From positions 28,443 to 92,442 of the forward strand of contig CAYQAP010000002.1 in the NCBI GenBank assembly GCA_964415515.1: a stretch of DNA of 64,000 bases, in the 5' to 3' direction. Positions within the stretch are counted from its first letter, which is position 1. The number at the start of each line of letters is the position of its first letter. The notes beneath the pieces were generated by a model, which saw nothing but the letters and a program-made list of their open reading frames with translations, made no database searches and was not told the origin of the DNA. Both the position numbers and the translations under genes were made by a program. Of the stretch, positions 1 through 64,000 are shown one piece after another. The DNA is from an uncultured Gammaproteobacteria bacterium. GTDB lineage: Bacteria > Pseudomonadota > Gammaproteobacteria > Arenicellales > DRJH01.

Positions 1-299
1 TCCATGCACCCTGTACCCTGCAGCACAGTCTGCAGCAAGCCGGACAGGTGGAAGAACTTTTGCAGCGCTTGGGTTTTTCCATAACGCCTGTTGTGGATGC
101 TCACCTATGTTGTGGCTCGGCAGGGACCTATTCTATTTTGCAAAAAAGTCTGTCCGAACAGCTATTGCACAACAAGATCACTGCCTTGGAAAACAATGAG
201 GCCGAACTCATTGCCACAGCAAATATCGGCTGTCAGCTGCACCTGGCTACGGCCACCAAGCTGCCCGTGGTCCACTGGATAGAATTGCTGGAAAGCTAG
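1..299 (+). CDS. glcF: Glycolate oxidase iron-sulfur subunit GlcF, C-terminal fragment (5' end outside window)
   Basis: The frame is open from the window edge (codons from nt 3: HAPCTLQHSLQ...) to TAG 297-299. Cysteine motifs PCTLQH, HLCCGSAGTYS and NIGCQLHL are typical of the GlcF/CCG-domain C-terminus. Confidence 0.7.
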   Translation, partial: HAPCTLQHSLQQAGQVEELLQRLGFSITPVVDAHLCCGSAGTYSILQKSLSEQLLHNKITALENNEAELIATANIGCQLHLATATKLPVVHWIELLES

Positions 300-321
300 G
301 AGCCTGTCTGAGGCGACTTAT

Positions 322-1335
322 TCAAGGCAATCCATCCGGATTCTGCTGTTGCCAGCGCCAGGTGTCCTCACACATTTGTAGCAGATTTTTCTCTGCTGTC
401 CAACCCAGCTCCTGCTGTGCCAAAGCGGCATCCGCGTAGCAACTGGCAATGTCACCGGGCCGACGTTTTGTGACCTCATAGGGAACCACCTTGCCCGAAG
501 CACGCGCAAATGCCGCCACCAGCTCCAGTACCGATACCCCGCTGCCTGTACCCAGGTTATGGATCATACAGCCAGGATTCTCGGTCAGTTTTTGCAATGC
601 CTTGATATGCCCCCGGGCAAGATCTACAACATGTATATAATCCCGCACGCCGGTTCCGTCTATGGTTGGATAGTCATTGCCAAATACCGCCAGATGAGGC
701 AGTTTGCCCACGGCCACCTGAGAAATATAGGGCATCAAGTTGTTGGGTGTGCCCTGCGGAGACTCCCCAATCAGCCCGGAACAATGAGCACCGACAGGAT
801 TGAAATAGCGCAAAATGGAAATATTCCATGCAGGATCGGAGCGGTATAAATCCTGGAGTATCGCCTCGATCATTAACTTGCTCTGACCATAGGGATTGAC
901 CGCACTAAGTGCAAAGTTTTCTTTGATCGGCAAGGATGCCGGTTCACCATAAACGGTGGCCGAGGAGCTGAAAACAAGCTGACAAACACGATATTTCTGC
1001 ATAATTCGCAACAAGTTTACAGAGCCGCAAACATTATTTCGATAATATGCCAGAGGCTGTTCGATCGACTCACCCACAGCCTTGAGCCCGGCAAAATGCA
1101 GTACGGCCGCAGGCCGATGACTGGAAAAGACCTCTTCCAGCGATTGGGTATCAAGCAAATCAGCCTGCACAAAAGACGGTGCCTTCCCTGTGATGCTGCG
1201 GATACGTCCCAGCACACTGGGCCTGCTGTTACTGAGATTATCCACTACCACCACGTCGTAACCTGCTGCCATTAATTCGACACAGGTGTGCGAACCGATG
1301 TACCCCGCACCACCGGTAACAAGGACTGTATTCAT
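322..1335 (-). CDS. galE: UDP-glucose 4-epimerase
   Basis: 337 aa. N-terminal Rossmann motif VLVTGGAGYIGSH, catalytic YGQSK, and full-length GalE-like sequence (FNPVGAH, DYPTIDGTGVRDYIHVVDLA). Confidence 0.92.
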   Translation of the reverse strand: MNTVLVTGGAGYIGSHTCVELMAAGYDVVVVDNLSNSRPSVLGRIRSITGKAPSFVQADLLDTQSLEEVFSSHRPAAVLHFAGLKAVGESIEQPLAYYRNNVCGSVNLLRIMQKYRVCQLVFSSSATVYGEPASLPIKENFALSAVNPYGQSKLMIEAILQDLYRSDPAWNISILRYFNPVGAHCSGLIGESPQGTPNNLMPYISQVAVGKLPHLAVFGNDYPTIDGTGVRDYIHVVDLARGHIKALQKLTENPGCMIHNLGTGSGVSVLELVAAFARASGKVVPYEVTKRRPGDIASCYADAALAQQELGWTAEKNLLQMCEDTWRWQQQNPDGLP

Positions 1336-1571
1336 CCCGACAACCTACCTCATCATGAGAAACTGCGCTGCTGTAGACTATAATCAGCCAACCCACAGCC
1401 AGAAAATGCTATGGTTACAGTATATCGCCTCACTGAGATTGATGAAAATAATCATTCGCCGACCTGTGCATGTTGCAACTGAGTATGTTGTGATCACATT
1501 GCGCAACCTGGCCAAGCGTTGTTTTCCCTTTTATCCTGGCCAGCCTGGCAGAGCAGGAGAGAGTTGACCGC

Positions 1572-2006
1572 ATGACAGCAGATACCAATACAACGGTTCA
1601 GGGAATCCGCAACGATCCTTTCGTAAAAGGCATGCTAAAACGTCTGCCCACAGAACAACGAAGCAGCTTCAGTGAGGAACAATTGCTGGGACTTAAGGTG
1701 GCGCTTGGCGCAAGGACATGGGGTACCCACCGCATTGACCTGCGTTGGACCATGAAGTTATGGAAAAAAAGCTACTATATTGTCATTATTGCAGGCGTCA
1801 ATCGAAGGTCCCCCAACCGTCGACAGCAGAAGCTGGCAAGATTAGGAAAGGCCATATTTTTGGCAACACTCTTTCTTATTCTCAGTGTGTTTAGTCTCCT
1901 CCTGCTATACATTATTAAATCTGCACTTGGTATCGACTTGATAGATAATTTTTCTCTCGGTATTTGGTCTGCTATTAAGAATCTTGTTAATGGAGGCCTG
2001 TACTAA
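1572..2006 (+). CDS. Hypothetical small membrane protein
   Basis: 144-aa ORF with a soluble basic N-terminal part followed by two hydrophobic segments (YYIVIIAGV; AIFLATLFLILSVFSLLLLYII). No family recognised. Confidence 0.45.
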   Translation: MTADTNTTVQGIRNDPFVKGMLKRLPTEQRSSFSEEQLLGLKVALGARTWGTHRIDLRWTMKLWKKSYYIVIIAGVNRRSPNRRQQKLARLGKAIFLATLFLILSVFSLLLLYIIKSALGIDLIDNFSLGIWSAIKNLVNGGLY

Positions 2007-2026
2007 GAATAGGTGTACCGGCTATA

Positions 2027-2051
2027 AGTAGTCAGTTTATTCCTGACTACT
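2027..2051. terminator. Hairpin between convergent genes (9-bp stem AGTAGTCAG / CTGACTACT, 7-nt loop)
   Basis: A perfect 9-bp inverted repeat read directly from the sequence. It overlaps the stop codon of the wzy-like gene. There is no U-tract on either side, so terminator function is uncertain. Confidence 0.3.
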
Positions 2052-3215
2052 ATGCAAAGTGTGCTTATAATCAACGGATTTCACTAGCATCATGGTGAGA
2101 ATTTGATAGGTAATATATATAATTGTATTGTCAGTTGGTAATAATGTCATACTGAAAATAAAAACTAATACACTGAAGCAGTTTCGAATAATAATCGTCC
2201 AGATTGCAAGAATGTATAATAATAATCCTATAATACCATATTCGAATTGCAATTTCAGGAAATCATTATGGGGATTATCAAAAATCAGGTAAATAACCTG
2301 TAATGTATTATCTGCAGAACCAATGCCGTGCCCAAATAGAGTTGAAAATATCTCGGTATTTGATACAATACGATTTAATTCACTTTGAATGGCTATCCTG
2401 CCTTGCAGAAAGTAATCTGCAGAAACATCATAGTAGTGAAAATAATTAAGGATAATCCTTGCAAGATAAGCAATATTCATTGCAATTAGATATAGGATAA
2501 TTACATAGATCACAGCAGTAAATAATGATTTTCTATATCTCTGTGTATTCAGGTATTCTCTGGGCTTGAAACCAAATAAATACAAATATGCGCCTAAAGA
2601 TGCCAATAGGGCAAAAAATGCAATTCTCTTAAAAATAATGCCATTCATAAATAGACTGATTGTCATCCATTTATAGTCTTTACGATAAATGAAATATAAT
2701 GAAAAAAGTGCAAACTGGAATGCATTATCTTCTTGCAAGGCAATTGAATCTACCAAATATGATCTTACGTTGAAACTGACATTAGTTTTAAAGGTAAACC
2801 CTACTAATGAATTGATCACAAAAACAATAAACAGGGTTTTTATCATTTTATCTGAAATCGCAACTACGGGTATAAAAGTGATAAATACAGCGCTAATAAT
2901 TAGAAAATCCCGGTAGGAAAAGAATGTTGCATATTGAAGGCTTAATAATGAAAATATAACAGCAATAATATATAAGAACAGCCCCAAAACCATTTTTTTA
3001 TCAAAAAGTATTACTTTTAGGATGACACTATTGAGAATTCCTGATACAAGAGAAATATATGGTAATATGTAAATAAGTTGTTGCAGCCCGGGAATTATAT
3101 TTCTTAAGGTAAATAAGATAGCAAAACTTCCACATACAACCCATCCTTGCCTGATCTTTAATAGTGCTAAAGCATCAGCTCTGGGATCAGAACTTGGAGT
3201 ACAAGATATTACCAT
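2037..3215 (-). CDS. Wzy-type polysaccharide polymerase / O-antigen ligase family (Wzy_C) membrane protein
   Basis: 392 aa, almost entirely hydrophobic segments, very AT-rich codons. The motif HNDFLKLQFEYGIIGLLLY matches the Wzy_C signature (compare HNDYLEFLLETGLIG in 10296..11723). Confidence 0.7.
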   Translation of the reverse strand: MVISCTPSSDPRADALALLKIRQGWVVCGSFAILFTLRNIIPGLQQLIYILPYISLVSGILNSVILKVILFDKKMVLGLFLYIIAVIFSLLSLQYATFFSYRDFLIISAVFITFIPVVAISDKMIKTLFIVFVINSLVGFTFKTNVSFNVRSYLVDSIALQEDNAFQFALFSLYFIYRKDYKWMTISLFMNGIIFKRIAFFALLASLGAYLYLFGFKPREYLNTQRYRKSLFTAVIYVIILYLIAMNIAYLARIILNYFHYYDVSADYFLQGRIAIQSELNRIVSNTEIFSTLFGHGIGSADNTLQVIYLIFDNPHNDFLKLQFEYGIIGLLLYILAIWTIIIRNCFSVLVFIFSMTLLPTDNTIIYITYQILTMMLVKSVDYKHTLHSSQE

Positions 3216-3426
3216 TTTGGTTGCACTTTAAGTATTATACTCTATTAATAAGTTATCAGTATAATTATGGGCTATAATGTATGTTTACAGTTACATCGCA
3301 TTTCACAAAAAGCCAAGTTAATTGATCCATCAGTACAGACTGATTGTAGGCTCATGATCGTGCTATATTTAATTTCAGTTGAATATCATCACATAAACTA
3401 TATTGAGACTAACATATTAACACAAC

Positions 3427-3435
3427 ACTATAATG
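3427..3435. repeat. Left copy of putative 9-bp target-site duplication (ACTATAATG)
   Basis: Directly abuts the left inverted repeat. Matches 8/9 with ACTAAAATG at 4182..4190. Confidence 0.6.
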
Positions 3436-3453
3436 CATATCGTTACCGTTATC
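3436..3453. repeat. Left terminal inverted repeat CATATCGTTACCGTTATC
   Basis: The reverse complement of 4164..4181 is CATACCGTTACCGTTATC, with one mismatch at position 5. Confidence 0.8.
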
Positions 3454-3769
3454 TCGGAAATGGCAATTTCGCTGGACACGGCAAAAATGAATCTGATCTA
3501 ATGCGCTTCAAATCACACCGGAGAGCCCCATGGATGTCCAGCACCTGCCGCAGAAAATCTGTAATCGCCTCTTTGATGCCCAGGCACTGGCCCAGATTCG
3601 TCATATTGTTCATGTTTGCTGCGAGCAAGCCAGCAGGCACAGGCGCCACGGTGCCCCGTTACCGATCAAACAGATCTGGCTGTACCCACTTGCGCAGGGA
3701 TGTTCGCAAACGCTTGTGTGCTCCGCTGCCGCCACTGCCGGTGCTCACCCACTCCGTAGCGGGTTCGAC

Positions 3770-4168
3770 ATGAAGACGGTGACCGCCATTGAACCGCAAA
3801 CAACCCAAACCCTGGCGGATGAGACCCTGGGTATCGAGTTGGGCGACAAACGACTAAATTGGCGTGCCGGCAAGGCGATCGAGCAACTGGGTCGTCAGCC
3901 GCGCAGCAGCATTCCCTCGGCCAACCGGGGCGGGAGTGAACCACGTTCCGCCTATGATCTATTCGCCCATAAGAACACCGAAGCACAGAAGATTCTGCAA
4001 CCGCATTATCAATCGACGCCGGAACGCATAAAACCGCATCCACGGGTGCTGGTGGCTCAAGCCACCACGGAACTGGACTACACCGGCAGGAACGATATTG
4101 TTGGCCTGAAAAGATGTCGAGATTTTGTGTTAGGTATTGCCGCACAAAAAGCAATCGATCAGCGATAA
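3770..4168 (+). pseudogene. Truncated IS4-family transposase (N-terminal DNA-binding region fused in frame to the extreme C-terminus)
   Basis: 132 aa. LGDKRLNWRAGKAIEQL...SIPSA...AYDLFAHKNTEAQKILQPHYQST...VLVAQATTELDYT parallels Tn5 Tnp LGDPRRTARLVNVAAQL...AYRFIRNPNVSAEAIRKAG...LLAIEDTTSLSY. The first DDE Asp position reads QATT instead of (E/Q)DTT. The tail VGLKRCRDFVLGIAAQKAIDQR resembles IS4 C-termini (GLQRLTDFAAG...). The stop codon lies inside the right IR. About 330 aa of the catalytic core are missing. Confidence 0.75.
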
Positions 4169-4181
4169 CGGTAACGGTATG
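4164..4181. repeat. Right terminal inverted repeat GATAACGGTAACGGTATG
   Basis: Reverse complement of the left IR (17/18). Confidence 0.8.
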
Positions 4182-4190
4182 ACTAAAATG
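4182..4190. repeat. Right copy of putative 9-bp target-site duplication (ACTAAAATG)
   Basis: Directly abuts the right IR. Matches 8/9 with 3427..3435. A 9-bp duplication is the size produced by IS50/Tn5-type elements. Confidence 0.6.
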
Positions 4191-4207
4191 ACATAAAGGA
4201 CATTCAC

Positions 4208-4966
4208 TTGTACGATCCTAATCCTCTATTTTTTACTACTTCCTGGGACGATGGCCATCCTATGGACAACCGCCTTGCAGAACTACTTGCAAAATATGAT
4301 ATTCAAGGAACATTCTACATTCCAGCGACTAATATTGAGGGTAGAAGTACACTTACCGAAAAAGATATTATTTCCCTTTCCAGCTCATTCGAAATTGGTG
4401 GCCATACTTATAGCCATATTTATTTGGATAAATTAAGTTCTGATAGAGCCTGGCATGAAATTGTAGATGGTAAAGAGTATATCGAGCAAATACTTGGTAC
4501 TAAAATCTCTGGCTTTTGTTATCCTGGTGGAAAATATAATTGTTCACTAAAACAACTTGTTAAAAATGCTGGATTTGAATATGCCAGAACAATAGCGAAT
4601 TTAAGCATCACACCTGGATATGATCCCTTTCAACTTTCGACAACACTACAATTATATGATCATAGCAAAACTGTATATTGCAGAAATTATCTAAATAACT
4701 TATATCGTGAAAAAGCAAGCTTCGCACTTCTTCTAATATGCTTGAAAACTAACACATTATCACAACGGTTACATAATTGCCTTGACTTCGCACTAAAATC
4801 AGGAGGAATCTTTCACCTCTGGGGCCATTCATGGGAAATTGAAGAATATCAAGGCTGGAAAATACTTGAAAACTTTTTTATGGAAATCAATGGTGTTCTC
4901 GATAAAGACTCAAGAATAACCAATTCTCAAACCGCACAACTATTGGCTAATAATACTATATTATGA
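4208..4966 (+). CDS. Polysaccharide deacetylase (NodB-homology/CE4) family protein, no signal peptide
   Basis: 252 aa with a TTG start preceded by AAAGGA. Motifs TTSWDDGHP (TFDDG-like) and EIGGHTYSH (H-S/T-x-x-H). Confidence 0.75.
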   Translation: MYDPNPLFFTTSWDDGHPMDNRLAELLAKYDIQGTFYIPATNIEGRSTLTEKDIISLSSSFEIGGHTYSHIYLDKLSSDRAWHEIVDGKEYIEQILGTKISGFCYPGGKYNCSLKQLVKNAGFEYARTIANLSITPGYDPFQLSTTLQLYDHSKTVYCRNYLNNLYREKASFALLLICLKTNTLSQRLHNCLDFALKSGGIFHLWGHSWEIEEYQGWKILENFFMEINGVLDKDSRITNSQTAQLLANNTIL

Positions 4967-5772
4967 TGTTCAAAACTCTACTCAGAGCAACATTGGGACC
5001 TGTGATGTTGCCACTGCTTTCTCTATATAACCAACGAGTACATCCCTATGCAGTCATACTTCTTTATCATTCAATATCAGATGAATCAAATATAACTGAT
5101 CCAGTTAATATCTCTGCTTTTCGACAACATATGCAATTCCTGGTACAGAATTATACTGTTATTCCACTCAATTCAATTCAAAAGGCCTTGTCTTCATTTA
5201 ACAAAGGCAGCAAACCTTATGCAATTATTACTTTTGATGATGGATACCTTGATAATTATACCAACGCATTGCCAATTCTCGATGAATTTCATTTACCCGC
5301 CACTTTCTTTCTTGCTACTTCCGAAATAGGAAGTGAAGCTAATCCCAGACTCCGAAGTCAATATGGCATTGAAATCCCAATGATGGATTGGCACCACATT
5401 AAGCAGCTGTTAGCAAGGCATCACTTGATCGGCTCACATACTGAATCACATCATACTATGTTAACTTTGTCGGAAGGACAAAGGATTATTGAACTCAAAA
5501 GATCACAAGAACTGATTCATAGAAATACTGGAGTGCTGACAGAGCTATTTTCTTTACCCTATGGGGACAAATACAGCTACACATACCAGGATTGCATGCA
5601 AGTTTCTAAGTATTATAGAATCTGTTGTAATAATATCCGAGGGAAGAATAGTAAAAAGAATCTTGATCTCATTAATCTTTACAGATATTCAATCACTGGA
5701 TCTATGTGTATAAATCAATTCAAAATGGAGCTAAAAGGTTGTTATGACATTTTGGAGATATTCAGGATTTAA
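4963..5772 (+). CDS. Polysaccharide deacetylase (NodB-homology/CE4) family protein
   Basis: 269 aa. Motifs AIITFDDGYLDNY, LPATFFL and IGSHTESHH. ATGA start/stop overlap with the upstream gene. Confidence 0.8.
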   Translation: MMFKTLLRATLGPVMLPLLSLYNQRVHPYAVILLYHSISDESNITDPVNISAFRQHMQFLVQNYTVIPLNSIQKALSSFNKGSKPYAIITFDDGYLDNYTNALPILDEFHLPATFFLATSEIGSEANPRLRSQYGIEIPMMDWHHIKQLLARHHLIGSHTESHHTMLTLSEGQRIIELKRSQELIHRNTGVLTELFSLPYGDKYSYTYQDCMQVSKYYRICCNNIRGKNSKKNLDLINLYRYSITGSMCINQFKMELKGCYDILEIFRI

Positions 5773-5776
5773 ACAA

Positions 5777-6949
5777 ATGAGGAAATCAACACACTGCGAT
5801 TCTTCGGTGCTTTTTATTGAGCGTATCGTTCCCGCTTACCGGGTCCCCTTTTTTCTTGCTATGTACGAGCTGTTACGGCGTGCATCAATTAAGCTTGCTG
5901 TCGTTGGTGGCGCCTGCATGCCGTCTGAATATCTGACTAACTCACTTGTTGAGCTTCCCTTTGGCCATCCTATCCATAATCACTATCTCTTTCGCAGTAT
6001 TTACTGGCAGTCTGGTCTGTTGCAACTAGCGAAATCATCCCAGCTTATTATCACTGGACAGGAAAATCGTTCCTTAACAACTAACATGATAGTGCTGCGA
6101 CGAAGGCTCACCCGGAGACCACCACTTATTGCCTTCTACGACCATGGCCCAGTATCAGCCGGTTCTTCGCTATACTCATCCCTCAACTATGCGCTGAAAA
6201 AATCTTTAAGCCTGCGTGCAGACTGGTGGTTTGCCTATACAGAACTCAGTAAAAGTCGTCTCATCCAAGCAGGCTATAACCAATCTAGAATCACGGTCGT
6301 AAATAATGCAATTGATACACTGAAACTTTCAGAAGCTGTTGAGAAGATTACCCCTGAAGAATTGACTTCTCTATACAACAAGCTATTTGGAGAAAATATT
6401 ACCTCAACCGATAGTGTAGTAATTGCTATATCCTGTACACGCCTTATTGCAGAAAAAAAAATCAAGGCCCTATTGACTGCATTGGACATGATTTATGCCA
6501 CAACCTCACATTTTCGAATGCTTGTGATTGGCGACGGCCCGATGAAAAGCGACCTTCAGAATTTCTGTCGATCACGATCCTGGTGTAAATATCTAGGAGT
6601 GCTTTATGGAAAAGAGCGTAACCAATATTTTGCTTTGGCTGATGTCTGGTTAAATCCTGGAACAGTTGGCCTCACGGTACTTGATGCCTTTGCTTCCTCA
6701 GCCCCATTGTTTACCACTACATCTCCTTCACACGGGCCGGAAATTTGCTATCTCGAGCACAACAACAATGGAGTGATCACAACTGATGATGTAACTCAAT
6801 ACGCAAACTCCGTCACACAAGTCATTCAAAACCCTAAAGAATTACAACGAATGCAGGCATCGGCAAGACAATCAGCATTACATTATAGTCTCGATTCCAT
6901 GGTCAATCACTTTTCCTCTGGCATCGTGAAAGCCCTGTCAGCGGGTTAA
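5777..6949 (+). CDS. Glycosyltransferase, GT-B fold (GT4/GT1-like)
   Basis: The ORF runs 5744..6949. The ATG at 5777 just after the upstream stop is the likelier start. The C-terminal half (VIGDGPMKSDL..., ADVWLNPGTVGLTVLDAFASSAPLFTT) looks like a retaining GT-B sugar transferase. Confidence 0.65.
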   Translation: MRKSTHCDSSVLFIERIVPAYRVPFFLAMYELLRRASIKLAVVGGACMPSEYLTNSLVELPFGHPIHNHYLFRSIYWQSGLLQLAKSSQLIITGQENRSLTTNMIVLRRRLTRRPPLIAFYDHGPVSAGSSLYSSLNYALKKSLSLRADWWFAYTELSKSRLIQAGYNQSRITVVNNAIDTLKLSEAVEKITPEELTSLYNKLFGENITSTDSVVIAISCTRLIAEKKIKALLTALDMIYATTSHFRMLVIGDGPMKSDLQNFCRSRSWCKYLGVLYGKERNQYFALADVWLNPGTVGLTVLDAFASSAPLFTTTSPSHGPEICYLEHNNNGVITTDDVTQYANSVTQVIQNPKELQRMQASARQSALHYSLDSMVNHFSSGIVKALSAG

Positions 6950-8253
6950 TGTTCATCATGAAGCAGGAAAACAAAAAATACCGGCTGTTCAATATTGTTC
7001 AAGGCACTACCCTATCGGTGATCGACCACGCCAGCTTATCTGCCTTGAATTTTCTACTCGGACTTGGTTTCATTAATTTTGGCAGCAAAACAGACTATGG
7101 CAATTACGCGCAGTTATTTGCTTTTATGATACTGATACAGAGTATTTTTCATTCTCTGGTTTATGAGCCGCTATTGACGCTGGCAGCCAAAAAAAGCCCC
7201 ATCAAAACCGCCAGAATGGAGTCCGCGCTGCTCTGGTATCTCACAAGCAGCGCACTTCTTGGCTCTTTCCTGATCTACCTGCTGTTACTCGCCGCCATCC
7301 GATTGCAGTTCATAACGGAACTCAGTACCTCAACCGTATTGCCCTTCTCCTTGGCTATATTTTCCCTTCTCATGCGTGAGTACGTCAGGACCGTATGCTT
7401 TTTGCGCCGTCAACCGGCACGATCTTTACAGGTGGATTCGATTTATGCAATCAGCCTCTGCCTGGGGTTATTGTTTTTTGCCATGACCACTGGATTTGTT
7501 CTTGGTGCGGTTTTCAAATCCATGATCATGGCTAATATCATGGCAGTGATTTTTGGCCTGTTACGGCTACGAATTGAGCCTATCTATCCGCTGCGAGATT
7601 TTCGCCAGGTCATTTACGAAACCTGGAACTGTGCAAAATGGTCGCTGCCACGCTCTGTTGTCACTTGGCTTCTCGCCAACACCTATCTGTACATTACCAG
7701 TTTTTTCTTTGGCTCAGTTATCGTGGCCGAAATTGCTGCTGCGCGACTGTTTATTATGCCCCTGGGGCTATGTTTGACCGCCTGGGAAAAAATCTTTTTA
7801 CCCCGGGCAAGCCGCTGGCTTTCTCACAATGACGTACTTAGGGTCCAGCAGACAGCCCTCTTTTCAGCAAGGATATTTCTGGCACTTGTGTTACTGTATT
7901 TTCTGTTACTTGTCGTCTCCTTTGAGAAAATACAGTTTTATTTATTGGCGAATAACTACTCAAACATTTTACCGTTTGTTTTGCTTTGGGGGGGCTGGGC
8001 TCTGGTCAATTCCTTCCGTACCGTGGCTACAAATTTACTACTCGCCGCCTTAAAGTTTCAGCAACTCTTTCACTATGCAACGATTGTTGCTCTTTTGTCT
8101 TTACCAATTACCGGCATTGCCGCTTTCATTTTAGGCCCAGAGGCCACCCTGGTTACTTATATTCTCTCTGAAGTACTCTTCACCTACCTAACATGGTATA
8201 AAGGCTGGAGCAATGTTCGCAAGGTGCTTCAGACCACAAACACCAGCCCATGA
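6949..8253 (+). CDS. Wzx-type oligosaccharide flippase (MOP superfamily) candidate
   Basis: 434 aa with about 12 or more hydrophobic helices, embedded in the glycosyltransferase operon. TAATG overlap with the upstream gene. Assigned by architecture and context, not by a strong motif. Confidence 0.55.
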   Translation: MFIMKQENKKYRLFNIVQGTTLSVIDHASLSALNFLLGLGFINFGSKTDYGNYAQLFAFMILIQSIFHSLVYEPLLTLAAKKSPIKTARMESALLWYLTSSALLGSFLIYLLLLAAIRLQFITELSTSTVLPFSLAIFSLLMREYVRTVCFLRRQPARSLQVDSIYAISLCLGLLFFAMTTGFVLGAVFKSMIMANIMAVIFGLLRLRIEPIYPLRDFRQVIYETWNCAKWSLPRSVVTWLLANTYLYITSFFFGSVIVAEIAAARLFIMPLGLCLTAWEKIFLPRASRWLSHNDVLRVQQTALFSARIFLALVLLYFLLLVVSFEKIQFYLLANNYSNILPFVLLWGGWALVNSFRTVATNLLLAALKFQQLFHYATIVALLSLPITGIAAFILGPEATLVTYILSEVLFTYLTWYKGWSNVRKVLQTTNTSP

Positions 8254-9455
8254 ACATCCTCATAGGTCACACTAACTATATCGTAGCTGGCGGCGAAGAC
8301 TCCAGTGTTCTCGCCGAGACAGCGTTGCTTCAGGCACATGACCATCAAGTGCTCTTCTATGCCAGAGATAACCATGAAATTCAATCGTATTCTTTGCTCC
8401 AGAATTTAGGACTTTTCTTTACCACCCGCTGGTCACAACATACATACCAGCGTATCTATGATTTGTGCTATAAGCAAAAACCCGATATCGCCCACTTTCA
8501 TAATACATTCCCTCTCCTTTCTCCTGCTGTTTACTACGCCTGCCAGGATGCAAAGGTACCAGTTGTTCAAACACTGCATAATTATCGACTTATCTGTCCG
8601 GGTGCATTACTGCTCCGAGATGGCAGAGTCTGTGAACAATGTCTTAACCAGTCTCTCTACAAAGCAGTGCTACATGGTTGTTATCGGAACTCTGCCATAC
8701 AGACTTTGGCTGTCTCCAGAATGCTATCTTACCACCGTAACAAAAACACCTGGAATAACAAAGTTGATCAATATATAGCTTTAACCAATTTTGCCAAGAC
8801 AATGTTTGTTCGAGCTGGCCTTCCGGAACAACGAATAACCGTTAAGCCTAATTTCACAGCCGACCCCGACAACCTCGTTTTGCCTCAGCAGCGTTGTGGT
8901 GCGGTGTATGTTGGCCGATTAAGCCAGGAAAAAGGAATCATAACGCTACTGAGGTCCTGGAAAAATATAGCTCAGCCACTTAACGTTGTCGGTGGTGGGC
9001 CGTTACTGAACACTGCCCTGAGCTCAGCTTCTTCATGTGTAAAAATTTTAGGCAACCTCCCCAGGGACAAGGTTTCTTCAACTATGCAAGAGGCGCTGTT
9101 TCTCGTTTTACCCTCCGAGTGCTACGAGGGATTTCCCCTGGTCATTGCAGAAGCTTTCGCCCATGGTCTCCCCGTTGTTTGCTCAAGGCTAGGGGGCATG
9201 CAGGAAATTGTTAAAGATCACCTTACTGGCTTGCACTTTACGCCGGGTGATGCACAAGACCTGGCCGTAAAATGCCAGTGGCTTTTTGACCACCCGGAGG
9301 AGCGTTTAAACATGTCGGAATGTGCCCGTGCTGAGTACCTCAAACATTACACTCCAGAAACAAACTATAACCTTCTCCTGGATATCTACCGATCAACAAT
9401 TATGCAGTACCGCTCAAACCAGGAAAACCCGCATGATTCTTCAGGCCACTCATGA
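8250..9455 (+). CDS. Glycosyltransferase family 1/4
   Basis: 401 aa. LSQEKGI, ECYEGFPLVIAEAFAHGLPVVCSRLGGMQEIV (E-x7-E region). ATGA overlap with the upstream gene. Confidence 0.85.
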   Translation: MNILIGHTNYIVAGGEDSSVLAETALLQAHDHQVLFYARDNHEIQSYSLLQNLGLFFTTRWSQHTYQRIYDLCYKQKPDIAHFHNTFPLLSPAVYYACQDAKVPVVQTLHNYRLICPGALLLRDGRVCEQCLNQSLYKAVLHGCYRNSAIQTLAVSRMLSYHRNKNTWNNKVDQYIALTNFAKTMFVRAGLPEQRITVKPNFTADPDNLVLPQQRCGAVYVGRLSQEKGIITLLRSWKNIAQPLNVVGGGPLLNTALSSASSCVKILGNLPRDKVSSTMQEALFLVLPSECYEGFPLVIAEAFAHGLPVVCSRLGGMQEIVKDHLTGLHFTPGDAQDLAVKCQWLFDHPEERLNMSECARAEYLKHYTPETNYNLLLDIYRSTIMQYRSNQENPHDSSGHS

Positions 9456-10213
9456 TTCCTTCGGTCAATATTCTTGGAACCCTGGTATCGGCTGTTAATT
9501 CAGAACTGGCCATTGCCACGATTTGCCACTGGATCGAAACCGGGGTTAAAGCCTATGTATGCGTGCGTGATGTGCATGGTATTATTCGCGCCCTACACGA
9601 TCCCGAATTCAAGAAGATCCAAAACCAGGCAGGAATGTGTGTTCCGGACGGAATGCCCACTGTACTGGTCGGGAGGTATTATGGACATACTAAAATGTCC
9701 AGAGTTCGTGGTGCTGATTTTATGAATCAGCTGTCAGCAGTATCCGTCGTCAAATCCATCAGGCATTTCTACTATGGTGGCAAGCCGGGGGTTGCTGATC
9801 TTCTCAAACATCGCATGCAGGCACGATTTCCCGGTTTACAGGTTGTGGGAACCTATTCACCGCCTTTTCGCCCACTCTCATCATCACAGAAAGCCGCGTT
9901 TATCGCCCAGATCGAAGCGCTCGCACCGGACATTATCTGGGTTGGGCTAAGCACCCCAAAACAGGAATCCTGGATGGCAGAATATCTTGAGCTACTCAAT
10001 GTCAAGGTATTGATTGGAGTAGGAGCCGCTTTTGATTTTCACACCGGGTTGGTCAAAGAGGCACCTAAGTGGATGCAAAAGTCCGGATTCGAATGGCTGT
10101 TCAGACTTTTTTCGGAACCTCGCAGGCTGTGGAAGCGCTATTTTTACATTATTCCACTTTTCCTGTTTCATTTGTCCTGCCAGTTATCTGGACTGCGTAA
10201 ATACAAGCCCTGA
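9452..10213 (+). CDS. WecB/TagA/CpsF family glycosyltransferase
   Basis: 253 aa. VNSELAIATI..., ADGMP, YGGKPGVA, WVGLSTPKQE, GVGAAFDFHTG, EWLFRLFSEPRRLWKRY are typical of this family. ATGA overlap with the upstream gene. Confidence 0.85.
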   Translation: MIPSVNILGTLVSAVNSELAIATICHWIETGVKAYVCVRDVHGIIRALHDPEFKKIQNQAGMCVPDGMPTVLVGRYYGHTKMSRVRGADFMNQLSAVSVVKSIRHFYYGGKPGVADLLKHRMQARFPGLQVVGTYSPPFRPLSSSQKAAFIAQIEALAPDIIWVGLSTPKQESWMAEYLELLNVKVLIGVGAAFDFHTGLVKEAPKWMQKSGFEWLFRLFSEPRRLWKRYFYIIPLFLFHLSCQLSGLRKYKP

Positions 10214-10295
10214 TCTGCAATGAACTCTTCTGCTTTTAACCACCCCATTAGCGCCTGCCCATGACACTGATCTCACTATTCAGGGAAATTTTGCA

Positions 10296-11723
10296 ATGAG
10301 CCAAAACCAACCTGCCGACAAAGGTCTATTTTATGGCTTTTTGGCACTTCTTTATTGGCTCCCTTTGCCTCTGGGCAGCAATCGGGGCTTTGCCATCATG
10401 ATTTTTGTACTTGTGGTTTGCCTGCTCAGCCTGTGGTGGTTGATTCTTTACTGGAGAAACAGGGTTCGTATTTCTTCAGCCTTCAAAAATACCTGGCCCT
10501 TGCAATTTCTTTTAGTACTATTTCTTGGCTACATTCTTCTGCAGCTACTCCCAATACCATCACCCTGGCTCGCAGCGCTGTCACCGGGATCATTCACCCA
10601 CTGGAACTCAATAAAAATCTTTAGGCCAGATAAAACCTTCGCTGCTCTATCACTCTCCCCTGATGACACATCATGGTTTCTCCTGAAAAGTGTTGGCTAT
10701 GTCCTGCTTTTCAACCTGACATTATTGATGGTCCGTAGTCATTCGCGGATCCGCCTATTACTCTTGACTCTGGTGATCAGTGGAACCTTACAGGCCATCT
10801 ATGGAAGCCTGATGATGTTATCGGGTACGGAATTTAGCTTCTTTGCAAAAAAAGCGGCATATTTGGGTTCGGCAACAGGTACTTTTGTTAATCGTAATCA
10901 CGTAGCCGGTTATCTGGAAATGTGCCTGGCAGCTGGCATCGGCCTGCTGATCATGAGCCTTGACCCACACAACAGTACAAACTGGCGTCAGCGCTTTGCC
11001 AATTTCCTGCGCCTGGTACTAAGCCCCAAAATCAAGGTCAGAGCTGCACTCGCCATTATGGTCATCGGCATGGTTCTCACCCATTCGAGAATGGGAAATG
11101 CTGCTTTTTTCATCAGCCTCATCATTACCGGAATTCTCTGGATGCTGCTCTCTGGACAACGGCCTGGCAAGCCCGTTTTATTACTGTTGACCAGTCTTTT
11201 TGTTATTGACCTCTTCATTGTCGGCAATTGGTTTGGTGTCGACAAGGTAGTAGAGCGTATAGAAAATACCCGGGCCAATGCTGAGACACGCGATGAGGTG
11301 GTCCGTGACAGTATAGTCTATGCAAAAAACTTTCGACTAACAGGCAGTGGTGGCGGGACATTTGCCACAGTGTACCCCATCTTCAGGCAAGCAGATGTTC
11401 AAGGTTTCTATGATCACACCCACAATGACTACCTGGAGTTTCTGCTCGAAACCGGACTTATCGGTACCGCTCTGTTAGGTATCTTTACCGCCAGCAGTGT
11501 GCTCGCCGCTTTGCTCTCGATCCGTAAGAGACATCAAGCTGTAATGCGTGGAACCGGCTTTACTGCAACGATGGGGTTGATCGCGATCCTGATTCATTCC
11601 CTGGTTGATTTTAATCTGCAGATTCCTGCCAATGCAGCATTATTTATGGTTTTGTTAGCCTTGGCCTGGATCGCGTTATTTCTCGGTCGCCATCAACGAT
11701 TGCAAAAATCATCTACTTCCTGA
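10296..11723 (+). CDS. O-antigen ligase / Wzy_C family membrane protein
   Basis: 475 aa, polytopic. Contains a large loop with the HTHNDYLEFLLETGLIG signature. Confidence 0.75.
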   Translation: MSQNQPADKGLFYGFLALLYWLPLPLGSNRGFAIMIFVLVVCLLSLWWLILYWRNRVRISSAFKNTWPLQFLLVLFLGYILLQLLPIPSPWLAALSPGSFTHWNSIKIFRPDKTFAALSLSPDDTSWFLLKSVGYVLLFNLTLLMVRSHSRIRLLLLTLVISGTLQAIYGSLMMLSGTEFSFFAKKAAYLGSATGTFVNRNHVAGYLEMCLAAGIGLLIMSLDPHNSTNWRQRFANFLRLVLSPKIKVRAALAIMVIGMVLTHSRMGNAAFFISLIITGILWMLLSGQRPGKPVLLLLTSLFVIDLFIVGNWFGVDKVVERIENTRANAETRDEVVRDSIVYAKNFRLTGSGGGTFATVYPIFRQADVQGFYDHTHNDYLEFLLETGLIGTALLGIFTASSVLAALLSIRKRHQAVMRGTGFTATMGLIAILIHSLVDFNLQIPANAALFMVLLALAWIALFLGRHQRLQKSSTS

Positions 11724-12364
11724 ATACCCTTGACGCGATAACATAGATACAACTTAAGGTTATAGTGTTTGACCACCTTGATCAGGCGGTCTGGGTCAAT
11801 CCTGACCAGTCTGTTGATCTGTTGCTCCAGTCTTCTTCTCTCCTCAGCATGGAGCTCCGACAAATGGCTAAAATATATTTGTATCCCTCCTATTAGTACG
11901 GTCGGCTCATAGCCTCCCAACTCATCCAATTTCCGCATCGCGGTATGAAACTGTGCATCCCGCTGACCCAGCTTGTCCTTGACTATTGCATAGGAAAGCC
12001 AACCGTAAACATAGGCCGGACGTTGAACTACGGCTCGCGTGTATAAGGTGAGAGCCCGCTGTAAAGCCTGATTGCGAGCTGATCCCGATATTTCAAGTGT
12101 TGACCTCCAAAGAAAAAGATCCCCACCAAGTTGTAACAAGGAGGGACTCGAAGCGTGCCAATAGCTTGCCTTATCAAAAAAGGTATTAGCCTTCTGCCAC
12201 TGCTTGTCCGTCGGACTTTTTCCAGCCTGATCCCAACTGTCTGTATACGCCTGCAAAAAATATTGGTTGATAGAAGCCATTCCCAATCTTACTGCGACAT
12301 AGCCCGTCACCAGCAAAAGGATCACAACAAACAGCAACAGTACTTTTTTAGCCAGTATAGACAT
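11693..12364 (-). CDS. Hypothetical membrane-anchored helical-repeat (TPR-like?) protein
   Basis: 223 aa with an N-terminal TM anchor (VLLLFVVILLLVTGYVAV), then an alpha-helical-looking repeat region. Its 3' end overlaps the convergent ligase-like gene by 31 nt. Confidence 0.45.
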   Translation of the reverse strand: MSILAKKVLLLFVVILLLVTGYVAVRLGMASINQYFLQAYTDSWDQAGKSPTDKQWQKANTFFDKASYWHASSPSLLQLGGDLFLWRSTLEISGSARNQALQRALTLYTRAVVQRPAYVYGWLSYAIVKDKLGQRDAQFHTAMRKLDELGGYEPTVLIGGIQIYFSHLSELHAEERRRLEQQINRLVRIDPDRLIKVVKHYNLKLYLCYRVKGIQEVDDFCNR

Positions 12365-12388
12365 CAGGGTGAAAATCCCTGCTAACCA

Positions 12389-13117
12389 TTACAGACCAAA
12401 ATGTACCGCACTGATAGCTGCTGGCATCTCCTGAAAAAGCCTCACTGCTACCCCTTCTCCGGCGTGCTGACAAACCATATCAAACGCAGCTTGCAATCGT
12501 GGTGGTCGATGCACTAGGTTGTGTGCATCTGTAGCCACCACATCAATCCAGCCACGTTCCAGCATTTGCAGTGCTCGCTTTTTTGCATAAGGTCCAAATC
12601 CTCCAGTAATAGAGCGCGCAGTCACTTGCAGCATTGCCCCTGCTTCCCTAATCGGTTCAATTTTTTCCAGATGGGTCAAAACAGCTTTATTTCGTTCGGG
12701 ATGAGCGACCAGTGGCCTGATGTTATGTGACAATAAATATTTAATAAATTTTACTGTGCCTGGCAAAATCATTGAGTGAGGAAATTCCAGCAGCAGGATT
12801 TTATAGCCACCCAGCTTACCCAAAAAAGGGATTTTATTGCCGGCAATCATGGTCATGACCTGTGGATCAATTCGAACCTCGGCCGCAAAAGCAATGCGCA
12901 ATGGGATGCTGCGTGCTAACAGCGCTTGCTGCAGAATCGTATAAGCCGCCTGTATCGAATGGACGTCATTATCGTACCGATTCAAATGAATATGTGGTGT
13001 GATCACTGAGTGGGTAATACCGTCTTCGACAGCAATTTCCACCAACTTCAGCGCATCATCCAGATCGACTGCACCATCGTCGATACCTGGCAAAAGATGG
13101 CTATGTAAATCGATCAT
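12389..13117 (-). CDS. PHP-family protein-tyrosine phosphatase (CpsB/CapC type)
   Basis: The ORF extends to 13153. The internal start MIDLHSHLLPGIDDGA mirrors the S. pneumoniae CpsB N-terminus (MIDIHSH...DDG). Further His-rich metal motifs are present (TPHIH, AHPERN, ATDAHN). Confidence 0.85.
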   Translation of the reverse strand: MIDLHSHLLPGIDDGAVDLDDALKLVEIAVEDGITHSVITPHIHLNRYDNDVHSIQAAYTILQQALLARSIPLRIAFAAEVRIDPQVMTMIAGNKIPFLGKLGGYKILLLEFPHSMILPGTVKFIKYLLSHNIRPLVAHPERNKAVLTHLEKIEPIREAGAMLQVTARSITGGFGPYAKKRALQMLERGWIDVVATDAHNLVHRPPRLQAAFDMVCQHAGEGVAVRLFQEMPAAISAVHFGL

Positions 13118-13258
13118 ATCACTCGGCAGATTAATTAATAACCAGGGAGACATCCTGAATGTGGAGTTTTTGCTATCAACCCCTTAAGCTGCTTTCAGCA
13201 TAGCAGTCGGTCAACCAGCTGAACAGCCCAGTTTTATCGGTATCGATCGAACTTACGA

Positions 13259-15481
13259 TCAGTCATGGTGATAACCCTCATAGGAACCATAATAGCCATA
13301 ATTATAATTGTAGTAACCTTTGTCACTCTTGCCTTGATCATGCGGAATGTCATTGAGTATTCCGCCGATAATATTGGCACCAATGCGACGTAAGCGTTTG
13401 AGGCCTTCCCGAACGGCCGGAATCGGAGTAGACTCAGATTTGACCACATAGATCACACCACTGGATTTGCTAGCCACTACCAAAGAATCACTTACGGCCA
13501 ATGTTGGTGCAGTGTCAATCACAATGGTGTCAAAGACCTTGCTAAAGGTCTCGAGCATTGCACCGAAACGTTTAGAGGAAAGAAGGGCAACCGGGTTGGG
13601 GGGGATTATCCCGGATGGCATCACATGAATATTGCTGTCATCAATTCGATGTATGCATTTACTGATAGTTGCTATACCAGATACATATTCGGATAAGCCC
13701 GGAGCTTTAGAATCAATACTCCACACTTTAGCTACTGTAGGGCGGCGCATATCGGCATCAATCAGCAGTACTTTGGCAAACTCCGCCAGTGAACTGGCAA
13801 GGCTCCCAGAGATAGAGCTCTTACCTTCCCCAGGTACCGAAGAGGTCACCATGATCACCTTGTAAGGATTGTCCAGACTGGAAAGCAACATCCCGGCACG
13901 GATAGTCCTGATTGATTCTGAATAGTAGGACTGCTGGTGCTCCTGCATATAATTGATTGGGTTTTCACCCGCATTCGTTTTTAATTTCAAGTGCGGTAAA
14001 GTGCCCAATTCGGTCATCTGCAGACGACCCTCCAGATCACCCGTACGACGCAATGTATTATCAAGATGCTCATGCAGGAAAGCCACGAAAATACCAAAAA
14101 ATAATCCCAGGATAGTCGCAATAGAAATAATCAATCCTTTCTTGGGTTTGATCGGCTTCAATGCCGGAACTGCAGGATCGGCAATTCTTGCGCCGGGTTT
14201 GATCAGACCCGTTTGCTTGGTTTCCTTGGAGCGATTTAGAAATAATTCAAACAGCTTTTTATTCGATGCCACATCCCGCATCAGCACACCCAACTGATAA
14301 CTTTTACGACTGGTGGACTGAATAGTGTTCTTGGCAGAATTGATTGCTGACAGCAGGGATTGCTCACTGGTTTTAGCAACTTGATAACTTTTCTGAATAC
14401 TTTCCAGGACCACTCGAACCCGTCGATCGACCGCAATCTTGGCGGCCTTGAGGTCGGCCTTGGCCTGAATTAATTTTGGATGCTTGGGCCCATATCGTTT
14501 GCGCAGGGTTTGTAGATTGCGTTGTGAAACTTCTTCAACCTGCTTTAATTTCCCTAGCAACTGATCATTCAGGACTGCAGGCAGGGTACTCAATTTTTCA
14601 ATTGACCCGCCTTTGAGCCTTTTTACCTGCCGCAGTGCAGTTTCAGCTTCCACCCGTTTCTGGCGAGTCAGTATTAATTTGGTTTGCAATTCCTGAAGCT
14701 GCCTGGAATCGAGCGCCCCTACATCATTGGATTCAAGTAAACCCTGTTTTTCACGGTATTGCTGTAATGCAGTTTCAGACTCCTGCAACTTGTTTTTTAA
14801 TGTTTTCAGGCGATCATCCAGCCAAGTGGAAGCCAGTGTGGTTAGTTGCAACTTGGCATCCATATCATTTTCGATATAAGCCTGAGCCAGTGAGTTGACA
14901 ATTTGAGCAACCAAATTTCGATCGTTGGCCTCAAAACTGATCTTTACCAACTGGCTGGAATTGATGGGAATGACCTGAATACGTTGTGTGACTTGATTCA
15001 CCGTTTTCTCAAAGGTCATATTCGCATTGGCTGGTGGTTTGGCAGTTAGTGATGCAGGTAGCCATGTTGGAAGCCAGCTGCGCCAGTCAAAATCAACCAA
15101 CGGTTTCTTACGATCGACAAATTCCGGATTATTGGTCAACTGCAATTTCTTAACAACCTGTCCAACCAGTTTTCTGGATTTAAGTAGTTCATACTGGGTC
15201 CGAAAATAATCATTCCCCCCTAAGCCGTAGACCTCCTTGATGGAAACCACATTATTCTTGTCTGGAGAAATCAGGAGTATTGCAGACGATTGGTAGATAG
15301 GCTTCATGGAGTAAACAACCAACGTCGCCAAAATAGCAATCATCAGGGTCAGTGTAAGAATACTCCACCGGTGTCGCTTAATGACCTGACCGTACTCACG
15401 AAGGTTCAGCTCACCCTCGTCAGATTTGAGCACAGTTGCAGTCTCGTTCTGCTTTATCTCAGTCAATCTTGCTGTCCTCAC
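13259..15481 (-). CDS. wzc: Polysaccharide co-polymerase / tyrosine autokinase (Wzc-type BY-kinase)
   Basis: 740 aa with a GTG start. Two TM segments flank a long coiled-coil periplasmic domain. The C-terminal P-loop domain has SSVPGEGKSS, LLIDADMRRP and IVIDTAP, followed by a Tyr-rich tail GYYNYNYGYYGSYEGY. Confidence 0.9.
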   Translation of the reverse strand: MRTARLTEIKQNETATVLKSDEGELNLREYGQVIKRHRWSILTLTLMIAILATLVVYSMKPIYQSSAILLISPDKNNVVSIKEVYGLGGNDYFRTQYELLKSRKLVGQVVKKLQLTNNPEFVDRKKPLVDFDWRSWLPTWLPASLTAKPPANANMTFEKTVNQVTQRIQVIPINSSQLVKISFEANDRNLVAQIVNSLAQAYIENDMDAKLQLTTLASTWLDDRLKTLKNKLQESETALQQYREKQGLLESNDVGALDSRQLQELQTKLILTRQKRVEAETALRQVKRLKGGSIEKLSTLPAVLNDQLLGKLKQVEEVSQRNLQTLRKRYGPKHPKLIQAKADLKAAKIAVDRRVRVVLESIQKSYQVAKTSEQSLLSAINSAKNTIQSTSRKSYQLGVLMRDVASNKKLFELFLNRSKETKQTGLIKPGARIADPAVPALKPIKPKKGLIISIATILGLFFGIFVAFLHEHLDNTLRRTGDLEGRLQMTELGTLPHLKLKTNAGENPINYMQEHQQSYYSESIRTIRAGMLLSSLDNPYKVIMVTSSVPGEGKSSISGSLASSLAEFAKVLLIDADMRRPTVAKVWSIDSKAPGLSEYVSGIATISKCIHRIDDSNIHVMPSGIIPPNPVALLSSKRFGAMLETFSKVFDTIVIDTAPTLAVSDSLVVASKSSGVIYVVKSESTPIPAVREGLKRLRRIGANIIGGILNDIPHDQGKSDKGYYNYNYGYYGSYEGYHHD

Positions 15482-15725
15482 ACATACAAGACGTAGTGCT
15501 TAAAAAAACATGCAATACGGCGCACCCAAAAATTTTCGAGATATCACCCCACCAGTGTAGCAAACTATTCACAGCCACCCATCCTGCCACTATGGCCTCA
15601 AACAAGCAAAATCTTGAATTAACTTTAGTTCTTCAGTGCAGTTTATTGTTTTTACTTGACCATTGCAATACGACAAACTTGTCAGTCAAAGAAAGCTGGC
15701 ACAGTAGCCCCAAGCCTATTGGGCA

Positions 15726-16301
15726 TTAGAAGAAGCTACGCTTCACAGTGATCACGTCACCAGGTGTTACCAGGGCACTTAATGTAACCTTGGCAGGAGT
15801 AGCGTCAGGAGTTTTACCGGGAACCACAACAATATTTTCCCGATCAGCACGCTCATTGAACCCGCCGGCCAGGGCAATGGCCTTACGAACTGTCATTCCG
15901 GGCTGAAACGGGTAACCACCTGGTATCTTTACCCAGCCGTTGACATAGAAATTACGATACTGCAGTAAGGATACCGTGACAATAGGATCCACCAAATAAG
16001 GGCCTTTGAGCGTGTCGGTGACGAACTTCTCCAGTTCCGCAGCCGTCATGCCCTGGACCTTGATCGCACCGAGAAATGGATAGGAAATTGTTCCACTATC
16101 ACTGACCAAGGTTTCGATGGTCATATCCGGCTCACCGAGCACCTGTATCTTGATTTTATCACCAGCACCAAATTTGTACTCGGTTTGTGCATCAGCTGAT
16201 GTTGAAAATACCAGAAACATAAATGCTAACAACAGGATAAACCCACTACTGATGAAGCCAGAATTGCTGTAGAACAACCACCTTGTTCGATCCACGGTCA
16301 A
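15726..16301 (-). CDS. Polysaccharide export protein, short Wza/EpsE-like (Poly_export + SLBB)
   Basis: 191 aa with a TTG start and a signal-like N-terminus ending STSADA. GDKIKIQV, YPFLGAIKVQGMTAAELE, YVNGWVKIPGGYPFQPGMTVRKAIALAGG. Confidence 0.8.
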   Translation of the reverse strand: MTVDRTRWLFYSNSGFISSGFILLLAFMFLVFSTSADAQTEYKFGAGDKIKIQVLGEPDMTIETLVSDSGTISYPFLGAIKVQGMTAAELEKFVTDTLKGPYLVDPIVTVSLLQYRNFYVNGWVKIPGGYPFQPGMTVRKAIALAGGFNERADRENIVVVPGKTPDATPAKVTLSALVTPGDVITVKRSFF

Positions 16302-16477
16302 AGCACCTGAGTCACTATGATTTCACTCCCGATACCACATTAATTATTGCTCTGATTTAATAGTACCTATCAGGACCATACCCCCGATACAGATTAATAT
16401 TCTCCCAAGCCAATATAGCAGATCTCTATGCTTGGTGTTGTGCTCTATCGTGTGTCCGAGAATATCTGTTTTCATCT

Positions 16478-17875
16478 TCAGTAAGCATTCTTGCCAGTAA
16501 AGCCCCGAAAAACTGTCATCACGATTATTTTCATGTCCAGCCAAGTGCTCCAGTTCTGGATATACCAGAGATCACACTTGATTCGCTCTTCCATCTTGTC
16601 CTGAGTTTGTGTTTCCCCACGCCAGCCATTAACCTGAGCCCAGCCGGTAATCCCAGGCCTTACCGCATGACGCAACATATAGCCTTTGATTCGCAAGCGA
16701 TAATACTCGTTATGTACGACCGCATGGGGTCTGGGCCCTACAATCGACATTGTACCGGCCAGGACATTAAAAAGCTGGGGGAGTTCATCTAGCGAAGTCC
16801 GGCGGATAAAAGCGCCGACTCTGGTCACTCTCGGATCGTTACGTACTGCCTGTGTTACGATACGATCGTTCTCTCGTGTTGTCATGCTGCGAAACTTCCA
16901 TACCGTAAATTCTTTGCCATCCATCCCATAACGCTTCTGTCTGAATAGCACCGGACCTGGAGAGCTGATTTTTACCGCCACTGCTATCATCAGCATGACC
17001 GGGCTGATAAGGATCAGAATCAACATCGATAACACCATATCCTGCACTCGCTTCAGAAACAGTGCTGCGCCTGTAAACGGAGTTTGAAAGACACTAACCA
17101 TAGAAATGTCATCGAGTGCCTGCCATTGTTGCCCATGAAACAAGTTGAAGGTAAACAAATCCGGGATTATAAATACAGATGCCGTGGTATCGGATAATGC
17201 GCTGAGCAACTCAACAATACGCTTTTTGGCATTGATCGGTAACGCAATATAGATCTGATTAACTTCCCCATTTCGGGCTTTCTCGATTATCGTCTCGAAA
17301 TTACCATCAATCTCGCAGGATGAATTGATCCGTTTTTGTGCAGGCTTTCGGTCATCATAAATACCAAGCAAATCATAGCCGAAATTAGGATGACGCTGGA
17401 TGGCCTTCACCAGATGCATACCCGCATCACTTGCACCCAGGACCGCAACTTTTTGCCGATCATACCCTTTACTACGGGCATAGTACATGATGGTGCGGGT
17501 CAGCCTGCGCCACAGCAACATCGGTACCGGTGTGACAATAAACCAAAAAACTGTCGCCAGACGAGAAAAATTCTCACTCTGTTTGGTGGCATACAAACCA
17601 ACCAACAATACCAACGCTGCAATCACCCAGGTGGTAGTAACCAGCGTGGCCTCGTAAGCAAAGGGAATATTACGCCAAGATCGATAAAGATTGAGCACCT
17701 CTGCGACAATCAGGAAAATTGCAACTGCAACAATATCGAGAAAAATATAGAGTGGTTTATTGGCCACATAGGAATAGGCTTGCAAGGCCACCTGCAAAGA
17801 CAAGTAGATGGCCAGCGCATCAAACAATTTGAAAAGTGCGGACACCAGCAATGACTGATTGTGCTCGCTATTCAT
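16478..17875 (-). CDS. Polyprenyl-phosphate hexose-1-phosphate transferase (WcaJ/WbaP-type priming glycosyltransferase)
   Basis: 465 aa. N-terminal TM bundle, central Rossmann-like region, and a C-terminal bacterial sugar transferase domain (PGPVLFRQKRYGMDGKEFTVWKFRSM, DELPQLFNVLAGTMSIVGPRP). Confidence 0.9.
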   Translation of the reverse strand: MNSEHNQSLLVSALFKLFDALAIYLSLQVALQAYSYVANKPLYIFLDIVAVAIFLIVAEVLNLYRSWRNIPFAYEATLVTTTWVIAALVLLVGLYATKQSENFSRLATVFWFIVTPVPMLLWRRLTRTIMYYARSKGYDRQKVAVLGASDAGMHLVKAIQRHPNFGYDLLGIYDDRKPAQKRINSSCEIDGNFETIIEKARNGEVNQIYIALPINAKKRIVELLSALSDTTASVFIIPDLFTFNLFHGQQWQALDDISMVSVFQTPFTGAALFLKRVQDMVLSMLILILISPVMLMIAVAVKISSPGPVLFRQKRYGMDGKEFTVWKFRSMTTRENDRIVTQAVRNDPRVTRVGAFIRRTSLDELPQLFNVLAGTMSIVGPRPHAVVHNEYYRLRIKGYMLRHAVRPGITGWAQVNGWRGETQTQDKMEERIKCDLWYIQNWSTWLDMKIIVMTVFRGFTGKNAY

Positions 17876-18079
17876 GCTTTCAATGGCCTCACAGGTTATA
17901 AATCAGCGTATCGGCTACCTCCTCAACCGACAGTATAGATCAAAAAACCGACTATTTGAGCAGCATCTACTTCTGTGATCTGCCAAGTTATGGGTCAACA
18001 GTGGCCAACTCACAACTGTGGCCAATTTTTCATCCAGCAGCTAAAATAGCCTCCCCACACCGAACATCCTCCTGTGAAC

Positions 18080-18820
18080 ATGACACGACCCAGCCAGCGC
18101 GCGCACAATGAACTGCGCCAAAGAACGCTACAACGCCATTATACCCGGCATGCGGAAGGCTCTGTTCTGGCCTCATTTGGCGATACCCGGGTGTTGTGTA
18201 CTGCTTCCGTTGAAAACAAAGTCCCCCCCTTTCTGCGTGGCAAGGGTAAAGGCTGGATCACTGCCGAATACGGCATGTTGCCCCGCGCAACCAATACCCG
18301 TACCGGACGTGAAGCGGCCCGTGGCAAACAATCCGGACGAACGCTCGAGATTCAACGCCTGATTGGCCGCTCCCTGCGCCAGGCCGTTGATCTAAAAGCC
18401 CTGGGTGAACGCTGTATTCGAATTGATTGTGATGTACTGCAAGCCGATGGTGGCACTCGTACAACAGCGATTACCGGTGGCTTTGTGGCTCTGGCTGATG
18501 CCATATACGGACTCAGCCTGTCAGGCACTCTTAAAAGTAGCCCGTTACGCCACCAAATTGCTGCTGTTTCAGTGGGTATCTATGCCGGAGAACCGGTTCT
18601 TGATCTAGACTATGCGGAAGACAGCAACGCTGAAACCGACATGAATGTGGTCATGAATGACAGTCCGGGTTTTGTAGAAATCCAGGGTACCGGGGAATCC
18701 GCTGCATTCTCACACGACCAGTTGTTGGCCATGACGGCACTGGCCAGCAAGGGTATTCAGCAATTGTTTACCCTGCAACGCGAAACCCTGGGTGATGATT
18801 TGCTTTTGAATCAGCCATGA
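18080..18820 (+). CDS. rph: Ribonuclease PH
   Basis: [13 protein letters not shown]..., [33 protein letters not shown]. The ORF opens at GTG 18074, but ATG 18080 is preferred. Confidence 0.93.
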
Positions 18821-19461
18821 GCAAGGCTAAAAAACAACGACTGGTCCTAGCGACGGGCAATGCCGGCAAACTCCGCGAAGTTCAGGCCCTGCTGCAACCT
18901 TTGGGCTATGAGCTTCTGTCGCAAGCCGATTTTGCTGTGACCGAAGCAGACGAAAATGGCCTGAGCTTTGTCGAAAACGCCTTGATCAAGGCCCGAAATG
19001 CGGCCCACCAATGCGGACTCCCTGCACTGGCGGATGACTCTGGACTGCTGGTTGATAGCCTGGACGGTGCACCTGGGATTCATTCCGCTCGTTATGCCGG
19101 GGGAAACGGCGATAAGGCCAATAACACACGCCTGCTTGAAGCGCTAAGCAATGTTCCTGAACAACAACGAACCGCGTCTTTTCAATGTGTCATGGTCTTC
19201 GTACGCATGCCCTCGGATCCAGTCCCGTTGATCGCACAAGGGCGTTGGCAGGGCCGGATACTCACCGCATCACTCGGTAAGAATGGCTTTGGCTACGACC
19301 CGCTGTTCTGGCTTGAATCGGAGAATAAAACGGCGGCACAATTATCCCCTGCACGAAAGAATCAGCTCAGCCACCGTGGTCAGGCACTGCGTTATATGGC
19401 CGAACAACTGGCTGCCAACCCACCTTTACCCATCCCAATACTGGATACACAGGAGTCCTGA
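18817..19461 (+). CDS. rdgB: dITP/XTP pyrophosphatase (RdgB/HAM1 family)
   Basis: 214 aa. [49 protein letters not shown] overlap with rph. Confidence 0.92.
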
Positions 19462-19462
19462 T

Positions 19463-20200
19463 ATGCCCCAAATCGTCCTGGTCCGACATGGCCAGAGCCT
19501 CTGGAATCAGCAAAATCGATTCACCGGCTGGGTTGATGTAGATCTATCGGGAACCGGTATCACCGAAGCTCGGGATGCCGGGAAATTACTGCTGGAAAAA
19601 CAGTTCCAGTTTGATATCGCCCTGACTTCGCGGCTGAAACGGGCAATCCGCACGCTCTGGCTGATTCAGGAAGAAACCAACCAGATGTGGCTGCCGGTCC
19701 ATACTGACTGGCGTCTTAATGAACGCCATTATGGCGCTCTGCAGGGGCTGGACAAAAAGGAAACCGCTGCCAAACATGGCTCGGAGCAAGTTCAGCGCTG
19801 GCGTCGTGGCTATGCCATTCGTCCCCCGGCCCTGGATCTGACTGACCCCATGAATCCGGCCCGTGATCCACGCTATCGGGAGGTTCCTGAGGTGCCATTA
19901 ACCGAATCCCTGGCCGATACGCTGGTCCGGGTAGAGCAGTGGTGGCAGGAGCGGTTAATCCCACTGTTACGCGCTGGTCTAAAACCGCTGATTGTTGCCC
20001 ATGGGAATAGTTTACGGGCGCTGGTCAAATATCTGGATAACCTGTCCGAACAAGAGGTCATCAATCTCAATATCCCCACGGGATTACCCCTGGTCTATGA
20101 GCTCGATGAAGATTTTTCCACCATCAGTCATCGCTACCTGGATGACCCGGAAAAAGTGGCTGCAGCAGCCAGTGCGGTTGCCAAACAAAGCCAGGTATAA
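19463..20200 (+). CDS. gpmA: 2,3-bisphosphoglycerate-dependent phosphoglycerate mutase
   Basis: Internal start MPQIVLVRHGQSLWNQQNRFTGW. RLNERHYGALQGL, VAHGNSLRAL. The longer ORF from 19283 overlaps rdgB and is rejected. Confidence 0.93.
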   Translation: MPQIVLVRHGQSLWNQQNRFTGWVDVDLSGTGITEARDAGKLLLEKQFQFDIALTSRLKRAIRTLWLIQEETNQMWLPVHTDWRLNERHYGALQGLDKKETAAKHGSEQVQRWRRGYAIRPPALDLTDPMNPARDPRYREVPEVPLTESLADTLVRVEQWWQERLIPLLRAGLKPLIVAHGNSLRALVKYLDNLSEQEVINLNIPTGLPLVYELDEDFSTISHRYLDDPEKVAAAASAVAKQSQV

Positions 20201-20256
20201 CAACACGGGCTCCTGACCCATACATTGGCAAACCCCCGGAGAACGAACCCCTTCAC

Positions 20257-20799
20257 ATGACAACTTGCCACACTACCAGCAGCTTCCTTGTCGCTACCCT
20301 GGTCATGGCAGCCGTGGTCACCGCTTCCAATATTTTGGTGCAGTTCCCCATCAACAACTGGCTGACCTGGGGCGCTTTCAGCTACCCGATCAGCTTCCTG
20401 GTTACCGACCTAATTAACCGCAAGGCCGGTGTACAAGGGGCCAGACGTGTTGTTTACGTTGGTTTTGCCACCGCCGTTGTGGCCTCACTACTGCTCGCAA
20501 CACCACGGATCGCCCTGGCTTCAGGAACGGCTTTTCTGGTCGGGCAACTGCTGGATGTCACCGTTTTCAACCGCCTGCGCCACTTCAGCTGGTGGAAGGC
20601 ACCGGTCATTTCATCCACCCTGGCTTCCCTTGTTGATACCCTGCTGTTCTTTTCCATCGCCTTTGCCGGCACCACCATACCCTGGATGAATCTGGCTGCA
20701 GGGGATTTCGGGATCAAAATGCTCATGGCCCTGACCCTGCTGGTGCCATTTCGAGCCATGATGAATATCATCCGACCACAACCGGAATTGATCCGCTAG
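20257..20799 (+). CDS. VUT-family queuosine-precursor transporter (YhhQ-like)
   Basis: 180 aa with about 6 TM segments. The FSYPISFLVTDLINR and VGQLLDVTVFNRLR motifs are typical of YhhQ/VUT. Confidence 0.7.
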   Translation: MTTCHTTSSFLVATLVMAAVVTASNILVQFPINNWLTWGAFSYPISFLVTDLINRKAGVQGARRVVYVGFATAVVASLLLATPRIALASGTAFLVGQLLDVTVFNRLRHFSWWKAPVISSTLASLVDTLLFFSIAFAGTTIPWMNLAAGDFGIKMLMALTLLVPFRAMMNIIRPQPELIR

Positions 20800-20825
20800 G
20801 ATGCCCGAAACAGTTTATTGAACCC

Positions 20826-20853
20826 AATGAGGATATACCGGTATATCCTCATT
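20826..20853. repeat. Perfect 28-bp palindrome AATGAGGATATACCGGTATATCCTCATT
   Basis: Read directly and verified as self-complementary. Lies in the convergent intergenic region between yhhQ-like and prmC. No flanking U-tract. Confidence 0.85.
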
Positions 20854-21092
20854 GACATGGCGTTTCTTGAGCGGGTATGTGATGCACGCAACCGAGCCAA
20901 GGATTGCTTCGCCAGACACCACCAAAATTCACCACCAAATTAGTCAGCATAAAAATCAAGAATGATTTATTGAATGTTTTTAAAGTGCAAGCCCAACTGG
21001 ATGGGGTGCCATACAAGAGAAGAAGTAAACTACTGATGCGGGAATGGTTGAAAAGCAGCGTTCATTTTCATTGCTAAGAACAACGGCTGTAT

Positions 21093-21938
21093 TCAGTTTT
21101 TCTGACCCAGGCTAACCCGGGGATTGCCAGCCAGATCAGCCACGGTTTGGATTTTCGTATAAGACTGTGCAAGCAAATAATCACACACCACGTCGGCCTG
21201 TTCCGCACCGTGTTCAAGCAACAACCAACCGCCTGATCGCAAACAGGCCCAGGCCGAGGCAACTATAATCCGGATCGCATCGAGGCCGTCAGACCCTGCG
21301 ACCAGGGCTAGACGAGGCTCAAAGCACACGCCATCACCGGCCAGATGGGGGTCATTCTCAGCAATATACGGGGGATTGCTCAACAGCAGATCCAGACTGG
21401 CTGGCCGCAAGGCCTGGCACCAGCTGCTACGACAAAACCGGATATTTTCCAGCGCATACTCTTGTGCATTCTGTCGTGCAACCCACAGAGCCTGGACGCT
21501 GGTATCGGTTGCCAACAGCTGCCATTGAGGGCGTTCCCGGGCCAGCACCAATGCGATCGCACCACTGCCGGTTCCCAGCTCAGCCACGTGCCAAGCCCGG
21601 TCGTTGTGGGGCAAACCCAAGGCAGTCTCGACCAATATTTCGGTATCGGCCCGTGGCACCAGAACCCCTTCGCCAACCTGCAGCTGCAGATCCCAGAATG
21701 CTTGTCGACCCGTAATATAGGCCATCGGTTCACCACAGCTGCGACGCCTGACCAAGGCTTCAAGAGCAGACCACTGCTCGGCGCTTAGCTCCGATTGCTC
21801 TCGCAATATCAATGCTGCCTCACCGCAGCCGAGCACCTGCCGAACCAGCAAACGAGCATCCAGATTCGGGCTGACAGAATTGGTTAAGCGCTTGCGGATT
21901 TGTCGAAGCCGATCTGCTATGCGCAGCGTTTGACTCAC
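21093..21938 (-). CDS. prmC: Release factor glutamine methyltransferase
   Basis: 281 aa. GTGSGAIAL and the NPPY motif (LLLSNPPYI). ATGA-type overlap with prfA upstream. Confidence 0.92.
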
Positions 21939-23020
21939 CCGCCCGACATGGCGGCCAGTTGATCCGCCTGGTACTCATTGATTAACGGCTTAATCACATG
22001 ATCGAGTTGGCCCTGCAGTACCTCATCCAGTTTATATACCGTCAAGCCGATACGGTGATCGGTGACTCTGCCCTGCGGGTAATTGTAGGTCCGAATACGC
22101 TCCGAGCGATCACCACTTCCCACCAGGTTTCTGCGGGTTTCGGCCTCGGCTTCATGCTGGCGACGTATTTCCTGCTCCAGCAGGCGTGAACTCAGTACCG
22201 ACATGGCCCGGGCCTTATTCTTGTGCTGTGAGCGTTCATCCTGGCACTCTACTACCAGGCCACTGGGTAGATGGGTGATACGCACTGCCGAATCGGTCCG
22301 ATTAACGTGCTGCCCACCCGCCCCGGAAGCCCGGTAGGTATCGATCCGTAGATCTGCTGAATTGATCTCAATATGGTCGATGGCATCCACCTCGGGCAGA
22401 ATAGCGACAGTACAGGCTGAAGTATGAATACGGCCCTGGGCCTCGGTTTCTGGAACCCGTTGTACCCGATGAGCACCAGATTCAAACTTCAGGTAAGAAT
22501 AGGCACGGTGGCCAACAACCCGGGAGATGATTTCCTTGAACCCTCCATGTTCGCCCGTACTCTGGCTAACAACTTCCACCTGCCAATGCCGCTGCTGGGC
22601 ATACAGACTATACATCCGAAACAGGTTACCGGCAAACAATGCCGCTTCATCCCCACCCGTTCCGGCACGGATTTCCAGAAAGATATTGCGTTCATCCTTG
22701 GGATCTTTCGGCAATAACAAGCGCCGCAAACTGTCCCGCAGCTGGTCACTGCGCTCGCGCAATAGCGGCAACTCGTTCTCTGCCAACTCCTGGATACTGG
22801 CATCCGGATCGTGGCACATGGCTTTAGTTTCAACCAGCTCCTGGCGGATCGATTGATAGCGGGAAAACAGCTCCACGACCGGCGAAATGTCCGCGAGTTC
22901 AATCGATAACTGTCGAAAACGTTGTTGCTCAGCAATTACCCCGGGATCCGACAGTAAACGATTGATTTCTTCCTGACGCTCTCTTAGCTGTTGCAGTTTG
23001 CCAAGCAGTGAAGGATTCAT
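21935..23020 (-). CDS. prfA: Peptide chain release factor 1
   Basis: 361 aa. PxT-type tripeptide region (ILPEVD...), GGQ motif (SGAGGQHVN). Confidence 0.95.
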
Positions 23021-24288
23021 CCACTACCATCCTGTTTTCGGTCCAGGGCAAACAATTTACGAGTGGCCTTGAGCAAAGTCGGGTCACCCTCCAAATCTGC
23101 GCGACGCAGAGCATTTGAGGGCTGATGTGCAAATTTGTTGGTCAAACTGCGGCTCAATTGGCTGACAACATCGGCCGAGTTAGCTCCAAGCTCCAGCTTC
23201 CTTAGCGCCTTTTTAAGTTCCGCCTGTGCGGTACACTCGAGCTGTTGGCGTAACTGCCGAATCGTCGGTACAGCATCCAGAGAGTGCAGCCAGTGCATAA
23301 ATTTTGCCACTTGTAACTCTATGATTTCTTCCGCTTCAACAGCCGCCTGTTGGCGAGATTGGACCCCGGTCGCAATCACATCCTGAAGATCATCGATCGT
23401 GTATAGATAGACATTATCGAGCTCCCGTACCTGTCCCTCAATATCCCGCGGCACGGCCAGATCAACCATGAATATCGGACGATGCTTGCGGGCTTTCAAT
23501 GCACTCTCAATCAACCCTTTTCCCAGGATTGGTAATGGTGCTGCCGTTGAAGAGATAATGATATCCGCCTCGTGCAGGCGCTCCGCTAACTGCTGCAGAG
23601 AAATGGCTTCCCCAAGGATTATGTCGGCCAGCCACTGCGCCCGTTCGACTGTGCGGTTGCTGACAATCATCTGGTGTACACCCTGCTCCAGCAGGTGCCT
23701 GGCTACCAATTCGATGGTTTCCCCGGCACCAATCAACAACACTGTCTGATTGCCCAGATTGGCAAAAATTCTGCGCGCCAGCTTGACTGCCGCATAGGCC
23801 ACAGATACCGCACTGGCACCAATAGCCGTATCCGTACGAATCTGTTTGGCTACCGAAAACGTATGCTGAAACAATCGATTGAGAATTTTTCCCGTGGCCC
23901 CAACCTGGCTGGCACAGGAGAATGCCTGTTTCATCTGCCCGAGAATCTGAGGCTCCCCAAGCACCATGGAGTCTAAGCCACAGGCAACTCGGAACGTATG
24001 CTGTACGGCCGCTTGATCGGGGTGCTGATACAGGCATTGCTGGAGATCCATAGTCGTCAGGTTGTTATAGCGACTGATCCAGTCGATCACTGCCTCATTG
24101 CGTACATTCTGGCTGCGGCAATAGATTTCAGTACGGTTGCAGGTGGACAAAATCGCCGCTTCTTCCACCCCACATGACGCACGCAGGCTGCTTAAGGCAT
24201 CCGGCAAGATGTCTGTACTAAATGCGGTTTTTTCCCGCAAAGCAACCGGTGCCGTTTTATGGCTCAGTCCGAGGGTCAGAAGATGCAT
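23017..24288 (-). CDS. hemA: Glutamyl-tRNA reductase
   Basis: 423 aa. [28 protein letters not shown]. Confidence 0.95.
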
Positions 24289-24336
24289 GGATGATCCATC
24301 ACAAATATATCGGTGGGAACAGCTGCAGGACTACAG

Positions 24337-25995
24337 TTATCGCAACAACAAGTTGATTTTTGCAGGTGTTTTGTTAGCCGCAATGCGCAATTTCCGCCAA
24401 CACTGCAAACCAGCCAACATGAGCCAGCTGCCGAGCAGTAACAGTACAGCGTACAACAATTCATGCGGCTGCCAGTAATCCGTGTGTTGCAATAAGCCCT
24501 GCAAACCGGCCCATTGTCCTACGCCCCACACCAGCAACCCCATGCTGAGCGCAAGTCCGCCAGCACGTTGTTGGCGCGATAATGCCAGCCCAATCATCAC
24601 CAACAATCCAGCTGATACCAAAGCACTCGCAACACCCCACGCCACCCACAATGCGGTAAGACCATGGCCGGGTAGTATAAACAATGCCAGACCTGCCGTG
24701 AATGCCGTCAACAGCAAAGAGGACAAACGAAAACTGTGGTTTGCCATGTTTTTTATCGCGTCGTTGAGTAATATTCTTTGACCACGAAGCCCAGCCTGCA
24801 GTGCCGCCATAAGCAAGACGATTGCGGTAAATCCGGCAAACCCCAAGCTGCTGGCACTGGAAATACCCAACTGACTGATCAGATCAGCCACCTGAGCTAA
24901 AGCACCTGAAAAAGCATATTGCAGGCTTTGTTGGGACTGCCAGGACAACGCCGTGCTCTGGGCATCACCAACGCCGATCATGACCAACCATATCAAGCCT
25001 GCCAGAACAGCTACCGTGATACCGACATAGCTGTGTAATGGGGTCATACGTTGTTGGGTTCGGGTACTCCCCACCACAGAAATCATATACCAGGCTCCGA
25101 AAGTGACCGCTGGTAAACTGATCAGTAGCCCGGGCAATATAGGGACAGGGGCCACTGTGGTGATACGCGGTATCACCATGATTGCCGAAATTGTCAGCAT
25201 ACCTAGCATTGCAGACAACAGCAGCAGCATACACAGGACACCGACAGCCAATCGATACCGTACCACCGCCTCATGGCCCTGACGTAACATCAATCCATAC
25301 AACATCACCAGTATGAACAACCAGAGGGTTGAGGGTTGCACCACAAACTGAGTATCACCACTGCCGAGCAAATAAATTTCTCCCACCAAACGCAACGGCA
25401 AGATACTGGCAATCGGTAACAGCAGCAGCCATAATACTGCCAGCACGATGATCGAACCGGTGTCTGAGCGCCACAATCGCGTCTTTCTCAACACTACAAA
25501 AGGCACCCAATGCAACAGCACCAGGCTGGCTGCAACCGGGAATAACGCCATAAGCTGACTCGCCACAACCAACAGCAGGACATGAATCAGCGTCGCTGCA
25601 ATCTGTAATAACAGCGCCATAGACCTGGACCCATGCCGGCCTAGCAAATCCTTGCTGACCGCTGCGAACCCATCCAGTGGATAACGACCATCAAGAAAAT
25701 GCAACCCTGCAGCAGTCATCCCGCAAACCCCAAGTCCACCCACCAGCAACCACAACGCCACCGGCCCCCACCCCCAAAACGAAGCCAGAGGAATACTGAC
25801 CAGTAACCCGCCACCCAGTAAAAGAACCGTTTGGTTAACGGTGCAAACCACGGCAGCGCGACCACCAGGGGCAGCAATGGCTCTCGGCAGCAATGTTGTG
25901 GCAGGAAAAAACCAGCGGCCGAGAAAACGGCCCAGAAAGTGCCAACCGACCCCGACCAATAACAACATAACCGCTAGCATCCACCACGGACTCAC
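24337..25995 (-). CDS. Hypothetical polytopic inner-membrane protein (~14 TM), family not recognised
   Basis: 552-aa ORF (GTG start; alternative ATG at 25980), hydrophobic throughout and Leu/Gly/Ala/Trp-rich. It ends 48 nt upstream of hemA on the same strand. Confidence 0.6.
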   Translation of the reverse strand: MSPWWMLAVMLLLVGVGWHFLGRFLGRWFFPATTLLPRAIAAPGGRAAVVCTVNQTVLLLGGGLLVSIPLASFWGWGPVALWLLVGGLGVCGMTAAGLHFLDGRYPLDGFAAVSKDLLGRHGSRSMALLLQIAATLIHVLLLVVASQLMALFPVAASLVLLHWVPFVVLRKTRLWRSDTGSIIVLAVLWLLLLPIASILPLRLVGEIYLLGSGDTQFVVQPSTLWLFILVMLYGLMLRQGHEAVVRYRLAVGVLCMLLLLSAMLGMLTISAIMVIPRITTVAPVPILPGLLISLPAVTFGAWYMISVVGSTRTQQRMTPLHSYVGITVAVLAGLIWLVMIGVGDAQSTALSWQSQQSLQYAFSGALAQVADLISQLGISSASSLGFAGFTAIVLLMAALQAGLRGQRILLNDAIKNMANHSFRLSSLLLTAFTAGLALFILPGHGLTALWVAWGVASALVSAGLLVMIGLALSRQQRAGGLALSMGLLVWGVGQWAGLQGLLQHTDYWQPHELLYAVLLLLGSWLMLAGLQCWRKLRIAANKTPAKINLLLR

Positions 25996-26156
25996 CGGGG
26001 ACCTCGGGAATTGTATGTCGCTGTATGCTCCACCCTAAACCATAGTCTTTACACTTCGTCTGAATAACGTAATAATCAGGCCCATCTCACCAACTGGTAA
26101 CTGCATCACTGCGCAGCCCCCCCGATATGCCCAACAACGGGCTATAGTATCGCATA

Positions 26157-27881
26157 ATGACATCTATCCTTCACCTCATCGCGCTCCCCCGGTTGGCTTT
26201 AGCTCTGCTGACGCTGCTGCTGACTGCCTGTGTCAGCACCCCACCACCTGTTGTTCCGGTGACTCCTCCCGCCCCGGCACTACCCGCCATTAAACTGGAT
26301 CAAAGCTTGTTGTACGATTTTCTGCTCGGGGAAATGGCTCTACAGCGCGGCTATGATGATATCGCTGTCGATGCCATGGCCCGGGTCGCCATGGCCTCCA
26401 GAGACCCTCGCACCGTATCCCGCGCGGCTCAGGTTGCCAATGCCAGGAAAAAGTACAGTCAAGCCTTGGTAATTGCCAATCTGTGGTTGAAACTTGCCCC
26501 TGATGCCGCAGAGCCCTTGGGGATTATTGCGGTTGCCCAGTTACAACTTGGACACCGCAATGTTGCAGAAAAAGCCCTTCGTACACAACTCGAGAAAGGT
26601 CAGCCGAATCTAAAACTGGCCTATCGAAAACTCGCCGCTGTTATGCTTCAAGTTGTGGTTGATCAACCTGCCCTGGCCATAGCGGTGATGAAAAAACTGG
26701 TTGCTTTGCATCCCAAGTCTGCTGATGCATGGCTCATGCTGGCTTTGGTTGCGGAACGCGCCAAAGATCGCACTGCAATAATGTATGCCCTGGATCAGGC
26801 GCTGATCGTTCGACCTGATTGGGAGGATGCTGCATTGGCAAAATTTTCCCAACTCAGTCAAGCAAAAAATACGGATGCCGAGAAATTCATAAAAAACTGG
26901 CTCACCAGCTACCCGAATTCTGGTCAAGTCCAAACAACCTATGGCCAATATCTGTTAAAAAAGGGCCGCAAAACTGCTGCCTTGCAGGCCTTCGAAGTCG
27001 CCACCAGGCTGCTGCCAAACAACCTGGATGCCCATTACGCTGCTGCGTTACTCAGCTTTCAAACCAAGAAATTTGCCACCGCCACCGTGCATCTACAACA
27101 GGCTCTAAAACTTCACCCAAATGACCCGATGCTACAGATTATGCTGGGTCAATCGTATGCTTCCCTGCAACAATACCCACAAGCACTGGATATTTTCAGC
27201 GTTGTAAAAGGCGACAAACCTTCTTTTCAGGCTCGTTTGCTGTCTTCCGAAGTACTGATCAAGCAAGGAAAAACTACCCAGGCACTTGAGCTCCTCAGCC
27301 AAACATTGACCAGCAGTCCCGATCAGGAAATTCAATTGATTCTGGAAAAGAATCAGCTGTTCAGGAAATTAAAGGCCTGGAAAAGCAGCAAAGCGATGCT
27401 TGATAAAGCCATCCTGCGCTACCCCGAAGACAACCGCCTGCTCACCGCCCATGGCCTGGCAGCTGCCGAATTGCGCATGGTGGACCAAGTTGAACAGGAT
27501 ATGCGCTTGCTGATCAAACGTGAACCGAATAACGCCCAGGCATACAATTCTCTCGGCTATACCCTGGCCGACCAGACTGATCGTTATGCTGAGGCTCTGA
27601 TTCTGCTGCAGAAAGCCAACACCTTATTACCACAGAATCCCTTTATCCTGGACAGCCTGGGCTGGCTGTACTTTCGTATGGATCAAACCGATAAAGCGGT
27701 CGACTTTCTGCAACAGGCCCTGACGCTACGTCAGGATCCTGAAATTTCAGCCCACCTGGGTGAGGTATTGTGGAGTATTGGACAACAGCGAAAAGCACGT
27801 GACATATGGCAAAAAGCGTACCGGCAAGCCTCTGATAACAGCGTTCTGAATGCTACTATCAAACGCTTTATCAACCCCTGA
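26157..27881 (+). CDS. TPR-repeat lipoprotein (counterpart of the conserved TPR gene upstream of lolB in pseudomonads)
   Basis: 574 aa. Lipobox LLLTAC, multiple TPR-like repeats (AxxxLG, NAQAYNSLGYTLAD, NPFILDSLGWLYFRM). Conserved position before lolB-ispE. Confidence 0.8.
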   Translation: MTSILHLIALPRLALALLTLLLTACVSTPPPVVPVTPPAPALPAIKLDQSLLYDFLLGEMALQRGYDDIAVDAMARVAMASRDPRTVSRAAQVANARKKYSQALVIANLWLKLAPDAAEPLGIIAVAQLQLGHRNVAEKALRTQLEKGQPNLKLAYRKLAAVMLQVVVDQPALAIAVMKKLVALHPKSADAWLMLALVAERAKDRTAIMYALDQALIVRPDWEDAALAKFSQLSQAKNTDAEKFIKNWLTSYPNSGQVQTTYGQYLLKKGRKTAALQAFEVATRLLPNNLDAHYAAALLSFQTKKFATATVHLQQALKLHPNDPMLQIMLGQSYASLQQYPQALDIFSVVKGDKPSFQARLLSSEVLIKQGKTTQALELLSQTLTSSPDQEIQLILEKNQLFRKLKAWKSSKAMLDKAILRYPEDNRLLTAHGLAAAELRMVDQVEQDMRLLIKREPNNAQAYNSLGYTLADQTDRYAEALILLQKANTLLPQNPFILDSLGWLYFRMDQTDKAVDFLQQALTLRQDPEISAHLGEVLWSIGQQRKARDIWQKAYRQASDNSVLNATIKRFINP

Positions 27882-28599
27882 GTCTACCCGCATCGTTCCG
27901 GTTAGATCCAATGTTCTGATCGGAGGCCTGTTGCTTGCGATCCTGCTGACTGGTGGTTGCAGCCCGCAGGTGGTACGGGTTGACCATCCCACGACGCTCT
28001 GGGACATTCATGCCAAGCAACTAAGAACCATCAGTAACTGGCAGATCAAGGCACGCATGGCCGTACGTTCAAACCGCAAAGGTGGCCAGGTCACGGTACA
28101 CTGGAAGCGAATGAATAATTCTCATGCCCTTGATTTATACGGCCCCTTTGGCAGTGGGCGAATGCGCCTGCAGCAAAACCCCGGTCAAGCCACCCTGGTT
28201 GACAGTAAAAAATACCGCTACACAGGCCGCTCACTGCAGCAGTTGTTATTTCGTCGGGTTGGCTGGCAGGTCCCATTCTCCAGCCTGCAGTACTGGATCG
28301 TGGGCTTGCCGGCACCTGGAAAACCGCAGCAACAATGGGACAAGCGAGGGCGATTGCGCAGTTTGCGACAAAATGGCTGGGAGATCCAATACAATGAATA
28401 CCGTAAAGTTGGCCGCTATGAGCTGCCCGGCCGACTGCAGCTGGATGCACTACCGGGAACCATTCCGGGTCTCACATCAGACTTCGCATGGCTAGAAGAT
28501 CACCCCGGGACTTTGCAGCAGCCTTTATTCAGAATCAAGCTGATCATCCGCAGCTGGCAGCTTGCCAAAAACCCGGCTGCTGGGGTATCAAACCCATGA
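27850..28599 (+). CDS. lolB: Outer-membrane lipoprotein LolB
   Basis: Lipobox LLTGGC, WQIKARMAV...G.V.W, LDLYGPFG. Conserved position before ispE. The start is uncertain: ATG 27850 overlaps the TPR gene by 32 nt. Confidence 0.8.
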   Translation: MLLSNALSTPESTRIVPVRSNVLIGGLLLAILLTGGCSPQVVRVDHPTTLWDIHAKQLRTISNWQIKARMAVRSNRKGGQVTVHWKRMNNSHALDLYGPFGSGRMRLQQNPGQATLVDSKKYRYTGRSLQQLLFRRVGWQVPFSSLQYWIVGLPAPGKPQQQWDKRGRLRSLRQNGWEIQYNEYRKVGRYELPGRLQLDALPGTIPGLTSDFAWLEDHPGTLQQPLFRIKLIIRSWQLAKNPAAGVSNP

Positions 28600-29435
28600 T
28601 TCAATGGTTTGCTGCTCCCGCCAAAATTAACCTTTTCCTGCATATCCTGGGCCGCCGTGCGGATGGTTATCATACCCTGCAGACCGCCTTTCAGTTTCTC
28701 AGCCTTGAAGACCGGATCGGTCTGCGTTTGTGTCAGCACAGTGTTTACCGAGTGGGTGAAAATCAGGGCATTGCTGAACAAGACGATCTGACCGTGCGTG
28801 CAGCCCGTTTACTGCAAGAACACTGTGCTTCTGCGTGCGGGGTCGAAATCCATAGCAAAAAGCTGATCCCCATGGGTGCTGGCCTCGGTGGCGGCAGTTC
28901 AGATGCCGCTACCGTATTACTCGCCTTGAACCATCTCTGGGATTTGCACTGGAGCCTGGATCAACTGGCGCAACTCGGTCTCATGCTTGGTGCCGACATT
29001 CCAGTTTTCATACGCGGTACCGCGGCCTGGGCTGAGGGAATTGGCGAGCAGCTCACTCCCATCGACCCCACAACCGGCTGGCTGCTTGTTGTGGTACCCA
29101 CCGTGCATATTGCAACCGCCGAAGTGTTCAGGAAATGTACATTGACAAGCAAACCGGTGCCCATCAGAATACGCGGTTCGCAACCAGGTTTCGGCAGGAA
29201 TGACTTGCAGTCAATGGTAGTTGCGCATTATCCGCAAGCTGCTGCAGTGCAGGCGTGGCTCTCGACTTTCGGTGTCACCAGAATGAGTGGCAGCGGTGGT
29301 GCCTTCTTTTTGGCTGTTACCAATCAGCGAGAGGGGCAACGCATCCGGCAGCAGTGCCCTGCAGCCTGGTCGTGCTATGTTGTCCAGACCCGCAATCGAC
29401 ACCCTTTGTGGGAACAGCTGCAAGCCGGTCATTGA
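28596..29435 (+). CDS. ispE: 4-diphosphocytidyl-2-C-methyl-D-erythritol kinase
   Basis: Internal start [26 protein letters not shown]. GHMP kinase motif [14 protein letters not shown]. ATGA overlap with the lolB stop. Confidence 0.93.
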   Translation: [279 protein letters not shown]

Positions 29436-29443
29436 TATACGAA

Positions 29444-29518
29444 TGGGGCGTAGCCAAGTGGTAAGGCACCGGATTTTGATTCCGGCATTCCCAGGTTCGA
29501 ACCCTGGCGCCCCAGCCA
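29444..29518 (+). tRNA. tRNA-Gln (anticodon UUG)
   Basis: 75-nt cloverleaf folded by hand. Acceptor TGGGGCG/CGCCCCA, anticodon stem CCGGA/TCCGG with loop TTTTGAT, T-arm CCAGG-TTCGAAC-CCTGG, encoded CCA. Confidence 0.93.
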
Positions 29519-29751
29519 TTTATCCACAATACGTTGTACTTTGGAGTCGATAAGAAATAACATGGGCTATCTACATCCACCCCTCACCCCGGCTTGCCGC
29601 GCTGCTCAAGCACCACAATACTCAATGTGGAACCACCATATTTTGTCTTTCACTCCATCGCATTACGATACTCTGACACAAATACTGGCGCCTCATGGTC
29701 TGTATTGTTTCTTCATGACTCCTTTGCATAAATCCGTATAACGGGAAAGCC

Positions 29752-30702
29752 ATGTCCACTGAAAATATGCTTGTTTTTAGCGGCAATGCCAATCCGGCAT
29801 TGGCGCAGGCTGTGGCAAAACACCTGAATCTGCCGCTGGGCAAAGCTACCGTCACCAAGTTCAGTGATGGTGAAGTAAGCGTAGAGTTGCTTGAAAATGT
29901 CCGGGGCAAAGATGTTTTCGCACTCCAGCCCACCTGCCATCCGAGCAACAACAACTTGATGGAGTTGCTGGTTCTGATGGATGCCATGCGACGCGCTTCG
30001 GCACAACGCATTACCGCGGTAATTCCCTATTTTGGCTATGCCAGACAGGATCGCAGACCACGAACTGCACGGGTCGCGATTACCGCCAGACTGGTTGCGG
30101 ATTTGATCACCGTCGCTGGTGCCGACCGAATTCTGACCTTTGACCTGCATGCGGATCAAATTCAGGGCTTTTTCCGAATCCCGACCGACAACATCTATGC
30201 TTCCCCGGTACTGCTGGGTGACATCTGGCGACAACGTATGCCCAATCTGTTGGTGGTCTCCCCCGATGTCGGGGGTGTGGTACGCGCCCGAGCCATTGCC
30301 AAGCAACTGGGTGCCGGCCTGGCCATTATTGACAAGCGCCGCCCGCAACCAAATGTGGCCAAAGTCATGCACATCATTGGCGATGTGGACAACCGCAGTT
30401 GTGTTCTGGTTGACGACATTGTCGATACCGCGAATACTCTCTGTGAAGCGGCTGTCTCCCTCAAGGAAAATGGTGCCGTTAGAGTTGCCGCCTACTGTAC
30501 CCATCCGGTTCTATCCGGTACCGCACTGCAACGGATTGCAGACTCACAGCTCGATGAACTGGTGGTCACCAACACCATCCCATTATCTAAAAAAGCCCGG
30601 GATTTACGCAAAATTCGGCAAGTGAGCATCGCCGAGCTGCTGGCTGAAACCATGCGACGAATCGCCGATGAGGATTCGGTCAGTAACCTTTTTATGGATT
30701 GA
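29752..30702 (+). CDS. prs: Ribose-phosphate pyrophosphokinase
   Basis: 316 aa. [45 protein letters not shown]. Confidence 0.96.
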
Positions 30703-30751
30703 ATATGCTTGTGTTCTAACACGGCACTCACAACTACAGGAGAAATGAAGC

Positions 30752-31393
30752 ATGAGCACACACTATGAATTGAACGTCCAGACTCGCAATGAAAAAGGCA
30801 CTGCAGCAGGCCGCCGACTGCGGCATCAAGGCCGGTTGCCAGCCGTGGTGTATGGTGGCAAAGGCAAGAATACCGAGATTTCCCTTAACCAGCTGGAAGT
30901 TTTACTAAAGCTCGAAGACTCCAGCTTCCGCTCTTCGGTAATTGCTCTGCGCAATGGCAAGAAACGCGAAAAAGTGATCATTCGTGATCTCCAGATGCGG
31001 CCGCAAAAACACCAGATATTGCATATCGATTTTCAGCGCATCAATGCCGGCGAAGCCATCCATCTGCCCGTCTCGCTGCACCTGTCTGGCGAAGAGCAGT
31101 CCCCAGGCTTGTTGGAAGGTGGGCTGTTGTCTCATTTAATAACGGAAGTCGAAATCTCCTGTCTACCTGGTGATTTGCCCGATCAACTGACCATCGATAT
31201 CTCTACACTTGAAATCGGTGATACGCTGCACCTCAGTAACATCGAACTGCCAGAGACTGTAGAACTGACCGCTTTACAAGGTGATGGTGAGAACCTGGCT
31301 GTAGTGACTATCATGGCGCCAAAAACTGCTGTCGAAGAATCTGAAGAAGATGAGGATAATGAATCTGAGGCTCCAGAGATACTCGAAGACTGA
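30752..31393 (+). CDS. rplY: 50S ribosomal protein L25 / general stress protein Ctc
   Basis: 213 aa. RRLRHQGRLPAVVYG, long form with an acidic C-terminal tail. Confidence 0.9.
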   Translation: MSTHYELNVQTRNEKGTAAGRRLRHQGRLPAVVYGGKGKNTEISLNQLEVLLKLEDSSFRSSVIALRNGKKREKVIIRDLQMRPQKHQILHIDFQRINAGEAIHLPVSLHLSGEEQSPGLLEGGLLSHLITEVEISCLPGDLPDQLTIDISTLEIGDTLHLSNIELPETVELTALQGDGENLAVVTIMAPKTAVEESEEDEDNESEAPEILED

Positions 31394-31434
31394 CTGACCA
31401 GCCCTGTAGACTCCCGGGATTCGGGGTTTTCAAC

Positions 31435-32001
31435 GTGATCAAGGTTATTGTCGGGCTCGGCAATCCGGGCAGCAAATATCAGCAGACCCGACATAACGCC
31501 GGGTTTCAGTTCGTGGATCGTCTCGGCACCAGCGGCTGGCAGCATCTGCACCGTTACAATACACTGGCCTGTTCCCTATCCTGGCACGGCCATGATCTGC
31601 AGTTACTAAAACCACTAAGCTTTATGAATCTCAGTGGGGGCCCGGTCGCCGCCTATCTGCATTATTATCGGCTACCCGTGGAATCGCTGCTGGTGATACA
31701 CGATGAACTCGATCTGAAGCCAGGCATAATTCGCTACAAATTTTCTGGTGGGCATGGTGGTCATAAGGGGCTCAAAGACCTGCATACGAAACTTGGCAGT
31801 CCCGACTTTCATCGCCTTCGCATCGGTATCGGGCATCCCGGATCGGCTCAGGAAGTTGCTAGCTATGTACTGAGCCAGGCAACACCAGAGCAGCGATTGG
31901 CGATCTCCGATGCCATCGAGCGTGGCCTGCAGGCCCTCCCGGAGCTGCTCACAAACCAACCAGACGCCGTTATGAACACACTGCACGCACCCGTCGCCTG
32001 A
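31435..32001 (+). CDS. pth: Peptidyl-tRNA hydrolase
   Basis: 188 aa with a GTG start. [43 protein letters not shown]. Confidence 0.94.
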
Positions 32002-32023
32002 ACTCTTCGCGTGGAAACGACAC

Positions 32024-33115
32024 ATGGGATTTAAATGCGGTATTGTTGGCCTACCCAACGTAGGTAAATCGACACTTTTCAATGCTTTGACCGAGTCTGG
32101 GGTAGAAGCTGACAACTACCCTTTTTGTACCATTGCACCCAATACCGGTATTGTTCCGGTGCCCGACCCAAGAATCGACCGTCTTGCGGCCATCGTTCAT
32201 CCATCACGGCTGGTGCCGACAACCATCGAATTTGTCGACATCGCCGGATTGGTCAAAGGGGCCTCAAAAGGGGAAGGACTGGGCAATCAGTTTCTGGCTC
32301 ATATTCGAGAAGTTGATGCCATCGCACACGTGGTTCGTGCCTTTGAAGATGACTTGGTGACCCACATCGATGGCAGTATCGACCCGATCCGGGATATCGA
32401 GGTCATCGACACCGAGCTGGCGCTGGCCGATCTGGATACCGTGGACAAGGCTTTGCTGAAGGCTGGCAAGTCTTCAAAAGCTGGTGATGAGGAACTACGA
32501 CGCCTGTACAACACACTGCAACAGGTTCGTGAACATCTGGATCAGGGCGTTTCGGTACGGGCCCAGGAGCTGACCGCAGAACAGCGCGAACTGCTCAAGC
32601 CGCTGTTTTTATTGACCGCCAAACCGGCAATGTATATTGCTAACGTGGCCGAAGATGGTTTCACCAACAATCCTTTGCTTGATACCCTGCAACAACATGC
32701 CCAGGCTGGGAATACCCGCGTGATCACCTTATGTGCTGCTGTGGAAGCCGAGATTGTGGAACTTGATCGGCAAGAGCGCCAGCTCTTTTTGGATGATCTG
32801 GGCTTTGCTGAACCAGGATTGAATCGAATGATTGTAGCCGGTTATGAACTCCTTCGCCTGCGCACTTTTTTCACTGCTGGACCCATGGAAGTCAAGGCCT
32901 GGACGATTGTCGCGGGTGCCACAGCCTCGCAGGCGGCAGGGGTAATTCACACAGATTTTGAAAAAGGTTTCATCCGGGCAGAGACGATCGCATGCATCGA
33001 CTTCATCAAATTTCAGGGGGAACAAGGAGCTCGTGAAGCTGGCAGACAGCGCCTGGAGGGCCGCAACTATGTGGTGCGGGACGGCGATGTCATGCATTTT
33101 CGTTTCAACGTTTGA
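32024..33115 (+). CDS. ychF: Redox-regulated ATPase YchF
   Basis: 363 aa. [39 protein letters not shown]-terminal TGS domain. Confidence 0.96.
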
Positions 33116-33206
33116 CAAAAATCCACTCGGAACTTCTCGCCGAGAGTCGATCCTCGCCGGCACTCCAACAATCAAAATATGATGACTTGTGCGTTAATGT
33201 GTGCTG

Positions 33207-33491
33207 TTACAGTACCCCACTAGCCACTTTCTGAACAAATCGGATATCCGGCTCCTCAACCACACCGGCTGCCCTCATCGCCTCCTGCAATTCAGGCGAC
33301 GCCATAAAACGATGCGCATTCTCTAGATTATCCCATTCGAAAACCACTGAGATATTGTTACCATCGTCTTCTGCTTGAAATATCCGAAACGATTTTTCCC
33401 CTGCGGCCCGTCTGGTATCGACAAATGCGTCGAAAGCTTCTTTCCATGTTTTGTACTGATTAACACGATGCCTAATAATGATCGTTGCCAT
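33207..33491 (-). CDS. Small alpha+beta barrel (ABM/Dabb-like) protein, function unknown
   Basis: 94-aa ORF with the pattern of dimeric ferredoxin-like stress/monooxygenase-type proteins (HRVNQYKTWKEAFD...VVFEWDNLENAHRF). The family call is tentative. Confidence 0.5.
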   Translation of the reverse strand: MATIIIRHRVNQYKTWKEAFDAFVDTRRAAGEKSFRIFQAEDDGNNISVVFEWDNLENAHRFMASPELQEAMRAAGVVEEPDIRFVQKVASGVL

Positions 33492-33710
33492 TCTGGTCTC
33501 CTCGGGTGGTTGATCCGGATGGGGGCTGATAAGGGTTTGCAGACTTTAGATGGCTTGGTCGAGTGTGAATTTACCTCAAACCAGCCACTGTATAGACGCA
33601 GTGTATATCAGTAGTATAGCTTAATCAATAATATTCAGACGTAGTCTAAGCATTGTAATGATCTCTGGCAACAACCTTAGAACCAACCTGGCTGTACTTT
33701 TCCTGGCACG

Positions 33711-35219
33711 CTATGCTGCCATACGCCAATAGTCATCAAGCCACTGTTGCAACTGGGTAAGCTGTTGCTTACTGAGGTGCAGACCAAGGCGGGTCCGGCG
33801 CCAGAGAATGTCTTCTGCAGTACGTGCCCATTCTTTATCCAACAGGTAGCGGACCTCAGCCTCATAAAGATTGGCACCAAAATGTCGACCCAGTTCTTCC
33901 TGGCTGCTGGCCTTGCCCAGTACGTTGTAGGCCCGGGTACCATACAGCCGGGCCAAACGATGTACTGTGGCTTTCGGCAACCAGGCGTATTGCTGGACCA
34001 GCGTACGGTCGAACTCGACGAAGTCTGTCAGATCACCCCCCGGCAATGGATGACCAGGCTCACTGGTCCAGGTGCTGGTTTTTGTTTTCATGGCTGGTAG
34101 CAACTTGGCCAGGGTGTGCTCCGCGACCTGGCGATAGGCCGTTAACTTGCCACCGAACACACTGATCAGCGGGGCCCGACCATCGCCATTATCAAGCGCC
34201 AGAATGTACTCACGACTGACCGCAGAGGCGCTCGATTCAGCATCATCAAACAAGGGCCTGACACCGGCGTAGGTAGAAACCGCATCCTGTGGTCGGGTCT
34301 GGGTTTTAAAGTAGCTGTTGATGACCCCACAAAGATAGGCTACTTCATCCTCTGACATAGAAACCTGGGCTGGATCACCGTCGTAGTCGACCTCGGTGGT
34401 ACCAACCAAACTGTAATCCTGTTCAAAAGGGATCGCAAATACAATCCGCTGATCACTGTGCTGCAGGATATAGGCATGATCGTGCTCAAACAATCGCGGT
34501 ACAACCATATGACTGCCCTTGATCAGCCGGATCCGGTACGCTGTCGGTATTTTCAGGGCATCATCGATGAATGCATTAACCCAGGGTCCGGTAGCATTGA
34601 CCAGAGCCCGAGCCGTCACATCAAAACGCCGACCGGTAATGGTGTCCTGCAATGCAGCGACCCAGTGATGCTCCTGACGACGTGCCACCAAACACTTGGT
34701 ACGGGTCAGAATGCTGGCTCCATGCTCAGCCGCATCGATGGCATTGAGCACCACCAGGCGACTGTCGTAGGTGGCACAGTCCGAGTAGATAAAGCCTTTG
34801 CTGCTGTTGTCTTTTAGGGCACTGCCAGCCACGTGCTGCGATAGATTAATACATCTCGAGGCCTTGAGGACTTTGCGACCGGCCAGGTAATCGTACAAAA
34901 ACATGCCAGCTCGTATCATCCAGACCGGGCGCAGGTTTTGGTTATATGGCAATACAAAGCGCATCGGCCAAACCACGTGTGGCGCCATAGACAACAAAAC
35001 TTCCCGCTCCCGTAGCGCCTCGCGTACCAACCGAAACTCGTAGTGTTCCAGATAACGCAAACCACCATGAATAAGTTTGGTACTGCGGGAAGATGTTTGA
35101 CCAGCCAGATCACCGCTTTCACAGAGCAGAACTCGCAAGCCACGCCCGGCTGCATCCCGGGCCACCCCGCAGCCGTTGACTCCACCGCCGACCACCAACA
35201 GGTCATAGATTTCAGACAT
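33711..35219 (-). CDS. glpD: Aerobic glycerol-3-phosphate dehydrogenase (FAD)
   Basis: 502 aa. YDLLVVGGGVNGCGVARDAAGRGL, TSSRSTKLIHGGLRYLE. Confidence 0.94.
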   Translation of the reverse strand: MSEIYDLLVVGGGVNGCGVARDAAGRGLRVLLCESGDLAGQTSSRSTKLIHGGLRYLEHYEFRLVREALREREVLLSMAPHVVWPMRFVLPYNQNLRPVWMIRAGMFLYDYLAGRKVLKASRCINLSQHVAGSALKDNSSKGFIYSDCATYDSRLVVLNAIDAAEHGASILTRTKCLVARRQEHHWVAALQDTITGRRFDVTARALVNATGPWVNAFIDDALKIPTAYRIRLIKGSHMVVPRLFEHDHAYILQHSDQRIVFAIPFEQDYSLVGTTEVDYDGDPAQVSMSEDEVAYLCGVINSYFKTQTRPQDAVSTYAGVRPLFDDAESSASAVSREYILALDNGDGRAPLISVFGGKLTAYRQVAEHTLAKLLPAMKTKTSTWTSEPGHPLPGGDLTDFVEFDRTLVQQYAWLPKATVHRLARLYGTRAYNVLGKASSQEELGRHFGANLYEAEVRYLLDKEWARTAEDILWRRTRLGLHLSKQQLTQLQQWLDDYWRMAA

Positions 35220-35252
35220 TCAATACACGGTTCATAAAAAGAAATTACATGA

Positions 35253-35272
35253 TAAGTTCGATTATGAACATT
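35253..35272. promoter_or_regulatory. Candidate GlpR operator TAAGTTCGATTATGAACATT upstream of glpD
   Basis: 17/20 match to the E. coli glp operator consensus as recalled (WATGTTCGWTAWCGAACATW). Lies 34-53 nt upstream of the glpD start. Further TTCG/CGAA-containing repeats occur at 35276-35295 and 35326-35339. Confidence 0.55.
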
Positions 35273-35382
35273 ATATTTTCGATTTATCCCCGAAACAAGA
35301 TCATTATGCAATATATTGGTGTTATCCGAACAATTCGAATGGAGGTAAAGCACAAAGACTGCGATTTACTCATAGATTCAGC

Positions 35383-35733
35383 TTATCGGTTCACTGTCAC
35401 CAAGGCGGTCATACCATCGTGGACCATGCAACGGATCTTGTATTTACCCGGTTTGCTGAATTTGAAGTTTGTTTCATCGTTGGGTAATTCTTTTTTAGCC
35501 TTCAATACCACAGTCCCTTCACTACCATCTGCATTCAGTTCACTGATCCGTGAATTGTGAAAAAAAGGGTCTTTATTGACCAAATGCAGTGTCTGGCCCA
35601 GTTGCAGGGTAATCGCATCCGGTGCATATTCGATATCGCGTTCCTGTACAGTAATAACATTGCCGCCGGCCACTGCCAGATTGAACCAGAGTAAACCAGG
35701 TATGAGTCCTAAAAACTGTGTATATTTTTTCAA
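35383..35733 (-). CDS. Amicyanin-like type-1 copper protein (cupredoxin), periplasmic
   Basis: 116 aa with a signal peptide ending LAVAGG. Ligand pattern VNKDPFFHN ... GKYKIRCMVHDGM (C-x2-H-x2-M) aligns with amicyanin INREAMPHN ... GTYDYHCTPHPFM. Confidence 0.8.
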   Translation of the reverse strand: MKKYTQFLGLIPGLLWFNLAVAGGNVITVQERDIEYAPDAITLQLGQTLHLVNKDPFFHNSRISELNADGSEGTVVLKAKKELPNDETNFKFSKPGKYKIRCMVHDGMTALVTVNR

Positions 35734-35812
35734 TGGAAACCCCTCCTGTTAGCAGGAAAAAGGCAGTGTGTGACATCACGAACAGACCACACACTGCCGG
35801 TGATTGGCTGAA

Positions 35813-36931
35813 TCAGTTACTCTCGATCTTCAGATTACCGAACATGACATGGAAGAACGGCATACCGAACATTCTGCCTGCTGCCATCTCTTCCTGGACA
35901 TGTTTCTTGGTTTTACCCATCAGCTTCTTGGCGTCCATCAGCCTGGCCGCGGCTGCTTTCTTGGCCGGCCCATCGGGCATGGCCATGATTTTCTTGTTGG
36001 CCTTCATGATACTGGCCTTGACCTGCGGGAAAGGGATATAACCACTTTTCAGCGGTGCAGGAGCCAGGCCTTTGGGAGTCACCTTGAACGGCGGCACCAT
36101 CAGATGAAGCACTTTGCCGGTACTGCCTGCTCCCACATCACCATCAAAACCCAACTTATTGCCGTCACCACGCACAAACTCGGTGATCATCATATGTACG
36201 AGCTGATTGTCATTGACCAGTCGACCATCCGAATAGATCTTGCCGATCCCCCAGAAAGCAGCATAGGTGTATTCCGTAGGCATCAAATTGGTCCCAATAC
36301 CGGTCACACCATGCAACAAGATATCGGTGACCACACCACCAAAGGTTGGGAACAGCTTGCCATGGGGCATGGGCTTGTCGACCACGACCCGGTAGGTATG
36401 GGATTTATCCGGTGCATCAAAGGTGGCCTCAAAACTGATTTTGTCTTCCGTAACCTTACCGTCGATGGCAGTCACATCTTTCAGGGTCATAGTAAGATCC
36501 CCGACACCGACCACCATCCAGTCACTGAACGGCGTGGCATGGTCGGCAATGGTGTATTTGCCATCACGCTGCTGGCGCAATTTCAAGGAGACTCCCGTCA
36601 ACGGAAAAGGCCCCTGCTGCCAGCCATTCGGGTGCTTGGGATCACCGAAAACTGCAGGGTCCATAGCCCGGGGCCCGGGTAAAGCCCAGCGAATCGAGCC
36701 TTGTTTTTGTGAGGCGGTCACCGTCACAGTGCCCCCCAGGCGCCGTGGTGGGGTGGGGTTCTTGGCATGGGACTGGGTATAGGCGCCCAGTCCAACCATG
36801 GGTGCCTTGGCGGCCGCCATTTTGTCGTCCTGTGTCGTTCCCGCTGTGGCACAGCCAGCCACCAATAACACTGTGGAAGCTGCCGCCACAACCCGAGATA
36901 GTCGTCTTGTCGGAAGTGCTGTAGTTTTCAT
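35813..36931 (-). CDS. Hypothetical Tat-signal lipoprotein with His/Met-rich motifs, family not recognised
   Basis: The ORF extends to 37030. The likely start MKTTALPTRRLSRVVAAASTVLLVAGC combines a twin-arginine motif and a lipobox. The mature ~345 aa contain no Cys. HMM, HLM, HVM and MAMP-type motifs are concentrated toward the C-terminus. Confidence 0.6.
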   Translation of the reverse strand: MKTTALPTRRLSRVVAAASTVLLVAGCATAGTTQDDKMAAAKAPMVGLGAYTQSHAKNPTPPRRLGGTVTVTASQKQGSIRWALPGPRAMDPAVFGDPKHPNGWQQGPFPLTGVSLKLRQQRDGKYTIADHATPFSDWMVVGVGDLTMTLKDVTAIDGKVTEDKISFEATFDAPDKSHTYRVVVDKPMPHGKLFPTFGGVVTDILLHGVTGIGTNLMPTEYTYAAFWGIGKIYSDGRLVNDNQLVHMMITEFVRGDGNKLGFDGDVGAGSTGKVLHLMVPPFKVTPKGLAPAPLKSGYIPFPQVKASIMKANKKIMAMPDGPAKKAAAARLMDAKKLMGKTKKHVQEEMAAGRMFGMPFFHVMFGNLKIESN

Positions 36932-37134
36932 AACATTCCTCTGTCTGTTGGTCTTTGCATATAGGATTACTTGCGTTGGGAGATCGGTAATGTTGCAACC
37001 TGCCGCTGTGGCCCGGATACCCTGAGACACACAAAACAGCTTAGGATTCGAACCTCCCTCCGCACGCTATAGACCGTACCGGACCCACTAAGTTCCTGCA
37101 CTGTCTAAAAGGGTCATTCAAAGCAGCCAGAAAA

Positions 37135-37911
37135 TCAATCCGCAATATACAGTTGTGTACCGGAGTCTGTGATCAAGGAAACAAAATCTTCGGACAGTGC
37201 TTGGTCGGTAAAAATGGCATCGACAACAGAGATATGCCCCAACCGAACCATCGCGTTACGACCAAATTTACTGTGATCCACAGCCAGATAAACGGTACGA
37301 GAATTGGCTACAATCGCCTGTGCAACCTTGACCTCACGGTAATCAAAGTCCAGTAGCGAACCATCATTTTCGATCCCGGATATACCGATAATAGCGTAAT
37401 CAACCTTGAATTGATTGACAAATTCCAGTGTGGCCTCTCCGGTAATTCCCCGATCCCGGTGGCGCACCACACCACCAGTAATAATGACCTCGAAATTCTG
37501 GTAACGACTCAAGATATAGGCCACATTGAGATTGTTGGTAATCACCCTCAAGCCCTGGTGATCCTTTAAGGACATGGCGACCTGTTCATTCGTGGTGCCG
37601 ATATTGATAAAAAGTGAGGCGTCATTGGGAATATGGCGTACCAGCAGATTTGCAATCCGCTGCTTTTCTGCCAGACAGAATATCCTGCGCTCCTGATAGG
37701 CGACATTCCGCACACTCGAAGGCAAGCCGGCGCCACCATGATAGCGTGTCAAAAGACCCAGGGTTGCCAATGCATTTAGATCACGGCGAATCGTCTGGGG
37801 CGTCTTTTGAAAATACTGGACCAGAAATTCAATGGACGCAAACCCCTGCTGGCGAACCAGTTGCTGGATTTCCTGTTGACGCTTGTTCAACGGTGGTTTG
37901 TCATCACTCAT
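37135..37911 (-). CDS. glpR: DeoR-family glycerol-3-phosphate regulon repressor
   Basis: 258 aa. N-terminal HTH (RQQEIQQLVRQQGFASIEFLVQYFQKTPQTIRRDL), C-terminal DeoR sugar-phosphate sensor domain. Located between glpD and glpK. Confidence 0.88.
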   Translation of the reverse strand: MSDDKPPLNKRQQEIQQLVRQQGFASIEFLVQYFQKTPQTIRRDLNALATLGLLTRYHGGAGLPSSVRNVAYQERRIFCLAEKQRIANLLVRHIPNDASLFINIGTTNEQVAMSLKDHQGLRVITNNLNVAYILSRYQNFEVIITGGVVRHRDRGITGEATLEFVNQFKVDYAIIGISGIENDGSLLDFDYREVKVAQAIVANSRTVYLAVDHSKFGRNAMVRLGHISVVDAIFTDQALSEDFVSLITDSGTQLYIAD

Positions 37912-38050
37912 AACACGATCTCCGTGATTCGGACACTGACATTACCCTGCGGGTTAGGTTACCATTTCAATACTGTCGATATTGCCCCTGGGCAACCCTT
38001 ATGGCGCAATACCGGTATTTGATTCGCTACTTTGTCAGGGAGAGTCTGGA

Positions 38051-39541
38051 ATGTCAAAAAATCCTGTGTTGCTCGCCATCGATCAGGGTACCAGCAGCAG
38101 CCGCGCGATCCTTTTCAATCCTGCCGGACAACCGCTGAATATCGCCCAACAGGAGTTTAGCCAAATCTACCCCGATAGTGGCTGGGTAGAGCATGACCCG
38201 GAGCAGATCTGGGAAAGCAGCCTGCTGGTCACCCGCAGGATGGTCGATGCAGCACGCGCTGACGCACAAACCATTGTCGGCATCGGCATCACCAACCAAC
38301 GAGAAACCACAGTAGTCTGGGACCGCCAAACAGGGCAGCCCCTGTACAACGCCATTGTCTGGCAAGACCGCCGCACCACCCGGTATTGTGCCCGCCTCAA
38401 GCTGGATAGTCTTGAAGCCATGATACGGGAGAAAACCGGGCTGTTGCTCGACCCCTATTTCTCGGCCACCAAGATCCGCTGGATTCTGCAACATGTTGCG
38501 GGGGCAAGGAATCTGGCGCAGCAGGGTCGTCTCGCATTTGGCACCACGGACAGTTTTTTGATCTGGCGCCTGACCAGTGGCCAGGTTCATGCCACGGATG
38601 CCACCAATGCCTCACGCACGCTGCTGTTCAATATTCACCAGCAATGCTGGGATCTGGAGTTACTGCAGCTGTTCGAAATCCCTGAGTCCATGTTGCCAGA
38701 GGTCAAAAACAGCGCCGATGACTTTGGTTGCACCGATCCGGCTGTTCTGGGGCAAAAGATTCCTATCAGCGGTGTGGCCGGTGACCAGCAATCCGCTGCT
38801 TTAGGGCAGGCTTGTCTGGCCCCCGGGATGGCTAAAAGCACCTACGGTACCGGCTGTTTTGCCCTGATGAACACCGGTACCACGGCCGTCACCTCAGAGC
38901 ACAAATTGTTGACTACGGTTGCCTATCGCATAGCTGGCAAAGCATATTATGCGCTGGAAGGCTCGATCTTTGTTGCGGGTGCCGCCGTACACTGGCTACG
39001 TGATCGCCTTCAAATCATCCGGTCGGCCGCCGAAACCGAGGTGCTGGCCGCCAGCCTGGACAGCAATAAGGGGGTTTATCTGGTCCCGGCCTTTACCGGC
39101 CTTGGGGTGCCCTACTGGGATCCGGATGCCCGTGGCGCACTGACCGGCCTGACTCGAGACAGTGGCCGGGCGGAAATTGTGCGTGCAACACTGGAGGCTG
39201 TCTGTTATCAAACCCGCGATCTGATCGATGCCATGCAGGCCGATGGTGCCGACTTCACGGCTTTACGGGTCGATGGAGGGATGGTCGCCAATCGCTGGCT
39301 TATGCAGTTCCTGGCGGACATCATCCAGGTTCCGGTTGAAGTACCGGTGGTGACCGAAACTACAGCGCTTGGTGCCGCCTTTCTGGCCGGCCTGCAACTG
39401 GGTGTGGTGCCTTCCACGGCCGCTATTGGCGCCAGCTGGCAGAGCCAACATCGTTATCTACCCCACATGGCTGATACACAAAGACAACAATTACTGGCCG
39501 GCTGGGATCGGGCGGTTGCCCGGGTTCTGGTGAAGCCCTAA
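38051..39541 (+). CDS. glpK: Glycerol kinase
   Basis: Internal start [60 protein letters not shown]. Confidence 0.95.
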
Positions 39542-39545
39542 TCCA

Positions 39546-39567
39546 CCCAGGCGACCAACCGCCTAGG
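39546..39567. terminator. Hairpin between convergent glpK and glmS (CCCAGGCG-ACCAAC-CGCCTAGG)
   Basis: An 8-bp stem with one mismatch, read by eye. No clear U-tract. Confidence 0.25.
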
Positions 39568-39572
39568 CTCGC

Positions 39573-41414
39573 TTATTCAACCGTAACGGACTTTGCCAGA
39601 TTGCGTGGCTTGTCCACATCGGTCCCCTTGATCAAAGCCACATGGTAGGCCAGCAACTGTAACGGAACCGCATAAATGATCGGCGATAAAAGATCGTCCA
39701 CCGAGACCACCTGGACCACGGTAATGTCGTTATATTGTTGTATTCCAGCGGCCTGATCGGCAAAAACCAGCATTCGACCGCCACGCGCGCGCACTTCCTG
39801 AATATTGGATTTGAGCTTCTCGAGCAAGGGGTTGTTTGGCGCTACTGCAATCACCGGCATTTTCTCATCAACCAACGCCAGAGGGCCGTGTTTGAGTTCG
39901 CCGGCCGGATAGGCTTCGGCGTGAATATAGGAGATTTCCTTGAGCTTGAGCGCACCTTCCAAGGCAATCGGAAAATGGCTCCCCCGCCCCAAAAACAGGG
40001 CGTGTTCTTTGGCTACAAAGCGCTCCGCAATGCTCTGGATCTGCGGTTCCAGTGCCAGTGCCTGCTCGATCTGCTGCGGCAAGCTGGTCAATCCTCGTTG
40101 AGCCAGGTGCAAACGCTCGGGATCATAACCACGAGCCTGTGCAAGACTCATGGTCAACAAAAAGAGCCCGATCAGCTGGGTGGTGAAAGCCTTCGTAGAA
40201 GCCACCCCGATTTCGGGTCCGGCACGCGTCAAAAGCACCAGATCTGCTTCTCGAACCAGTGCACTTTCAGCCACATTACAAACCGCCAGGCAAGGCCCAA
40301 AACCTCGTTCTCTGGCAGCCTTGACTGCCGCCAGAATATCGACGGTTTCACCCGACTGGGAAATGGCCACGAGCAGATTGTGCTGTGGAACAACGGGCTG
40401 GCGATAACGAAACTCACTGGCAATTTCCACATCACAGGCGATACCAAAACCTTCCATCCAGTTTTTGGCCACCAGACCGGCATGATAACTGGTTCCGCAG
40501 GCCAGAATTTTGACGTTTTCAACCCCGACAAAGATCGCCTCAGCGGTCGGTCCAAATACCGCAGCCGGCACTTGTCCATTGATGATCCGGCCTTCCAGGG
40601 TATTACTAGCAGCAAGTGGTTGCTCGCAGATCTCCTTGAGCATGAAATGTCGATACCCGTTCAGACCGATACTTTCTGGGCTCATATCCGTTTCTGTGAC
40701 CGGCCGAGTTTCACGCCCCCCCTGGGCGTTCTCGATCTCAACCCGATCACGCCAGAGAGTGACCATATCTCCTTCCTCGAGCACCTGGAAGCGTCGGGTG
40801 TAATGCAATAATGCGGTCATATCCGAAGCCAGGTAGTGGCTGTCTTCTCCCAGGCCAACCACCAGTGGGCTGCCGCGTCGGGCAGCGACAATCAAATCCG
40901 GCTCCACTTGACTCAAGATGACCAACGCGTAGGAACCTTCCAGCATGGCGATACTGCGCCGACAGGCCTCGACAAAGTTTCTGCCAAGCCGTTGCTGAGC
41001 CACCACCAGATGACAGATCACTTCGGTGTCGGTATCGGAAGTAAAGGCAAACCCCTGCTCTTGCAGTACTGAGCGCAAGGCCTCGTGGTTCTCAATAATG
41101 CCATTGCAAACCACGGCCACACCCTCATCACTGAGGAGTGGGTGTGCATTGCGCTCACTCGGGACCCCGTGAGTGGCCCAGCGGGTATGGGCTATCCCGA
41201 CTTCCCCGAGAACCGTATGCCCGACAAGCGCCTGCTCCAGATCCGCTACTCGCCCGGCACTGCGCACCCGGAATAATTGACCCCGTTGCACTGTCCCTGG
41301 CTCAATCAAAGCCACACCGGCCGAGTCATAACCTCGGTATTCCAGACTATGCAGACCGGCCATCAGCACTGGCAACACCGGGCGAGGTGCCAGTGCAGCA
41401 ACGATTCCACACAT
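39573..41414 (-). CDS. glmS: Glutamine--fructose-6-phosphate aminotransferase
   Basis: 613 aa. MCGIVAA N-terminal nucleophile, two SIS domains, C-terminal KSVTVE. Confidence 0.96.
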   Translation of the reverse strand: MCGIVAALAPRPVLPVLMAGLHSLEYRGYDSAGVALIEPGTVQRGQLFRVRSAGRVADLEQALVGHTVLGEVGIAHTRWATHGVPSERNAHPLLSDEGVAVVCNGIIENHEALRSVLQEQGFAFTSDTDTEVICHLVVAQQRLGRNFVEACRRSIAMLEGSYALVILSQVEPDLIVAARRGSPLVVGLGEDSHYLASDMTALLHYTRRFQVLEEGDMVTLWRDRVEIENAQGGRETRPVTETDMSPESIGLNGYRHFMLKEICEQPLAASNTLEGRIINGQVPAAVFGPTAEAIFVGVENVKILACGTSYHAGLVAKNWMEGFGIACDVEIASEFRYRQPVVPQHNLLVAISQSGETVDILAAVKAARERGFGPCLAVCNVAESALVREADLVLLTRAGPEIGVASTKAFTTQLIGLFLLTMSLAQARGYDPERLHLAQRGLTSLPQQIEQALALEPQIQSIAERFVAKEHALFLGRGSHFPIALEGALKLKEISYIHAEAYPAGELKHGPLALVDEKMPVIAVAPNNPLLEKLKSNIQEVRARGGRMLVFADQAAGIQQYNDITVVQVVSVDDLLSPIIYAVPLQLLAYHVALIKGTDVDKPRNLAKSVTVE

Positions 41415-41417
41415 CGC

Positions 41418-42830
41418 TTATTTCTCCTGTTTATGCTGGCGCTTGCTCGGGGGCAGCCAGTTTTTTAGCGTCTGCAGCTGCGGTCTACTCAGGGTCAATG
41501 CCTCGGCTTGAGCATCTCGGGTCAGTGTCGTACCGGCTCCGATGGTTGCGCGAACGCCAATCTTGACCGGTGCCACCAATTGGCAATCGGAGCCGATAAA
41601 GGCACCATCACCAATTTCGGTGCGATGCTTGTTTTGCCCGTCGTAATTGCAGGTAATCACTCCGGCACCAACATTCACGTCCTGGCCGATACCGGCATCC
41701 CCAAGGTAGCTCAAATGACTGGCCTTGCTGCCCTGGCCCAATCGAGTGTTCTTCAGTTCGACAAAGTTACCAACCCGCGAATTGGCTTCCAGAACCGTGC
41801 CGGGGCGGATGCGGGCAAAAGGACCCACCTGGGCACCACGATGGATTTCTACTTTTTCGATCACACTCATCGGCTGAATAATGACATCAGCCGCCATTGA
41901 AGAATTACGAATGATACAGTTGGCTCCGATCCGCACACGATCACCCAACCTCACGTTGCCTTCGATAATAACATTGATATCGATGAAGCAATCACGTCCA
42001 TGTTGCAACTGCCCGCGCAGATCGAAACGCGCCGGGTCAGCCAGTTGTAGCCCTGCCTCAAGAAGCCTTTGACCTTGTCGCAACTGATAGACCCGCTCAG
42101 CCTGGGCCAATTCAATATGGCTGTTAATCCCCAGAACATCCGTGTTATCTGTGGCAACAAAGCTATGGACCGTGATCTGATCTCGTACCGCCATAGCGAT
42201 ACAGTCGGTCAGATAAAGCTCGCCCTGGCTGTTCTCACAGGACAACTGGTTCAGCCAGCCACGCAACAACCCGGCCGGCGCTGACATCACCCCGGTATTG
42301 ATTTCCCGAATTTCCCTTAGCTTTGGGCTGGCGTCACGATGTTCGACAATCGCCCTCACAGCCGCATCCGGGCCACGCACAATCCGACCCAGACCATCGG
42401 CTTGTTCTACCACCGCGGTCAGTAGCGCCACCGTCTGCCCTAATGCGGGGTCCAGTAACGCCAACAGCGTTAGTTTGCGAAGCAGAGGCACATCACCGTA
42501 GAGCACCAGAACCCGGGCCTTGTCGGGAATATCCGGCATGGCCTGAGCAACGGCGTGACCGGTGCCTTTCTGCTCCGGCTGCAACACCCAATGGATCTTC
42601 GAATCGGCTATTTTCTGCTGCACGCTGTCTGCCTGATGGCCGACCACGCAATGAATTGTTTCAGGTTCAAGCTGGCGCGCGACATCCAGTACATAGTGCA
42701 AGACCGGCCGTCCAGCCAACAATTGCAATACCTTGGCCACATCCGAATGCATGCGCGTACCCAAGCCTGCCGCCAATACAATAACATGCAATGGGACTGA
42801 ATCAGCGCTGCTGAATATAGGCTTTGACAT
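41418..42830 (-). CDS. glmU: Bifunctional UDP-N-acetylglucosamine pyrophosphorylase / GlcN-1-P acetyltransferase
   Basis: 470 aa. VLAAGLGTRM, left-handed beta-helix hexapeptide repeats in the C-terminal half. Confidence 0.95.
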   Translation of the reverse strand: MSKPIFSSADSVPLHVIVLAAGLGTRMHSDVAKVLQLLAGRPVLHYVLDVARQLEPETIHCVVGHQADSVQQKIADSKIHWVLQPEQKGTGHAVAQAMPDIPDKARVLVLYGDVPLLRKLTLLALLDPALGQTVALLTAVVEQADGLGRIVRGPDAAVRAIVEHRDASPKLREIREINTGVMSAPAGLLRGWLNQLSCENSQGELYLTDCIAMAVRDQITVHSFVATDNTDVLGINSHIELAQAERVYQLRQGQRLLEAGLQLADPARFDLRGQLQHGRDCFIDINVIIEGNVRLGDRVRIGANCIIRNSSMAADVIIQPMSVIEKVEIHRGAQVGPFARIRPGTVLEANSRVGNFVELKNTRLGQGSKASHLSYLGDAGIGQDVNVGAGVITCNYDGQNKHRTEIGDGAFIGSDCQLVAPVKIGVRATIGAGTTLTRDAQAEALTLSRPQLQTLKNWLPPSKRQHKQEK

Positions 42831-42945
42831 CAGTGAATTATATCAGGCCTGGTGAAAATACAGGAGAGTGGAATCGACTATCCAGCTTTCTCCACTGATG
42901 GAACAATCGGCGGATTATGTGGTGGTCTGGAAAGTTCCAATGTAA

Positions 42946-43434
42946 CTACTGCAAAAGCGGAGGGATTTCCTCGACTTTTCCGGTCACAATTTCCTGGGTT
43001 GAGGCCTTGCGAATCGCCTTGACTGTGACTTCATAGTGAATATTCTTGCCCGCTAGGGGATGGTTGGCATCTACAGTAAGCGAGTCGGCAGTTATTTCAA
43101 CCACACGAAAGTGCATAACTTTACTGTCCGCATTCTCCGCTTCAAACTCCGTGCCCAACTGTCGCAGATCTTCCGGGACATTCTCGATCGAATCAGTAAA
43201 AGTCAGACCCGGGTCATGCGGTCCAAATGCTTCATCCGCGGTCAAATCAACTGTCACACTATCTCCCACCTGGCAGCCTTCCAGGCTGGCTTCAAGCTTG
43301 GGAAATAATTCCCCTTTACCGCCATGTACGTAGTCCACTGGCAAATCACGGTATTCGAGCAACTGTCCCTGCTCGTCCCTGATGGAATAACCGATCGATA
43401 CGACCGTGGCGGGGCCGACGCGCTGTGTAATCAT
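42946..43434 (-). CDS. FKBP-type peptidyl-prolyl cis-trans isomerase (SlyD/FkpB-like, no His-rich tail)
   Basis: 162 aa. VSIGYSIRDEQGQLL..., insert-in-flap region, DANHPLAGKNIHYEVTV. Confidence 0.8.
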   Translation of the reverse strand: MITQRVGPATVVSIGYSIRDEQGQLLEYRDLPVDYVHGGKGELFPKLEASLEGCQVGDSVTVDLTADEAFGPHDPGLTFTDSIENVPEDLRQLGTEFEAENADSKVMHFRVVEITADSLTVDANHPLAGKNIHYEVTVKAIRKASTQEIVTGKVEEIPPLLQ

Positions 43435-43443
43435 GTTAGATTT

Positions 43444-43860
43444 CTACTTGCCACCTCGCAACTTGCGCAAGGTCTGTAGTTCAGCTACCGCAATGGCCAG
43501 CTCCGCCTTGGCTTTGGCGTACTCAATCTTCGAGCTGTTATCGCGCATCGCATGTTCTGCATGCTGCTTGGCCTCGAGAGCCGCAGCCTCGTCGATATCA
43601 TCACCACGGATTGCTGTATCAGCCAGAACAGTGACCATATGTGGCTGTACTTCCAGCAAACCACCGGAAATTACCACCATTTCTTCGTTGCCATCAAGCT
43701 GTACTCTGACGATACCGGGTTTGAGCCGGGTCATCATCGGGGTATGGCGGGGAGCAATCCCCACCTCGCCCATTTCTGCGGGCGCAAACACCATATTGGC
43801 AGTGCCCGAGTATATGGCTTTCTCGGCACTGACAATATCCACCTGAATGGTCATAGCCAT
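43444..43860 (-). CDS. atpC: F1 ATP synthase subunit epsilon
   Basis: 138 aa. Last gene of the atp operon. [13 protein letters not shown]...[11 protein letters not shown]. Confidence 0.93.
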
Positions 43861-43870
43861 CTACTAGTCC

Positions 43871-46163
<2,293 letters not shown>

Positions 46164-46188
46164 GAACTAACTCCATGCGTACTCAGTA

Positions 46189-47736
46189 TTACCAGGTGCC
46201 ATTGGCTTTGAAATCATCCAGTGCCTTGCTCAGGCTGGCGACGACTTCGTCAGTGTACTTGCAGTGCTCATTGATCTCTTCCAGTAACGCCGGGTAGCTC
46301 GCTTTCACGAAACTTAGCATGGACTCCTCAAACGCCACCACTTTTTGTACTTCCACATGATCCAGATAACCCTCGTTCACCGCATACAGAGAAATCGCCA
46401 TTTCCGCCACAGACATCGGTGAATACTGTTTCTGTTTCATCAGCTCGGTGACCCGCTGGCCACGCTCCAGCTGATTGCGAGTCAGCTCGTCCAGGTCGGA
46501 GGCAAACTGGGCGAATGCGGCCAGTTCGCGATACTGGGCGAGAGCAAGTCGTATCCCGCCACCGAGTTTTTTGATGATACCGGTCTGTGCGGCACCACCG
46601 ACCCGGGATACCGACAAGCCGGCGTTAATCGCTGGACGTATACCGGCATTGAACAGGTCTGACTCCAGAAAAATTTGGCCATCGGTGATCGAAATGACGT
46701 TGGTGGGTACAAATGCAGACACATCACCAGCCTGAGTTTCTATGATCGGCAAAGCCGTCAACGAACCGGTACGACCCTTGACTTTACCTGCGGTACGTTT
46801 TTCCACATCCTCGGCATTAATGCGGGCAGCCCGTTCCAGCAGGCGAGAATGTAGATAGAACACATCGCCAGGGTAGGCTTCACGCCCTGGGGGTCGACGC
46901 AGCAGCAAAGATACCTGGCGATAGGCCCAGGCCTGTTTGGTCAGATCATCATAGACGATTAATGCATCTTCACCGTGATCGCGGAAATATTCGCCCATCG
47001 CACAACCGGCGTAGGGAGCCACATACTGCAAAGCCGCCGAGTTGGCTGCTGATGCCGCCACCACAATAGTGTGGTCCATGGCATCGTGCTCTTCCAGCTT
47101 GCGGACCACCCCGGCAATACTCGATGCTTTCTGACCCACCGCCACATAGATACATTTGACCCCAGTGTCCTTTTGATTGATGATGGTATCAATACCCAAC
47201 GCAGTCTTGCCGGTCTGGCGATCACCAATAATCAGTTCGCGCTGACCACGTCCGATGGGAACCATGGAGTCGATGGACTTGAGACCGGTTTGTACCGGCT
47301 CGGAAACGGACTGCCGGGAGATCACCCCTGGCGCCACCTTCTCAATCGGAGAGGTCTCCGTGGCGAGCACTGGACCCTTGCCATCAATCGGCATACCGAG
47401 CGAATCGACAACCCGGCCCAATAGGCCTTCCCCGACCGGGACTTCCAGTATTCTGCCGGTACACTTGACGGTGTCACCTTCGGACAAATGGGCATATTCG
47501 CCCAGCACCACAGCACCGACCGAATCTCGTTCCAGGTTCAAGGCCATGCCGTACGTATCACCAGGGAACTCGAGCATTTCTCCCTGCATGGCTTCGGCCA
47601 AGCCGTGGATACGGGCAATACCATCGGTCAGACTGACAATCGTGCCTTCAGTACGCGCTTGGGCGACGGCTTCAAAATTTTTGATCCGTTCCTTAATCAG
47701 CTCACTGATTTCAGACGGCTTCAATTGCGTGGACAT
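46189..47736 (-). CDS. atpA: F1 ATP synthase subunit alpha
   Basis: 515 aa. GDRQTGKT Walker A, full-length alpha subunit. Confidence 0.96.
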
Positions 47737-47777
47737 AAGTGTATTCCTCTAAAATACTGTTCTGGTCGCCAAAAAAA

Positions 47778-48314
47778 TCAATGCACCAAACTGTTCGTCA
47801 GTTGCTGAACCCGGGCTCGGGCCGAACCGTCAATGACCCAATCACCAGCGCGAATAATCATGCCGGCAAGTAGTTCTTCATTCACGCTGCTGTGAAGACG
47901 CACGGTGCGCCCGAAGTGTTGCTCCAAAGCCGCGGAAATCATCTGCTGTTCATCCTTGTTAATGGCGTATGCCGATTCCACGGTGGCTTCGATTTGCTGC
48001 TCTGCCTCCGCCCGCATGGCTTCGAACTGCCGCAATAATTCGGCACCAATATCCAGCCGGTCATTCGCCACCAGCAGGCGCAACAAGGTTTGTGTGGCCG
48101 CTGTAATCAGTGACTCAGAAACCGCCAGCAATATCTCGGTGAGTCGCTGCTTGTCGATATTGGGATCACCAATTCGCTGCTTGACTTGTTCATCATCCAG
48201 CACCGTGGCGATTACCGTAAGTTGTTCAGACCATTGCGCTAAATTCTGTTCTTCACTGCCGATTCTGAATACTGCTTCCGCATAGGGCCGGGCCAGTGTT
48301 TGCAGTTCTGCCAT
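47778..48314 (-). CDS. atpH: F1 ATP synthase subunit delta
   Basis: 178 aa. LARPYAEAVF. Operon position. Confidence 0.9.
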   Translation of the reverse strand: MAELQTLARPYAEAVFRIGSEEQNLAQWSEQLTVIATVLDDEQVKQRIGDPNIDKQRLTEILLAVSESLITAATQTLLRLLVANDRLDIGAELLRQFEAMRAEAEQQIEATVESAYAINKDEQQMISAALEQHFGRTVRLHSSVNEELLAGMIIRAGDWVIDGSARARVQQLTNSLVH

Positions 48315-48323
48315 GGTTCCGAC

Positions 48324-48794
48324 CTACAACTGGGTCAAAAGATCGTTGAGCATTTTATCGTGCGTCGTCCGATCAATTTCCCGTTCCAGAATTTTTTCCG
48401 CACCGAGTACCGACAGTTCTGCAACCTGGCCCCGCAATGACTCCTTGGCCTTGTTGAGCTCGGTTTCGATCTCGGCCCGGGCGGCTGTCAGAATCCGCTT
48501 GGCTTCTTCTCGGGCATCACTTTTTGCCTGATCGACAATCTCTGACGCCCGTTTCTCACCCCGGTTGACCAACTCAGCTGTCTGCAGCTTGGTTTCCCGC
48601 AGCAATTCCGCAGCTTTCTGTTCCGCCAGGCTCTGTTCACGTTTGCCGCGCTCGGCGGCTGCCAACCCATCAGCAATCCGGATTTTGCGCTCATCCAGCG
48701 CGGCCATGATCGGAGTCCAGACGAATTTCATGGTAAACATGACGAAGACGGCGAAGACCACCATTTCAATCAGCAATGTGAGGTTTATGTTCAT
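48324..48794 (-). CDS. atpF: Fo ATP synthase subunit b
   Basis: 156 aa. N-terminal TM followed by a long charged helix. Operon position. Confidence 0.9.
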
Positions 48795-48830
48795 TTCAAT
48801 ACCTCATGTGTCATTCGTAGGGTCGGATAA

Positions 48831-49100
<270 letters not shown>

Positions 49101-49124
49101 TTAAAAAACCCAGTGATGACGATA

Positions 49125-49997
<873 letters not shown>

Positions 49998-50387
49998 CTA
50001 AGAACCCGTACTTTCATCAATTGTCGTGCCGCAGAACAGAAAGCCCACTTGCATGACAACAAAACCCAAAACAATTAAAGGCAAAGGCCAATGTAGCACC
50101 AATCCCCCGACCGCAATACCTCCTGCCACCAACAAAAACTTGTTCACCAGACCGGCATACAATGGCAGCATCCCAAGCCCTTTACTTCGTTGCAGCGCCC
50201 GACTGGCACGCTGCACCGACCGACCTGTAAGCAGGGTATTAACCATTCCCAGCACACAGCCCAGCGCAACTGCGTAGAAATCCACACCCCACCAACCCGG
50301 CACCAGCAAAGTAATCACCAGTACTAACGCGGCCATCATCACCTGCACCACCAGAACCCGGCGTCGACAGTGCCGCAGATCACTCAC
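49998..50387 (-). CDS. atpI: ATP synthase protein I
   Basis: 129 aa, hydrophobic. First gene of the atp operon. Confidence 0.7.
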   Translation of the reverse strand: MSDLRHCRRRVLVVQVMMAALVLVITLLVPGWWGVDFYAVALGCVLGMVNTLLTGRSVQRASRALQRSKGLGMLPLYAGLVNKFLLVAGGIAVGGLVLHWPLPLIVLGFVVMQVGFLFCGTTIDESTGS

Positions 50388-50557
50388 CCTTTGGCGCCCA
50401 TCTTACGGGTACCTCAAAATGGCGCGGTAGTATAAAATAGACATATCAACAGGTCAACGGTTTATATGATACCACTCTCACCAATACAAAAACATCGTTG
50501 GCTAAATGGTATGTCGGAGAAAGAACAAGAAGCTGTTTGGGTTTGCTCTACCTTCGC

Positions 50558-51436
50558 TTAGTGAATTCGTGCCAAAATTCCTTCCAGCTCTTCCAGACTG
50601 TGGTATTCAATCATCAACCGACCTTTTTTTGGTCCATGCTGGATACGCACCCGGGCCTGGATACGCTCGGATAATGTCGTTTCCAGATGACGAATATCCG
50701 TATCATACGCATGATTTTCACCGGGTTGGTTTCCTGGTCCGGCTGCAGACAACAGTTGCTGTACCAGCTTCTCTGTGGCCCGGACCGACAGGTCCTTGCG
50801 AACAACCTGGCGTGCTATCACCAAGCGCTGTGCTTCGGGCAAGCCCAACAACGCTCTGGCATGACCCATATCGAGTTGCCCCTGCTCCACCAGTTCCCGG
50901 ATCTCCCGCTGGAGTGCCAACAAGCGCAGTAAGTTGCTAATCTGGGCCCGAGAGCGACCCAGGTAATTGGCAATCTGCTGATGGGTCAGCTTGAATTCAT
51001 CAATCAATCGCGAAATACCTGTGGCCTCCTCAATGGGGTTAAGGTCTTCTCTTTGGATATTTTCAATCAAGGCCATCGCCACTGCCGCCTCATCAGCGAC
51101 TTCCCGCACCAGCACCGGAACCTGTTCCAGACCGGCCAGTTGAGCCGCTCGCCAACGACGCTCTCCAGCAATAATTTCATACGCTCCTGTGCCCAGCTGT
51201 CGAACCAGTATCGGCTGGATGATGCCCTGTGCCCGGATCGATAGAGCCAGGGTCTGCAAAGCATTATCATCCATATGACTGCGTGGCTGGTAGCGCCCGC
51301 GCTGTAATTGTTCTATCGGCAGCTGCGACAAGGTATGATCCGGGATCAAACCAGAATCATTTTTCGAAGAGGCTTCCCCGAGCAGTGCATCAAGCCCTCT
51401 ACCCAAGCGGTTTTTGGTGAGGCGTTTGGCGTTCAT
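50558..51436 (-). CDS. parB: Chromosome partitioning protein ParB
   Basis: 292 aa. LGRGLDALL, QPRSHMD, IIQPILVR, YEIIAGERRWRAA. Confidence 0.95.
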   Translation of the reverse strand: MNAKRLTKNRLGRGLDALLGEASSKNDSGLIPDHTLSQLPIEQLQRGRYQPRSHMDDNALQTLALSIRAQGIIQPILVRQLGTGAYEIIAGERRWRAAQLAGLEQVPVLVREVADEAAVAMALIENIQREDLNPIEEATGISRLIDEFKLTHQQIANYLGRSRAQISNLLRLLALQREIRELVEQGQLDMGHARALLGLPEAQRLVIARQVVRKDLSVRATEKLVQQLLSAAGPGNQPGENHAYDTDIRHLETTLSERIQARVRIQHGPKKGRLMIEYHSLEELEGILARIH

Positions 51437-52197
51437 TGACGTTCCCCTTGTAAAACTTCAGTGGCCAACGCCCGATAAGCCACGGCACCGGCACAGTTCT
51501 TATCATAGTGAATAACCGGTCTTCCATAGCTTGGGGCCTCGGCCAGGCGAACATTGCGTGGGATTACGGTGCGGTACAACTTCCTGCCATAGTGTTTTTC
51601 CAATTGTTCCGACACCTCATTGGTCAGAGAATTGCGTGGATCAAACATGGTCCGCAACAACCCTTGTATCCGGATTGTTGCATTCAGCTTCTGCCGCACC
51701 CGCCTGACAGAAGTCACCAATGCACTTAACCCTTCCAGTGCATAATACTCACATTGCATCGGGATCAATACAGCTGAAGCAGCTACCAACGCATTCACGG
51801 TCAATAAGTCCAGGGCCGGAGGACAATCGATCAGAATGAAATCATAGTGCCCGTGAATGGTCTGCAAGGCTTGTTGCAGGCGCTTTTCACGCTGTGTCGC
51901 CTGTACCAATTCAATCTGAGACCCGGCCAGGTCGCGGGTCGCCGGCAACAGTGCAAAGCCCCACTCCAATGATATGACTGCTGCGGCCACAGATGAATTT
52001 CCCAGCAACACCTCGTAGACTGTTGCTGCCAGATCCGCACCCAGCACACCACAACCTGTGCTGGCATTGGCCTGTGGGTCAAGATCCACCAGCAGCACCC
52101 GCTGCCCCACGGCGGCCAGTGTGGACGCCAAGTTGATACTTGTGGTGGTTTTACCAACACCCCCCTTCTGGTTGGTAATGGCGATAATTTTACCCAT
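51433..52197 (-). CDS. parA: Chromosome partitioning ATPase ParA (Soj)
   Basis: 254 aa. Deviant Walker A NQKGGVGKTT. ATGA overlap with parB. Confidence 0.95.
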   Translation of the reverse strand: MGKIIAITNQKGGVGKTTTSINLASTLAAVGQRVLLVDLDPQANASTGCGVLGADLAATVYEVLLGNSSVAAAVISLEWGFALLPATRDLAGSQIELVQATQREKRLQQALQTIHGHYDFILIDCPPALDLLTVNALVAASAVLIPMQCEYYALEGLSALVTSVRRVRQKLNATIRIQGLLRTMFDPRNSLTNEVSEQLEKHYGRKLYRTVIPRNVRLAEAPSYGRPVIHYDKNCAGAVAYRALATEVLQGERQ

Positions 52198-52217
52198 AGA
52201 CAGCTATCCCTGGACCC

Positions 52218-52862
52218 TCAAGCACGTACCAGTATCAGCAAACGACGATCGGCTGCCACACCAGGTACCGATAAAACAATATTGTGCTGCAATTGCCAGC
52301 CTCCAGGCAACTCCTTTAACTCCCTGTCAATCGGCCAGTTTTTCAAAGCCAACACCCGCCCCTGTGCGCTGCATAAATGCCCGGAATACTCCAGCAACCT
52401 CGACAAGGGGGCAACAGCGCGGGCAGTAAGCGTATCAAATTCTTCTTCGGGCTGGTATTGTTCTACACGTGCCGTGATCACCACCACATTCGCTAGTCCC
52501 AGCTCCGTTACTGCCTGTTGCAGAAAGCGAGTACGTTTGCTCCGACTGTCCAGCAGAAAAAAATCGTGTTCGGGCCGCATGATTGCCAGCGGTATTCCCG
52601 GCAGCCCCGCCCCACTGCCAATATCCAGTACCCGCCGACCTGCCAACCAAGGCAGCAGCGGGAGACTGTCGAACAGATGCCGATATACCATTTGTTGTGG
52701 TACGGTCACTGCAGTTAGATTGACTGTACGACTCCAGCGTTGCAGCAGTCGTAAAAACAGCAGCAGCTGCTGCTGTTGCAGCACCGAGGAAACAATGCCG
52801 AGCTGCTGCAGACCCGTGCCCAAGCTGTCGGCTGCCTGCTGCCAGGCCGCTTCAGGCTTCAT
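52218..52862 (-). CDS. rsmG: 16S rRNA (guanine527-N7)-methyltransferase
   Basis: 214 aa. DIGSGAGLPGIPLAI. Conserved position upstream of parA. Confidence 0.92.
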   Translation of the reverse strand: MKPEAAWQQAADSLGTGLQQLGIVSSVLQQQQLLLFLRLLQRWSRTVNLTAVTVPQQMVYRHLFDSLPLLPWLAGRRVLDIGSGAGLPGIPLAIMRPEHDFFLLDSRSKRTRFLQQAVTELGLANVVVITARVEQYQPEEEFDTLTARAVAPLSRLLEYSGHLCSAQGRVLALKNWPIDRELKELPGGWQLQHNIVLSVPGVAADRRLLILVRA

Positions 52863-53650
52863 GGGTGAGCCACATCAACAAGAACAACGGTAATATTGTC
52901 CCGGCCTCCGGCCAAGTTGGCCAAATCCAGCAACCGATACACCGCCGTCTTGGCATCTTTAATAGTGGCCAAAGCAAGCGCGATTTCCCTGTCCTCAAGC
53001 ATGTCATGAAGACCGTCCGTGCACAAAATATAGCGATCCCCCGCCAACATTGGGTGATGGCCAACCTCGGCCCGAGCCCTGGCCTCGGTTCCCAGTGCCC
53101 GAGTAATGATGTTGTCCCCCACAGCGGCTGCAGCCTCCACAGGTGAACAGATGCCCTGATCGATTAGCTGCTGTCGCAAAGTGTGGTCACGGGTCAATGG
53201 TGTCAAGGTCGATTGCCGCCATCGATACAAACGGCTGTCCCCGATATGTGCCAACCACAGATTCTGAGCGTGGAATACTGCTGCCACAGCAGTCGTTGCC
53301 ATACCCTGGCAGTCTGCGTCCTGTCTGGCGGTGTCAAGGATGGCATGGTTTGCGGCATTCATCGCCGCCTCCAGAATATTGTTCACTGCTCCGGGCCAGC
53401 GTCCTCCCGCAGTCCGCCATTGATTAGCAAGACTGCGGACAATTTGACTGGTTGCCACGGCGCTGGCCACTTCGCCAGAACGATAGCCGCCAACCCCGTC
53501 AGCGATGACCGCCAGGCCCATCTCGGGGAGCCAGGCCGAACTGTCCTCATTGTGGTCACGTAACTGGCCAACATGGCTTGCCTGGACTGCTGAGAAGCTC
53601 AATATGGATGGAGACAACCCAGTTACGGCATCGTAATGCGGCGTATTCAT
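52859..53650 (-). CDS. PP2C-family (PPM) serine/threonine protein phosphatase
   Basis: 263 aa. GQLRDHNEDS, AVIADGVGGYRSGEVAS, LCTDGL, GGRDNITVVLV. The stop overlaps the rsmG start (ATGA). Confidence 0.88.
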   Translation of the reverse strand: MNTPHYDAVTGLSPSILSFSAVQASHVGQLRDHNEDSSAWLPEMGLAVIADGVGGYRSGEVASAVATSQIVRSLANQWRTAGGRWPGAVNNILEAAMNAANHAILDTARQDADCQGMATTAVAAVFHAQNLWLAHIGDSRLYRWRQSTLTPLTRDHTLRQQLIDQGICSPVEAAAAVGDNIITRALGTEARARAEVGHHPMLAGDRYILCTDGLHDMLEDREIALALATIKDAKTAVYRLLDLANLAGGRDNITVVLVDVAHP

Positions 53651-53754
53651 AGGATGGAATTGTACATCAATGTTGCCGGGTACTCTGTCACAACCCGGCT
53701 TTGCTGTAGAATCCTTCCTTTAGCAACCCGGTTCTGCTCATTCTACGTCTTCCT

Positions 53755-54462
53755 ATGTCTGATTCTTGTAAAATCTCTGTGATAATGCCGGTTCTCAATG
53801 AAGCGACCGTACTGAATAGTGCACTCCCCAAACTGATTCATGACCAATGTTTCAAGGAGGTCATCGTCGTTGATGGTGGCAGCACGGATTCAACGATCAC
53901 AATCGTAGAGAAATTTATTGCTGACCATCCTGACCTTGGCTTGCAACTGCTCCACTCGATTGTCGGTAGAGCGCGACAGATGAACGCCGGCGCTGCTGTG
54001 GCAAAATCACCGATCCTGTTATTCTTGCATGCTGACAGCCGTTTACCCACACACACAGTTCCAGCCATTTGTGCCACCTTGAATCGGCATAATTGGGGCT
54101 TTTTCCGGATCCGTATTGACAGCCCTCAGCTGCTATTGCGGGTAGCCAGTCAAATGATGTGCTGGCGTTCTGCGCTGACCTCAATCGCGACAGGAGACCA
54201 GGCTCTGTTCATCAAGACAGCACTTTTCCAGAGACTCGGTGGCTTTGCCACGATACCCTTGATGGAAGATATCGAACTGTGCCACCGGCTGAAGGGTACA
54301 GGCCGGCCTGCTTGCGTTCTGCGTCCGGTACAGACTTCTGCCCGCCGCTGGCAGTCCCATGGCATGGTACGAACCATTCTACTTATGTGGTCATTACGTT
54401 TTGCTTACTGGCGGGGTGTTGACCCTGCTACGTTGTCGCGCCGTTACCACCATGCCCGCTAA
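53755..54462 (+). CDS. Family-2 glycosyltransferase of the DUF2064-associated type (TIGR04283-like as recalled)
   Basis: 235 aa. ISVIMPVLNEA, VIVVDGGSTDST, GRARQMNAGA, LFLHADSRLP, GDQALF, PLMEDIEL, TSARRW. Confidence 0.8.
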   Translation: MSDSCKISVIMPVLNEATVLNSALPKLIHDQCFKEVIVVDGGSTDSTITIVEKFIADHPDLGLQLLHSIVGRARQMNAGAAVAKSPILLFLHADSRLPTHTVPAICATLNRHNWGFFRIRIDSPQLLLRVASQMMCWRSALTSIATGDQALFIKTALFQRLGGFATIPLMEDIELCHRLKGTGRPACVLRPVQTSARRWQSHGMVRTILLMWSLRFAYWRGVDPATLSRRYHHAR

Positions 54463-55138
54463 GCCCGGTACCCAACCGGAATCATCCGGGTCACCTCAAT
54501 TGCATATTCTGGCTCGTCAGCCTGTAGCAGGTTGCTGTAAAACACGCCTGGAGACACACTGCAGTGCTGAGCAGGCTGCGACTATTGCTGCTGTCTTATT
54601 GCAGGAAACCGTAGCCATCGCCTGCAGCGGCTGGTCAGGCGGGGTATTCCTGCATGGCTCACCGGATTGCCATCACCCACTATTTGCCAGCTTGGCTGCG
54701 CAGTATTCACTCAGCCTCGCCGACCAACAAGGGAAAGATCTGGGACAGATCCAGGCCAATGCGCTGGCGGTATCCCTGAATATTGGTCATGCGGCTGCAG
54801 TAATCGGTTGCGACCTGCCCGGCCTGGAAAAGCAGCTGTTGCAGGAGGCCTACAACCGCCTCCAGCAAGGGGAAGCCTTGCTTGGCCTGTCTCCAGATGG
54901 CGGATATTACTTGCTGGGAGTACCGCACTTGCCACCCGGGTTGCTGCAGCATATTCACTGGAGCAGTACTGAAGTCTCTTCACAGCTACTTCGCAATGCT
55001 CGGGCCTGTCATCTTAACATAGCCTGTGATCTACCTCTTATCAATGACGTCGACACCTGGCAGGATCTGCAGGCAGCGGTTGCTGCAAAACCAGGCCTGG
55101 GACAGCAGCTGCATGCCTGCCTGCCAGCGCTGTGGTAA
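54452..55138 (+). CDS. DUF2064 / CofC-MobA-like putative nucleotidyltransferase (TIGR04282-like as recalled)
   Basis: Internal ATG 54452 overlaps the GT2 stop by 11 nt. ILARQPVAGCCKTRL parallels the family motif AKAPxPGxVKTRL. IGCDLP and DGGYYLLG are further family-like motifs. Confidence 0.7.
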   Translation: MPAKPGTQPESSGSPQLHILARQPVAGCCKTRLETHCSAEQAATIAAVLLQETVAIACSGWSGGVFLHGSPDCHHPLFASLAAQYSLSLADQQGKDLGQIQANALAVSLNIGHAAAVIGCDLPGLEKQLLQEAYNRLQQGEALLGLSPDGGYYLLGVPHLPPGLLQHIHWSSTEVSSQLLRNARACHLNIACDLPLINDVDTWQDLQAAVAAKPGLGQQLHACLPALW

Positions 55139-56079
55139 AAGAGCCCAGGATGCCTCCGCCTGCTAAGACCGCTTCGACCCGGGCCTTGTTAGCCCCAGGT
55201 TACTGGCCAACCTGGCTGGGGCTAGGCTGCCTGCGCTTGCTCAGACTGCTGCCATTACCCGTATTGTGGGCCTTGGCCTCAGTGCCGGGTTATCTGTTGT
55301 ACGGGCTGATCTTCTCAAGGAGGCGTGTCGTGCTACGCAATCTTGAAACCTGTTTCCCAGACTGGAGTCGAAAACGGAGACAACAGGTAGCGCGCAAGCA
55401 TTTCCATTATGCTACCTTCATGCTGTTGCTTGAGGGTTACGTGTGGTGGGGCAGTCCGCAGCAGCTGCAACAGATCGGCCGGTTCCACAACCGTCAGTTC
55501 TACGATCAGGTCATTGCCCAGGGCCACAATATCATTTTACTCGTACCACATTTCCTGGGCTTGGAAATCGGTGGTTTGTTACTCGCACTGGAACGCCCTA
55601 TGAGCAGCATGTATCAGTACAGCAAAAATCAGCTGCTGGATAGGGTGGTGCATCAAGGTCGGACCCGTTTTGGTGGCCAGCTGATTGAACGCAAAGCCCC
55701 GCTGAACGTACTCATACGCAGCCTGCGCAGTGGCAAGCCGTTTTATTATTTACCGGACCAGGATGCCGGCCTCCGCAAAGGAGTATTCGCCCCTTTTTTC
55801 GGTACCCCAGCGGCCACTTACCCGCTGCTAGGAAAATTCGCCCGCTTGGGCAAAGCAACGATCATCCCTTGCTACACCCGATTGCTTGCGAAGGGCAAAG
55901 GTTTTGAGGTGGTTTTTTTACCCCCGCTGCAAAATTACCCAACCGGTGATGAATTGTCCGATACCACGACCATGAATGCGGTGATTGAACAAATGGCCAC
56001 AGCTGAACCCGAGCAGTATTTCTGGTTACACAAACGCTTCAAGACTCGCCCCCCCGGGGCAACGAAATTTTATACCTGA
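55132..56079 (+). CDS. LpxL/HtrB-family late (lipid A-type) acyltransferase
   Basis: 315 aa (GTG 55132, alternative ATG 55150). N-terminal TM anchor, LLVPHFLGLEIGG (H-x4-E/D region), YYLPDQDAG, FGTPAAT. Confidence 0.8.
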   Translation: MVKEPRMPPPAKTASTRALLAPGYWPTWLGLGCLRLLRLLPLPVLWALASVPGYLLYGLIFSRRRVVLRNLETCFPDWSRKRRQQVARKHFHYATFMLLLEGYVWWGSPQQLQQIGRFHNRQFYDQVIAQGHNIILLVPHFLGLEIGGLLLALERPMSSMYQYSKNQLLDRVVHQGRTRFGGQLIERKAPLNVLIRSLRSGKPFYYLPDQDAGLRKGVFAPFFGTPAATYPLLGKFARLGKATIIPCYTRLLAKGKGFEVVFLPPLQNYPTGDELSDTTTMNAVIEQMATAEPEQYFWLHKRFKTRPPGATKFYT

Positions 56080-56109
56080 GTGGCACCCAGGTAGAAACCC
56101 GGTGCTTGT

Positions 56110-57996
56110 TCATCCAGAGCTCTTTTTCAAATAGACCAACAGCAGCGATATCGCTGCTGGTGTAATACCCGGAATTCGGGCCGCCTGACCCAAGGTTCGC
56201 GGTTGCTGTTGTTGCAGCTTTTGTTGTACTTCAGCCGATAACCCCCGAACCTCAGAATACCTGAACTCTACCGGCAACTGCATTTGCTCATGCTGTTGAT
56301 GGCGCTCAATTTCCCGGTGTTGGCGTTGCAAATAACCCTCATAACGTGCTTTTATTTGCAATTGGGCAATCGCCTCAGAATCCTTAAGCCCGGGGTTAAA
56401 GCCCGGCAACATTCCCAAACCCTGGTAGTCGACTCCAGGGCGTTTGAGCAGCTCGAACAAATGTGCTTCACGTTTCAGGTGCTGACCAAACACTTGCTGT
56501 TGCACTTCATTCGGGATCTGTTCGGGGTGCACTACCGTAGCCCGCAGGCGCTTGACTTCCGCCGCCACCGCATCCCGCTTGTCACAAAAGCGCTGCCAGC
56601 GCTGATCATCCACCAGACCCAGCTCACGACCGATGGGTGTCAAGCGCAGGTCTGCGTTGTCCTCTCGCAGGCTCAGTCGATATTCGGCGCGGGAAGTAAA
56701 CATCCGATAAGGCTCAGAGGTCCCACGGGTAATAAGATCGTCGATCATGACCCCAATATAGGCTTGATCACGGCGCGGATACCAGGGGGCTTTCCCGGTC
56801 ACACGCAAGGCCGCATTGAGTCCGGCAATCAACCCCTGGCCGGCGGCTTCTTCATAGCCGGTTGTGCCGTTGATCTGGCCAGCAAAAAACAACTGCCGGA
56901 TGGCCTTGGTCTCGAGCCATGGCTCAAGATCACGTGGATCAAAATAATCGTATTCTATGGCATAGCCAGGCCGGGTGATGTGGGCCTGCTCAAATCCGGC
57001 AATGCTGCGTACGAACCGTAGCTGTATATCATAGGGCAGGCTGGTGGATATGCCATTGGGGTAGAGTTCAGTGGTCTCCAAGCCCTCCGGTTCTACAAAG
57101 ATCTGGTGCGAATCCCGATCAGAAAAACGCACCACCTTGTCCTCGATGGAGGGACAGTAACGTGGACCAACACCTTCAATCCTACCACTATACAGTGGAG
57201 AACGATCCAGGGCATTGCGGATCACTGCATGGGTTTCGGGATTGGTTTGGGTAATGTAACAGGGCACTTGCCGGGGATGATCGCTGGCCTGCCCCATAAA
57301 CGAGAATACCGGCACCGGCTTATCACCCGGCTGTACGGTCATCCGGGAAAAATCCACTGAACGGCCATCGATACGTGGCGGAGTACCGGTCTTGAGCCGA
57401 TCTACACGCAGCGACAATGCCCGCAAACGTTGCGCCAAAGCCTTGGCAGGCTGGTCTCCAGCCCGCCCGCCCGCATAGTGCGTCAACCCGATATGGATGA
57501 TTCCACCAAGAAATGTGCCGGTCGCCAACACTACGCAATAACCGCGTAAAATCAGGCCCAGTTCGGTCTTTACTCCGACCACTTTGCTGCCTTCAACAAC
57601 CAGATCTTCTACCGACTGCTGTAACACCTGCAAGCCAGCCTGGTGTTCCAGTTGCCACCGAATGTGGTGCTTGTAAAGTGCGCGATCCGTCTGTGCCCGT
57701 GTCGCCTGTACTGCAGGGCCTTTGCGGGCATTCAAGGTCCGCAACTGAATGCCGGCATGATCTGCCGCCTGTGCCATACTGCCACCCATGGCATCGATTT
57801 CCCGAACAATATGCCCCTTCCCGATACCACCAATCGCCGGATTACAGGACATCTGGCCCAGGGTTTCAATATTCTGACTGATTAAGAGTGTCTGTGCCCC
57901 TATTCGTGCAGCAGCCAGCGCTGCCTCTGTCCCGGCATGCCCACCCCCGACTACGATGACTTCGTAATTCTGTGAAACAGCTTGCTTGCCGCGCAT
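56110..57996 (-). CDS. mnmG: tRNA uridine 5-carboxymethylaminomethyl modification enzyme
   Basis: 628 aa. [16 protein letters not shown], full-length GidA. Confidence 0.96.
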
Positions 57997-58417
57997 TGTT
58001 CACCTTTTGCAGTACACAGGAGTAGTCACCGTTCGCCAGTAATTCCGGCATTAGCGGCAGTTCCTGTCGGCCAGGAGCCTGCAGGAGGAGTTGACTTGCT
58101 ATACCATTGTACGTAAATCTCTTGCTCGACGCACTCTCACATTGAGTTGCTACCCACTACAAGCTCCCACATTTCATAGCCAACCGATGATACTCGCCTT
58201 ACTGCCCCTCACAAAGCAACCATAAAATGCACTGCGTATCTCCGCCGGCAGAGAAGCTGATTCAATACACGGGTGATGTGCTCTGCCACAATGGCGTGCT
58301 ATGCTTATTGTTCTGTGCTTACCAGCTTGCAACACTGGCCGCAGCAATAACTTGGTGGGTAAAACGCAAACCGACTTCGCTACCCAGAACACTATAGCCT
58401 CCTTATAAGGATCCGGC

Positions 58418-59515
58418 ATGGACATTACCCAGTATCTGAAACTTATGGTAGACAAATCTGCCTCTGATCTGTTTTTCAGCACCGGAGCACCGGTGGGTAT
58501 TAAAATTGAGGGCCTTACCCGACCTGTAGGCAAAAAAAACCTGGCTCTTGGCATGGTCAAAGAAATCGCCTACTCGATCATGACAGATCAACAACAGAAG
58601 GTGTTTGAGGCTACACTGGAGATGAACCTTGGTCTTTCCATTAATAGTCTGGGTCGCTTTCGTATCAATGTTTTCAGACAGCGTGGCGAGGTTGCCATGG
58701 TGATTCGCTACATCAAATCCTCTGTGCCTTCGCTTAAGGCCCTGGGTCTGCCAGCGACGTTAAGTCAACTCATTATGCTTAAACGAGGCCTGGTGCTAGT
58801 CGTGGGTGCAACCGGATCAGGCAAGTCCACTTCGCTGGCGTCGATGATAGATTATCGTAATAACCGCAGCACAGGACATATCCTTACCATCGAAGATCCC
58901 CTGGAATTTTTACACGCGCACAAAAAAAGTATCGTTAACCAGCGCGAAGTGGGGCTTGATACCAAGTCCTATGGTGAGGCGTTGAAAAATGCCATGCGCG
59001 AGGCCCCCGATGTGATTCTGATTGGTGAAGTCCGTGATCGAGAAACCATGGAACACGCAATTCATTATGCCGAGACAGGGCATCTGTGCCTCACTACGCT
59101 ACATGCCAACAACGCGAACCAGGCGTTGGACAGAATCATCAATTTCTTTCCCGACTCGTCCCACCATCAGTTGCTGCTGGATCTGTCACTGAATTTAAAA
59201 GGTATTGTTTCACAGCGCCTGGTGCCAGGCCTGCAATCTCGACTGGTCCCTGCAGTTGAAATCTTGCTCAATTCTCCCTATATCGCCCAACTCGTCCAGG
59301 ACGGCAATATCCAGGAAATCAAGACTATTATGGAACAAAGTACCGACAACGGTATGCAAACCTTTGATCAATCTCTGTTCTCTCTTTATTCCAACAAGCA
59401 AATCAGCCGTGAAGAAGCGTTAAAGAATGCCGATTCAAGAAATAATCTTGGCCTGAAAATACGTATGATGGAAGGGGTTACCACAGAAAATCTAGATCCC
59501 ATGCTGATCAGCTAG
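58418..59515 (+). CDS. pilU: Type IVa pilus retraction ATPase, PilU-like
   Basis: 365 aa. LVVGATGSGKSTS, GHLCLTTLHANNANQALDRIINFFP and MQTFDQSL match PilU better than PilT. Confidence 0.85.
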   Translation: MDITQYLKLMVDKSASDLFFSTGAPVGIKIEGLTRPVGKKNLALGMVKEIAYSIMTDQQQKVFEATLEMNLGLSINSLGRFRINVFRQRGEVAMVIRYIKSSVPSLKALGLPATLSQLIMLKRGLVLVVGATGSGKSTSLASMIDYRNNRSTGHILTIEDPLEFLHAHKKSIVNQREVGLDTKSYGEALKNAMREAPDVILIGEVRDRETMEHAIHYAETGHLCLTTLHANNANQALDRIINFFPDSSHHQLLLDLSLNLKGIVSQRLVPGLQSRLVPAVEILLNSPYIAQLVQDGNIQEIKTIMEQSTDNGMQTFDQSLFSLYSNKQISREEALKNADSRNNLGLKIRMMEGVTTENLDPMLIS

Positions 59516-59526
59516 GCGATTTATCC

Positions 59527-60378
59527 ATGTCCACTCTGGAGGCATTTCTGCAGCAGCAAGTCCTGCCATGGGGTAGCCGGATCATTCTTGCGGTCGTAAT
59601 TTTTCTGGTCGGTAAGTGGTTGGTGCGCATTTTATGCCGGGTATTGGCCCGGCTGTTGCAGAAGCTCGACCTGGACCCCATTCTGGTCAATTTTGGCCAG
59701 TCGATTGCTCATGGCCTGTTACTGTTGCTGGTCTTTATCGCAACCCTCAATCAATTGGGAATTGATACAACCTCGCTGATCGCGCTGATTGGTGCGGCTA
59801 GCCTGGCGGTCGGCCTGGCACTGCAGGATGCATTGAAAAATCTCGCTTCTGGTGTTGTCCTGATCATAACCAGGCCCTTTGCCAGCGGTGACTATATCGA
59901 GGTTGCCGCCACCAGTGGCACAGTCAAACGCATGGAAATCTTCAATACCATACTACACACAGGAGACAATCGTGTCGTGATGATCCCAAACGGTAAAGTC
60001 CTCGGCTCCATCATCACCAACTACTCGGCTCTGGATCAACGGCGGATCGATCTTGACGTAGGTATCAGTTACCAGGATGACTTGCAGAGGGTCAAAGCTG
60101 TGCTGCTGGAAAGGTTACAAAACAGCCCACAATTACTCCAGCAACCTGCGCCTGTTGTACTCGTTGACTCTTTGGGAGAATACAGCATGCAACTGATTAT
60201 CCGGGTCTGGGCCAAGACCTCAGATTATTCGACCGCCCGTACTGAGTTGCTTGAAAACATCACTCTGGATTTCGACCGTGCCGGGCTGTCTTTGCCCTAT
60301 CCCCAACTAGGCATTCACCTTGATGAAATGTCTCCAGATCGATTGGAGCTTGGAAAATCAGATAAAACCACAGGATAA
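59527..60378 (+). CDS. Small-conductance mechanosensitive channel (MscS family)
   Basis: 283 aa. Three N-terminal TM segments, then LALQDALKNLASGVVLIITRPFASGDYIEV and a beta-domain. Confidence 0.88.
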   Translation: MSTLEAFLQQQVLPWGSRIILAVVIFLVGKWLVRILCRVLARLLQKLDLDPILVNFGQSIAHGLLLLLVFIATLNQLGIDTTSLIALIGAASLAVGLALQDALKNLASGVVLIITRPFASGDYIEVAATSGTVKRMEIFNTILHTGDNRVVMIPNGKVLGSIITNYSALDQRRIDLDVGISYQDDLQRVKAVLLERLQNSPQLLQQPAPVVLVDSLGEYSMQLIIRVWAKTSDYSTARTELLENITLDFDRAGLSLPYPQLGIHLDEMSPDRLELGKSDKTTG

Positions 60379-60576
60379 ATCACCAACTTCTTGCTCTGGA
60401 TCAAGATCTGTGTCAACTCTTCGTCCTTACTACTAGCGCCCTAACATTACCGTAATTATACTCCTGTTCGTCTTCAAACCAGCTGTGTGGAAATTGCTCT
60501 TCGCTCTGTTTTGTAAGCAACTACCAATAGCCCTCGACAGGGGGCTAACAATTGAAATATCTTGAGGATTAATGAC

Positions 60577-61014
60577 ATGAAAATGAAGAAACTAGTTGCC
60601 TCTATGGTGTGTGCGTCCGGCATCACCATGTTACTCGGCGCTCCTGCTGCGCAAGCAGACTCCACCATTCTGGCCAGTATGTGGGACCGTGGCGGTGCCA
60701 TGGGCTTTACCTTGAGCCAGGCTACGGCCACAGCCGGTAAAGTGACCTTCCAGGTCACCAATGATTCAGAAGGTATGGTACATGAACTGCTGGTTTCTCC
60801 TGTCAAAACCTTCATGAATTTCGGCTACACGCCAGATACCAAAAAAGGTCGAGTTGATGAAGACTCGATGCATATTATTGGAGAAACGCATGGTATGAAA
60901 CCAGGCACATACAAAGCGCTTACCCTTGACCTTAAACCCGGTAAATATATGATTGTTTGTAACAAGCCAGGGCATTTTGGTGCCGGTATGTTCGTGCCAT
61001 TTGTGGTGTATTGA
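60577..61014 (+). CDS. Periplasmic cupredoxin-domain protein (plastocyanin-like loop)
   Basis: Start MKMKKLVASMV. Signal peptide ending AAQA. GKVTFQVTNDSEGMVHELLV and GKYMIVCNKPGHFGAGM (C-x4-H-x4-M). Confidence 0.8.
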   Translation: MKMKKLVASMVCASGITMLLGAPAAQADSTILASMWDRGGAMGFTLSQATATAGKVTFQVTNDSEGMVHELLVSPVKTFMNFGYTPDTKKGRVDEDSMHIIGETHGMKPGTYKALTLDLKPGKYMIVCNKPGHFGAGMFVPFVVY

Positions 61015-61044
61015 TACATCAGTAAATCACTACTGCGTCAGCAA

Positions 61045-61072
61045 GGGGGGGCACAACTGCCTCCCCTTTTTT
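61045..61072 (+). terminator. Rho-independent terminator downstream of the cupredoxin gene
   Basis: GGGGGGGCA-CAAC-TGCCTCCCC stem (9 bp including one G-U pair) followed by T6. Confidence 0.7.
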
Positions 61073-61122
61073 CTTGCTATTTTCGGCCCAGTCACGCAAC
61101 AACCCCCCCCTGGTAGCGACCG

Positions 61123-63645
61123 CTAAAAAAGCTTGTTAGCGGCTGCGGGTGTACTGCCGGTTTGATTGCCGTTTGTCTTTACGCCATCCTTCGCTTGTGG
61201 TTGAGTACCCATAATAAAGTAGTCCGTATAGCTTTGCGGACTAGCTGCCGGGACGGCAAGGCCAGTCTTCTTGTCGACAACCACCGGCACCACATTATCT
61301 GGCATTAGCAAGGGCCTTTCCGGCATTCCGTGCAAAGCGGTTTTCATATAATCAATCCAGATCGGCAATGCTGCCCTGGAGCCTGCTTCTCTGCTACCCA
61401 GGTCTGCAGGCTGATCAAAACCAACCCATACAGATGTTACAACATCGGAATTAAACCCGGAAAACCAGGCGTCACGAAAATTATTGGTCGTGCCGGTTTT
61501 CCCTGCCAGATCATGTCTTCCCAACACCCGGGCACGAACCCCGGTCCCGGTACGAATAACTTCCCGCATCATCTCCGTAATCTGGTAAATATACTCGGGG
61601 CGGACAATCCTGGCCGCCCGAGACAATACGCCGGGAGGCTCGGGCCTTGCATTTTGTTCTGGGGCAGTTCGCTTCAGTGGCTGAATGCAGTAGCGGCATG
61701 CTAGTGGGGGCCTGACCTGCTCCAGTACCCGACCCGTACCGTCTTCGATACGCTCGATCAGCTGGGCCTTTATTCGATAACCACCGTTGGCCAAAGCTGC
61801 ATATTTGCTGATTAAATCCAGCGGTGCGATGCTCAGTGTCCCCAGTGCCAGCGACAGACCATGCGGCAGATCCTCAGCCCTGAAGCCAAAGCGCTGCAGA
61901 TAGCGAACCGTATAGTCAACTCCGACATTGCGCAACAACCGAATCGACACCAGATTCAGGGATCGTTTCAAGCCTTCACGCAAGCGCACCAGCCCAATAA
62001 ACTTTCCACTGTAATTCTCGGGTCGCCACACACTATCCAACGAAGTATCTTTGAGCACTATCGGTGCACCGGAAACCAGGGTAGTCGGTGTAAACCCTTT
62101 TTCCAGCGCTGAAAGATAGATAAAGGGCTTGATATTTGAACCTGGTTGGCGCTTGGCCTGCACACTGTGATTGAATTTGTTAAAGTAATAATCGAAACCA
62201 CCGACCAACGCCATAATATTCCCATTATTCGGGTTCATTGAAATCAGTGACCCAGATACGGCCGGTATCTGGCTGAGAACATAGGGTGTTTTATTGCCTG
62301 GCTTGATATAAATGACGTCACCACTCGTAACAATTTGTGCTGCTTTGCGGGGTTTCTTCCCCCGTTTGCGGGCACTAATATAAGGCCGGGCCCAGGCTAA
62401 TGCCGGCCAATTGAGCGTTAGCTGCTGGCCACTGCGAGTATAGACCCGAATGGACTTATCCTTCACCCCAAGCACCAGTGCCGGTTTAATATCTCCACTG
62501 TAAGGCGTATCGATCAGTATTTTTCTGATCTCTTTGGCGACATCTCCTTCGATATCAAATGGCGTACTGGTTGCCTTGGTCAGCAGCTCGGGGTGTTTTA
62601 GGATGGCTCCTCGAAAACCGTGTCGTTTATCGTACGCCAGCAGACCCGCACGCAAAGCTTCCCTGGCTTTGCGCTGCAGGTCGGCTCGTACCGTGGTGAT
62701 TACGCGATAACCAGTAGTGTAGGCTTGCGCACCAAAGCGATCAAACATCTCCCGTCGGACCATTTCCGCCACATACGGCGCTTTAAGTTGGGTTTTCAAT
62801 GTGTGCCGACTGGCGCTCAAATCACTGGAAACCGCCTGCTCATAGCTTGGTTGGTCGATTTTATTAAGTTCCCGCATGCGCTCGAGCACATAGTTGCGGC
62901 GCCTTAGGGCCGCTGCAGGGTTGGCAAGGGGGTTGTTGTGAGAAGGTGCTTTGGGCAACCCGGCCAGCATGGCGAACTCTGGTAACGCAAGTTCGCCCAG
63001 AGTACGCCCATAGTACGTTTGTGCCGCTGCAGCAAAACCATAGGCACGTTGGCCCAGAAATATCTTGTTCAAATACAACTCAAGGATCTGGTCTTTACTC
63101 AGCAAATACTCGAGTCGAAATGACAGCAGTATTTCCTTAAACTTGCGCGTATAGGTTTTCTCGCTGCTTAAAAAATAGTTCTTCGCCACCTGCATCGTGA
63201 TCGTACTGGCACCCTGCCCGCGTCTGCCACCACGGAGGTTAGCAAGCAAGGCACGCAGCAAACCCTTGGGATCAACCCCAAAGTGATGATAAAAATTACT
63301 GTCTTCGGCAGCCAGAATGGCATCAATCAGGGTTTGTGGTGTGTCTTGGGTTCGAACGGGAATCCGACGCTCTTCACCAAACTCAGCAATTAGCTGCAGG
63401 TCATGACTGAAAACCTTCAGTGGCACCTTGACCTTAAGGTCCTGATAGGATTCGATTTTTGGCAAACTCGGCCAAACCTGATATGCCACTATCGCCAGGA
63501 CCAATCCACCGATCACTGTACTGGCCAAGCCCAGCACCAACAGTCGTATCAATAATCGAAACAGCCACACGGTATTGTTCCCAGTAGATAACTGTTGCCA
63601 GTCTATCACAGCTGCCCTCTCATTATGTAGCACCTGTGTCGACAA
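61123..63645 (-). CDS. mrcA: Penicillin-binding protein 1A (bifunctional transglycosylase/transpeptidase)
   Basis: 840 aa (TTG start; alternative GTG 12 nt downstream). EDSNFYHHFGVD, GASTITMQVAKN, RKFKE, transpeptidase SxxK/KTG motifs (GSNIKP; KTGTTN). Confidence 0.94.
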   Translation of the reverse strand: MSTQVLHNERAAVIDWQQLSTGNNTVWLFRLLIRLLVLGLASTVIGGLVLAIVAYQVWPSLPKIESYQDLKVKVPLKVFSHDLQLIAEFGEERRIPVRTQDTPQTLIDAILAAEDSNFYHHFGVDPKGLLRALLANLRGGRRGQGASTITMQVAKNYFLSSEKTYTRKFKEILLSFRLEYLLSKDQILELYLNKIFLGQRAYGFAAAAQTYYGRTLGELALPEFAMLAGLPKAPSHNNPLANPAAALRRRNYVLERMRELNKIDQPSYEQAVSSDLSASRHTLKTQLKAPYVAEMVRREMFDRFGAQAYTTGYRVITTVRADLQRKAREALRAGLLAYDKRHGFRGAILKHPELLTKATSTPFDIEGDVAKEIRKILIDTPYSGDIKPALVLGVKDKSIRVYTRSGQQLTLNWPALAWARPYISARKRGKKPRKAAQIVTSGDVIYIKPGNKTPYVLSQIPAVSGSLISMNPNNGNIMALVGGFDYYFNKFNHSVQAKRQPGSNIKPFIYLSALEKGFTPTTLVSGAPIVLKDTSLDSVWRPENYSGKFIGLVRLREGLKRSLNLVSIRLLRNVGVDYTVRYLQRFGFRAEDLPHGLSLALGTLSIAPLDLISKYAALANGGYRIKAQLIERIEDGTGRVLEQVRPPLACRYCIQPLKRTAPEQNARPEPPGVLSRAARIVRPEYIYQITEMMREVIRTGTGVRARVLGRHDLAGKTGTTNNFRDAWFSGFNSDVVTSVWVGFDQPADLGSREAGSRAALPIWIDYMKTALHGMPERPLLMPDNVVPVVVDKKTGLAVPAASPQSYTDYFIMGTQPQAKDGVKTNGNQTGSTPAAANKLF

Positions 63646-63842
63646 CCTGTGCTGACGAATTGCTCACCCAGACCAGAAGTTTAAGGCTTCCTTTTGCTGG
63701 ATTTGCACCGGCTTCTATTAGCGTATTTTCTGAATGCCCACGGTACAGGCCTGTTTTTTTTTTAGATTCTGGACTATAGTTGTCCTGTTAATTCATCCAG
63801 TATGGGATATTGTGTCCCTAAACACAGGGAAAATAGAATATT

Positions 63843-64000
63843 TTGTCCTTGTTCAAGAAAAAATATCAGCCGCTGATCGGTATTGATATCAGCTCGGTAG
63901 CCACCAAATTTGTGGAATTATCGCATAGTGGTGATCATTATCGTGTGGAACACTTTGCCGTCCACGCATTGCCACCAAATGCAATGACAGAAAATGCGAT
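63843..64000 (+). CDS. pilM: Type IV pilus assembly protein PilM, N-terminal fragment (runs off window; not in the supplied ORF track)
   Basis: Hand translation from TTG 63843 gives (M)SLFKKKYQPLIGIDISSVATKFVELSHSGDHYRVEHFAVHALPPNAMTENA. This parallels P. aeruginosa PilM [27 protein letters not shown]... The divergent ponA-pilM arrangement is classical. Confidence 0.8.
   Translation, partial: MSLFKKKYQPLIGIDISSVATKFVELSHSGDHYRVEHFAVHALPPNAMTENA

Follow-up and report, generated by a model that had tools for sequence, protein, structure and literature searches.

A putative Wzx/Wzy-dependent exopolysaccharide or capsule locus with a widespread export core and no porin gene nearby

Genes of the locus

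We analyzed a 64-kb stretch of DNA from an uncultured gammaproteobacterium, hereafter the window, which contains a polysaccharide gene cluster (Table 1). Open reading frame calls and Pfam and NCBIfam searches showed that the ORFs of an earlier sequence-only reading are all real, with the positions and families it had given, and the family models bore out WcaJ, the glycosyltransferases, the deacetylases, two Wzy_C proteins, Wzc, CpsB and a 191-aa Wza. The two halves of the cluster are convergent, as had been described, with a 31-bp overlap between the 475-aa Wzy_C gene and the gene that follows it, 3' end to 3' end. The gene list had been called complete; its named genes stood, but a VpsP-like gene, an IS4/Tn5 fragment and a small membrane ORF had been left out.

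Table 1. Features of the locus, with positions in the window
Feature	Position	Strand	Evidence
galE, UDP-glucose 4-epimerase, left flank	322-1335	-	TIGR01179 453 bits (cutoff 262)
orf144, small hydrophobic protein	1572-2006	+	Conserved in sister, 71% identical
Variable Wzy_C-like membrane protein, 392 aa	2037-3215	-	Wzy_C 25 bits, E 1.7e-5, under gathering score 31.7
Truncated IS4/Tn5-family transposase, N-terminal DNA-binding part only	~3770-4168	+	PF14706 E 1.7e-10
CE4 polysaccharide deacetylase, 252 aa	4208-4966	+	Polysacc_deac_1 70 bits; weak HfsH-type match
CE4 polysaccharide deacetylase, 269 aa	4963-5772	+	Polysacc_deac_1 84 bits
GT4 glycosyltransferase	5744-6949	+	Glyco_trans_1_4, Glycos_transf_1
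Divergent MOP-superfamily membrane protein, 434 aa (Wzx candidate)	6949-8253	+	Wider family and fold
GT4 glycosyltransferase	8250-9455	+	Glycos_transf_1 93 bits
GT26 (WecG/TagA/CpsF) glycosyltransferase	9452-10213	+	PF03808 197 bits; TIGR00696 160 bits (cutoff 69)
Conserved core Wzy_C-family protein, 475 aa	10296-11723	+	Wzy_C 72 bits; WaaL-like fold
VpsP-like bitopic membrane protein, 223 aa	11693-12364	-	NF038257 (VpsP family) 70.8 bits, E 1.2e-19 (cutoff 125)
CpsB/PHP-type protein-tyrosine phosphatase	12389-13153	-	PF19567 166 bits
Wzc, PCP-2a co-polymerase fused to BY-kinase	13259-15481	-	Wzz, GNVR, AAA_31; TIGR01007 158 bits (cutoff 108)
Class-3 (short) OPX/Wza, 191 aa	15726-16301	-	Pfam Poly_export and SLBB only
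Gap between wcaJ and OPX gene, 176 bp	16302-16477	-	Site of BBP2_2 porin gene in relatives
WcaJ-type undecaprenyl-phosphate glucose-1-phosphate transferase (priming)	16478-17875	-	TIGR03023 557 bits (cutoff 411); Bac_transf 244 bits

Both CE4 translations contain the DD and HxxH metal-binding motifs. The 252-aa enzyme has no N-terminal signal-like segment and is probably cytoplasmic. The 269-aa enzyme has a hydrophobic N-terminus and is possibly periplasmic; among NCBIfam models it came closest to PgaB, over the N-terminal part, but at 58 bits was far under the cutoff. That the product is a partially de-N-acetylated heteropolysaccharide, as had been proposed, can reasonably be inferred from the two intact CE4 genes. 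CE4 enzymes are also able to take off O-acetyl groups.

Pfam and NCBIfam searches with the 434-aa Wzx candidate gave no match at a threshold as loose as E ≤ 10, and profile comparison gave a probability of only 21%. Its family, which comprised 3,737 representatives in a profile search, was more informative, with 7 of 50 members matching MatE, MurJ or Polysacc_synt, and a low-confidence model of the protein (pLDDT 55) matched only MATE, MurJ and WzxE structures (best E, 3e-6). Family and fold thus point, indirectly, to a MOP flippase, and the protein, which the earlier reading had named as a Wzx candidate, is probably a MOP-type Wzx.

The transposase fragment, matched by NF049926 and NF033590 over positions 2-56 of 405, is an insertion scar. 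The sister locus (L088) lacks it and has an intergenic gap of ~340 bp, compared with ~1070 bp here.

A conserved core and its relation to known systems

The core conserved in relatives consists of Wzy_C, WcaJ, a BBP2_2 beta-barrel, a short OPX, Wzc, CpsB and a VpsP-like protein. Wzc bears a Walker A motif (GEGKS), and of its last 20 residues eight are tyrosines. CpsB was found in 32 related loci, and the VpsP-like protein, whose gene adjoins that of the 475-aa Wzy_C in 18 of 31 loci and CpsB in 14 of 31, is a conserved core component. The architecture had been called hybrid, but the combination of short OPX, fused Wzc, PHP-type CpsB, conserved Wzy_C and VpsP-like protein recurs in beta- and gammaproteobacteria and is not peculiar to this locus.

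Cluster comparison revealed no near syntenic match to a characterized cluster, the only close matches being the uncharacterized sister MAG and a large number of genomes that carry no annotation. Tested for membership, the locus did not qualify as a colanic acid, VPS, PNAG or exosortase (XrtA/XrtB) Eps system, in agreement with the earlier view that this is not a named EPS system. The genes of the export half are ordered as in Vibrio cholerae vps-II and fit the published Class-3 OPX/porin paradigm. In vps-II (vpsL-M-N-O-P-Q, VC0934-0939) the order is that of the relatives' core, namely priming transferase (which we take VpsL to be), beta-barrel, short OPX, PCP-2a BY-kinase and VpsP-like protein. 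This layout and the VpsO kinase have been described (PMC7485978), and VpsN and VpsM are a short-OPX/barrel couple (PMC9601211). The present locus differs from vps-II in that its VpsP match is under the family cutoff, the VpsM-type barrel is missing from the window, and the phosphatase is of the PHP/CpsB type and lies within the core, whereas VpsU is a distant LMW-PTP. It also has an additional conserved Wzy_C, lacks vpsA/vpsB-type precursor genes and carries an unrelated set of glycosyltransferases.

The Methylobacillus-type Eps/XrtB (and XrtA) PEP-CTERM loci (EpsB-EpsL-EpsE-EpsF-EpsG-exosortase) encode homologous proteins in an identical order. For the OPX the best NCBIfam match was EpsE, for the halves of Wzc EpsF and EpsG, and for the relatives' barrel EpsL, but all fell far under the equivalog cutoffs (97.6 against 263, 172 against 423, 110 against 314 and 66 against 275). 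EpsF and EpsG are joined here as one Wzc, and no exosortase or PEP-CTERM gene was found in the locus. With the Escherichia coli group 1 capsule and colanic acid systems the locus shares the Wzx/Wzy logic, a WcaJ-type transferase above the TIGR03023 cutoff and a PCP-2a Wzc with a tyrosine cluster. However, the alpha-helical barrel of E. coli Wza (Wza_C) is missing from the OPX, the phosphatase is of the PHP type and not an LMW-PTP like Wzb, further wca genes are not present, and WcaJ scored under the cutoff of the E. coli WcaJ model PRK10124 (534 against 684).

The cluster is a real and fairly ordinary EPS locus, with an export core common to hundreds of beta- and gammaproteobacteria. The evidence supports the earlier assignment to a Wzx/Wzy-dependent exopolysaccharide or capsule pathway, and we consider it reasonably probable that such a pathway is formed here by a low-GC, lineage-specific "repeat-unit" half and a widespread export/control core.

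A short exporter without its porin gene

The oddity of the locus is mainly that the outer-membrane pore gene, which relatives have beside the short exporter gene, is missing. In each of the 33 relatives open to assessment, the OPX gene is immediately preceded by a BBP2_2 beta-barrel gene (~400 aa; PF10082, 131 bits; EpsL-like), and a search of the six-frame translation of the 64-kb window with the barrel HMM found no such gene (best score, 3.1 bits). The sequence-only reading was silent on the short Wza being without the barrel partner that relatives encode.

The OPX stops right after its SLBB domain and ends in RSFF; the [ST]FF C-terminus is kept in 33 of 34 orthologues. Its composition of Poly_export and SLBB only, with no outer-membrane-spanning segment, is that of the Myxococcus xanthus WzaX/S/B-WzpX/S/B translocon, and, as in the Class-3 OPX systems of that species, its partner is a PCP-2a Wzc. 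The terminal Ser-Phe-Phe resembles the tail of WzaB, in which the FF motif is porin-binding (PMC12819527). In contrast to WzaB, which requires lipidation, the OPX has a signal-peptidase-I-type N-terminus and no cysteine lipobox; the relatives' barrel is of the BBP2_2/EpsL type and not PgaA-like, and the porin gene is neither adjacent nor elsewhere in the window. Export through a paired short OPX and barrel, of which VpsN/VpsM is one example, is an established type (PMC9601211; PMC9603273).

Since the OPX is unable to span the outer membrane, a BBP2_2/Wzp-type barrel porin would be needed, and since the porin encoded immediately upstream in relatives is missing here, it would have to come from a gene at another place in the genome. 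Outer-membrane export is thus assumed, as no porin gene was seen in the window. Alternatively, the locus could be export-defective or decaying, with its porin lost and no surface polymer made, and would yield at most a lipid-linked or periplasmic glycan, perhaps ligated by the 475-aa Wzy_C. The missing barrel gene, the transposase fragment inside the locus and the dissimilarity of the region upstream of wza even to the sister genome (83% identical) fit such decay. We nevertheless consider it unlikely, because the ORFs are all full length, genes with estimable dS are under purifying selection relative to the sister (dN/dS 0.06-0.14; wza, 0.10), the OPX has kept its porin-docking tail, and in M. 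xanthus some clusters are known to be split, with the porin gene at a distant site (PMC9603273).

Two Wzy_C proteins and the proposed pathway

The presence of two Wzy_C proteins had been singled out, but it is not peculiar, as a second, divergent Wzy_C was found beside the conserved one in at least seven other loci, adjoining glycosyltransferase and Wzx genes. The two proteins here share the motif H-N-D-[YF]-x8-G. The 475-aa protein has at least 3,929 homologues with 40-50% identity across beta- and gammaproteobacteria, in at least 569 loci among GTDB species. Its model (pLDDT 79) had WaaL as the top structural match (7tpg, E 2.6e-6) and as the only solved Wzy_C-type structure matched. The structural comparison suggested earlier thus revealed a WaaL-like fold but did not separate ligase from polymerase; the protein may be of the ligase type or a conserved polymerase.

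The WaaL match and the presence of Wzx, Wzy and a priming transferase would also be consistent with an LPS O-antigen cluster, in which the 475-aa protein would be the WaaL ligase and the 392-aa protein the O-antigen polymerase. We regard this as very improbable, because O-antigen loci use Wzz (PCP-1) and not a BY-kinase Wzc, CpsB or OPX, all three of which are conserved here, and no sequence-level similarity of the 475-aa protein to WaaL was found.

The 392-aa protein has ~9 predicted transmembrane segments, and its gene has a GC content of 31%. Only three proteins were found at E ≤ 1e-3 among 5.8 billion clusters, leaving just two detectable relatives, as expected of a repeat-unit polymerase, and it is probably the Wzy of the locus. 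Its gene lies on the opposite strand behind the IS scar, which counts against our main explanation.

A different division of labor, which we hold to be possible though rather doubtful, is that the 475-aa protein is the EPS polymerase and that the 392-aa gene and orf144 serve another glycan (e.g., O-antigen) or are left over from an older cassette. Among 39 well-flanked loci, 34 have WcaJ, Wzc and OPX genes within 10 kb of the gene for the 475-aa Wzy_C, and stand-alone cores (e.g., L085 and L086) have no other Wzy nearby. Two paralogues of the protein occur in Haliea sp. E17, each in a locus of its own (L020 and L034), an arrangement that fits a cluster-specific function (e.g., polymerase) no less than a ligase, and the transposase fragment physically separates the 392-aa gene. 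However, the 475-aa protein is conserved in two proteobacterial classes although the glycosyltransferases of its loci are unrelated, which is atypical of repeat-unit polymerases. Moreover, the 392-aa gene is intact and keeps its place in the sister genome, where the IS fragment is missing, and the conserved protein is likewise paired with a second Wzy_C in the other loci mentioned above.

We therefore outline the pathway with the 392-aa protein as candidate polymerase, each step following from known family functions. WcaJ would make Und-PP-Glc, on which the two GT4 enzymes and the GT26 enzyme would build a repeat unit of about four sugars. The signal-less CE4 enzyme would deacetylate it on the cytoplasmic side, and the second may work after export. 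The divergent MOP protein would flip the unit across the inner membrane, and the hypervariable 392-aa Wzy_C would polymerize it. Wzc, cycled by CpsB, would control polymerization and dock the short periplasmic OPX, which would receive its BBP2_2/Wzp-type porin from elsewhere in the genome. The 475-aa Wzy_C and the VpsP-like protein would be core accessories, the former most likely performing a conserved ligase-type step (anchoring or termination) on the Und-PP-linked glycan and not repeat-unit polymerization.

At the left flank, galE has a genome-like GC content (52%) and an identical position in the sister locus. The neighboring orf144 matched no family in the Pfam and NCBIfam searches; its homologues lie beside the orthologue of the 475-aa Wzy_C gene in one related locus (L046) and inside another (L082).

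Gene content of the locus and comparison with known systems

An ORF listing and Pfam and NCBIfam HMM scans of the locus ORFs gave the parts list in the table, which bore out the sequence-only reading in the genes it named and their coordinates; that reading had missed the VpsP-like gene, a transposase fragment and orf144. The locus contains the priming hexose-1-phosphate transferase of the Wzx/Wzy pathway (WcaJ), two Wzy_C proteins of the Wzy polymerase type (72 bits and 25 bits, the latter sub-threshold), and a PCP-2a BY-kinase with its cognate phosphatase and OPX, the short Wza (Wzc, CpsB and Poly_export-SLBB, respectively). Wzc has a Walker A motif, and eight of its last 20 residues are tyrosines. 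The locus is a Wzx/Wzy exopolysaccharide (EPS) locus on a widespread Class-3-OPX core.

Features of the EPS locus (positions in the window)
Feature	Position	Strand	Remarks
galE	322-1335	-	TIGR01179 above cutoff
orf144	1572-2006		small hydrophobic protein, no family
Wzy_C-like, 392 aa	2037-3215	-	25 bits, under gathering score 31.7
Truncated IS4/Tn5 transposase	~3770-4168		only the N-terminal DNA-binding part left
Two CE4 deacetylases	4208-4966, 4963-5772		Asp-Asp and His-x-x-His metal motifs kept in both
GT4	5744-6949		Pfam
Multi-TM protein, 434 aa (Wzx candidate)	6949-8253		no Pfam or NCBIfam match
Second GT4	8250-9455		Pfam
GT26	9452-10213		Pfam
Wzy_C, 475 aa	10296-11723	+	72 bits
VpsP-like	11693-12364	-	NF038257, 70.8 bits vs cutoff 125
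CpsB	12389-13153	-	Pfam, 166 bits; PHP-type phosphatase
Wzc, fused	13259-15481	-	Wzz + GNVR + kinase; TIGR01007 above cutoff
OPX, 191 aa	15726-16301	-	Poly_export + SLBB, nothing else
WcaJ	16478-17875	-	TIGR03023, 557 bits vs cutoff 411; Bac_transf, 244 bits

The two halves of the locus converge, as had been proposed, and their 3' ends share 31 bp (11693-11723). This overlap between the Wzy_C475 gene (encoding the conserved 475-aa Wzy_C protein) and the VpsP-like gene is kept in the sister, a relative genome about 83% identical (L083 2550-2580), with no terminator between the genes. Promoter and terminator scans gave results no better than chance. The locus forms a low-GC island, with 31% GC in the gene for the 392-aa Wzy_C, ~35% in the deacetylase genes and 44-48% in the core genes, against 52-58% in the flanking genes. 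It is flanked by galE and rph, and the remaining window holds housekeeping genes (prfA, hemA, prs, glmUS, the atp operon, parAB, rsmG and mnmG), amid which a 405-aa ORF without a Pfam match (35813-37030, minus strand) overlaps a 292-aa ORF on the opposite strand.

The export half is collinear with vpsL-M-N-O-P of V. cholerae (PMC7485978), in which VpsN and VpsM form a couple (PMC9601211), and likewise with EpsB-L-E-F-G of exosortase-associated loci. None of the specific family cutoffs in the VPS and Eps comparisons was reached. The VpsP-like protein, with its score under the NF038257 cutoff, is a homologue from outside the family. We found no VpsM-type barrel in the 64-kb window and no VpsU-type LMW-PTP, the phosphatase being of the PHP type. 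Genes of the vpsA/vpsB precursor type were lacking from the ORF list and the HMM scans, which left galE as the sole epimerase/dehydrogenase gene in the locus. No ORF of at least 140 aa between 1 and 18 kb matched an exosortase in Pfam or NCBIfam, as had been claimed, and all Eps-family scores were well under cutoff.

For colanic acid, PRK10124 (E. coli-type WcaJ) scored 534 bits, under its cutoff of 684, and the lone match to the other wca models was a weak one of the second GT4 to WcaL (20.5 bits vs a cutoff of 538). For PNAG, there was a partial match to the PgaB N-domain (58 bits vs a cutoff of 322) and no GT2 synthase in the locus. The locus therefore belongs to none of colanic acid, VPS and PNAG, as had been stated, and no characterised syntenic cluster was found for it. 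We infer that the repeat unit would comprise about four sugars, with glucose first and with deacetylated residues. The source organism is an uncultured gammaproteobacterium known from metagenomes only, and its locus represents one more serotype-like variant of a common pathway.

The exact window proteins are present in JGI sample 3300002231 and on a 103,756-bp NCBI MAG contig. The sister (ENA ERZ508539; NCBI GCA_011052285.1) has an identically ordered copy of the locus that lacks the IS fragment: galE, orf144, Wzy, two CE4, GT and Wzx, then GT26, Wzy_C, VpsP-like, CpsB, Wzc and OPX. The dN/dS between window and sister was 0.06-0.14 wherever dS could be estimated (it was saturated in four genes of the variable half, which are without an estimate), indicating that the locus genes are functional. 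Protein identity was 55-65% in the variable half (2037-8253), 78-87% in the core (9452-16301) and 80% for galE. Judged from these identities, the repeat-unit cassette probably evolves, or is exchanged, faster than the core.

Distribution of the export and control core

Wzy_C475 has at least 3,929 homologues, most of them 45-50% identical, and at least 569 loci encode it across the gamma- and betaproteobacterial species representatives of GTDB. By its sequence conservation, it is unlike a typical hypervariable polymerase. We mapped the window proteins onto 80 of these loci. Core EPS genes lay within 10 kb in 34 of the 39 well-flanked loci, and OPX, Wzc and a barrel were all present in 22 of the 39. 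The usual collinear form is Wzy_C, WcaJ, a ~400-aa barrel, a short OPX, Wzc, CpsB and VpsP-like, as in Sedimenticola (L007) and in loci L085 and L086. The relatives' barrel is an EpsL-like BBP2_2 protein (PF10082, 131 bits). Of 31 loci, 18 have the VpsP-like gene next to Wzy_C475 and 14 have it next to CpsB. Since CpsB recurs in the relatives' core, the PHP-type phosphatase is a standard part of this proteobacterial core rather than the hybrid trait proposed earlier. This seven-gene export and control core is common to hundreds of beta- and gammaproteobacterial species, and a limited literature search found no published account of it.

Some assemblies carry two separate Wzy_C475 loci, for instance Haliea sp. 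E17 (L020, L034) and GCA_024449685.1 (L085, L086), the latter with two complete seven-gene cores. Pseudomaricurvus alcaniphilus encodes a protein with a weak PEP-CTERM domain just downstream of its Wzy_C475 orthologue (L002 11668-12375), and the Wzy_C475 family may sometimes neighbour exosortase substrates.

The short OPX and its porin partner

OPX consists of Poly_export-SLBB alone, with domains ending at residue 186 of 191 and with neither Wza_C nor another outer-membrane-spanning segment. Its C-terminus reads RSFF, and [ST]FF is found in 33 of 34 orthologues. In M. xanthus, WzaB attaches to its porin, WzpB, through this Phe-Phe tail, which secretion requires (PMC12819527). In each of the 33 relatives that could be assessed, the gene immediately upstream of the one for the short OPX encodes the barrel (32 detected by phmmer and one, L055, by tblastn). 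In the window, the spacing between wcaJ and the OPX gene is only 176 bp. When the entire 64-kb window, translated in six frames, was searched with an HMM of 34 barrel sequences (--max), the best score was 3.1 bits, tblastn found no match, and no partner porin is thus encoded with OPX within the window. We also considered an OPX that makes its own barrel. Because the protein stops five residues past SLBB, neither a Wza-type helix barrel nor a strand barrel of the PslD type (PMC13434223) is possible, and the latter was ruled out by the lack of a PslD-like C-terminal strand segment.

The porin gene, unlinked or lost, is the single unusual feature of the locus. The dN/dS of wza against the sister is 0.10, which argues for an OPX that still functions. 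Most simply, the porin would be supplied from a gene elsewhere in the genome, and split M. xanthus clusters provide a precedent for a porin in trans (PMC9603273). This lineage parts the short OPX from a porin gene that is adjacent in every assessable relative, so that it offers a natural test of whether a porin gene at another site can serve Class-3 OPX proteins. The sister contig stops 270 bp upstream of wza (L083 7289-7558), and this segment, non-coding, AT-rich and closed in all six frames, could not be aligned with the window, in which 176 bp separate the end of wcaJ from wza. On this comparison, the wza upstream junction appears rearrangement-prone in the clade.

The two Wzy_C proteins and the Wzx candidate

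A search of 5.8 billion clusters found only two relatives of the variable 392-aa Wzy_C, one from the sister (67% identity) and one other protein (30%); the Wzy_C475 profile did not detect the 392-aa protein. A second Wzy_C of ~400-425 aa stands beside the conserved one in seven other loci, mostly accompanied by glycosyltransferase and Wzx genes: Parahaliea L015, Haliea L020, Halieaceae L048, Alteromonas L070 and L082, and Amphritea L047 and L058 (three of these matches, those of L015, L020 and L048, score 18-27 bits and fall under the gathering score). We lean slightly towards the variable 392-aa protein as the polymerase and the conserved Wzy_C475 as a ligase-type accessory.

The main rival is the reverse, in which Wzy_C475 is the polymerase and the 392-aa protein is not. 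Structure prediction had been put forward to separate the two roles. The Wzy_C475 model (pLDDT 79) was WaaL-like, its best Foldseek match being WaaL 7tpg (E 2.6e-6, TM 0.51/0.58), followed by the SEDS proteins RodA and FtsW; a sequence search of its profile against PDB chains gave no match. The motif H-N-D-[YF]-x8-G occurs in both window proteins, and the H(x10)G motif, which both also have, is not diagnostic of role. Because WaaL is the sole solved Wzy_C-type match and the motif is shared, the fold alone cannot settle ligase versus polymerase.

With polymerase activity still assigned to the variable protein, a tentative and rather doubtful extension is that the Wzy_C475 family and its VpsP-like partner form an unrecognised conserved component of the EPS core, ligase-type in that it would terminate or anchor the Und-PP-linked polymer, beside a separate variable Wzy. 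If so, the window lineage would use this core with no porin gene linked to it, relying on a porin encoded elsewhere or on a different outer-membrane exit. The conserved Wzy_C475 often stands alongside a second, variable Wzy, and the role of Wzy_C475 and its VpsP-like companion is a question of general interest.

The Wzx candidate matched no Pfam or NCBIfam family directly, and a word-index search returned two homologues only; a full HMMER profile search expanded its family to 3,737 representatives. MatE, MurJ or Polysacc_synt was matched by 7 of 50 family members. An AlphaFold model that drew on three sequences had low confidence (pLDDT 55); even so, its top 50 Foldseek matches were all MOP transporters (MATE, MurJ and WzxE; best E 3e-6). 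An hhalign comparison of the family with one bona fide Polysacc_synt protein was weak (21% probability). The proposed assignment thus gains from the family members and the model but not from direct family matches, and the protein is a probable, not a proven, Wzx flippase.

The orf144 product is 71% identical in the sister, and homologues are encoded in Neptuniibacter, where the gene directly follows that of the Wzy_C475 orthologue (L046 11472-11864), and in an Alteromonas EPS locus (L082 184-573); it may be a further accessory of the EPS system. The transposase remnant lies immediately upstream of the first deacetylase gene (interval 3216-4207), the corresponding interval in the sister is a gap of ~340 bp, and the JGI assembly from the same sample breaks close to the remnant.

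Follow-up and report, generated by a model that had tools for sequence, protein, structure and literature searches.

An AT-rich wzy and deacetylase region within a probably exchanged central block of an exopolysaccharide locus from an uncultured marine gammaproteobacterium

The first 18 kb of a 64-kb stretch of DNA from an uncultured marine gammaproteobacterium (the whole stretch is here called the window) carry an exopolysaccharide (EPS) locus in which a polymerase-like gene and two deacetylase genes are markedly AT-rich. This raises the question of whether these genes are an exchanged cassette in their own right, as the initial annotation proposed for positions 2007-5780, or part of a larger variable unit. 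The three genes are:

2037..3215, minus strand: wzy, candidate repeat-unit polymerase, a polytopic wzy-like membrane protein; more AT-rich than any other gene, GC 0.31
4208..4966, plus strand: pda1, CE4 (NodB-type) polysaccharide deacetylase; Polysacc_deac_1 E = 1.9e-19, GC 0.349
4963..5772, plus strand: pda2, second CE4 deacetylase, PgaB/IcaB-like; Polysacc_deac_1 E = 1.1e-23

The annotated content, a wzy-like gene with two NodB-type deacetylases, was confirmed as a Wzy_C-like polytopic protein and two Polysacc_deac_1 genes. The wzy product has about 10 or more hydrophobic segments and matches Wzy_C with E = 1.7e-5 and 25.1 bits, under the gathering score of 31.7; only 3 homologues were present among 5.8 billion proteins (100%, 67% and 30% identity), all of them fitting the host clade, and no donor lineage was found for the block. 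Like the known CE4 deacetylases (PgaB/BpsB/IcaB, PgdA/PdaC, HfsH), pda1 and pda2 pass the Pfam gathering score and keep the Asp-Asp and H-[ST]-x-x-H metal/catalytic motifs of the family, as SWDDG (12) and HTYSH (66) in pda1 and as TFDDG (90) and HTESH (159) in pda2; unlike the named enzymes, they reach no NCBIfam equivalog cutoff, the PgaB model matching pda2 with E = 5e-16, under its own cutoff. Their sequence relatives in the PDB are PgdA and PdaC for pda1, BpsB and PgaB for pda2. The two genes had been described as twins; BLASTP finds no similarity between them, and thus they are not a tandem duplication. The N-terminus of pda1 has no hydrophobic segment. Both enzymes would modify the polysaccharide, with a probable cytoplasmic location for pda1 and a probable extracytoplasmic one for pda2.

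The strong AT-richness attributed to 2007-5780 is real but not uniform. Against a background of 1-kb windows over 18-64 kb (mean GC 0.531, sd 0.024, minimum 0.468), GC is 0.322 (32%, z = -8.5) at 1761-3435 and 0.353 (35%, z = -7.3) at 4182-5772, with a GC-rich island between them at 3436-4181, inside which 3480-4140 has 56% GC (z = +1.2). GC3 is 0.277 in wzy, 0.249 in pda1 and 0.322 in pda2, against a background of 0.573 ± 0.037; the AT bias of these genes sits at synonymous sites. The low GC3 of wzy is not explicable by membrane-protein composition, since the candidate flippase p434 is polytopic too but has a GC3 of 0.53; the deacetylases are soluble, yet as AT-rich as wzy. On the left, the GC drop begins at about 1760, within p144 (5' part 0.51, 3' part 0.39). 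On the right, GC rises from 0.28-0.31 to 0.43-0.47 in 100-bp windows at about 5750-5800, the pda2/GT1 gene boundary, with GC3 of 0.25-0.32 to the left and 0.40-0.53 to the right. The sharp step predicted near 5780 is therefore present, but the composition beyond it is not host-like as had been supposed: GC is 0.44-0.48 throughout 5.8-17.9 kb (z about -2.8) and genome-like values are regained only at about 18.0 kb.

The GC-rich island had been taken as a spacer in a continuous AT-rich block. It is a dead insertion sequence (IS), with the following parts:

3216..3435: native AT-rich intergenic (promoter) region separating wzy from the divergent pda1 operon, GC 0.32
3427..3435: left-hand copy of the duplicated 9-bp target site, ACTATAATG, directly outside the inverted repeat
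3436..4181, plus strand: decayed IS4/Tn5-family insertion sequence, 746 bp, 55% GC, with terminal inverted repeats and transposase remnant
3436-3458 and 4159-4181: IS terminal inverted repeats, 23 nt, 20/23 matching
About 3771-4115, plus strand: transposase remnant, N-terminal DNA-binding domain only
4182..4190: right-hand copy of the duplicated target site, ACTAAAATG; the pda1 start codon follows 18 nt downstream

The inverted-repeat match was equalled in 4 of 200 shuffles, and the two target-site copies are identical at 8 of 9 positions. The remnant, which is separated from the left repeat by about 310 bp of sequence without an assigned feature, matches Tnp_DNA_bind (E = 1.7e-10), covers IS4_FS_Nterm and transpos_IS4_3 profile positions 2-56 of 405, and has 41-46% amino acid identity with annotated IS4-family transposases, a full-length relative of which has 439 aa. 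The element shares with the IS4/Tn5(IS50) family the Tnp_DNA_bind N-terminus, the terminal inverted repeats and a 9-bp duplication, as in Tn5; it differs in being only 746 bp long and in lacking the DDE catalytic domain, about 115 of about 440 aa being left. The 64 kb contain no further copy, and plasmid-borne IS give no DNA-level match. The element is absent from L081-L086 at the corresponding site, and once the IS and one target duplication are subtracted, the wzy/pda1 spacer is about 237 bp long, against 251 bp in the L081/L083 lineage. An independent assembly of the same organism, L089, stops at 3479, in the left end of the IS.

The flanks and the remainder of the locus comprise:

322..1335, minus strand: galE (UDP-glucose 4-epimerase), left conserved flank; GC 0.52, GC3 0.54, genome-like
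1371..1416, plus strand: conserved promoter-like motifs CTGTAGACTATAAT and AGCCAGAAAATGCTATGGTT upstream of p144
1572..2006, plus strand: p144, small conserved EPS-locus membrane protein; mosaic, with the left recombination junction at about 1750-1810
2027..2051: 9-bp-stem hairpin between convergent p144 and wzy, overlapping the stop codon of wzy
5777..6949, plus strand: GT1, GT4 glycosyltransferase (Glyco_trans_1_4 and Glycos_transf_1 matches), GC 0.44; start inferred from the L082 alignment
6949..8253, plus strand: p434, polytopic membrane protein, candidate Wzx flippase by position; divergent block
8250..9455, plus strand: GT2, GT4 glycosyltransferase (Glycos_transf_1 E = 1.8e-26), last gene of the divergent block
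9452..10213, plus strand: wecG/tagA/cpsF-family glycosyltransferase (Glyco_tran_WecG E = 2.7e-58), first gene of the right framework
10296..11723, plus strand: O-antigen-ligase-like Wzy_C protein; framework, as are the following five, all six with Pfam/NCBIfam matches
11693..12364, minus strand: VpsP-like p223
12389..13153, minus strand: CpsB phosphatase
13259..15481, minus strand: Wzc
15726..16301, minus strand: Wza
16478..17875, minus strand: WbaP-type priming transferase

No family model matched p144; its 41 homologues, found and aligned, associate with wecG/wbaP/wza/wzc loci. A sigma-70-like site lies at 1355-1384, and both promoter-like motifs recur upstream of p144 in L087 and L088. The p434 product has about 9 hydrophobic segments and no sequence match in Pfam, NCBIfam or PDB.

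In the L081/L082/L172 lineage, represented by at least five independent assemblies, the whole locus is syntenic and the cassette equally AT-rich. Divergence from this lineage is unevenly distributed: in the framework, amino acid identity is 78-87%, dS 0.68-1.48 and dN 0.08-0.13, whereas in the central block identity is 54-71%, pS 0.73-0.81 (saturated) and dN 0.19-0.38. The highly diverged part includes the 3' half of p144, wzy, both deacetylases, GT1 (56% identity, dS 3.1, dN 0.38 with L082), p434 (64%, dS 2.75 with L082) and GT2 (71%, dS 3.2). On either side lie galE, with 80% identity and dN 0.13 to its L082 orthologue, and wecG, with 87%, dS 0.82 and dN 0.08 to L172; the genes at 10296..17875, with GC of 0.46-0.48, under the genome value, show 78-85% identity to L172 and dN 0.08-0.12. 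In the comparison of the window with L082/L172 no discontinuity in divergence matches the GC step at 5.78 kb; this edge is a compositional step and not a demonstrated exchange boundary. A relative whose GalE has no more than 80% identity carries the same cassette in the same position and with equally low GC, an observation of the kind that the initial annotation had itself named as counting against its proposal; it argues against a recent import of 2-5.8 kb into this genome.

Where divergence does change abruptly, the positions are others. Over 1.4 kb and the first ~190 nt of p144, L087 and L088 share about 100% identity, which falls to 40-65% thereafter; since they are identical up to the point at about 1760 and then wholly divergent, this point is a recombination junction. 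Beyond it, L087 has an AT-rich wzy, while in L088 p144 is joined directly to the O-antigen-ligase-like gene, without the whole 2.0-10.3 kb segment; both are metagenomic contigs of 3.6-3.8 kb and the right end of the polymorphism falls outside them. An assembly chimera of L087 or L088 at the conserved 5' part of p144 could in principle play a part; the L088 type is on record from two sources. In p144, dS between L087 and L088 is 0.02 in the N-terminal part and saturated in the C-terminal part, and between the window and L087 0.37 and 1.23, with 1.85 in wzy, these contrasts coming from short segments (about 60 codons per p144 half) and from values near saturation. At the other end, in the one comparator lineage, DNA identity is 68% before and 85% after a junction at about 9448, at the 3' end of GT2, and the L172 orthologue of GT2 ends at about aa 289, abutting wecG.

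The 9-bp-stem hairpin at 2027-2051, to which the left edge had been assigned, is present in the sequence, and folding of 64 nt around it gives -19.4 kcal/mol (z = -2.9). It is not the edge, since GC falls from about 1760 and L087 and L088 diverge there. L082 and L087 have no equivalent structure. As a canonical terminator it was rejected, having no T-run and being missed by the terminator scan.

These data bear differently on the possible origins of the AT-rich DNA. That 2.0-5.8 kb is a discrete cassette, separately acquired from a low-GC donor with the 5.78-kb step as its boundary, is suggested by the sharpness of the step, completed within about 100 bp exactly at the pda2/GT1 boundary, by the GC3 contrast across it, and by Reeves et al. 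(PMC3715488), who take segments of different GC as derived from different sources or times. This is nevertheless unlikely: divergence is continuous at 5.78 kb, pda2 and GT1 having 54% and 56% identity and both saturated dS; wherever wzy, the deacetylases and GT1 occur, they occur linked; the step is weak in L082 (0.365 to 0.41-0.43); and the sole presence/absence polymorphism seen takes out 2.0-10.3 kb whole. Conversely, the locus might have descended vertically, with faster-evolving central genes kept at an intrinsically low GC by local mutation bias or by selection, for instance for the control of expression through rare codons or for keeping AT-rich DNA silenced. The presence of the same cassette, order and low GC3 in lineages with saturated synonymous sites fits this account, as GC3 would be expected to drift towards 0.57 if it were not maintained; cassette and flanks give concordant phylogenies, with L087 closer than L082, and for Reeves et al. 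the low GC of wzx and wzy 'needs explanation' (PMC3715488). Vertical descent with fast evolution may suffice for the comparison between the window and L082. As an account of the whole locus it is quite improbable, because L087 and L088 are identical to the left and unrelated to the right of a point within p144, dS steps at that same point in 3 pairwise comparisons, identity jumps abruptly at the start of wecG, where the GT2 of the relative is truncated, and an at least ten-fold change of dS inside one gene is impossible by protein-level constraint.

Two further origins can be given very little weight. The IS4-family remnant within the block could be the scar of a composite transposon, genomic island or prophage that delivered it; however, the IS is a single intergenic copy bounded by inverted repeats and a target duplication of its own, and it does not bracket the cassette, which occurs without it in a relative. 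The window holds no other copy and no adjacent integrase or tRNA (the only tRNA is at 29444), and the GC of the IS (0.55) is host-like, that of the cassette is not; delivery by such an element is thus highly improbable. An in silico joining of AT-rich DNA from another organism, conceivable for a metagenome-type assembly and with one independent assembly breaking at 3479, is scarcely credible, since L089, an independent JGI assembly, is 99.8% identical over galE-p144-wzy up to that position, the same junctions occur in the related lineage in five assemblies from different samples, and the break is accounted for by the IS.

The evidence points, with good probability, to a low-GC recombining EPS locus whose variable block of about 1.8-9.45 kb was exchanged and later received the IS. 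The initial proposal of an exchange stands insofar as wzy DNA recombines independently of its flanks, but the unit would extend from mid-p144 (about 1.8 kb) to the GT2/wecG junction (about 9.45 kb), not from 2007 to 5780; within this larger block wzy, pda1 and pda2 deviate most in composition, and a separate cassette is not demonstrated. The Wza/Wzc/CpsB/WbaP-type (capsule-like) locus would accordingly comprise a conserved framework, with galE and the 5' half of p144 on the left and wecG, the ligase-like Wzy_C gene, the VpsP-like gene, cpsB, wzc, wza and wbaP on the right, and a central structure-specifying block containing the p144 3' half, wzy, two unrelated CE4 deacetylases, GT1, the candidate flippase and GT2. 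Block alleles appear to be much older than the flanks and would have been transferred or substituted through homologous recombination, the crossovers falling in conserved genes on the flanks: in mid-p144 on the left and at the GT2/wecG boundary on the right. Into the cassette, once established, an IS4-family element would have inserted between the divergent wzy and pda1 genes, in their promoter region and 18 nt ahead of pda1, duplicating 9 bp and later losing most of its transposase, to leave the GC-rich 'spacer'.

Similar arrangements are found in enterobacterial O-antigen/K loci, such as the galactose-initiated set of Salmonella. O-antigen clusters of Salmonella are made of segments of differing GC, all sub-genomic, with a GC of 28-37% in glycosyltransferase, wzx and wzy genes; recombination junctions there lie within the rml genes on the flanks (Reeves et al. 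2013, PMC3715488). Shared features are the central block of glycosyltransferases, wzx, wzy and modification genes, its sub-genomic and segmentally heterogeneous GC with wzy among the lowest, a conserved flanking framework with junctions inside flanking genes, p144 being mosaic like rml, and donors that are generally unidentified. Differently from these loci, the present one belongs to an uncultured gammaproteobacterium of marine sediment/hydrothermal settings and is known from its genes alone; the framework is Wza/Wzc/CpsB/WbaP with a second, ligase-like Wzy_C protein and a VpsP-like protein, and the left anchor is the uncharacterised small membrane-protein gene p144 instead of galF/gnd/rml. 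With Vibrio cholerae VPS-type and group-1-capsule-like Wzx/Wzy-dependent loci it shares Wza (Poly_export/SLBB), Wzc (Wzz/GNVR/AAA_31), a PHP-type CpsB phosphatase, a Bac_transf priming enzyme, a WecG-family glycosyltransferase and a VpsP-like protein; the gene order differs, the VpsP match is under the NCBIfam cutoff (70.8 vs 125 bits), and no other Vps-specific model matches in the locus. The central block would set the structure of the polysaccharide repeat unit, and its low GC may be the mark of a lower-GC gene pool in which it originated or through which it has circulated; the pattern is the ordinary mosaic one of polysaccharide loci, here in an uncultured marine gammaproteobacterium.

The polysaccharide (EPS) genes of the window probably form a classic Wzx/Wzy-type locus, in which an exchanged central block of low GC (about 1.8-9.45 kb, from the 3' half of p144 through GT2) is set within a conserved framework for export and priming. 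The genes are the following.

322..1335, reverse strand, galE
1572..2006, forward strand, p144, a protein of 144 aa with one strong TM segment, without a family model
2037..3215, reverse strand, wzy-like polytopic protein (Wzy_C 25 bits, sub-threshold)
4208..4966, forward strand, pda1, CE4 deacetylase
4963..5772, forward strand, pda2, CE4 deacetylase
5777..6949, forward strand, GT1, GT4 glycosyltransferase
6949..8253, forward strand, p434, polytopic protein without Pfam, NCBIfam or PDB sequence match
8250..9455, forward strand, GT2, GT4 glycosyltransferase
9452..10213, forward strand, WecG-family glycosyltransferase
10296..11723, forward strand, clear Wzy_C ("O-antigen ligase-like") protein
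11693..12364, reverse strand, VpsP-like protein
12389..13153, reverse strand, CpsB
13259..15481, reverse strand, Wzc
15726..16301, reverse strand, Wza
16478..17875, reverse strand, WbaP-type priming transferase

Profile searches identified the polyprenyl-phosphate priming glycosyltransferase (Bac_transf, E = 1.2e-72, together with CoA_binding_3) and a Wza/Wzc/phosphatase module for export and its regulation (Poly_export and SLBB; Wzz, GNVR and AAA_31; CpsB_CapC). The protein encoded at 2037..3215 is a candidate Wzy: it is polytopic, it reaches 25.1 bits with Wzy_C, where the gathering score is 31.7, and it has an H-N-D-[FY]-L loop in common with the second Wzy_C protein; the latter, with 71.9 bits, is likewise a candidate polymerase or ligase. 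No flippase of the MOP superfamily (Wzx) was recognized by sequence, since p434 has no match even at E <= 1-10; this protein of 434 aa, located where Wzx is expected, could be a highly divergent flippase or a different kind of protein. Some homologues of the ligase-like protein are about 690 aa long, one of them (P0153) with a TPR domain, and several bear the JGI name 'putative inorganic carbon transporter'. Its gene overlaps the convergent gene at 11693..12364 (10296-12364), whose product gave no TPR match in profile searches and is VpsP-like instead (NF038257, E = 1e-19, sub-cutoff). Both deacetylases are well above the Polysacc_deac_1 threshold of 23.1 bits (pda1 70.3, pda2 84.0) and contain the CE4 motifs that were sought, T/S-F/W-D-D and H-S/T-x-x-H, as SWDDG at 12 and HTYSH at 66 in pda1 and as TFDDG at 90 and HTESH at 159 in pda2; the Arg of motif 3 is not obvious in either. 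They had been described as twins; a tandem duplication is rejected by BLASTP, which finds no similarity between the two.

Sliding-window GC revealed a three-tiered composition. Compared with 1-kb windows over 18-64 kb (mean 0.531, sd 0.024, minimum 0.468), GC is 0.322 at 1761-3435 (z -8.5) and 0.353 at 4182-5772 (z -7.3), while the remainder of the polysaccharide locus, 5773-17875, has 0.46 (z about -2.8). The initial annotation had seen one AT-rich block at 2007-5780, returning to host-like composition at 5780. The strong AT-richness is confirmed, but the block is not single, as 3480-4140 has a GC of 0.561 (z +1.2); the step at 5750-5800 is indeed sharp and falls on the pda2/GT1 boundary, but the DNA beyond it is not host-like. 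The whole EPS locus (1800-17900), also outside the wzy-deacetylase cassette, lies under the genome value (0.44-0.48 vs 0.53), and the abrupt return to genome-like GC comes no earlier than about 18.0 kb, between wbaP and rph. Two further dips are mild, 2-kb windows reaching 0.50 at 48000-51000 and 0.485 at 58000-61000. The AT bias is synonymous, since GC3 is 0.277 in wzy, 0.249 in pda1 and 0.322 in pda2 vs 0.573 ± 0.037 in 36 background ORFs (z-scores from -6.8 to -8.8). The amino-acid bias of membrane proteins was considered as a cause of the low GC and rejected: third codon positions are biased, the soluble deacetylases are equally affected, and the polytopic p434 of the same locus has a GC3 of 0.53.

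On the left side GC drops from about 1760, within p144 and about 250 bp ahead of the hairpin at 2027-2051 which had been taken as the edge of the cassette. The hairpin exists, with a 9-bp stem and z = -2.9, and it sits between the convergent p144 and wzy genes, overlapping the stop codon of wzy. It lacks a U-tract, it is missing from the terminator scan and it has no counterpart in the related loci L082 and L087, and for these reasons it was rejected both as a terminator and as a junction; it may aid the local end of transcription, but it is neither a compositional nor a recombinational edge.

All the loci available for comparison come from metagenomic assemblies. Those designated L081-L086, L172 and L173 (from a "MAG TPA Gammaproteobacteria bacterium", GCA_011052285.1, plus four further assemblies) share the window's gene order from galE to wza, and their cassette is equally AT-rich, with GC of 0.28-0.40 vs about 0.53. 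The cassette is thus conserved with the same composition in relatives, the very situation that had been expected to refute the reading as an exchanged cassette, and this makes it less likely that the cassette entered the genome of the window recently. Only three homologues of the Wzy candidate were found among 5.8 billion proteins, namely itself (100%) and proteins of 67% and 30% identity, and the cassette relationships mirror those of the flanks. A search of genome contigs with GalE returned relatives of at most 65% identity from many phyla and was uninformative on synteny.

Two other loci, L087 and L088, carry alternative gene contents on backgrounds that are near-identical on the left side. 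They have the same left neighbour, different from that of the window, and their identity is about 100% along 1400 bp upstream and through the initial 190 nt or so of p144; past this point identity falls to 0.65 and then to random level. In L087, p144 is 79% identical to that of the window and is followed by the same wzy, convergent and AT-rich (82% aa identity, tblastn); in L088, p144 is followed directly by the ligase-like and VpsP-like genes, and everything matching window 2.0-10.3 kb is absent. No second, near-identical context was found for the ligase-like protein of L088, those of L170 and L171 being just 55-78% identical. Codons 1-62 of p144 give a dS of 0.02 between L087 and L088, and codons 78-144 are saturated, both segments being short; between the window and L087, dS rises from 0.37 in the N-terminal to 1.23 in the C-terminal part of p144 and to 1.85 in wzy. 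The dS values, here and in the comparison with L082 and L172, are near saturation, and some come from short segments. The breakpoint within p144 corresponds to about 1750-1810 in the window, the very place at which GC begins to drop.

The right junction emerged from the comparison of the window with L082 and L172. The framework genes (galE, wecG, ligase-like, VpsP-like, cpsB, wzc and wza) show 78-87% aa identity, with dS of 0.68-1.48 and dN of 0.08-0.13, and the central genes (p144, wzy, pda1, pda2, GT1, p434 and GT2) show 54-71%, with pS of 0.73-0.81 (dS at least 2.75 or undefined) and dN of 0.19-0.38. DNA identity between the window and L172 changes from about 68% to about 85% at approximately 9448, exactly at the wecG start. 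At this point the GT2 orthologue of L172 (1-298) ends at about aa 289 of the window protein, without the C-terminal catalytic part, and abuts wecG; it is probably a pseudogene or a recombination scar. Divergence shows no discontinuity at 5.78 kb in these comparisons, and the breaks proposed at 2007 and 5780 are to be moved to about 1750-1810 and 9448. Exchange had been recognized correctly in kind, as the p144 breakpoint of L087 and L088 indicates, but not in its limits: the segment that varies extends over about 1.8-9.45 kb, of which the AT-rich 2.0-5.8 kb forms just the most deviant part.

The gene containing the left junction belongs to a widespread family of proteins of about 140 aa, which have one strong TM segment and an N-terminal domain that is conserved (loci L090-L169), and which lack a Pfam or NCBIfam model. 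In more distant metagenomic loci its homologues usually adjoin wecG and/or wbaP-wza-wzc-cpsB, indicating that p144 is a regular component of the framework; the name '3-phosphoshikimate 1-carboxyvinyltransferase', found in some NCBI records, looks like a misannotation. Upstream of p144 are the motifs CTGTAGACTATAAT (1371-1384) and AGCCAGAAAATGCTATGGTT (1397-1416), absent in L082 and identical in L087 and L088 despite a different upstream gene; they are probably a conserved promoter accompanied by a leader or operator element.

The spacer of the AT-rich block, between wzy and the deacetylases, is a GC-rich, dead IS. ORF 3530-4168 matches Tnp_DNA_bind (E = 1.7e-10, 40.9 bits, threshold 24) and IS4_FS_Nterm (30.7 bits, threshold 27), and by tblastn it is 41-46% identical to annotated IS4-family transposases carried on plasmids. 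Only positions 2-56 of the 405 of the IS4 transposase model transpos_IS4_3 remain, so the element is a non-autonomous remnant rather than a functional IS; profile searches found no DDE catalytic domain (DDE_Tnp_1), and about 115 aa are left, where a full-length example has 439. At the two ends of the GC-rich island are 23-nt inverted repeats, CATATCGTTACCGTTATCTCGGA (3436-3458) and its complement (4159-4181), with 20/23 matching, a level equalled in 4/200 composition-preserving shuffles, and just outside them are the 9-bp direct repeats ACTATAATG (3427-3435) and ACTAAAATG (4182-4190), with 8/9 matching. A target duplication of 9 bp is typical for Tn5-like elements. In relatives with the same cassette the wzy-pda1 gap is 251 bp and the IS is absent. 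No second copy was detected by a repeat search of the whole 64-kb window, and blastn of the IS against plasmids gave no match. No coding or homology assignment was found for the GC-rich stretch of about 310 bp from the left repeat to the transposase start (3459-3770), and the ORFs 3267..3773 and 3666..4154 look spurious, as do the initial 80 codons of 3530..4168.

The element inserted 18 nt ahead of the start codon of pda1, so the pda1 operon is cut off from its native divergent promoter region, a separation which could have functional consequences. The target duplication ACTATAATG includes a perfect TATAAT, which without the interruption would be located some 20 nt before the TTG start of pda1 and its AAGGA ribosome-binding site; judging from this arrangement, the insertion may have split the pda1 promoter. 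In the more distant relative L171 (GCA_024449685.1), which retains a mere remnant of p144, a DDE transposase fragment (2017-2472) is found a few kb upstream of the ligase-like/wbaP/wza/wzc locus. IS activity near these EPS loci seems recurrent.

In the interpretation that we favour, the central block would consist of old, divergent, low-GC alleles, swapped by homologous recombination, the crossovers falling within conserved flanking genes. The two compositional tiers within the block could suggest that wzy and the deacetylases were brought in from a separate source; this is unlikely, since composition is what speaks for it and the divergence profile is flat across 5.78 kb. A purely vertical history, with the low GC maintained throughout, is made quite unlikely by the recombination junctions. 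Delivery by a mobile element or an integrative genomic island is effectively excluded: no integrase ORF is present in 1-18 kb, no flanking repeats were found in the window, and no tRNA is near the border, the only one identified by Rfam in the window being at 29444-29515, distant from the locus. An assembly artefact is effectively excluded as well; L089, a JGI contig assembled independently from the same organism, is 99.8% identical over 3479 bp. It ends at window position 3479, 44 nt inside the IS remnant, as would be expected at a repeated or polymorphic element.

Within the exchange of old alleles, a more speculative and rather doubtful proposal is that the AT-richness of the module is actively maintained, instead of being a fading foreign signature, and that the 5' half of p144 is a recurrent anchor for recombination in EPS switching. 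GC3 of the wzy-deacetylase module is 0.25-0.36 across lineages whose synonymous sites are mutually saturated, and neighbouring genes of the same exchanged block have 0.40-0.53; persistence of low values despite saturation would suggest that composition itself is under selection. If so, low GC could serve, for example, to hold back a toxic polymerase through rare codons, or to permit silencing by nucleoid proteins and thereby the switching of EPS type or expression, and the conserved 5' half of p144 would perhaps be a favoured anchor for EPS-type switching in these marine gammaproteobacteria.

The same features are known from Salmonella O-antigen clusters, where segments differ in GC, all being under the genome value, glycosyltransferase, wzx and wzy genes have 28-37% GC, the flanking rml genes are mosaic and the donors were not identified (Reeves et al., PMC3715488). 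The locus exemplifies a well-known kind, not a new kind of system. For annotation, the analysis corrects the limits of the variable region, recognizes the spacer as a dead IS and flags the unannotated, widespread p144 as an EPS-locus component and candidate recombination anchor. The mosaic known from the O-antigen and capsule loci of pathogens, in which a structure-specifying core of low GC sits in a conserved framework for export and priming and crossovers fall in flanking genes, would also be at work in uncultured gammaproteobacteria of marine sediments and hydrothermal environments.

Follow-up and report, generated by a model that had tools for sequence, protein, structure and literature searches.

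A probable fossil of a two-gene, Tn5/IS50-like insertion sequence upstream of a polysaccharide deacetylase operon in an uncultured gammaproteobacterium

The closest described systems belong to the IS50 subgroup of the IS4 family, for which an end consensus of CW------Y---CA-A--W-, direct repeats of 8–9 bp and a length of 1350–1550 bp have been reported (PMC2266710). The window analyzed in this work is a 64-kb stretch (64,000 nt) of DNA from an uncultured gammaproteobacterium, in which positions 3436–4181 are very probably the fossil of an IS4-family, Tn5/IS50-like insertion sequence (IS) that once carried two genes and has decayed into an ordinary relic. Its transposase stub resembles IS50/Tn5 in having the Tn5 N-terminal domain, and its full-length relatives also possess the DDE core, the YREK signature and the dimerisation domain. 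Also as in IS50, the ends start with C-W, the target is duplicated over 9 bp, the transposase frame stops within the right repeat and target preference is palindrome-like (G-S-Y-T-A-W-R-S-C). This is different from IS50 in that elements of the parent type are 2407–2479 bp long with two ORFs, instead of 1350–1550 bp with a single ORF, and in that the relic, at 746 bp, is devoid of the entire catalytic core.

Boundaries of the element and the empty locus

The element and its flanking genes are arranged as follows.

2037–3215, minus strand: gene for a membrane protein of the Wzy/O-antigen-ligase type, oriented away from the element (Pfam Wzy_C at 1.7e-5, under the gathering score)
3427–3435, no strand: left copy of the target-site duplication, ACTATAATG
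3436–3458, plus strand: left terminal inverted repeat, 18-nt core at 3436–3453, extending to 23 nt (repeat match, relative L105, 12-mer of the relatives)
4159–4181, minus strand: right terminal inverted repeat, 18-nt core at 4164–4181, T>C at position 5 from the tip (repeat match, relatives)
4182–4190, no strand: right copy of the target-site duplication, ACTAAAATG
4208–4966, plus strand: polysaccharide deacetylase gene, starting 27 nt past the right end of the element (Pfam Polysacc_deac_1, 1.9e-19)

The first-pass annotation had described terminal repeats, a target duplication and a GC-rich interior, and all three were reproduced. The left 18-mer CATATCGTTACCGTTATC (3436–3453) matched the reverse complement of 4164–4181 (CATACCGTTACCGTTATC) at 17 of 18 positions, and the pairing reached 23 nt at 87%. 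With up to 3 mismatches allowed, the 18-nt repeat occurred twice in the window, at the two element ends, while 0.03 occurrences were expected from shuffled sequences. The flanking 9-mers were identical at 8 of 9 positions, a match level of at least 8/9 being seen in 3.3e-4 of position pairs when two 9-mers were taken from the surrounding low-GC DNA. GC content was 0.550 in the element (3436–4181) versus 0.307 in the left (2037–3435) and 0.353 in the right flank (4182–5772), a contrast of 24 points with the left flank.

The 18-bp ends had also been called intact, which proved incorrect for the right end: it has C at position 5, where T is present at both ends of all 9 complete relatives, and the pattern used to search for family ends had permitted either base there. 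Occurrence of the repeat in other IS copies, on which the IS assignment had been made to depend, was observed: L105, a copy found in the genome search described below, has exactly the same 18-mer at its left end, and the first 12 nt (CATATCGTTACC) are common to the left end in the window and both ends of the 9 complete relatives. Compared with the subgroup consensus, the left end in the window fits at positions 1, 2, 9, 16, and 19 and not at 13–14 (5/7), while the fit is 6/7 for relative L003 and 7/7 for the single-gene relatives L173 and L175.

A related metagenome-assembled genome (MAG), L176, contains the syntenic locus, with the orthologue of the Wzy-like gene in conserved position, and its spacer there is 251 bp long with no IS-derived DNA; the unaligned gap at the locus is 326 bp in L176 versus 1058 bp in the window. 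Thus, the insert is absent from a relative, as the first-pass annotation had proposed to check, but the empty site ACTA(T/A)AATG was not recovered at the base level because the flanking genes of L176 are too diverged (64–73% nucleotide identity). The uninterrupted site would have read ACACAACACTA(T/A)AATGACATAAAGG. The missing base-level site is the one point, and nothing more, in favor of regarding the region as native DNA with a chance pair of repeats. To this reading we assign practically no probability; it is refuted by the rarity of the repeat pair and the duplication, the GC contrast, the insert-free L176 locus and the homology to complete mobile elements, which covers both genes, both termini and the leader.

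Two-gene relatives and the remnants in the window copy

Full-length relatives were found in metagenomes as elements of 2.4–2.5 kb sharing the terminal 12-mer and a 94-nt leader. Their two genes encode a 312–325-aa DUF4338 protein (Pfam name "DruA", GNAT fold) and a 464–467-aa Tn5-type transposase and are joined by an ATGA overlap, which is common to the window copy, L003, L139, and L177–L180. They exceed the 1350–1550 bp of the subgroup because the DUF4338 gene lies between leader and transposase. Complete elements measured 2433 bp (L139), 2479 bp (L003/L131), and 2407 bp (L151); L003 is a 2480-bp contig representing approximately one complete element, with termini and leader length as in the window copy. 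A left-end pattern specific for the family gave 49 metagenome matches, 47 of them true ends, with 9 complete copies of 1592–2479 bp; the remaining two (L129 and L149) were chance matches and not IS ends. Of the 18 metagenome copies that offered 250 nt or more of internal sequence, 17 had the DUF4338 gene after the leader. L003 and L105 have it there as well, and in L105 the beginning of this gene is intact. Relatives with a single gene, of about 1.48 kb, were also present, with approximately 44% amino-acid identity.

The two-gene family occupies 39 distinct insertion sites and is clearly active elsewhere. A 9-bp duplication (GGCAATACC, 9/9) was present on both sides of L131 and one with 7/9 matches in L157; the direct repeats of L131 and of the window copy (9 bp, 8/9) are within the 8–9 bp of the IS50 subgroup. 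No 9-bp duplication was seen in the flanks of the complete relatives L145, L148/L161, L151, and L153, an absence that could stem from metagenome contigs assembled chimerically across a multi-copy repeat. Some derivatives with internal deletions have good ends, such as L153 (1592 bp), without the DUF4338 gene and with an intact transposase, and truncated transposases were found in L177 and L180.

An exhaustive HMMER search detected 1628 homologues of the window transposase ORF, the closest full-length one being P0003 (467 aa); a word-indexed protein search with the same ORF matched only the identical copy in a metagenome contig (L001, see below) and one fragment. The transposases of P0003 and L139 consist of Tnp_DNA_bind, DDE_Tnp_1, and Dimer_Tnp_Tn5 domains, the last at 6.9e-24 in L139. 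The L139 transposase scored 373 bits with NCBIfam NF033590 'IS4 family transposase' (cut-off 160), matched Tn5 transposase crystal structures over aa 26–448 (E = 4e-33) and carries the Y-x2-R-x3-E-x6-K signature as YLCRWQIEIFFRILK. The full-length relatives therefore have the DDE/YREK core and Tn5 dimerisation domain that are criteria of the IS50 subgroup.

The window copy is similar to the two-gene elements L139, L003/L131, and L151 in terminal 12-mer, leader, gene order and ATGA overlap. It differs from them in having 70–73% nucleotide identity and in the loss of about 1.7 kb, a frameshift, an Asp to Ala replacement and the right-end substitution. Its internal features are as follows.

3459–3529, plus strand: leader, with the conserved CTGGACAC box at 3472–3479 and GGAG before the ATG (94 nt from the left end to the first ATG, as in L003; blocks common to L105, L139, and L003)
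3530–3634, plus strand: N-terminal stub, aa 1–35, of the first IS gene, orfA (DUF4338/Pfam DruA; tblastn)
3635–3637, plus strand: junction of deletion 1, approximate (N-terminal stub ends at 3634; C-terminal stub from 3638 corresponds to L139 orfA aa 276)
3638–3773, plus strand: C-terminal remnant of the DUF4338 gene (about aa 276 onward), with a frameshift at about 3689–3693 and the native TGA (3771–3773) overlapping the transposase ATG (ATGA)
3770–4108, plus strand: N-terminal part of the transposase, aa 1–113, covering the DNA-binding domain and the stretch around the first catalytic Asp, here Ala (Pfam, NCBIfam, L139)
4100–4108, plus strand: junction of deletion 2 on GTT GGC CTG (V-G-L), with Gly-Leu on both sides in full-length relatives
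4109–4168, plus strand: C-terminal tail of the transposase, KRCRDFVLGIAAQKAIDQR, with stop codon TAA at 4166–4168

In the first-pass annotation, ORF 3770–4168 was taken to start with a Tn5-type N-terminal region, to reach an altered first DDE block and to jump in frame to a C-terminal tail ending in the right repeat. Each of these steps was confirmed. The ORF matched Pfam Tnp_DNA_bind (PF14706; E = 1.7e-10, 40.9 bits, cut-off 24), and hence has a Tn5-type DNA-binding domain, and NCBIfam NF049926 (IS4/Tn5 N-terminal domain; 1.8e-7, 30.7 bits, cut-off 27). Its aa 15–113 correspond to P0003 aa 8–106 (56% identity) and its aa 111–132 to P0003 aa 444–465 (59%); with the L139 transposase, the N-terminal part shares 60% identity (L139 aa 15–117) and the tail 67% (aa 441–464). 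The first DDE block reads QATTELDY, Asp being present in 141 of 148 homologues, and the Ala codon GCC (4061–4063) falls in the column that Tn5 transposase structures fill with the Asp of EDTT. The TAA is located inside the right repeat. The claim that 3770–4168 is the sole coherent ORF was not upheld: the frame is open from the ATG at 3530 for 212 aa, and the part upstream of 3770 is homologous to a second gene of the IS.

The 334 bp to the left of the transposase ATG comprise the leader and N- and C-terminal stubs of the DUF4338/DruA-family gene. Nucleotide identity to L105 was 79% over element nt 1–98. The N-terminal stub corresponds to aa 1–35 of L139 orfA at 43% and to aa 1–27 of L003 and L151 orfA. 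In the C-terminal stub, RHGAPLPIKQIWLYPL corresponds to orfA aa 277–293, followed in the next frame by RRDVRKRLCAPL, similar to RRDARKRLCAPL of L151 orfA. Amino-acid identity of the four retained stubs to the two-gene relatives was 43–60%.

The earlier description of an internally deleted IS4/IS50-like element is thus correct as to the IS4 family, Tn5/IS50 likeness, inverted repeats and 9-bp duplication, but there are two deletions and the parent had two genes. Deletion 1 removed about 240 codons of the DUF4338 gene in frame, with a breakpoint that is approximate for lack of the true parent sequence, and deletion 2 removed about 323 codons of the transposase, also in frame; the junction sequences are GCCAGCAGGCACAGGCGCCAC and GATATTGTTGGCCTGAAAAGATGTCG. 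Adding the losses to the element (746 + ~720 + ~969) gives ~2435 bp versus 2433 bp for L139. A +1 frameshift (CTT-G-CGC in the window versus CTG-CGT in L151) fuses all the stubs into the single 212-aa ORF. At the breakpoint of deletion 2, full-length relatives have Gly-Leu on both the N side (NDIDGL/GTL) and the C side (IWIGL/QRC), and this deletion probably arose between short direct repeats encoding Gly-Leu, by slippage or recombination. The core that would hold the DDE triad and YREK signature (approximately aa 118–440) is deleted. Because of this loss, and because the remaining catalytic position is Ala and not Asp, the window copy is a non-functional derivative and not a working member of the family, and it is unable to transpose by itself.

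Residence at one site and alternative readings

The same element, with the same lesions at the same site, was present in L001, with 99.6% identity over the element and 98.9% over 2987 bp. Differences from L001 numbered 3 in 746 positions of the element versus 8 in 193 of the left flank. Apparent frameshifts in the deacetylase gene of L001 were set aside, as this contig contains Ns and the kind of single-base indels that assembly errors produce. The mutated target duplication and the sharing of the lesions by two strains about 1% apart both point to long residence at one site, and the relic probably became immobile before the two sampled strains separated.

No second copy of the 746-bp derivative was detected in the window, in the JGI metagenomes or among the matches listed from 185,579 GTDB species-representative genomes, and the same sources yielded no close full-length parent; no parent IS of more than 90% identity was found, the best relatives having 70–73% nucleotide identity and L105 79% over its first 98 nt. 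No other transposase or DUF4338 homologue was present elsewhere in the window, and searches with the element DNA found no counterpart in E. coli genomes (near mode) or in plasmids (distant mode). Scanning the representative genomes with the 18-mer returned at least 119 loci; among the matches listed, 81 were the glutamine synthetase motif GDNGNGMHVH, the others were mostly unrelated coding DNA, and L105 was the sole true IS end. Repeat-only searches give mostly false matches because one arm of the 18-nt repeat coincides with this conserved coding motif.

These results bear on the term MITE-like, applied earlier to the element together with the idea that it is moved in trans, now or recently, by a full-length copy elsewhere. 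The element does resemble a MITE: it is short, is bounded by terminal repeats and a target duplication and encodes no working transposase. A mobilizable state would agree with the presence of both repeats and the 9-bp duplication, the left 18-mer shared with L105 and its intact first-gene start, the activity of the family at its 39 sites and the existence of other good-ended deletion derivatives and truncated transposases. It differs from a MITE in its recognizable coding stubs, in one end being mutated at a position invariant in the 9 complete relatives and in being single-copy: instead of several near-identical copies at different sites, a single locus (the window and its allele L001), with no second derivative or junction copy and no close parent, was found in the data searched, including the listed genome matches. 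With the window free of any other transposase or DUF4338 homologue, the duplication mutated and the lesions common to both strains, present or recent mobilization is improbable, and the MITE-like reading is not supported.

Expression of the 212-aa fused ORF (3530–4168) as a useful protein, e.g., a DNA-binding regulator or a transposase inhibitor, was also considered. In its favor, two deletions and a frameshift have left a frame of 212 codons open, no part of the Tn5-type DNA-binding domain is missing, and divergence from L001 is lower in the element than in the left flank. The sole L001 difference within 3770–4168 (position 4042) is synonymous and leaves the protein unchanged. Against this, chance alone would give deletions that stay in frame in about 1 of 9 cases, and a selection test would need far more than three differences. 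The fusion came about through a frameshift, so that the tail of the first gene is read in a non-homologous frame, and no other protein of this architecture except the identical L001 copy was found in the word-indexed and exhaustive protein searches. Domestication is very improbable in our estimate; former coding DNA at 55% GC could leave such a frame open as it decays, and selection could also maintain it.

A further possibility is that the relic separates the deacetylase operon from its native promoter region, so that expression would depend on read-through or on a promoter borne by the element. The location in the divergent spacer 3215–4208, 27 nt upstream of the operon, the orientation of the IS genes toward it, the absence of terminator-like sites within the element and its retention in two strains would suit such a role. 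Promoter-like sites numbered 4 versus 2.2 expected from shuffles, which is no excess. This regulatory role, which we consider rather unlikely, is compatible with the fossil reading and not an alternative to it.

The following history very probably accounts for this fossil of a two-gene IS. The parent was about 2.4–2.5 kb long and began with the left repeat and a 94-nt leader; a DUF4338/GNAT-fold gene came next, joined by the ATGA overlap to a Tn5-type transposase whose stop codon lay in the right repeat. It would have inserted by cut-and-paste into the AT-rich spacer between the Wzy-like gene and the polysaccharide deacetylase operon, and a 9-bp staggered cut would have produced the direct repeat ACTA(T/A)AATG. 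Decay would then have involved in-frame loss of about 240 codons of the first gene, in-frame loss of about 323 transposase codons, probably via the Gly-Leu-encoding repeats, the +1 frameshift, replacement of the first catalytic Asp by Ala, and two substitutions, one altering the right terminal repeat and the other the target duplication.

The DUF4338 gene of the two-gene family

The first gene of the parent IS type matched Pfam PF14236 'DruA' at 1.5e-45, and DUF4338 has been assigned to the GNAT fold (PMC10853773). The predicted structure of the protein (pLDDT 86.9) matches GNAT folds, the best match being Mu Mom (8bv8_B; E = 1.2e-5, TM 0.40/0.60). According to this model, the protein would have an N-terminal helical domain and a GNAT fold most similar to that of the DNA-modifying Mom of phage Mu. 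The window copy holds none of the GNAT core because only aa 1–35 and about 276 to the end remain.

The gene shares the DUF4338 Pfam with DruA of Druantia and differs in its location within an IS, where its neighbor is always a Tn5-like transposase between the IS ends. Identity with Druantia DruA was rejected, since PADLOC DruA models gave only 18.5 and 13.4 bits on the IS-borne protein and no other Druantia genes lie alongside. In the searchable literature, no relevant description of DUF4338 or DruA with a transposase or Tn5 was found, and RefSeq annotates the two-gene IS piecemeal as 'DUF4338 domain-containing protein' and 'IS4 family transposase' (Ca. Thiodictyon syntrophicum pTs485). The accessory gene is represented by at least 6029 protein clusters, mostly on contigs of 1–3 kb. 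It is conceivable, and suggested here only tentatively, that these elements form an abundant, apparently unnamed clade of Tn5-like IS in which a DUF4338 protein of about 310 aa is always translationally coupled (ATGA) upstream of the transposase and provides an IS-borne accessory function. L153 gives a hint that the element can keep its integrity without the gene.

For the host genome, the relic means little: it marks where an IS landed long ago, directly in front of a low-GC polysaccharide operon of horizontal origin, the transcription of which it may affect. It did lead to a widespread two-gene variant of Tn5-like IS. If the DUF4338 protein modifies DNA or the transposition machinery, it would give IS elements an accessory function of a new type and would link their accessory genes with DruA of the Druantia defence systems.

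Ends and setting of the element

The 746-bp element (3436-4181) occupies the spacer of two divergent genes in a low-GC polysaccharide cluster. Its neighbors are as follows.

2037-3215, minus strand: Wzy-like gene, left neighbor
4208-4966, plus strand: polysaccharide deacetylase, right neighbor, starting 27 nt past the right end of the element

A second deacetylase, glycosyltransferases, and a second Wzy_C protein are encoded downstream of the deacetylase. The GC content of the cluster (about 2000-6000) is 30-36%, with a window mean of 50.7%; this contrast suggests that the cluster is an O-antigen or capsule-type island gained by horizontal transfer.

The left terminal repeat, CATATCGTTACCGTTATC (3436-3453), was identical at 17 of 18 positions to the reverse complement of 4164-4181, and a longer version spans 23 nt at 87%. 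When up to 3 mismatches were allowed, the 18-mer occurred only twice in the whole window (0.03 expected). The abutting 9-mers, ACTATAATG (3427-3435) and ACTAAAATG (4182-4190), matched at 8 of 9 positions, as expected by chance for 3.3e-4 of position pairs in the surrounding low-GC DNA. The GC content was 55.0% for the element versus 30.7% and 35.3% for the left and right flanks, respectively. The inverted repeat, flanking 9-mers, and GC contrast described in the first-pass annotation were thus all reproduced. Within the element, no terminator-like sites were found and promoter-like sites were at background level; as judged from the sequence, transcription might run on through it into the deacetylase operon.

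Transposase remnant and two-gene parent

Pfam Tnp_DNA_bind matched the ORF at 3770-4168 (E = 1.7e-10), and no DNA similar to the element was detected in plasmids or in E. coli genomes. An exhaustive HMMER search returned 1628 transposase homologues, the nearest full-length one being P0003, a 467-aa transposase. It aligned in two separate stretches, aa 8-106 with window aa 15-113 (56% identity) and aa 444-465 with window aa 111-132 (59% identity), indicating that the proposed in-frame jump to the C-terminal tail is real. P0003 and its relatives possess Tnp_DNA_bind, DDE_Tnp_1, and the Tn5 dimerisation domain. The transposase of L139, a full-length relative, scored 373 bits with NCBIfam "IS4 family transposase" and aligned over nearly its full length with Tn5 transposase crystal structures (4e-33); the earlier IS4/IS50-like assignment is correct. 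The QATT noted at the first DDE block was also confirmed: within QATTELDY, the Ala column is occupied by Asp in 141 of 148 homologues and, when aligned to Tn5, corresponds to the Asp of EDTT, which in Tn5 is the first catalytic Asp, D97. Another such gene, closely related and likewise reduced to a decayed piece (L002, 160-351), shared 83% nucleotide identity with window 3769-3960; its homology begins exactly at the ATG and stops abruptly, and it has no terminal repeat.

The contig encoding P0003 (L003, 2480 bp) is in essence a single complete element, starting with CATATCGTTACCC and ending with GGGTAACGATATG. It contains two genes, with an ATGA overlap.

96-1073: DUF4338 protein (Pfam PF14236, now "DruA"), 325 aa
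1070-2473: transposase gene

The window element has the same layout, including an identical terminal 12-mer, a first ATG at the same 94-nt distance from the left end, and ATGA at 3770-3773. By tblastn, window 3530-3634 corresponds to DUF4338 aa 1-35, and the DNA from 3638 onward to aa 276 through the end of that gene. Two in-frame deletions were therefore evident, one of about 240 codons of the DUF4338 gene, leaving none of the GNAT core of its protein, and one of about 323 codons of the transposase. Restoring both gives about 2435 bp (746 + 720 + 969), close to the 2433 bp of L139. The transposase junction falls on Gly-Leu codons, and Gly-Leu on both sides in full-length relatives suggests that this deletion may have occurred between short repeats. 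Past IWLYPL, the DUF4338 homology shifts to the next frame, window RRDVRKRLCAPL corresponding to RRDARKRLCAPL in the full-length relative L151, owing to one added base (CTT-G-CGC in the window, CTG-CGT in L151). Because this frameshift accidentally links the DUF4338 gene start to the transposase frame, the window shows a single ORF (3530-4168, 212 aa). The element is indeed internally deleted, as first annotated, but its parent had two genes, and the window copy carries two deletions and a frameshift.

Complete relatives, alleles, and possible residual mobility

A left-end pattern derived from three elements (CATATCGTTACC, 22-27 nt, then CTGGACAC) detected 49 loci in the metagenome collection, 47 of which were genuine. 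Eight of these and L003 made up nine complete copies, five of 2479 bp and the others of 2472, 2433, 2407, and 1592 bp. A perfect 9-bp duplication flanked L131 and a 7/9 match flanked L157; the flanking 9-mers of several other complete copies showed no duplication, for which chimeric assembly may be the explanation. Distinct 9-mers abutting family left ends (L105 and L123-L171, n = 39) gave the palindrome-like consensus G-S-Y-T-A-W-R-S-C, of which the window's ACTA(T/A)AATG matches just the central part. The target preference of Tn5 resembles this consensus. Among more distantly related elements are single-gene ones of ~1.48 kb; their ends, for example CATGCCGTTATACATAAGT, fit the IS50-subgroup consensus (PMC2266710, Table 1).

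Searching with the 18-nt repeat alone was misleading here. A scan of genome contigs with CATACCGTTACCGTTATC yielded at least 119 loci (L004-L122); the right-arm variant of the repeat, read on the opposite strand, encodes the glutamine synthetase motif GDNGNGMHVH, which accounts for 81 of the 119 matches listed. The only true IS end among those listed, L105, has an 18-mer identical to that of the window and 79% identity over the first 98 nt.

The first-pass annotation considered the element a MITE-like derivative with intact ends, mobilisable in trans. The ends do match at 17 of 18 positions; however, CATATCGTTACC is present at both ends in all nine complete copies, whereas the right end of the window element reads CATACC, altered at an invariant position. 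The key support for the MITE-like reading, multiple copies and a cognate partner, was also lacking: the best nucleotide identity to the element was 70-73%, the window's junctions were absent from all recovered loci, and the rest of the window had no further homologue of either gene and no further terminal 12-mer. This reading is therefore unsupported, and the element is probably immobile.

The sole other occurrence of the relic found was a metagenome allele of the same locus (L001, 2987 bp, 98.9% identity). Both share the insertion, junctions, frameshift, right-end change, and duplication mismatch, so all lesions are older than the split of the two strains. The two differ at 8/193 positions in the AT-rich left flank (3243-3435), at 3/746 in the element, and by about 0.4-1% in the downstream genes. 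In a Gammaproteobacteria MAG (L176), the gene order is kept (epimerase, 144-aa gene, Wzy-like gene, then two deacetylases), and the divergent genes are 251 bp apart with no IS-derived DNA in the spacer. The comparison proposed earlier for the empty site thus provided a locus without the insert, but its flanks were too diverged for base-level alignment of the site.

The DUF4338 gene of the parent clade

Of the 18 metagenome copies long enough to judge, 17 carry the DUF4338 gene after the leader, as do L003 and L105. The exception, L153, is an independent 1592-bp deletion derivative with good termini, in which a 505-aa ORF joins DUF4338 aa 1-26 in frame to an intact transposase; this is a hint that element integrity does not depend on the accessory gene. 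In two contigs from different samples (L177 4433-5482, L180 1390-2439), the DUF4338 gene precedes a 349-aa truncated transposase whose sole domain match is the DNA-binding domain, another recurring decay form. Together, these fusions and truncations indicate that internal deletions are common in this family. A RefSeq two-gene example, on Ca. Thiodictyon syntrophicum plasmid pTs485 (NZ_CP020372.1 279593-286438), has a diverged left end (TATTACCCACATCTC ... CTGGACAC), with a site-specific integrase and an IS91-family transposase annotated between the DUF4338 and IS4-family transposase genes.

In full-length relatives, the DUF4338 protein (312-325 aa) is encoded after the leader and ahead of the Tn5-like transposase gene, which it overlaps by ATGA. 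It matched Pfam DruA at 1.5e-45 and the PADLOC Druantia DruA models at 18.5 bits only. Homologues formed at least 6029 clusters (E <= 1e-10). Contigs of 1-3 kb carry nearly all of these, under no name other than "hypothetical" or "DUF4338 domain-containing protein", and no sequence relative was found in the PDB. An AlphaFold2 model from a 50-sequence alignment (pLDDT 86.9, pTM 0.67) showed an N-terminal helical region and an alpha/beta domain matching GNAT acetyltransferases. The best PDB match was phage Mu Mom (8bv8_B, E = 1.2e-5, TM 0.40/0.60); the model agrees with the published GNAT assignment of DUF4338 (PMC10853773). In the searchable literature, no connection between DUF4338 and an IS was found.

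The window element is an ordinary IS fossil, a decayed new member of an established IS type. Its wider potential would lie solely in the uncharacterised gene of predicted GNAT fold carried by the parent IS clade.

Follow-up and report, generated by a model that had tools for sequence, protein, structure and literature searches.

The stretch of DNA analysed here, referred to as the window, comprises 64,000 nucleotides (64 kb) from an uncultured gammaproteobacterium. ORF calling and family profile searches showed that mnmG and rsmG lie 3,247 nt apart in this window, and that the interval is occupied by four ordinary genes, a PP2C phosphatase gene and a three-gene transferase operon that runs on the opposite strand. 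The minus strand carries mnmG (gidA; 56110-57996), whose product matches TIGR00136 over its full length (878.4 bits, cutoff 524.85) and PF01134 with 554 bits, followed from position 53650 downward by PP2C-rsmG-parA-parB-atp. The PP2C gene (52859-53650; PF13672, 57.1 bits against a threshold of 24) precedes rsmG (gidB; 52218-52862), which encodes the 16S rRNA m7G527 methyltransferase (TIGR00138, 160.4 bits against 99.5; PF02527, 179 bits), and the stop codon of the former and the start codon of the latter overlap as ATGA. After a gap of 20 nt, rsmG is followed by parA (51433-52197), parA and parB (50558-51436) overlap by 4 nt, and the atp operon, glmU and glmS complete the series.

On the plus strand, the genes for a GT2 glycosyltransferase (53755-54462; TIGR04283, 256.8 bits, cutoff 182; PF00535, 59.8 bits), a DUF2064 protein (54452-55138; TIGR04282, 138.5 bits, cutoff 134; PF09837, 74.4 bits) and an LpxL-like acyltransferase (55150-56079, with an alternative GTG start at 55132; PF03279, 236.6 bits) form a tightly packed operon at 53755-56079. 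The mechanically called DUF2064 ORF spans 54359-55138, with TTG at 54419 or ATG at 54452 as the likely start; depending on this choice, DUF2064 overlaps the 3' end of GT2 by 11-44 nt, and its stop codon lies 11 nt ahead of the LpxL-like ATG. The operon ends convergently with mnmG, and the two stop codons are separated by 30 nt (56080-56109). Both the ORF calls with their family assignments and the distance read directly from the sequence thus agree with an earlier note on this DNA, which had described a PP2C gene on the mnmG/rsmG strand, a divergent GT2/DUF2064/LpxL-like operon and a convergent end 30 nt from the mnmG stop. Upstream of mnmG, a gene for a PilT/PilU-family ATPase is located on the plus strand (TIGR01420, 431.7 bits).

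The PP2C protein aligns over its full length to the PstP structures 1txo and 2cm1 (E 1e-35), and the motifs RxxNED, DGxGG, GDSR, DGL and DN are intact. In a PP2C alignment, the metal-binding Asp motifs of the PPM fold (RxxNED, DGxGG, DGL..D and DN) are invariant. As judged from its sequence, the phosphatase is therefore predicted to be catalytically intact and Stp1/PstP-like. Neither a Pkinase nor an FHA domain was detected in the scanned ORFs of the 64-kb window, so that the PP2C is an orphan there.

The DUF2064 protein matches PDB entry 3cgx (E 5e-15) and resembles nucleotidyl- or glycosyltransferases; our literature search found no papers on this domain. In the GT2 protein, the N-terminus MSDSCKIS is kept in the related contigs L004 and L007. 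The LpxL-like protein carries an HX4E motif, VPHFLGLE, which aligns to VPHFGTWE of Acinetobacter baumannii LpxM (5kn7, E 9e-19), and it scores below every NCBIfam cutoff considered, including those of TIGR02207 (248.7 bits, cutoff 297.8), TIGR02208 and PRK08706, with a best value of 253.1 against 384. This gene may simply be the housekeeping lpxL of the genome. In NCBIfam, TIGR04283 and TIGR04282 are named arsenosugar biosynthesis glycosyltransferases, formerly rSAM/selenodomain-associated transferases 2 and 1, a label that derives from annotation of an ArsS-type neighborhood and not from an assay. The predicted role of the trio is most likely glycolipid or lipid A related biosynthesis.

The PP2C and GT2 genes are separated by a divergent intergenic region of 104 nt (53651-53754), which presumably holds the promoters of both. 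On the minus strand, this region contains the candidate -10 element TGATGTACAAT at 53659-53669, the TACAAT box of which (53664-53659) lies 8 nt 5' of the PP2C ATG, and no Shine-Dalgarno sequence precedes this start codon. Alignment of six lineages, i.e., the window and five others described below, revealed a TACAAT-type box 7-10 nt from the PP2C ATG in all of them: the GTACA core is invariant, five of the six have TACAAT, and contig L096 has TACACT. The rest of the intergenic sequence is not conserved. This suggests that the box is a candidate -10 element of a PP2C-rsmG-parAB transcript with little or no leader, and the PP2C promoter that the earlier note had proposed at about 53650-53750 is compatible with its position. 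A consensus promoter scan did not report the TACAAT site, and its regional match count was at chance level. The same scan found a promoter-like site facing the GT2 operon on the plus strand, CTGTCA-16-TAGAAT at 53685-53712, with 9 of 12 matching positions; the total number of sites was no higher than expected from shuffled sequence. Its TAGAAT is kept in the window, L002 and L004 and is absent in L007. Between the conserved starts, the divergent region measures 206 nt in L004 and about 475 nt in L007, where the called genes are 358 nt apart. The region of L007 includes a 99-nt element that is repeated elsewhere.

In the 30-nt convergent gap, our scan detected no intrinsic terminator; the hairpins are weak (z of -1.0 on the plus and -2.4 on the minus strand) and lack a U-tract, so that read-through or antisense overlap between the two transcripts is possible. 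In L002 and L007, the two genes end 29 and 15 nt apart, respectively, and in L004 the distance is 314 nt.

To place the arrangement among related genomes, we compared the locus with contigs drawn from JGI, Logan, ENA and NCBI assemblies of different samples. The order mnmG / LpxL-DUF2064-GT2 / PP2C-rsmG-parA-parB-atp was found in 10 contigs from other samples (L002-L009, L096, and L097, with L006 and L097 being incomplete and showing only part of it), which represent five further lineages. Since the source of the window is evidently a metagenome-assembled contig, a chimeric joining of unrelated segments during assembly or binning has to be considered, and the pair L007 and L008, whose mnmG 5' flanks differ despite 99.96% identity downstream, could reflect chimerism at that place. 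However, the mnmG/LpxL, GT2/PP2C and PP2C/rsmG junctions are present in all eight spanning contigs besides the window, which stem from four data sources, were built with different assemblers and include lineages only 60-80% identical. The GT2/PP2C and PP2C/rsmG junctions are also present in L006 and L097, and genes overlap across the PP2C/rsmG junction. We thus regard an artefact as extremely improbable.

The proteins encoded by the four intervening genes diverge about as much as those of the neighboring genes. Identity to L002, L004, and L007 is 95, 79, and 78% for LpxL, 93, 62, and 67% for DUF2064, 90, 64, and 70% for GT2, and 94, 72, and 69% for PP2C; the flanking values are 90, 61, and 67% for rsmG, 96, 76, and 78% for parB, and 98, 80, and 82% for mnmG. 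Across all five further lineages, PP2C identity to the window ranges from 68 to 94%, and beyond the clade it falls from 68 to 45%. For mnmG, clade relatives are 80-98% identical at the amino acid level, and outgroups about 66%. The junction between PP2C and rsmG is likewise maintained, with a 4-nt overlap of stop and start in the window, L002, L004 and L007, a 1-nt overlap in L097 and directly abutting genes in L096.

The synteny comparison that the earlier note had proposed shows that the order is common to six lineages and missing in the five nearest outgroup lineages. In three of these (L012, L095, and L001), mnmG and rsmG are contiguous, whereas in the other two the junction has been broken independently, in other ways. 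The pair is therefore less firmly conserved than the earlier note had assumed. With an AtpA identity of about 78%, the closest outgroups in the sample are distant and thus bracket the age of the rearrangement only loosely. The clade as a whole retains the arrangement, and public MAG annotation already contains it, a finding that the earlier note had named as speaking against its account; we found no paper describing the split mnmG-rsmG arrangement.

That none of the examined outgroups carries the four genes at this site would also fit a recently acquired genomic island between mnmG and rsmG, as would the quite different neighborhoods of the GT2-DUF2064 pair and the PP2C in other taxa. However, the four genes have GC contents of 0.52-0.57, and both GC and GC3 match those of the flanking genes. 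A profile search detected no IS element or integrase at the site, no repeats mark its boundaries, with only short imperfect ones occurring, and no tRNA gene is nearby, the sole tRNA of the window being located at 29444. Together with an order shared by six lineages and a divergence proportional to that of housekeeping neighbors, this makes a recent island very unlikely. The same evidence, i.e., shared order, proportional divergence, host-like GC and GC3 and lack of mobility signs, argues for old vertical inheritance, and it bears out the earlier note on three points: host-like composition, no IS, integrase or repeat boundaries, and an old or native rearrangement instead of a recent island. We consider it highly probable that the order of the conserved mnmG-rsmG-parA-parB-atp array was altered long ago in a small clade of uncultured Gammaproteobacteria, and that this lineage-specific change has since been inherited vertically.

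Two further claims of the earlier note were not supported. It had described the split as one four-gene insertion, but a history of at least two events is equally possible: the PP2C may, for example, have been captured upstream of rsmG first, with the GT2-DUF2064-LpxL operon inserted independently or mnmG translocated beside this operon. PP2C and the trio are on opposite strands and have unrelated partners elsewhere, the PP2C a Hanks kinase and FHA protein, the GT2-DUF2064 pair an ArsS-like protein or a VTT-fused reductase but never LpxL. Moreover, the mnmG 5' flank is prone to rearrangement in the clade, as seen from an IS fragment at this position in L005 and the differing flanks of L007 and L008. 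Against separate events, none of the six lineages shows an intermediate arrangement, and we give this history a nearly even chance. It would refine the account of an ancient, vertically inherited change and does not conflict with it. The earlier note had also stated that the usual mnmE-yidC-rnpA-rpmH continuation upstream of mnmG is replaced. This does not hold: in the relatives and outgroups that we examined, mnmE never lies immediately upstream of mnmG.

Under the preferred reading of an ancient change in gene order, mnmG would be transcribed alone, probably as a monocistronic unit. The rsmG, parA and parB genes would be out of reach of its promoter and would depend on a new one in the 104-nt divergent region, where the conserved TACAAT box 8 nt before the PP2C ATG would give rise to a leaderless mRNA. 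The PP2C gene, the first cistron ahead of rsmG in the gene order, probably heads the rsmG-parAB operon, and its translation may be coupled to that of rsmG. The trio on the plus strand would constitute an independent operon of cell-envelope type, arranged tail-to-tail with mnmG, in which the GT2-DUF2064 pair has probably left its usual partners and joined a homologue of the lipid A late acyltransferases.

Reports from mycobacteria describe Ser/Thr phosphorylation of ParB. The placement of the genes might have been selected for function, with the PP2C dephosphorylating a product of its own operon (ParB, ParA or a factor of RsmG-linked ribosome biogenesis) and the trio, which is divergent from it, being co-regulated. 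Envelope synthesis would then be coupled with chromosome segregation. The overlap or abutment of PP2C and rsmG in all lineages, the conserved upstream element, the short and shared divergent gap and the orphan status of the PP2C in the 64-kb window are in line with such a role. However, a gene order may persist across such divergence for historical reasons alone, no evidence points to any PP2C substrate, and a Pkinase gene occurs only in L008, at a distance of about 9 kb; we consider functional selection of the placement unlikely. Similarly doubtful is the broader proposal that the arrangement is a functional innovation, in which a leaderless orphan PP2C coupled to rsmG-parA-parB puts ParA/ParB partitioning or 30S maturation under Ser/Thr-phosphorylation control and, in addition, the divergently co-regulated GT2-DUF2064-LpxL-like operon constitutes a previously undescribed pathway of glycolipid or lipid A modification. 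If this were true, the lipid pathway would have arisen when the so-called arsenosugar transferase pair was recruited to a late acyltransferase.

Compared with known systems, the GT2 and DUF2064 proteins behave as a regular TIGR04283/TIGR04282 pair: both pass their family cutoffs, and GT2 precedes DUF2064, the two genes overlapping at their ends. Of 61 metagenomic loci that extend far enough to reveal the order, 54 are arranged likewise. The trio differs from the known loci of this pair in having an LpxL-like acyltransferase as its downstream partner, which was found in none of 52 other loci with room for it. Elsewhere, a Radical_SAM+DUF3641 (ArsS-like) gene lies upstream of the pair in 13 of 70 loci, a VTT/DedA-fused pyridine-nucleotide-disulfide oxidoreductase is a neighbor in 17 of 70, and DUF547 and DUF3047 proteins are further neighbors; no radical SAM, DUF3641, VTT/DedA-fused reductase, DUF547 or DUF3047 gene is located within the 64-kb window. 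The acyltransferase itself resembles LpxL/LpxM (HtrB/MsbB) in its full-length PF03279 match and HX4E catalytic motif, and differs from them in scoring under the equivalog and subfamily cutoffs and in its operonic association with the GT2-DUF2064 pair.

The PP2C resembles Stp1/PstP-type phosphatases in its single-domain PPM fold and in full-length matches to the structures of PstP, tPphA and Stp1, but with 219.9 bits it falls slightly under the cutoff of 230 for the Stp1/IreP equivalogs (NF033484, Stp1). Its nearest outgroup homologue, P0006, belongs to a kinase-PP2C-FHA cluster, whereas the window PP2C has no adjacent kinase or FHA gene and, unlike the usual Stp1/PstP type, is part of a predicted rsmG-parAB transcription unit.

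In P. aeruginosa, gidA-gidB-parA-parB form one operon, which is transcribed from a DnaA-controlled promoter located in oriCII, upstream of gidA (PMC13438810). Unlike P. aeruginosa oriCII and E. coli oriC, the window has no DnaA boxes upstream of mnmG: 57997-58417 contains neither TTATCCACA with up to one mismatch nor TTWTNCACA. Over the whole window, DnaA boxes are about as frequent as expected by chance, neither an oriC nor a parS nor a cluster of DnaA boxes was detectable, and the GC skew does not change sign. The window thus gives no support to the origin-proximal position named in the earlier note. The genes themselves agree with the operon of P. aeruginosa (mnmG-rsmG-soj-spo0J) and of many Proteobacteria in identity, order and orientation, and the atp operon and glmUS follow parAB as in Gammaproteobacteria. 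The canonical adjacency, with one promoter upstream of mnmG for all four genes, does not exist in the window: unlike in P. aeruginosa, mnmG and rsmG are 3.2 kb apart, an opposite-strand operon lies between them, and PP2C precedes rsmG. Because the P. aeruginosa genes are driven from upstream of gidA, such a physical break demands a new promoter for rsmG-parAB.

glmS and glmU lie on the minus strand of the window, followed by the atp operon, parB (50558-51436), parA (51433-52197), rsmG (52218-52862; TIGR00138, 160 bits), and a gene for a PP2C phosphatase (52859-53650), in this order, with the PP2C stop codon overlapping the rsmG start as ATGA. Beyond a PP2C/GT2 gap of 104 nt lie three plus-strand genes encoding a family-2 glycosyltransferase (GT2; 53755-54462; TIGR04283, 256.8 bits, cutoff 182), a DUF2064 protein (likely start at 54419 or 54452, end at 55138; TIGR04282, 138.5 bits, cutoff 134), and an LpxL/LpxM-like acyltransferase (55150-56079; PF03279, 236.6 bits; no NCBIfam equivalog cutoff is reached). 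Since neighbouring genes of this trio overlap or are separated by 11 nt, they form one compact operon, which lies tail-to-tail with mnmG (56110-57996, minus strand; TIGR00136, 878 bits), with 30 nt between them. All six genes, i.e., mnmG, rsmG, and the four between them, belong to well-known families, and each domain can be clearly assigned at the sequence level; ORFs, family profile scores, and sequence reading agree with the gene map of the earlier note. On the plus strand 5′ of mnmG, we found genes for a PilT/PilU-family ATPase and an MscS channel. The ATPase gene had been called pilU; its family and its position on the strand opposite to mnmG hold, but PilU and PilT are indistinguishable here.

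A protein search with the PP2C phosphatase returned just five close relatives (94, 72, 71, 69, and 68% identity), the next match being at 45%. The same order is present on every contig with a close PP2C relative (L002-L009 and L096, from other samples; the truncated L006, and likewise L097, show it as far as they extend): mnmG, then the genes for the LpxL-like protein, DUF2064, and GT2 on the opposite strand, then PP2C, rsmG, parA, parB, and atp. The sole taxonomic label among these relatives is 'Gammaproteobacteria bacterium (MAG)'. Compared with L002, L004, and L007, respectively, the window proteins show identities of 95, 79, and 78% for the LpxL-like acyltransferase, 93, 62, and 67% for DUF2064, 90, 64, and 70% for GT2, and 94, 72, and 69% for PP2C; the corresponding values are 90, 61, and 67% for RsmG, 96, 76, and 78% for ParB, 98, 80, and 82% for MnmG, and 99, 93, and 93% for AtpA. 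The divergence of the four genes parallels that of their housekeeping neighbours; the ancestor shared by these lineages already had them at this position. Among the lineages examined, no intermediate arrangement with only part of the four genes was found; the genes may have arrived in one event or in several. Independent JGI, Logan, ENA, and NCBI assemblies show these same junctions, which excludes chimerism at these joints.

We also considered whether the segment is a recent island. With a GC content of 0.52-0.57 and a GC3 of 0.54-0.61, the four genes do not differ from mnmG, rsmG, parAB, and atpA. A repeat search around the segment gave just short, imperfect repeats at chance level, profile searches detected no mobility protein among the four products, and the nearest tRNA gene, the only one in the window, is 23 kb away. 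Rfam at gathering thresholds gave no match in the region. Given the host-like composition and the lack of boundary repeats, a mobility gene, and a nearby tRNA, we rejected the recent-island reading. The earlier description of an old or native rearrangement, host-like in composition and free of IS, integrase, or repeat boundaries, is borne out by these results, by the order common to the clade contigs, and by the neighbour-like divergence.

A better candidate for horizontal acquisition is located at 1-17900, where the window contains a Wzx/Wzy-type exopolysaccharide or capsule cluster with a GC content of 0.41-0.47, compared with 0.50-0.55 in the rest of the window. This cluster encodes an epimerase, two polysaccharide deacetylases, GT4s, WecG, an O-antigen ligase-like protein, CpsB, a Wzc-like kinase, Wza, and an initiating sugar transferase; an ORF with a transposase DNA-binding domain is found at 3530-4168. 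Several sizeable ORFs of the window (162-552 aa) gave no Pfam match at E<=1e-5, namely 2037-3215 (-), 6949-8253 (+), 24337-25995 (-), 35813-37030 (-), and 42946-43434 (-). The ORF at 6949-8253, inside the polysaccharide cluster, may encode a flippase or polymerase.

For comparison outside the clade, outgroups were picked without bias, by RsmG similarity; they are distant, with about 78% (AtpA) and about 66% (MnmG) identity to the window. A contig search with RsmG itself yielded a single distant locus, from a Methylophilaceae MAG (L001, 45% identity). mnmG and rsmG are contiguous or overlapping in this MAG and in two further outgroup loci, L012 (RsmG 56%) and L095 (51%). In L011 (RsmG 52%), a DUF302 gene separates them. 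In L010/L094 (RsmG 52-54%), rsmG is preceded by a gene for a 526-aa AhpC/thioredoxin-NHL protein (region 5421-7636 in L010 and 4421-6636 in L094), whose end overlaps the rsmG start; prpBCD lies upstream, and mnmG does not occur within 6-7 kb. Independently of the window's clade, this gene has taken the place of mnmG at the same junction. The survey shows that the arrangement in the window is specific to its clade and that the junction has been broken independently in two of the five neighbouring lineages. The premise that mnmG and rsmG are normally contiguous thus fits three of five outgroup lineages, whereas the other two break the pair in other ways: it is conserved, not inviolable. The textbook mnmG-rsmG(-parAB) linkage breaks repeatedly in Gammaproteobacteria, in three ways among the six lineage groups sampled, and the window shows a lineage-specific change of a conserved gene order, with the gidAB-parAB array broken in a way confined to its clade. 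Conserved there, this order can already be found in public MAG annotation, where it has drawn no comment; our literature search found no paper on it. The arrangement provides a clean synteny marker for an uncultured clade; it has little import outside comparative genomics, modest value for follow-up, and will hardly surprise a specialist.

The flank on the other side of mnmG varies within the clade. In none of the relatives and outgroups inspected is mnmG immediately preceded by the mnmE-yidC-rnpA-rpmH continuation that the earlier note took to be usual. L007 and L008/L009 are 99.96% identical from a point 158 nt 5′ of mnmG onward (about 4300 in L007 and about 5273 in L008); beyond that point, L007 carries pilT-mscS and L008/L009 carry relA/spoT-rpoZ-gmk. 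In L005, pilT-mscS is inverted, with a DDE-transposase fragment at the mnmG-side junction (4385-4723). The 5′ flank of mnmG is a rearrangement hot spot in the clade; the differences could stem from strain variation or from chimeric assembly. A 99-nt element accounts for part of the enlarged GT2/PP2C spacer in the L007 lineage (L007 8871-8969), and a second copy, 87% identical, lies between yicC and gmk (L008 1902-1997); it is probably a small dispersed repeat. The 421-nt mnmG-pilT spacer lacks DnaA boxes, and in the window as a whole there is no DnaA-box cluster (counts are at chance level), no parS, and no change in the sign of GC skew, which is negative over all 64 kb. The window thus lends no support to the label 'origin-proximal' that the earlier note gave to the array. 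An oriC beside mnmG, as in E. coli, was rejected for lack of a DnaA-box cluster, skew flip, or parS. The window's sole perfect DnaA box, TTATCCACA (29520-29528), starts one base beyond tRNA-Gln (29444-29518) and, as a single box, is consistent with chance.

The plus-strand trio combines a known gene pair with an unusual partner. A search for DUF2064 homologues returned 5 proteins, four of them from the clade (P0241 is 100% identical to the window protein), and thus no outgroup contexts; these were obtained instead from a metagenome scan with a GT2 alignment, which gave 80 loci (L013-L092) at 41-51% identity. Of the 61 loci long enough to show it, 54 have DUF2064 directly downstream of GT2; rsmG and mnmG are absent from all 80. 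Upstream of the pair we found a VTT/DedA-fused pyridine-nucleotide-disulfide oxidoreductase (17/70), slightly commoner than Radical_SAM+DUF3641 (ArsS-like) proteins (13/70), and DUF547 (5/70); DUF3047 lies downstream in 9/60. The fusion protein is ~720 aa long, and the L013 copy is 52-67% identical to most others. No LpxL-like gene adjoins the pair in the 52 loci whose downstream sequence extends for 1.7 kb or more, the sole lpxL-HMM match (20 bits, L031) being about 4 kb off on the other strand. We therefore rejected an LpxL gene beside GT2-DUF2064 in other taxa and consider its link to the transferase pair peculiar to this clade. The novelty lies in the partner of the TIGR04283/TIGR04282 pair, here an LpxL homologue in place of the usual ArsS-type or reductase genes. 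The LpxL-like protein retains the HX4E motif of A. baumannii LpxM and evolves most slowly of the four by identity, which fits a housekeeping envelope role. The NCBIfam label 'arsenosugar biosynthesis' would fall here on a pair with an LpxL-like partner and no nearby ArsS, and may cover only part of the pair's biology; this mismatch calls for caution in automated annotation and offers a small lead on the pair's chemistry. Literature searches found only incidental mentions of TIGR04282/TIGR04283, and nothing on DUF2064 or on arsenosugar, radical SAM, and glycosyltransferase together.

The PP2C phosphatase conserves the motifs RxxNED, DGxGG, GDSR, DGL, and DN, matches PstP with an E value of 1e-35, and is predicted to be catalytically intact. 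Its closest homologue outside the clade (P0006, 44%) is encoded in a classical CHASE2-Hanks kinase/PP2C/FHA cluster; in the 64-kb window, by contrast, profile searches of the ORFs gave neither a Pkinase nor an FHA domain. The end of PP2C and the beginning of rsmG share 4 nt in the window, L002, L004, and L007 and 1 nt in L097; in L096, one follows the other without a gap. Because of this overlap or abutment, PP2C would be the leading cistron of a translationally coupled PP2C-rsmG-parA-parB unit. In the six-lineage alignment, the element TGATGTACAAT (TG-n-n-GTACAAT; 53659-53669, minus strand) has equivalents in L002, L004, L007, L096, and L097; its TACAAT box lies 7-10 nt 5′ of the conserved PP2C ATG in an otherwise poorly conserved spacer, with no Shine-Dalgarno sequence between box and ATG. 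This geometry suggests a -10 box giving a leaderless or nearly leaderless PP2C-rsmG-parAB mRNA. A CTGTCA-16-TAGAAT site at 53685-53712 is oriented towards the GT2 operon; of the four lineages aligned across the site, three conserve its TAGAAT. In the 30-nt convergent gap, terminator scan and folding gave weak hairpins only and no convincing intrinsic terminator. From conserved gene order only, one might imagine that the coupled PP2C places partitioning under phospho-control and that the trio encodes a new lipid A/glycolipid pathway, a combination we regard as unlikely.

In P. aeruginosa, gidA (mnmG), gidB (rsmG), parA, and parB form a single operon, with a main DnaA-regulated promoter upstream of gidA and additional internal promoters (PMC13438810). 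In contrast, the window has an opposite-strand operon between mnmG and rsmG, and transcription reading through from mnmG can no longer supply rsmG-parAB. After such a break, rsmG-parAB must gain a new promoter; here they have also gained a new leading cistron, an orphan PP2C recruited before rsmG.
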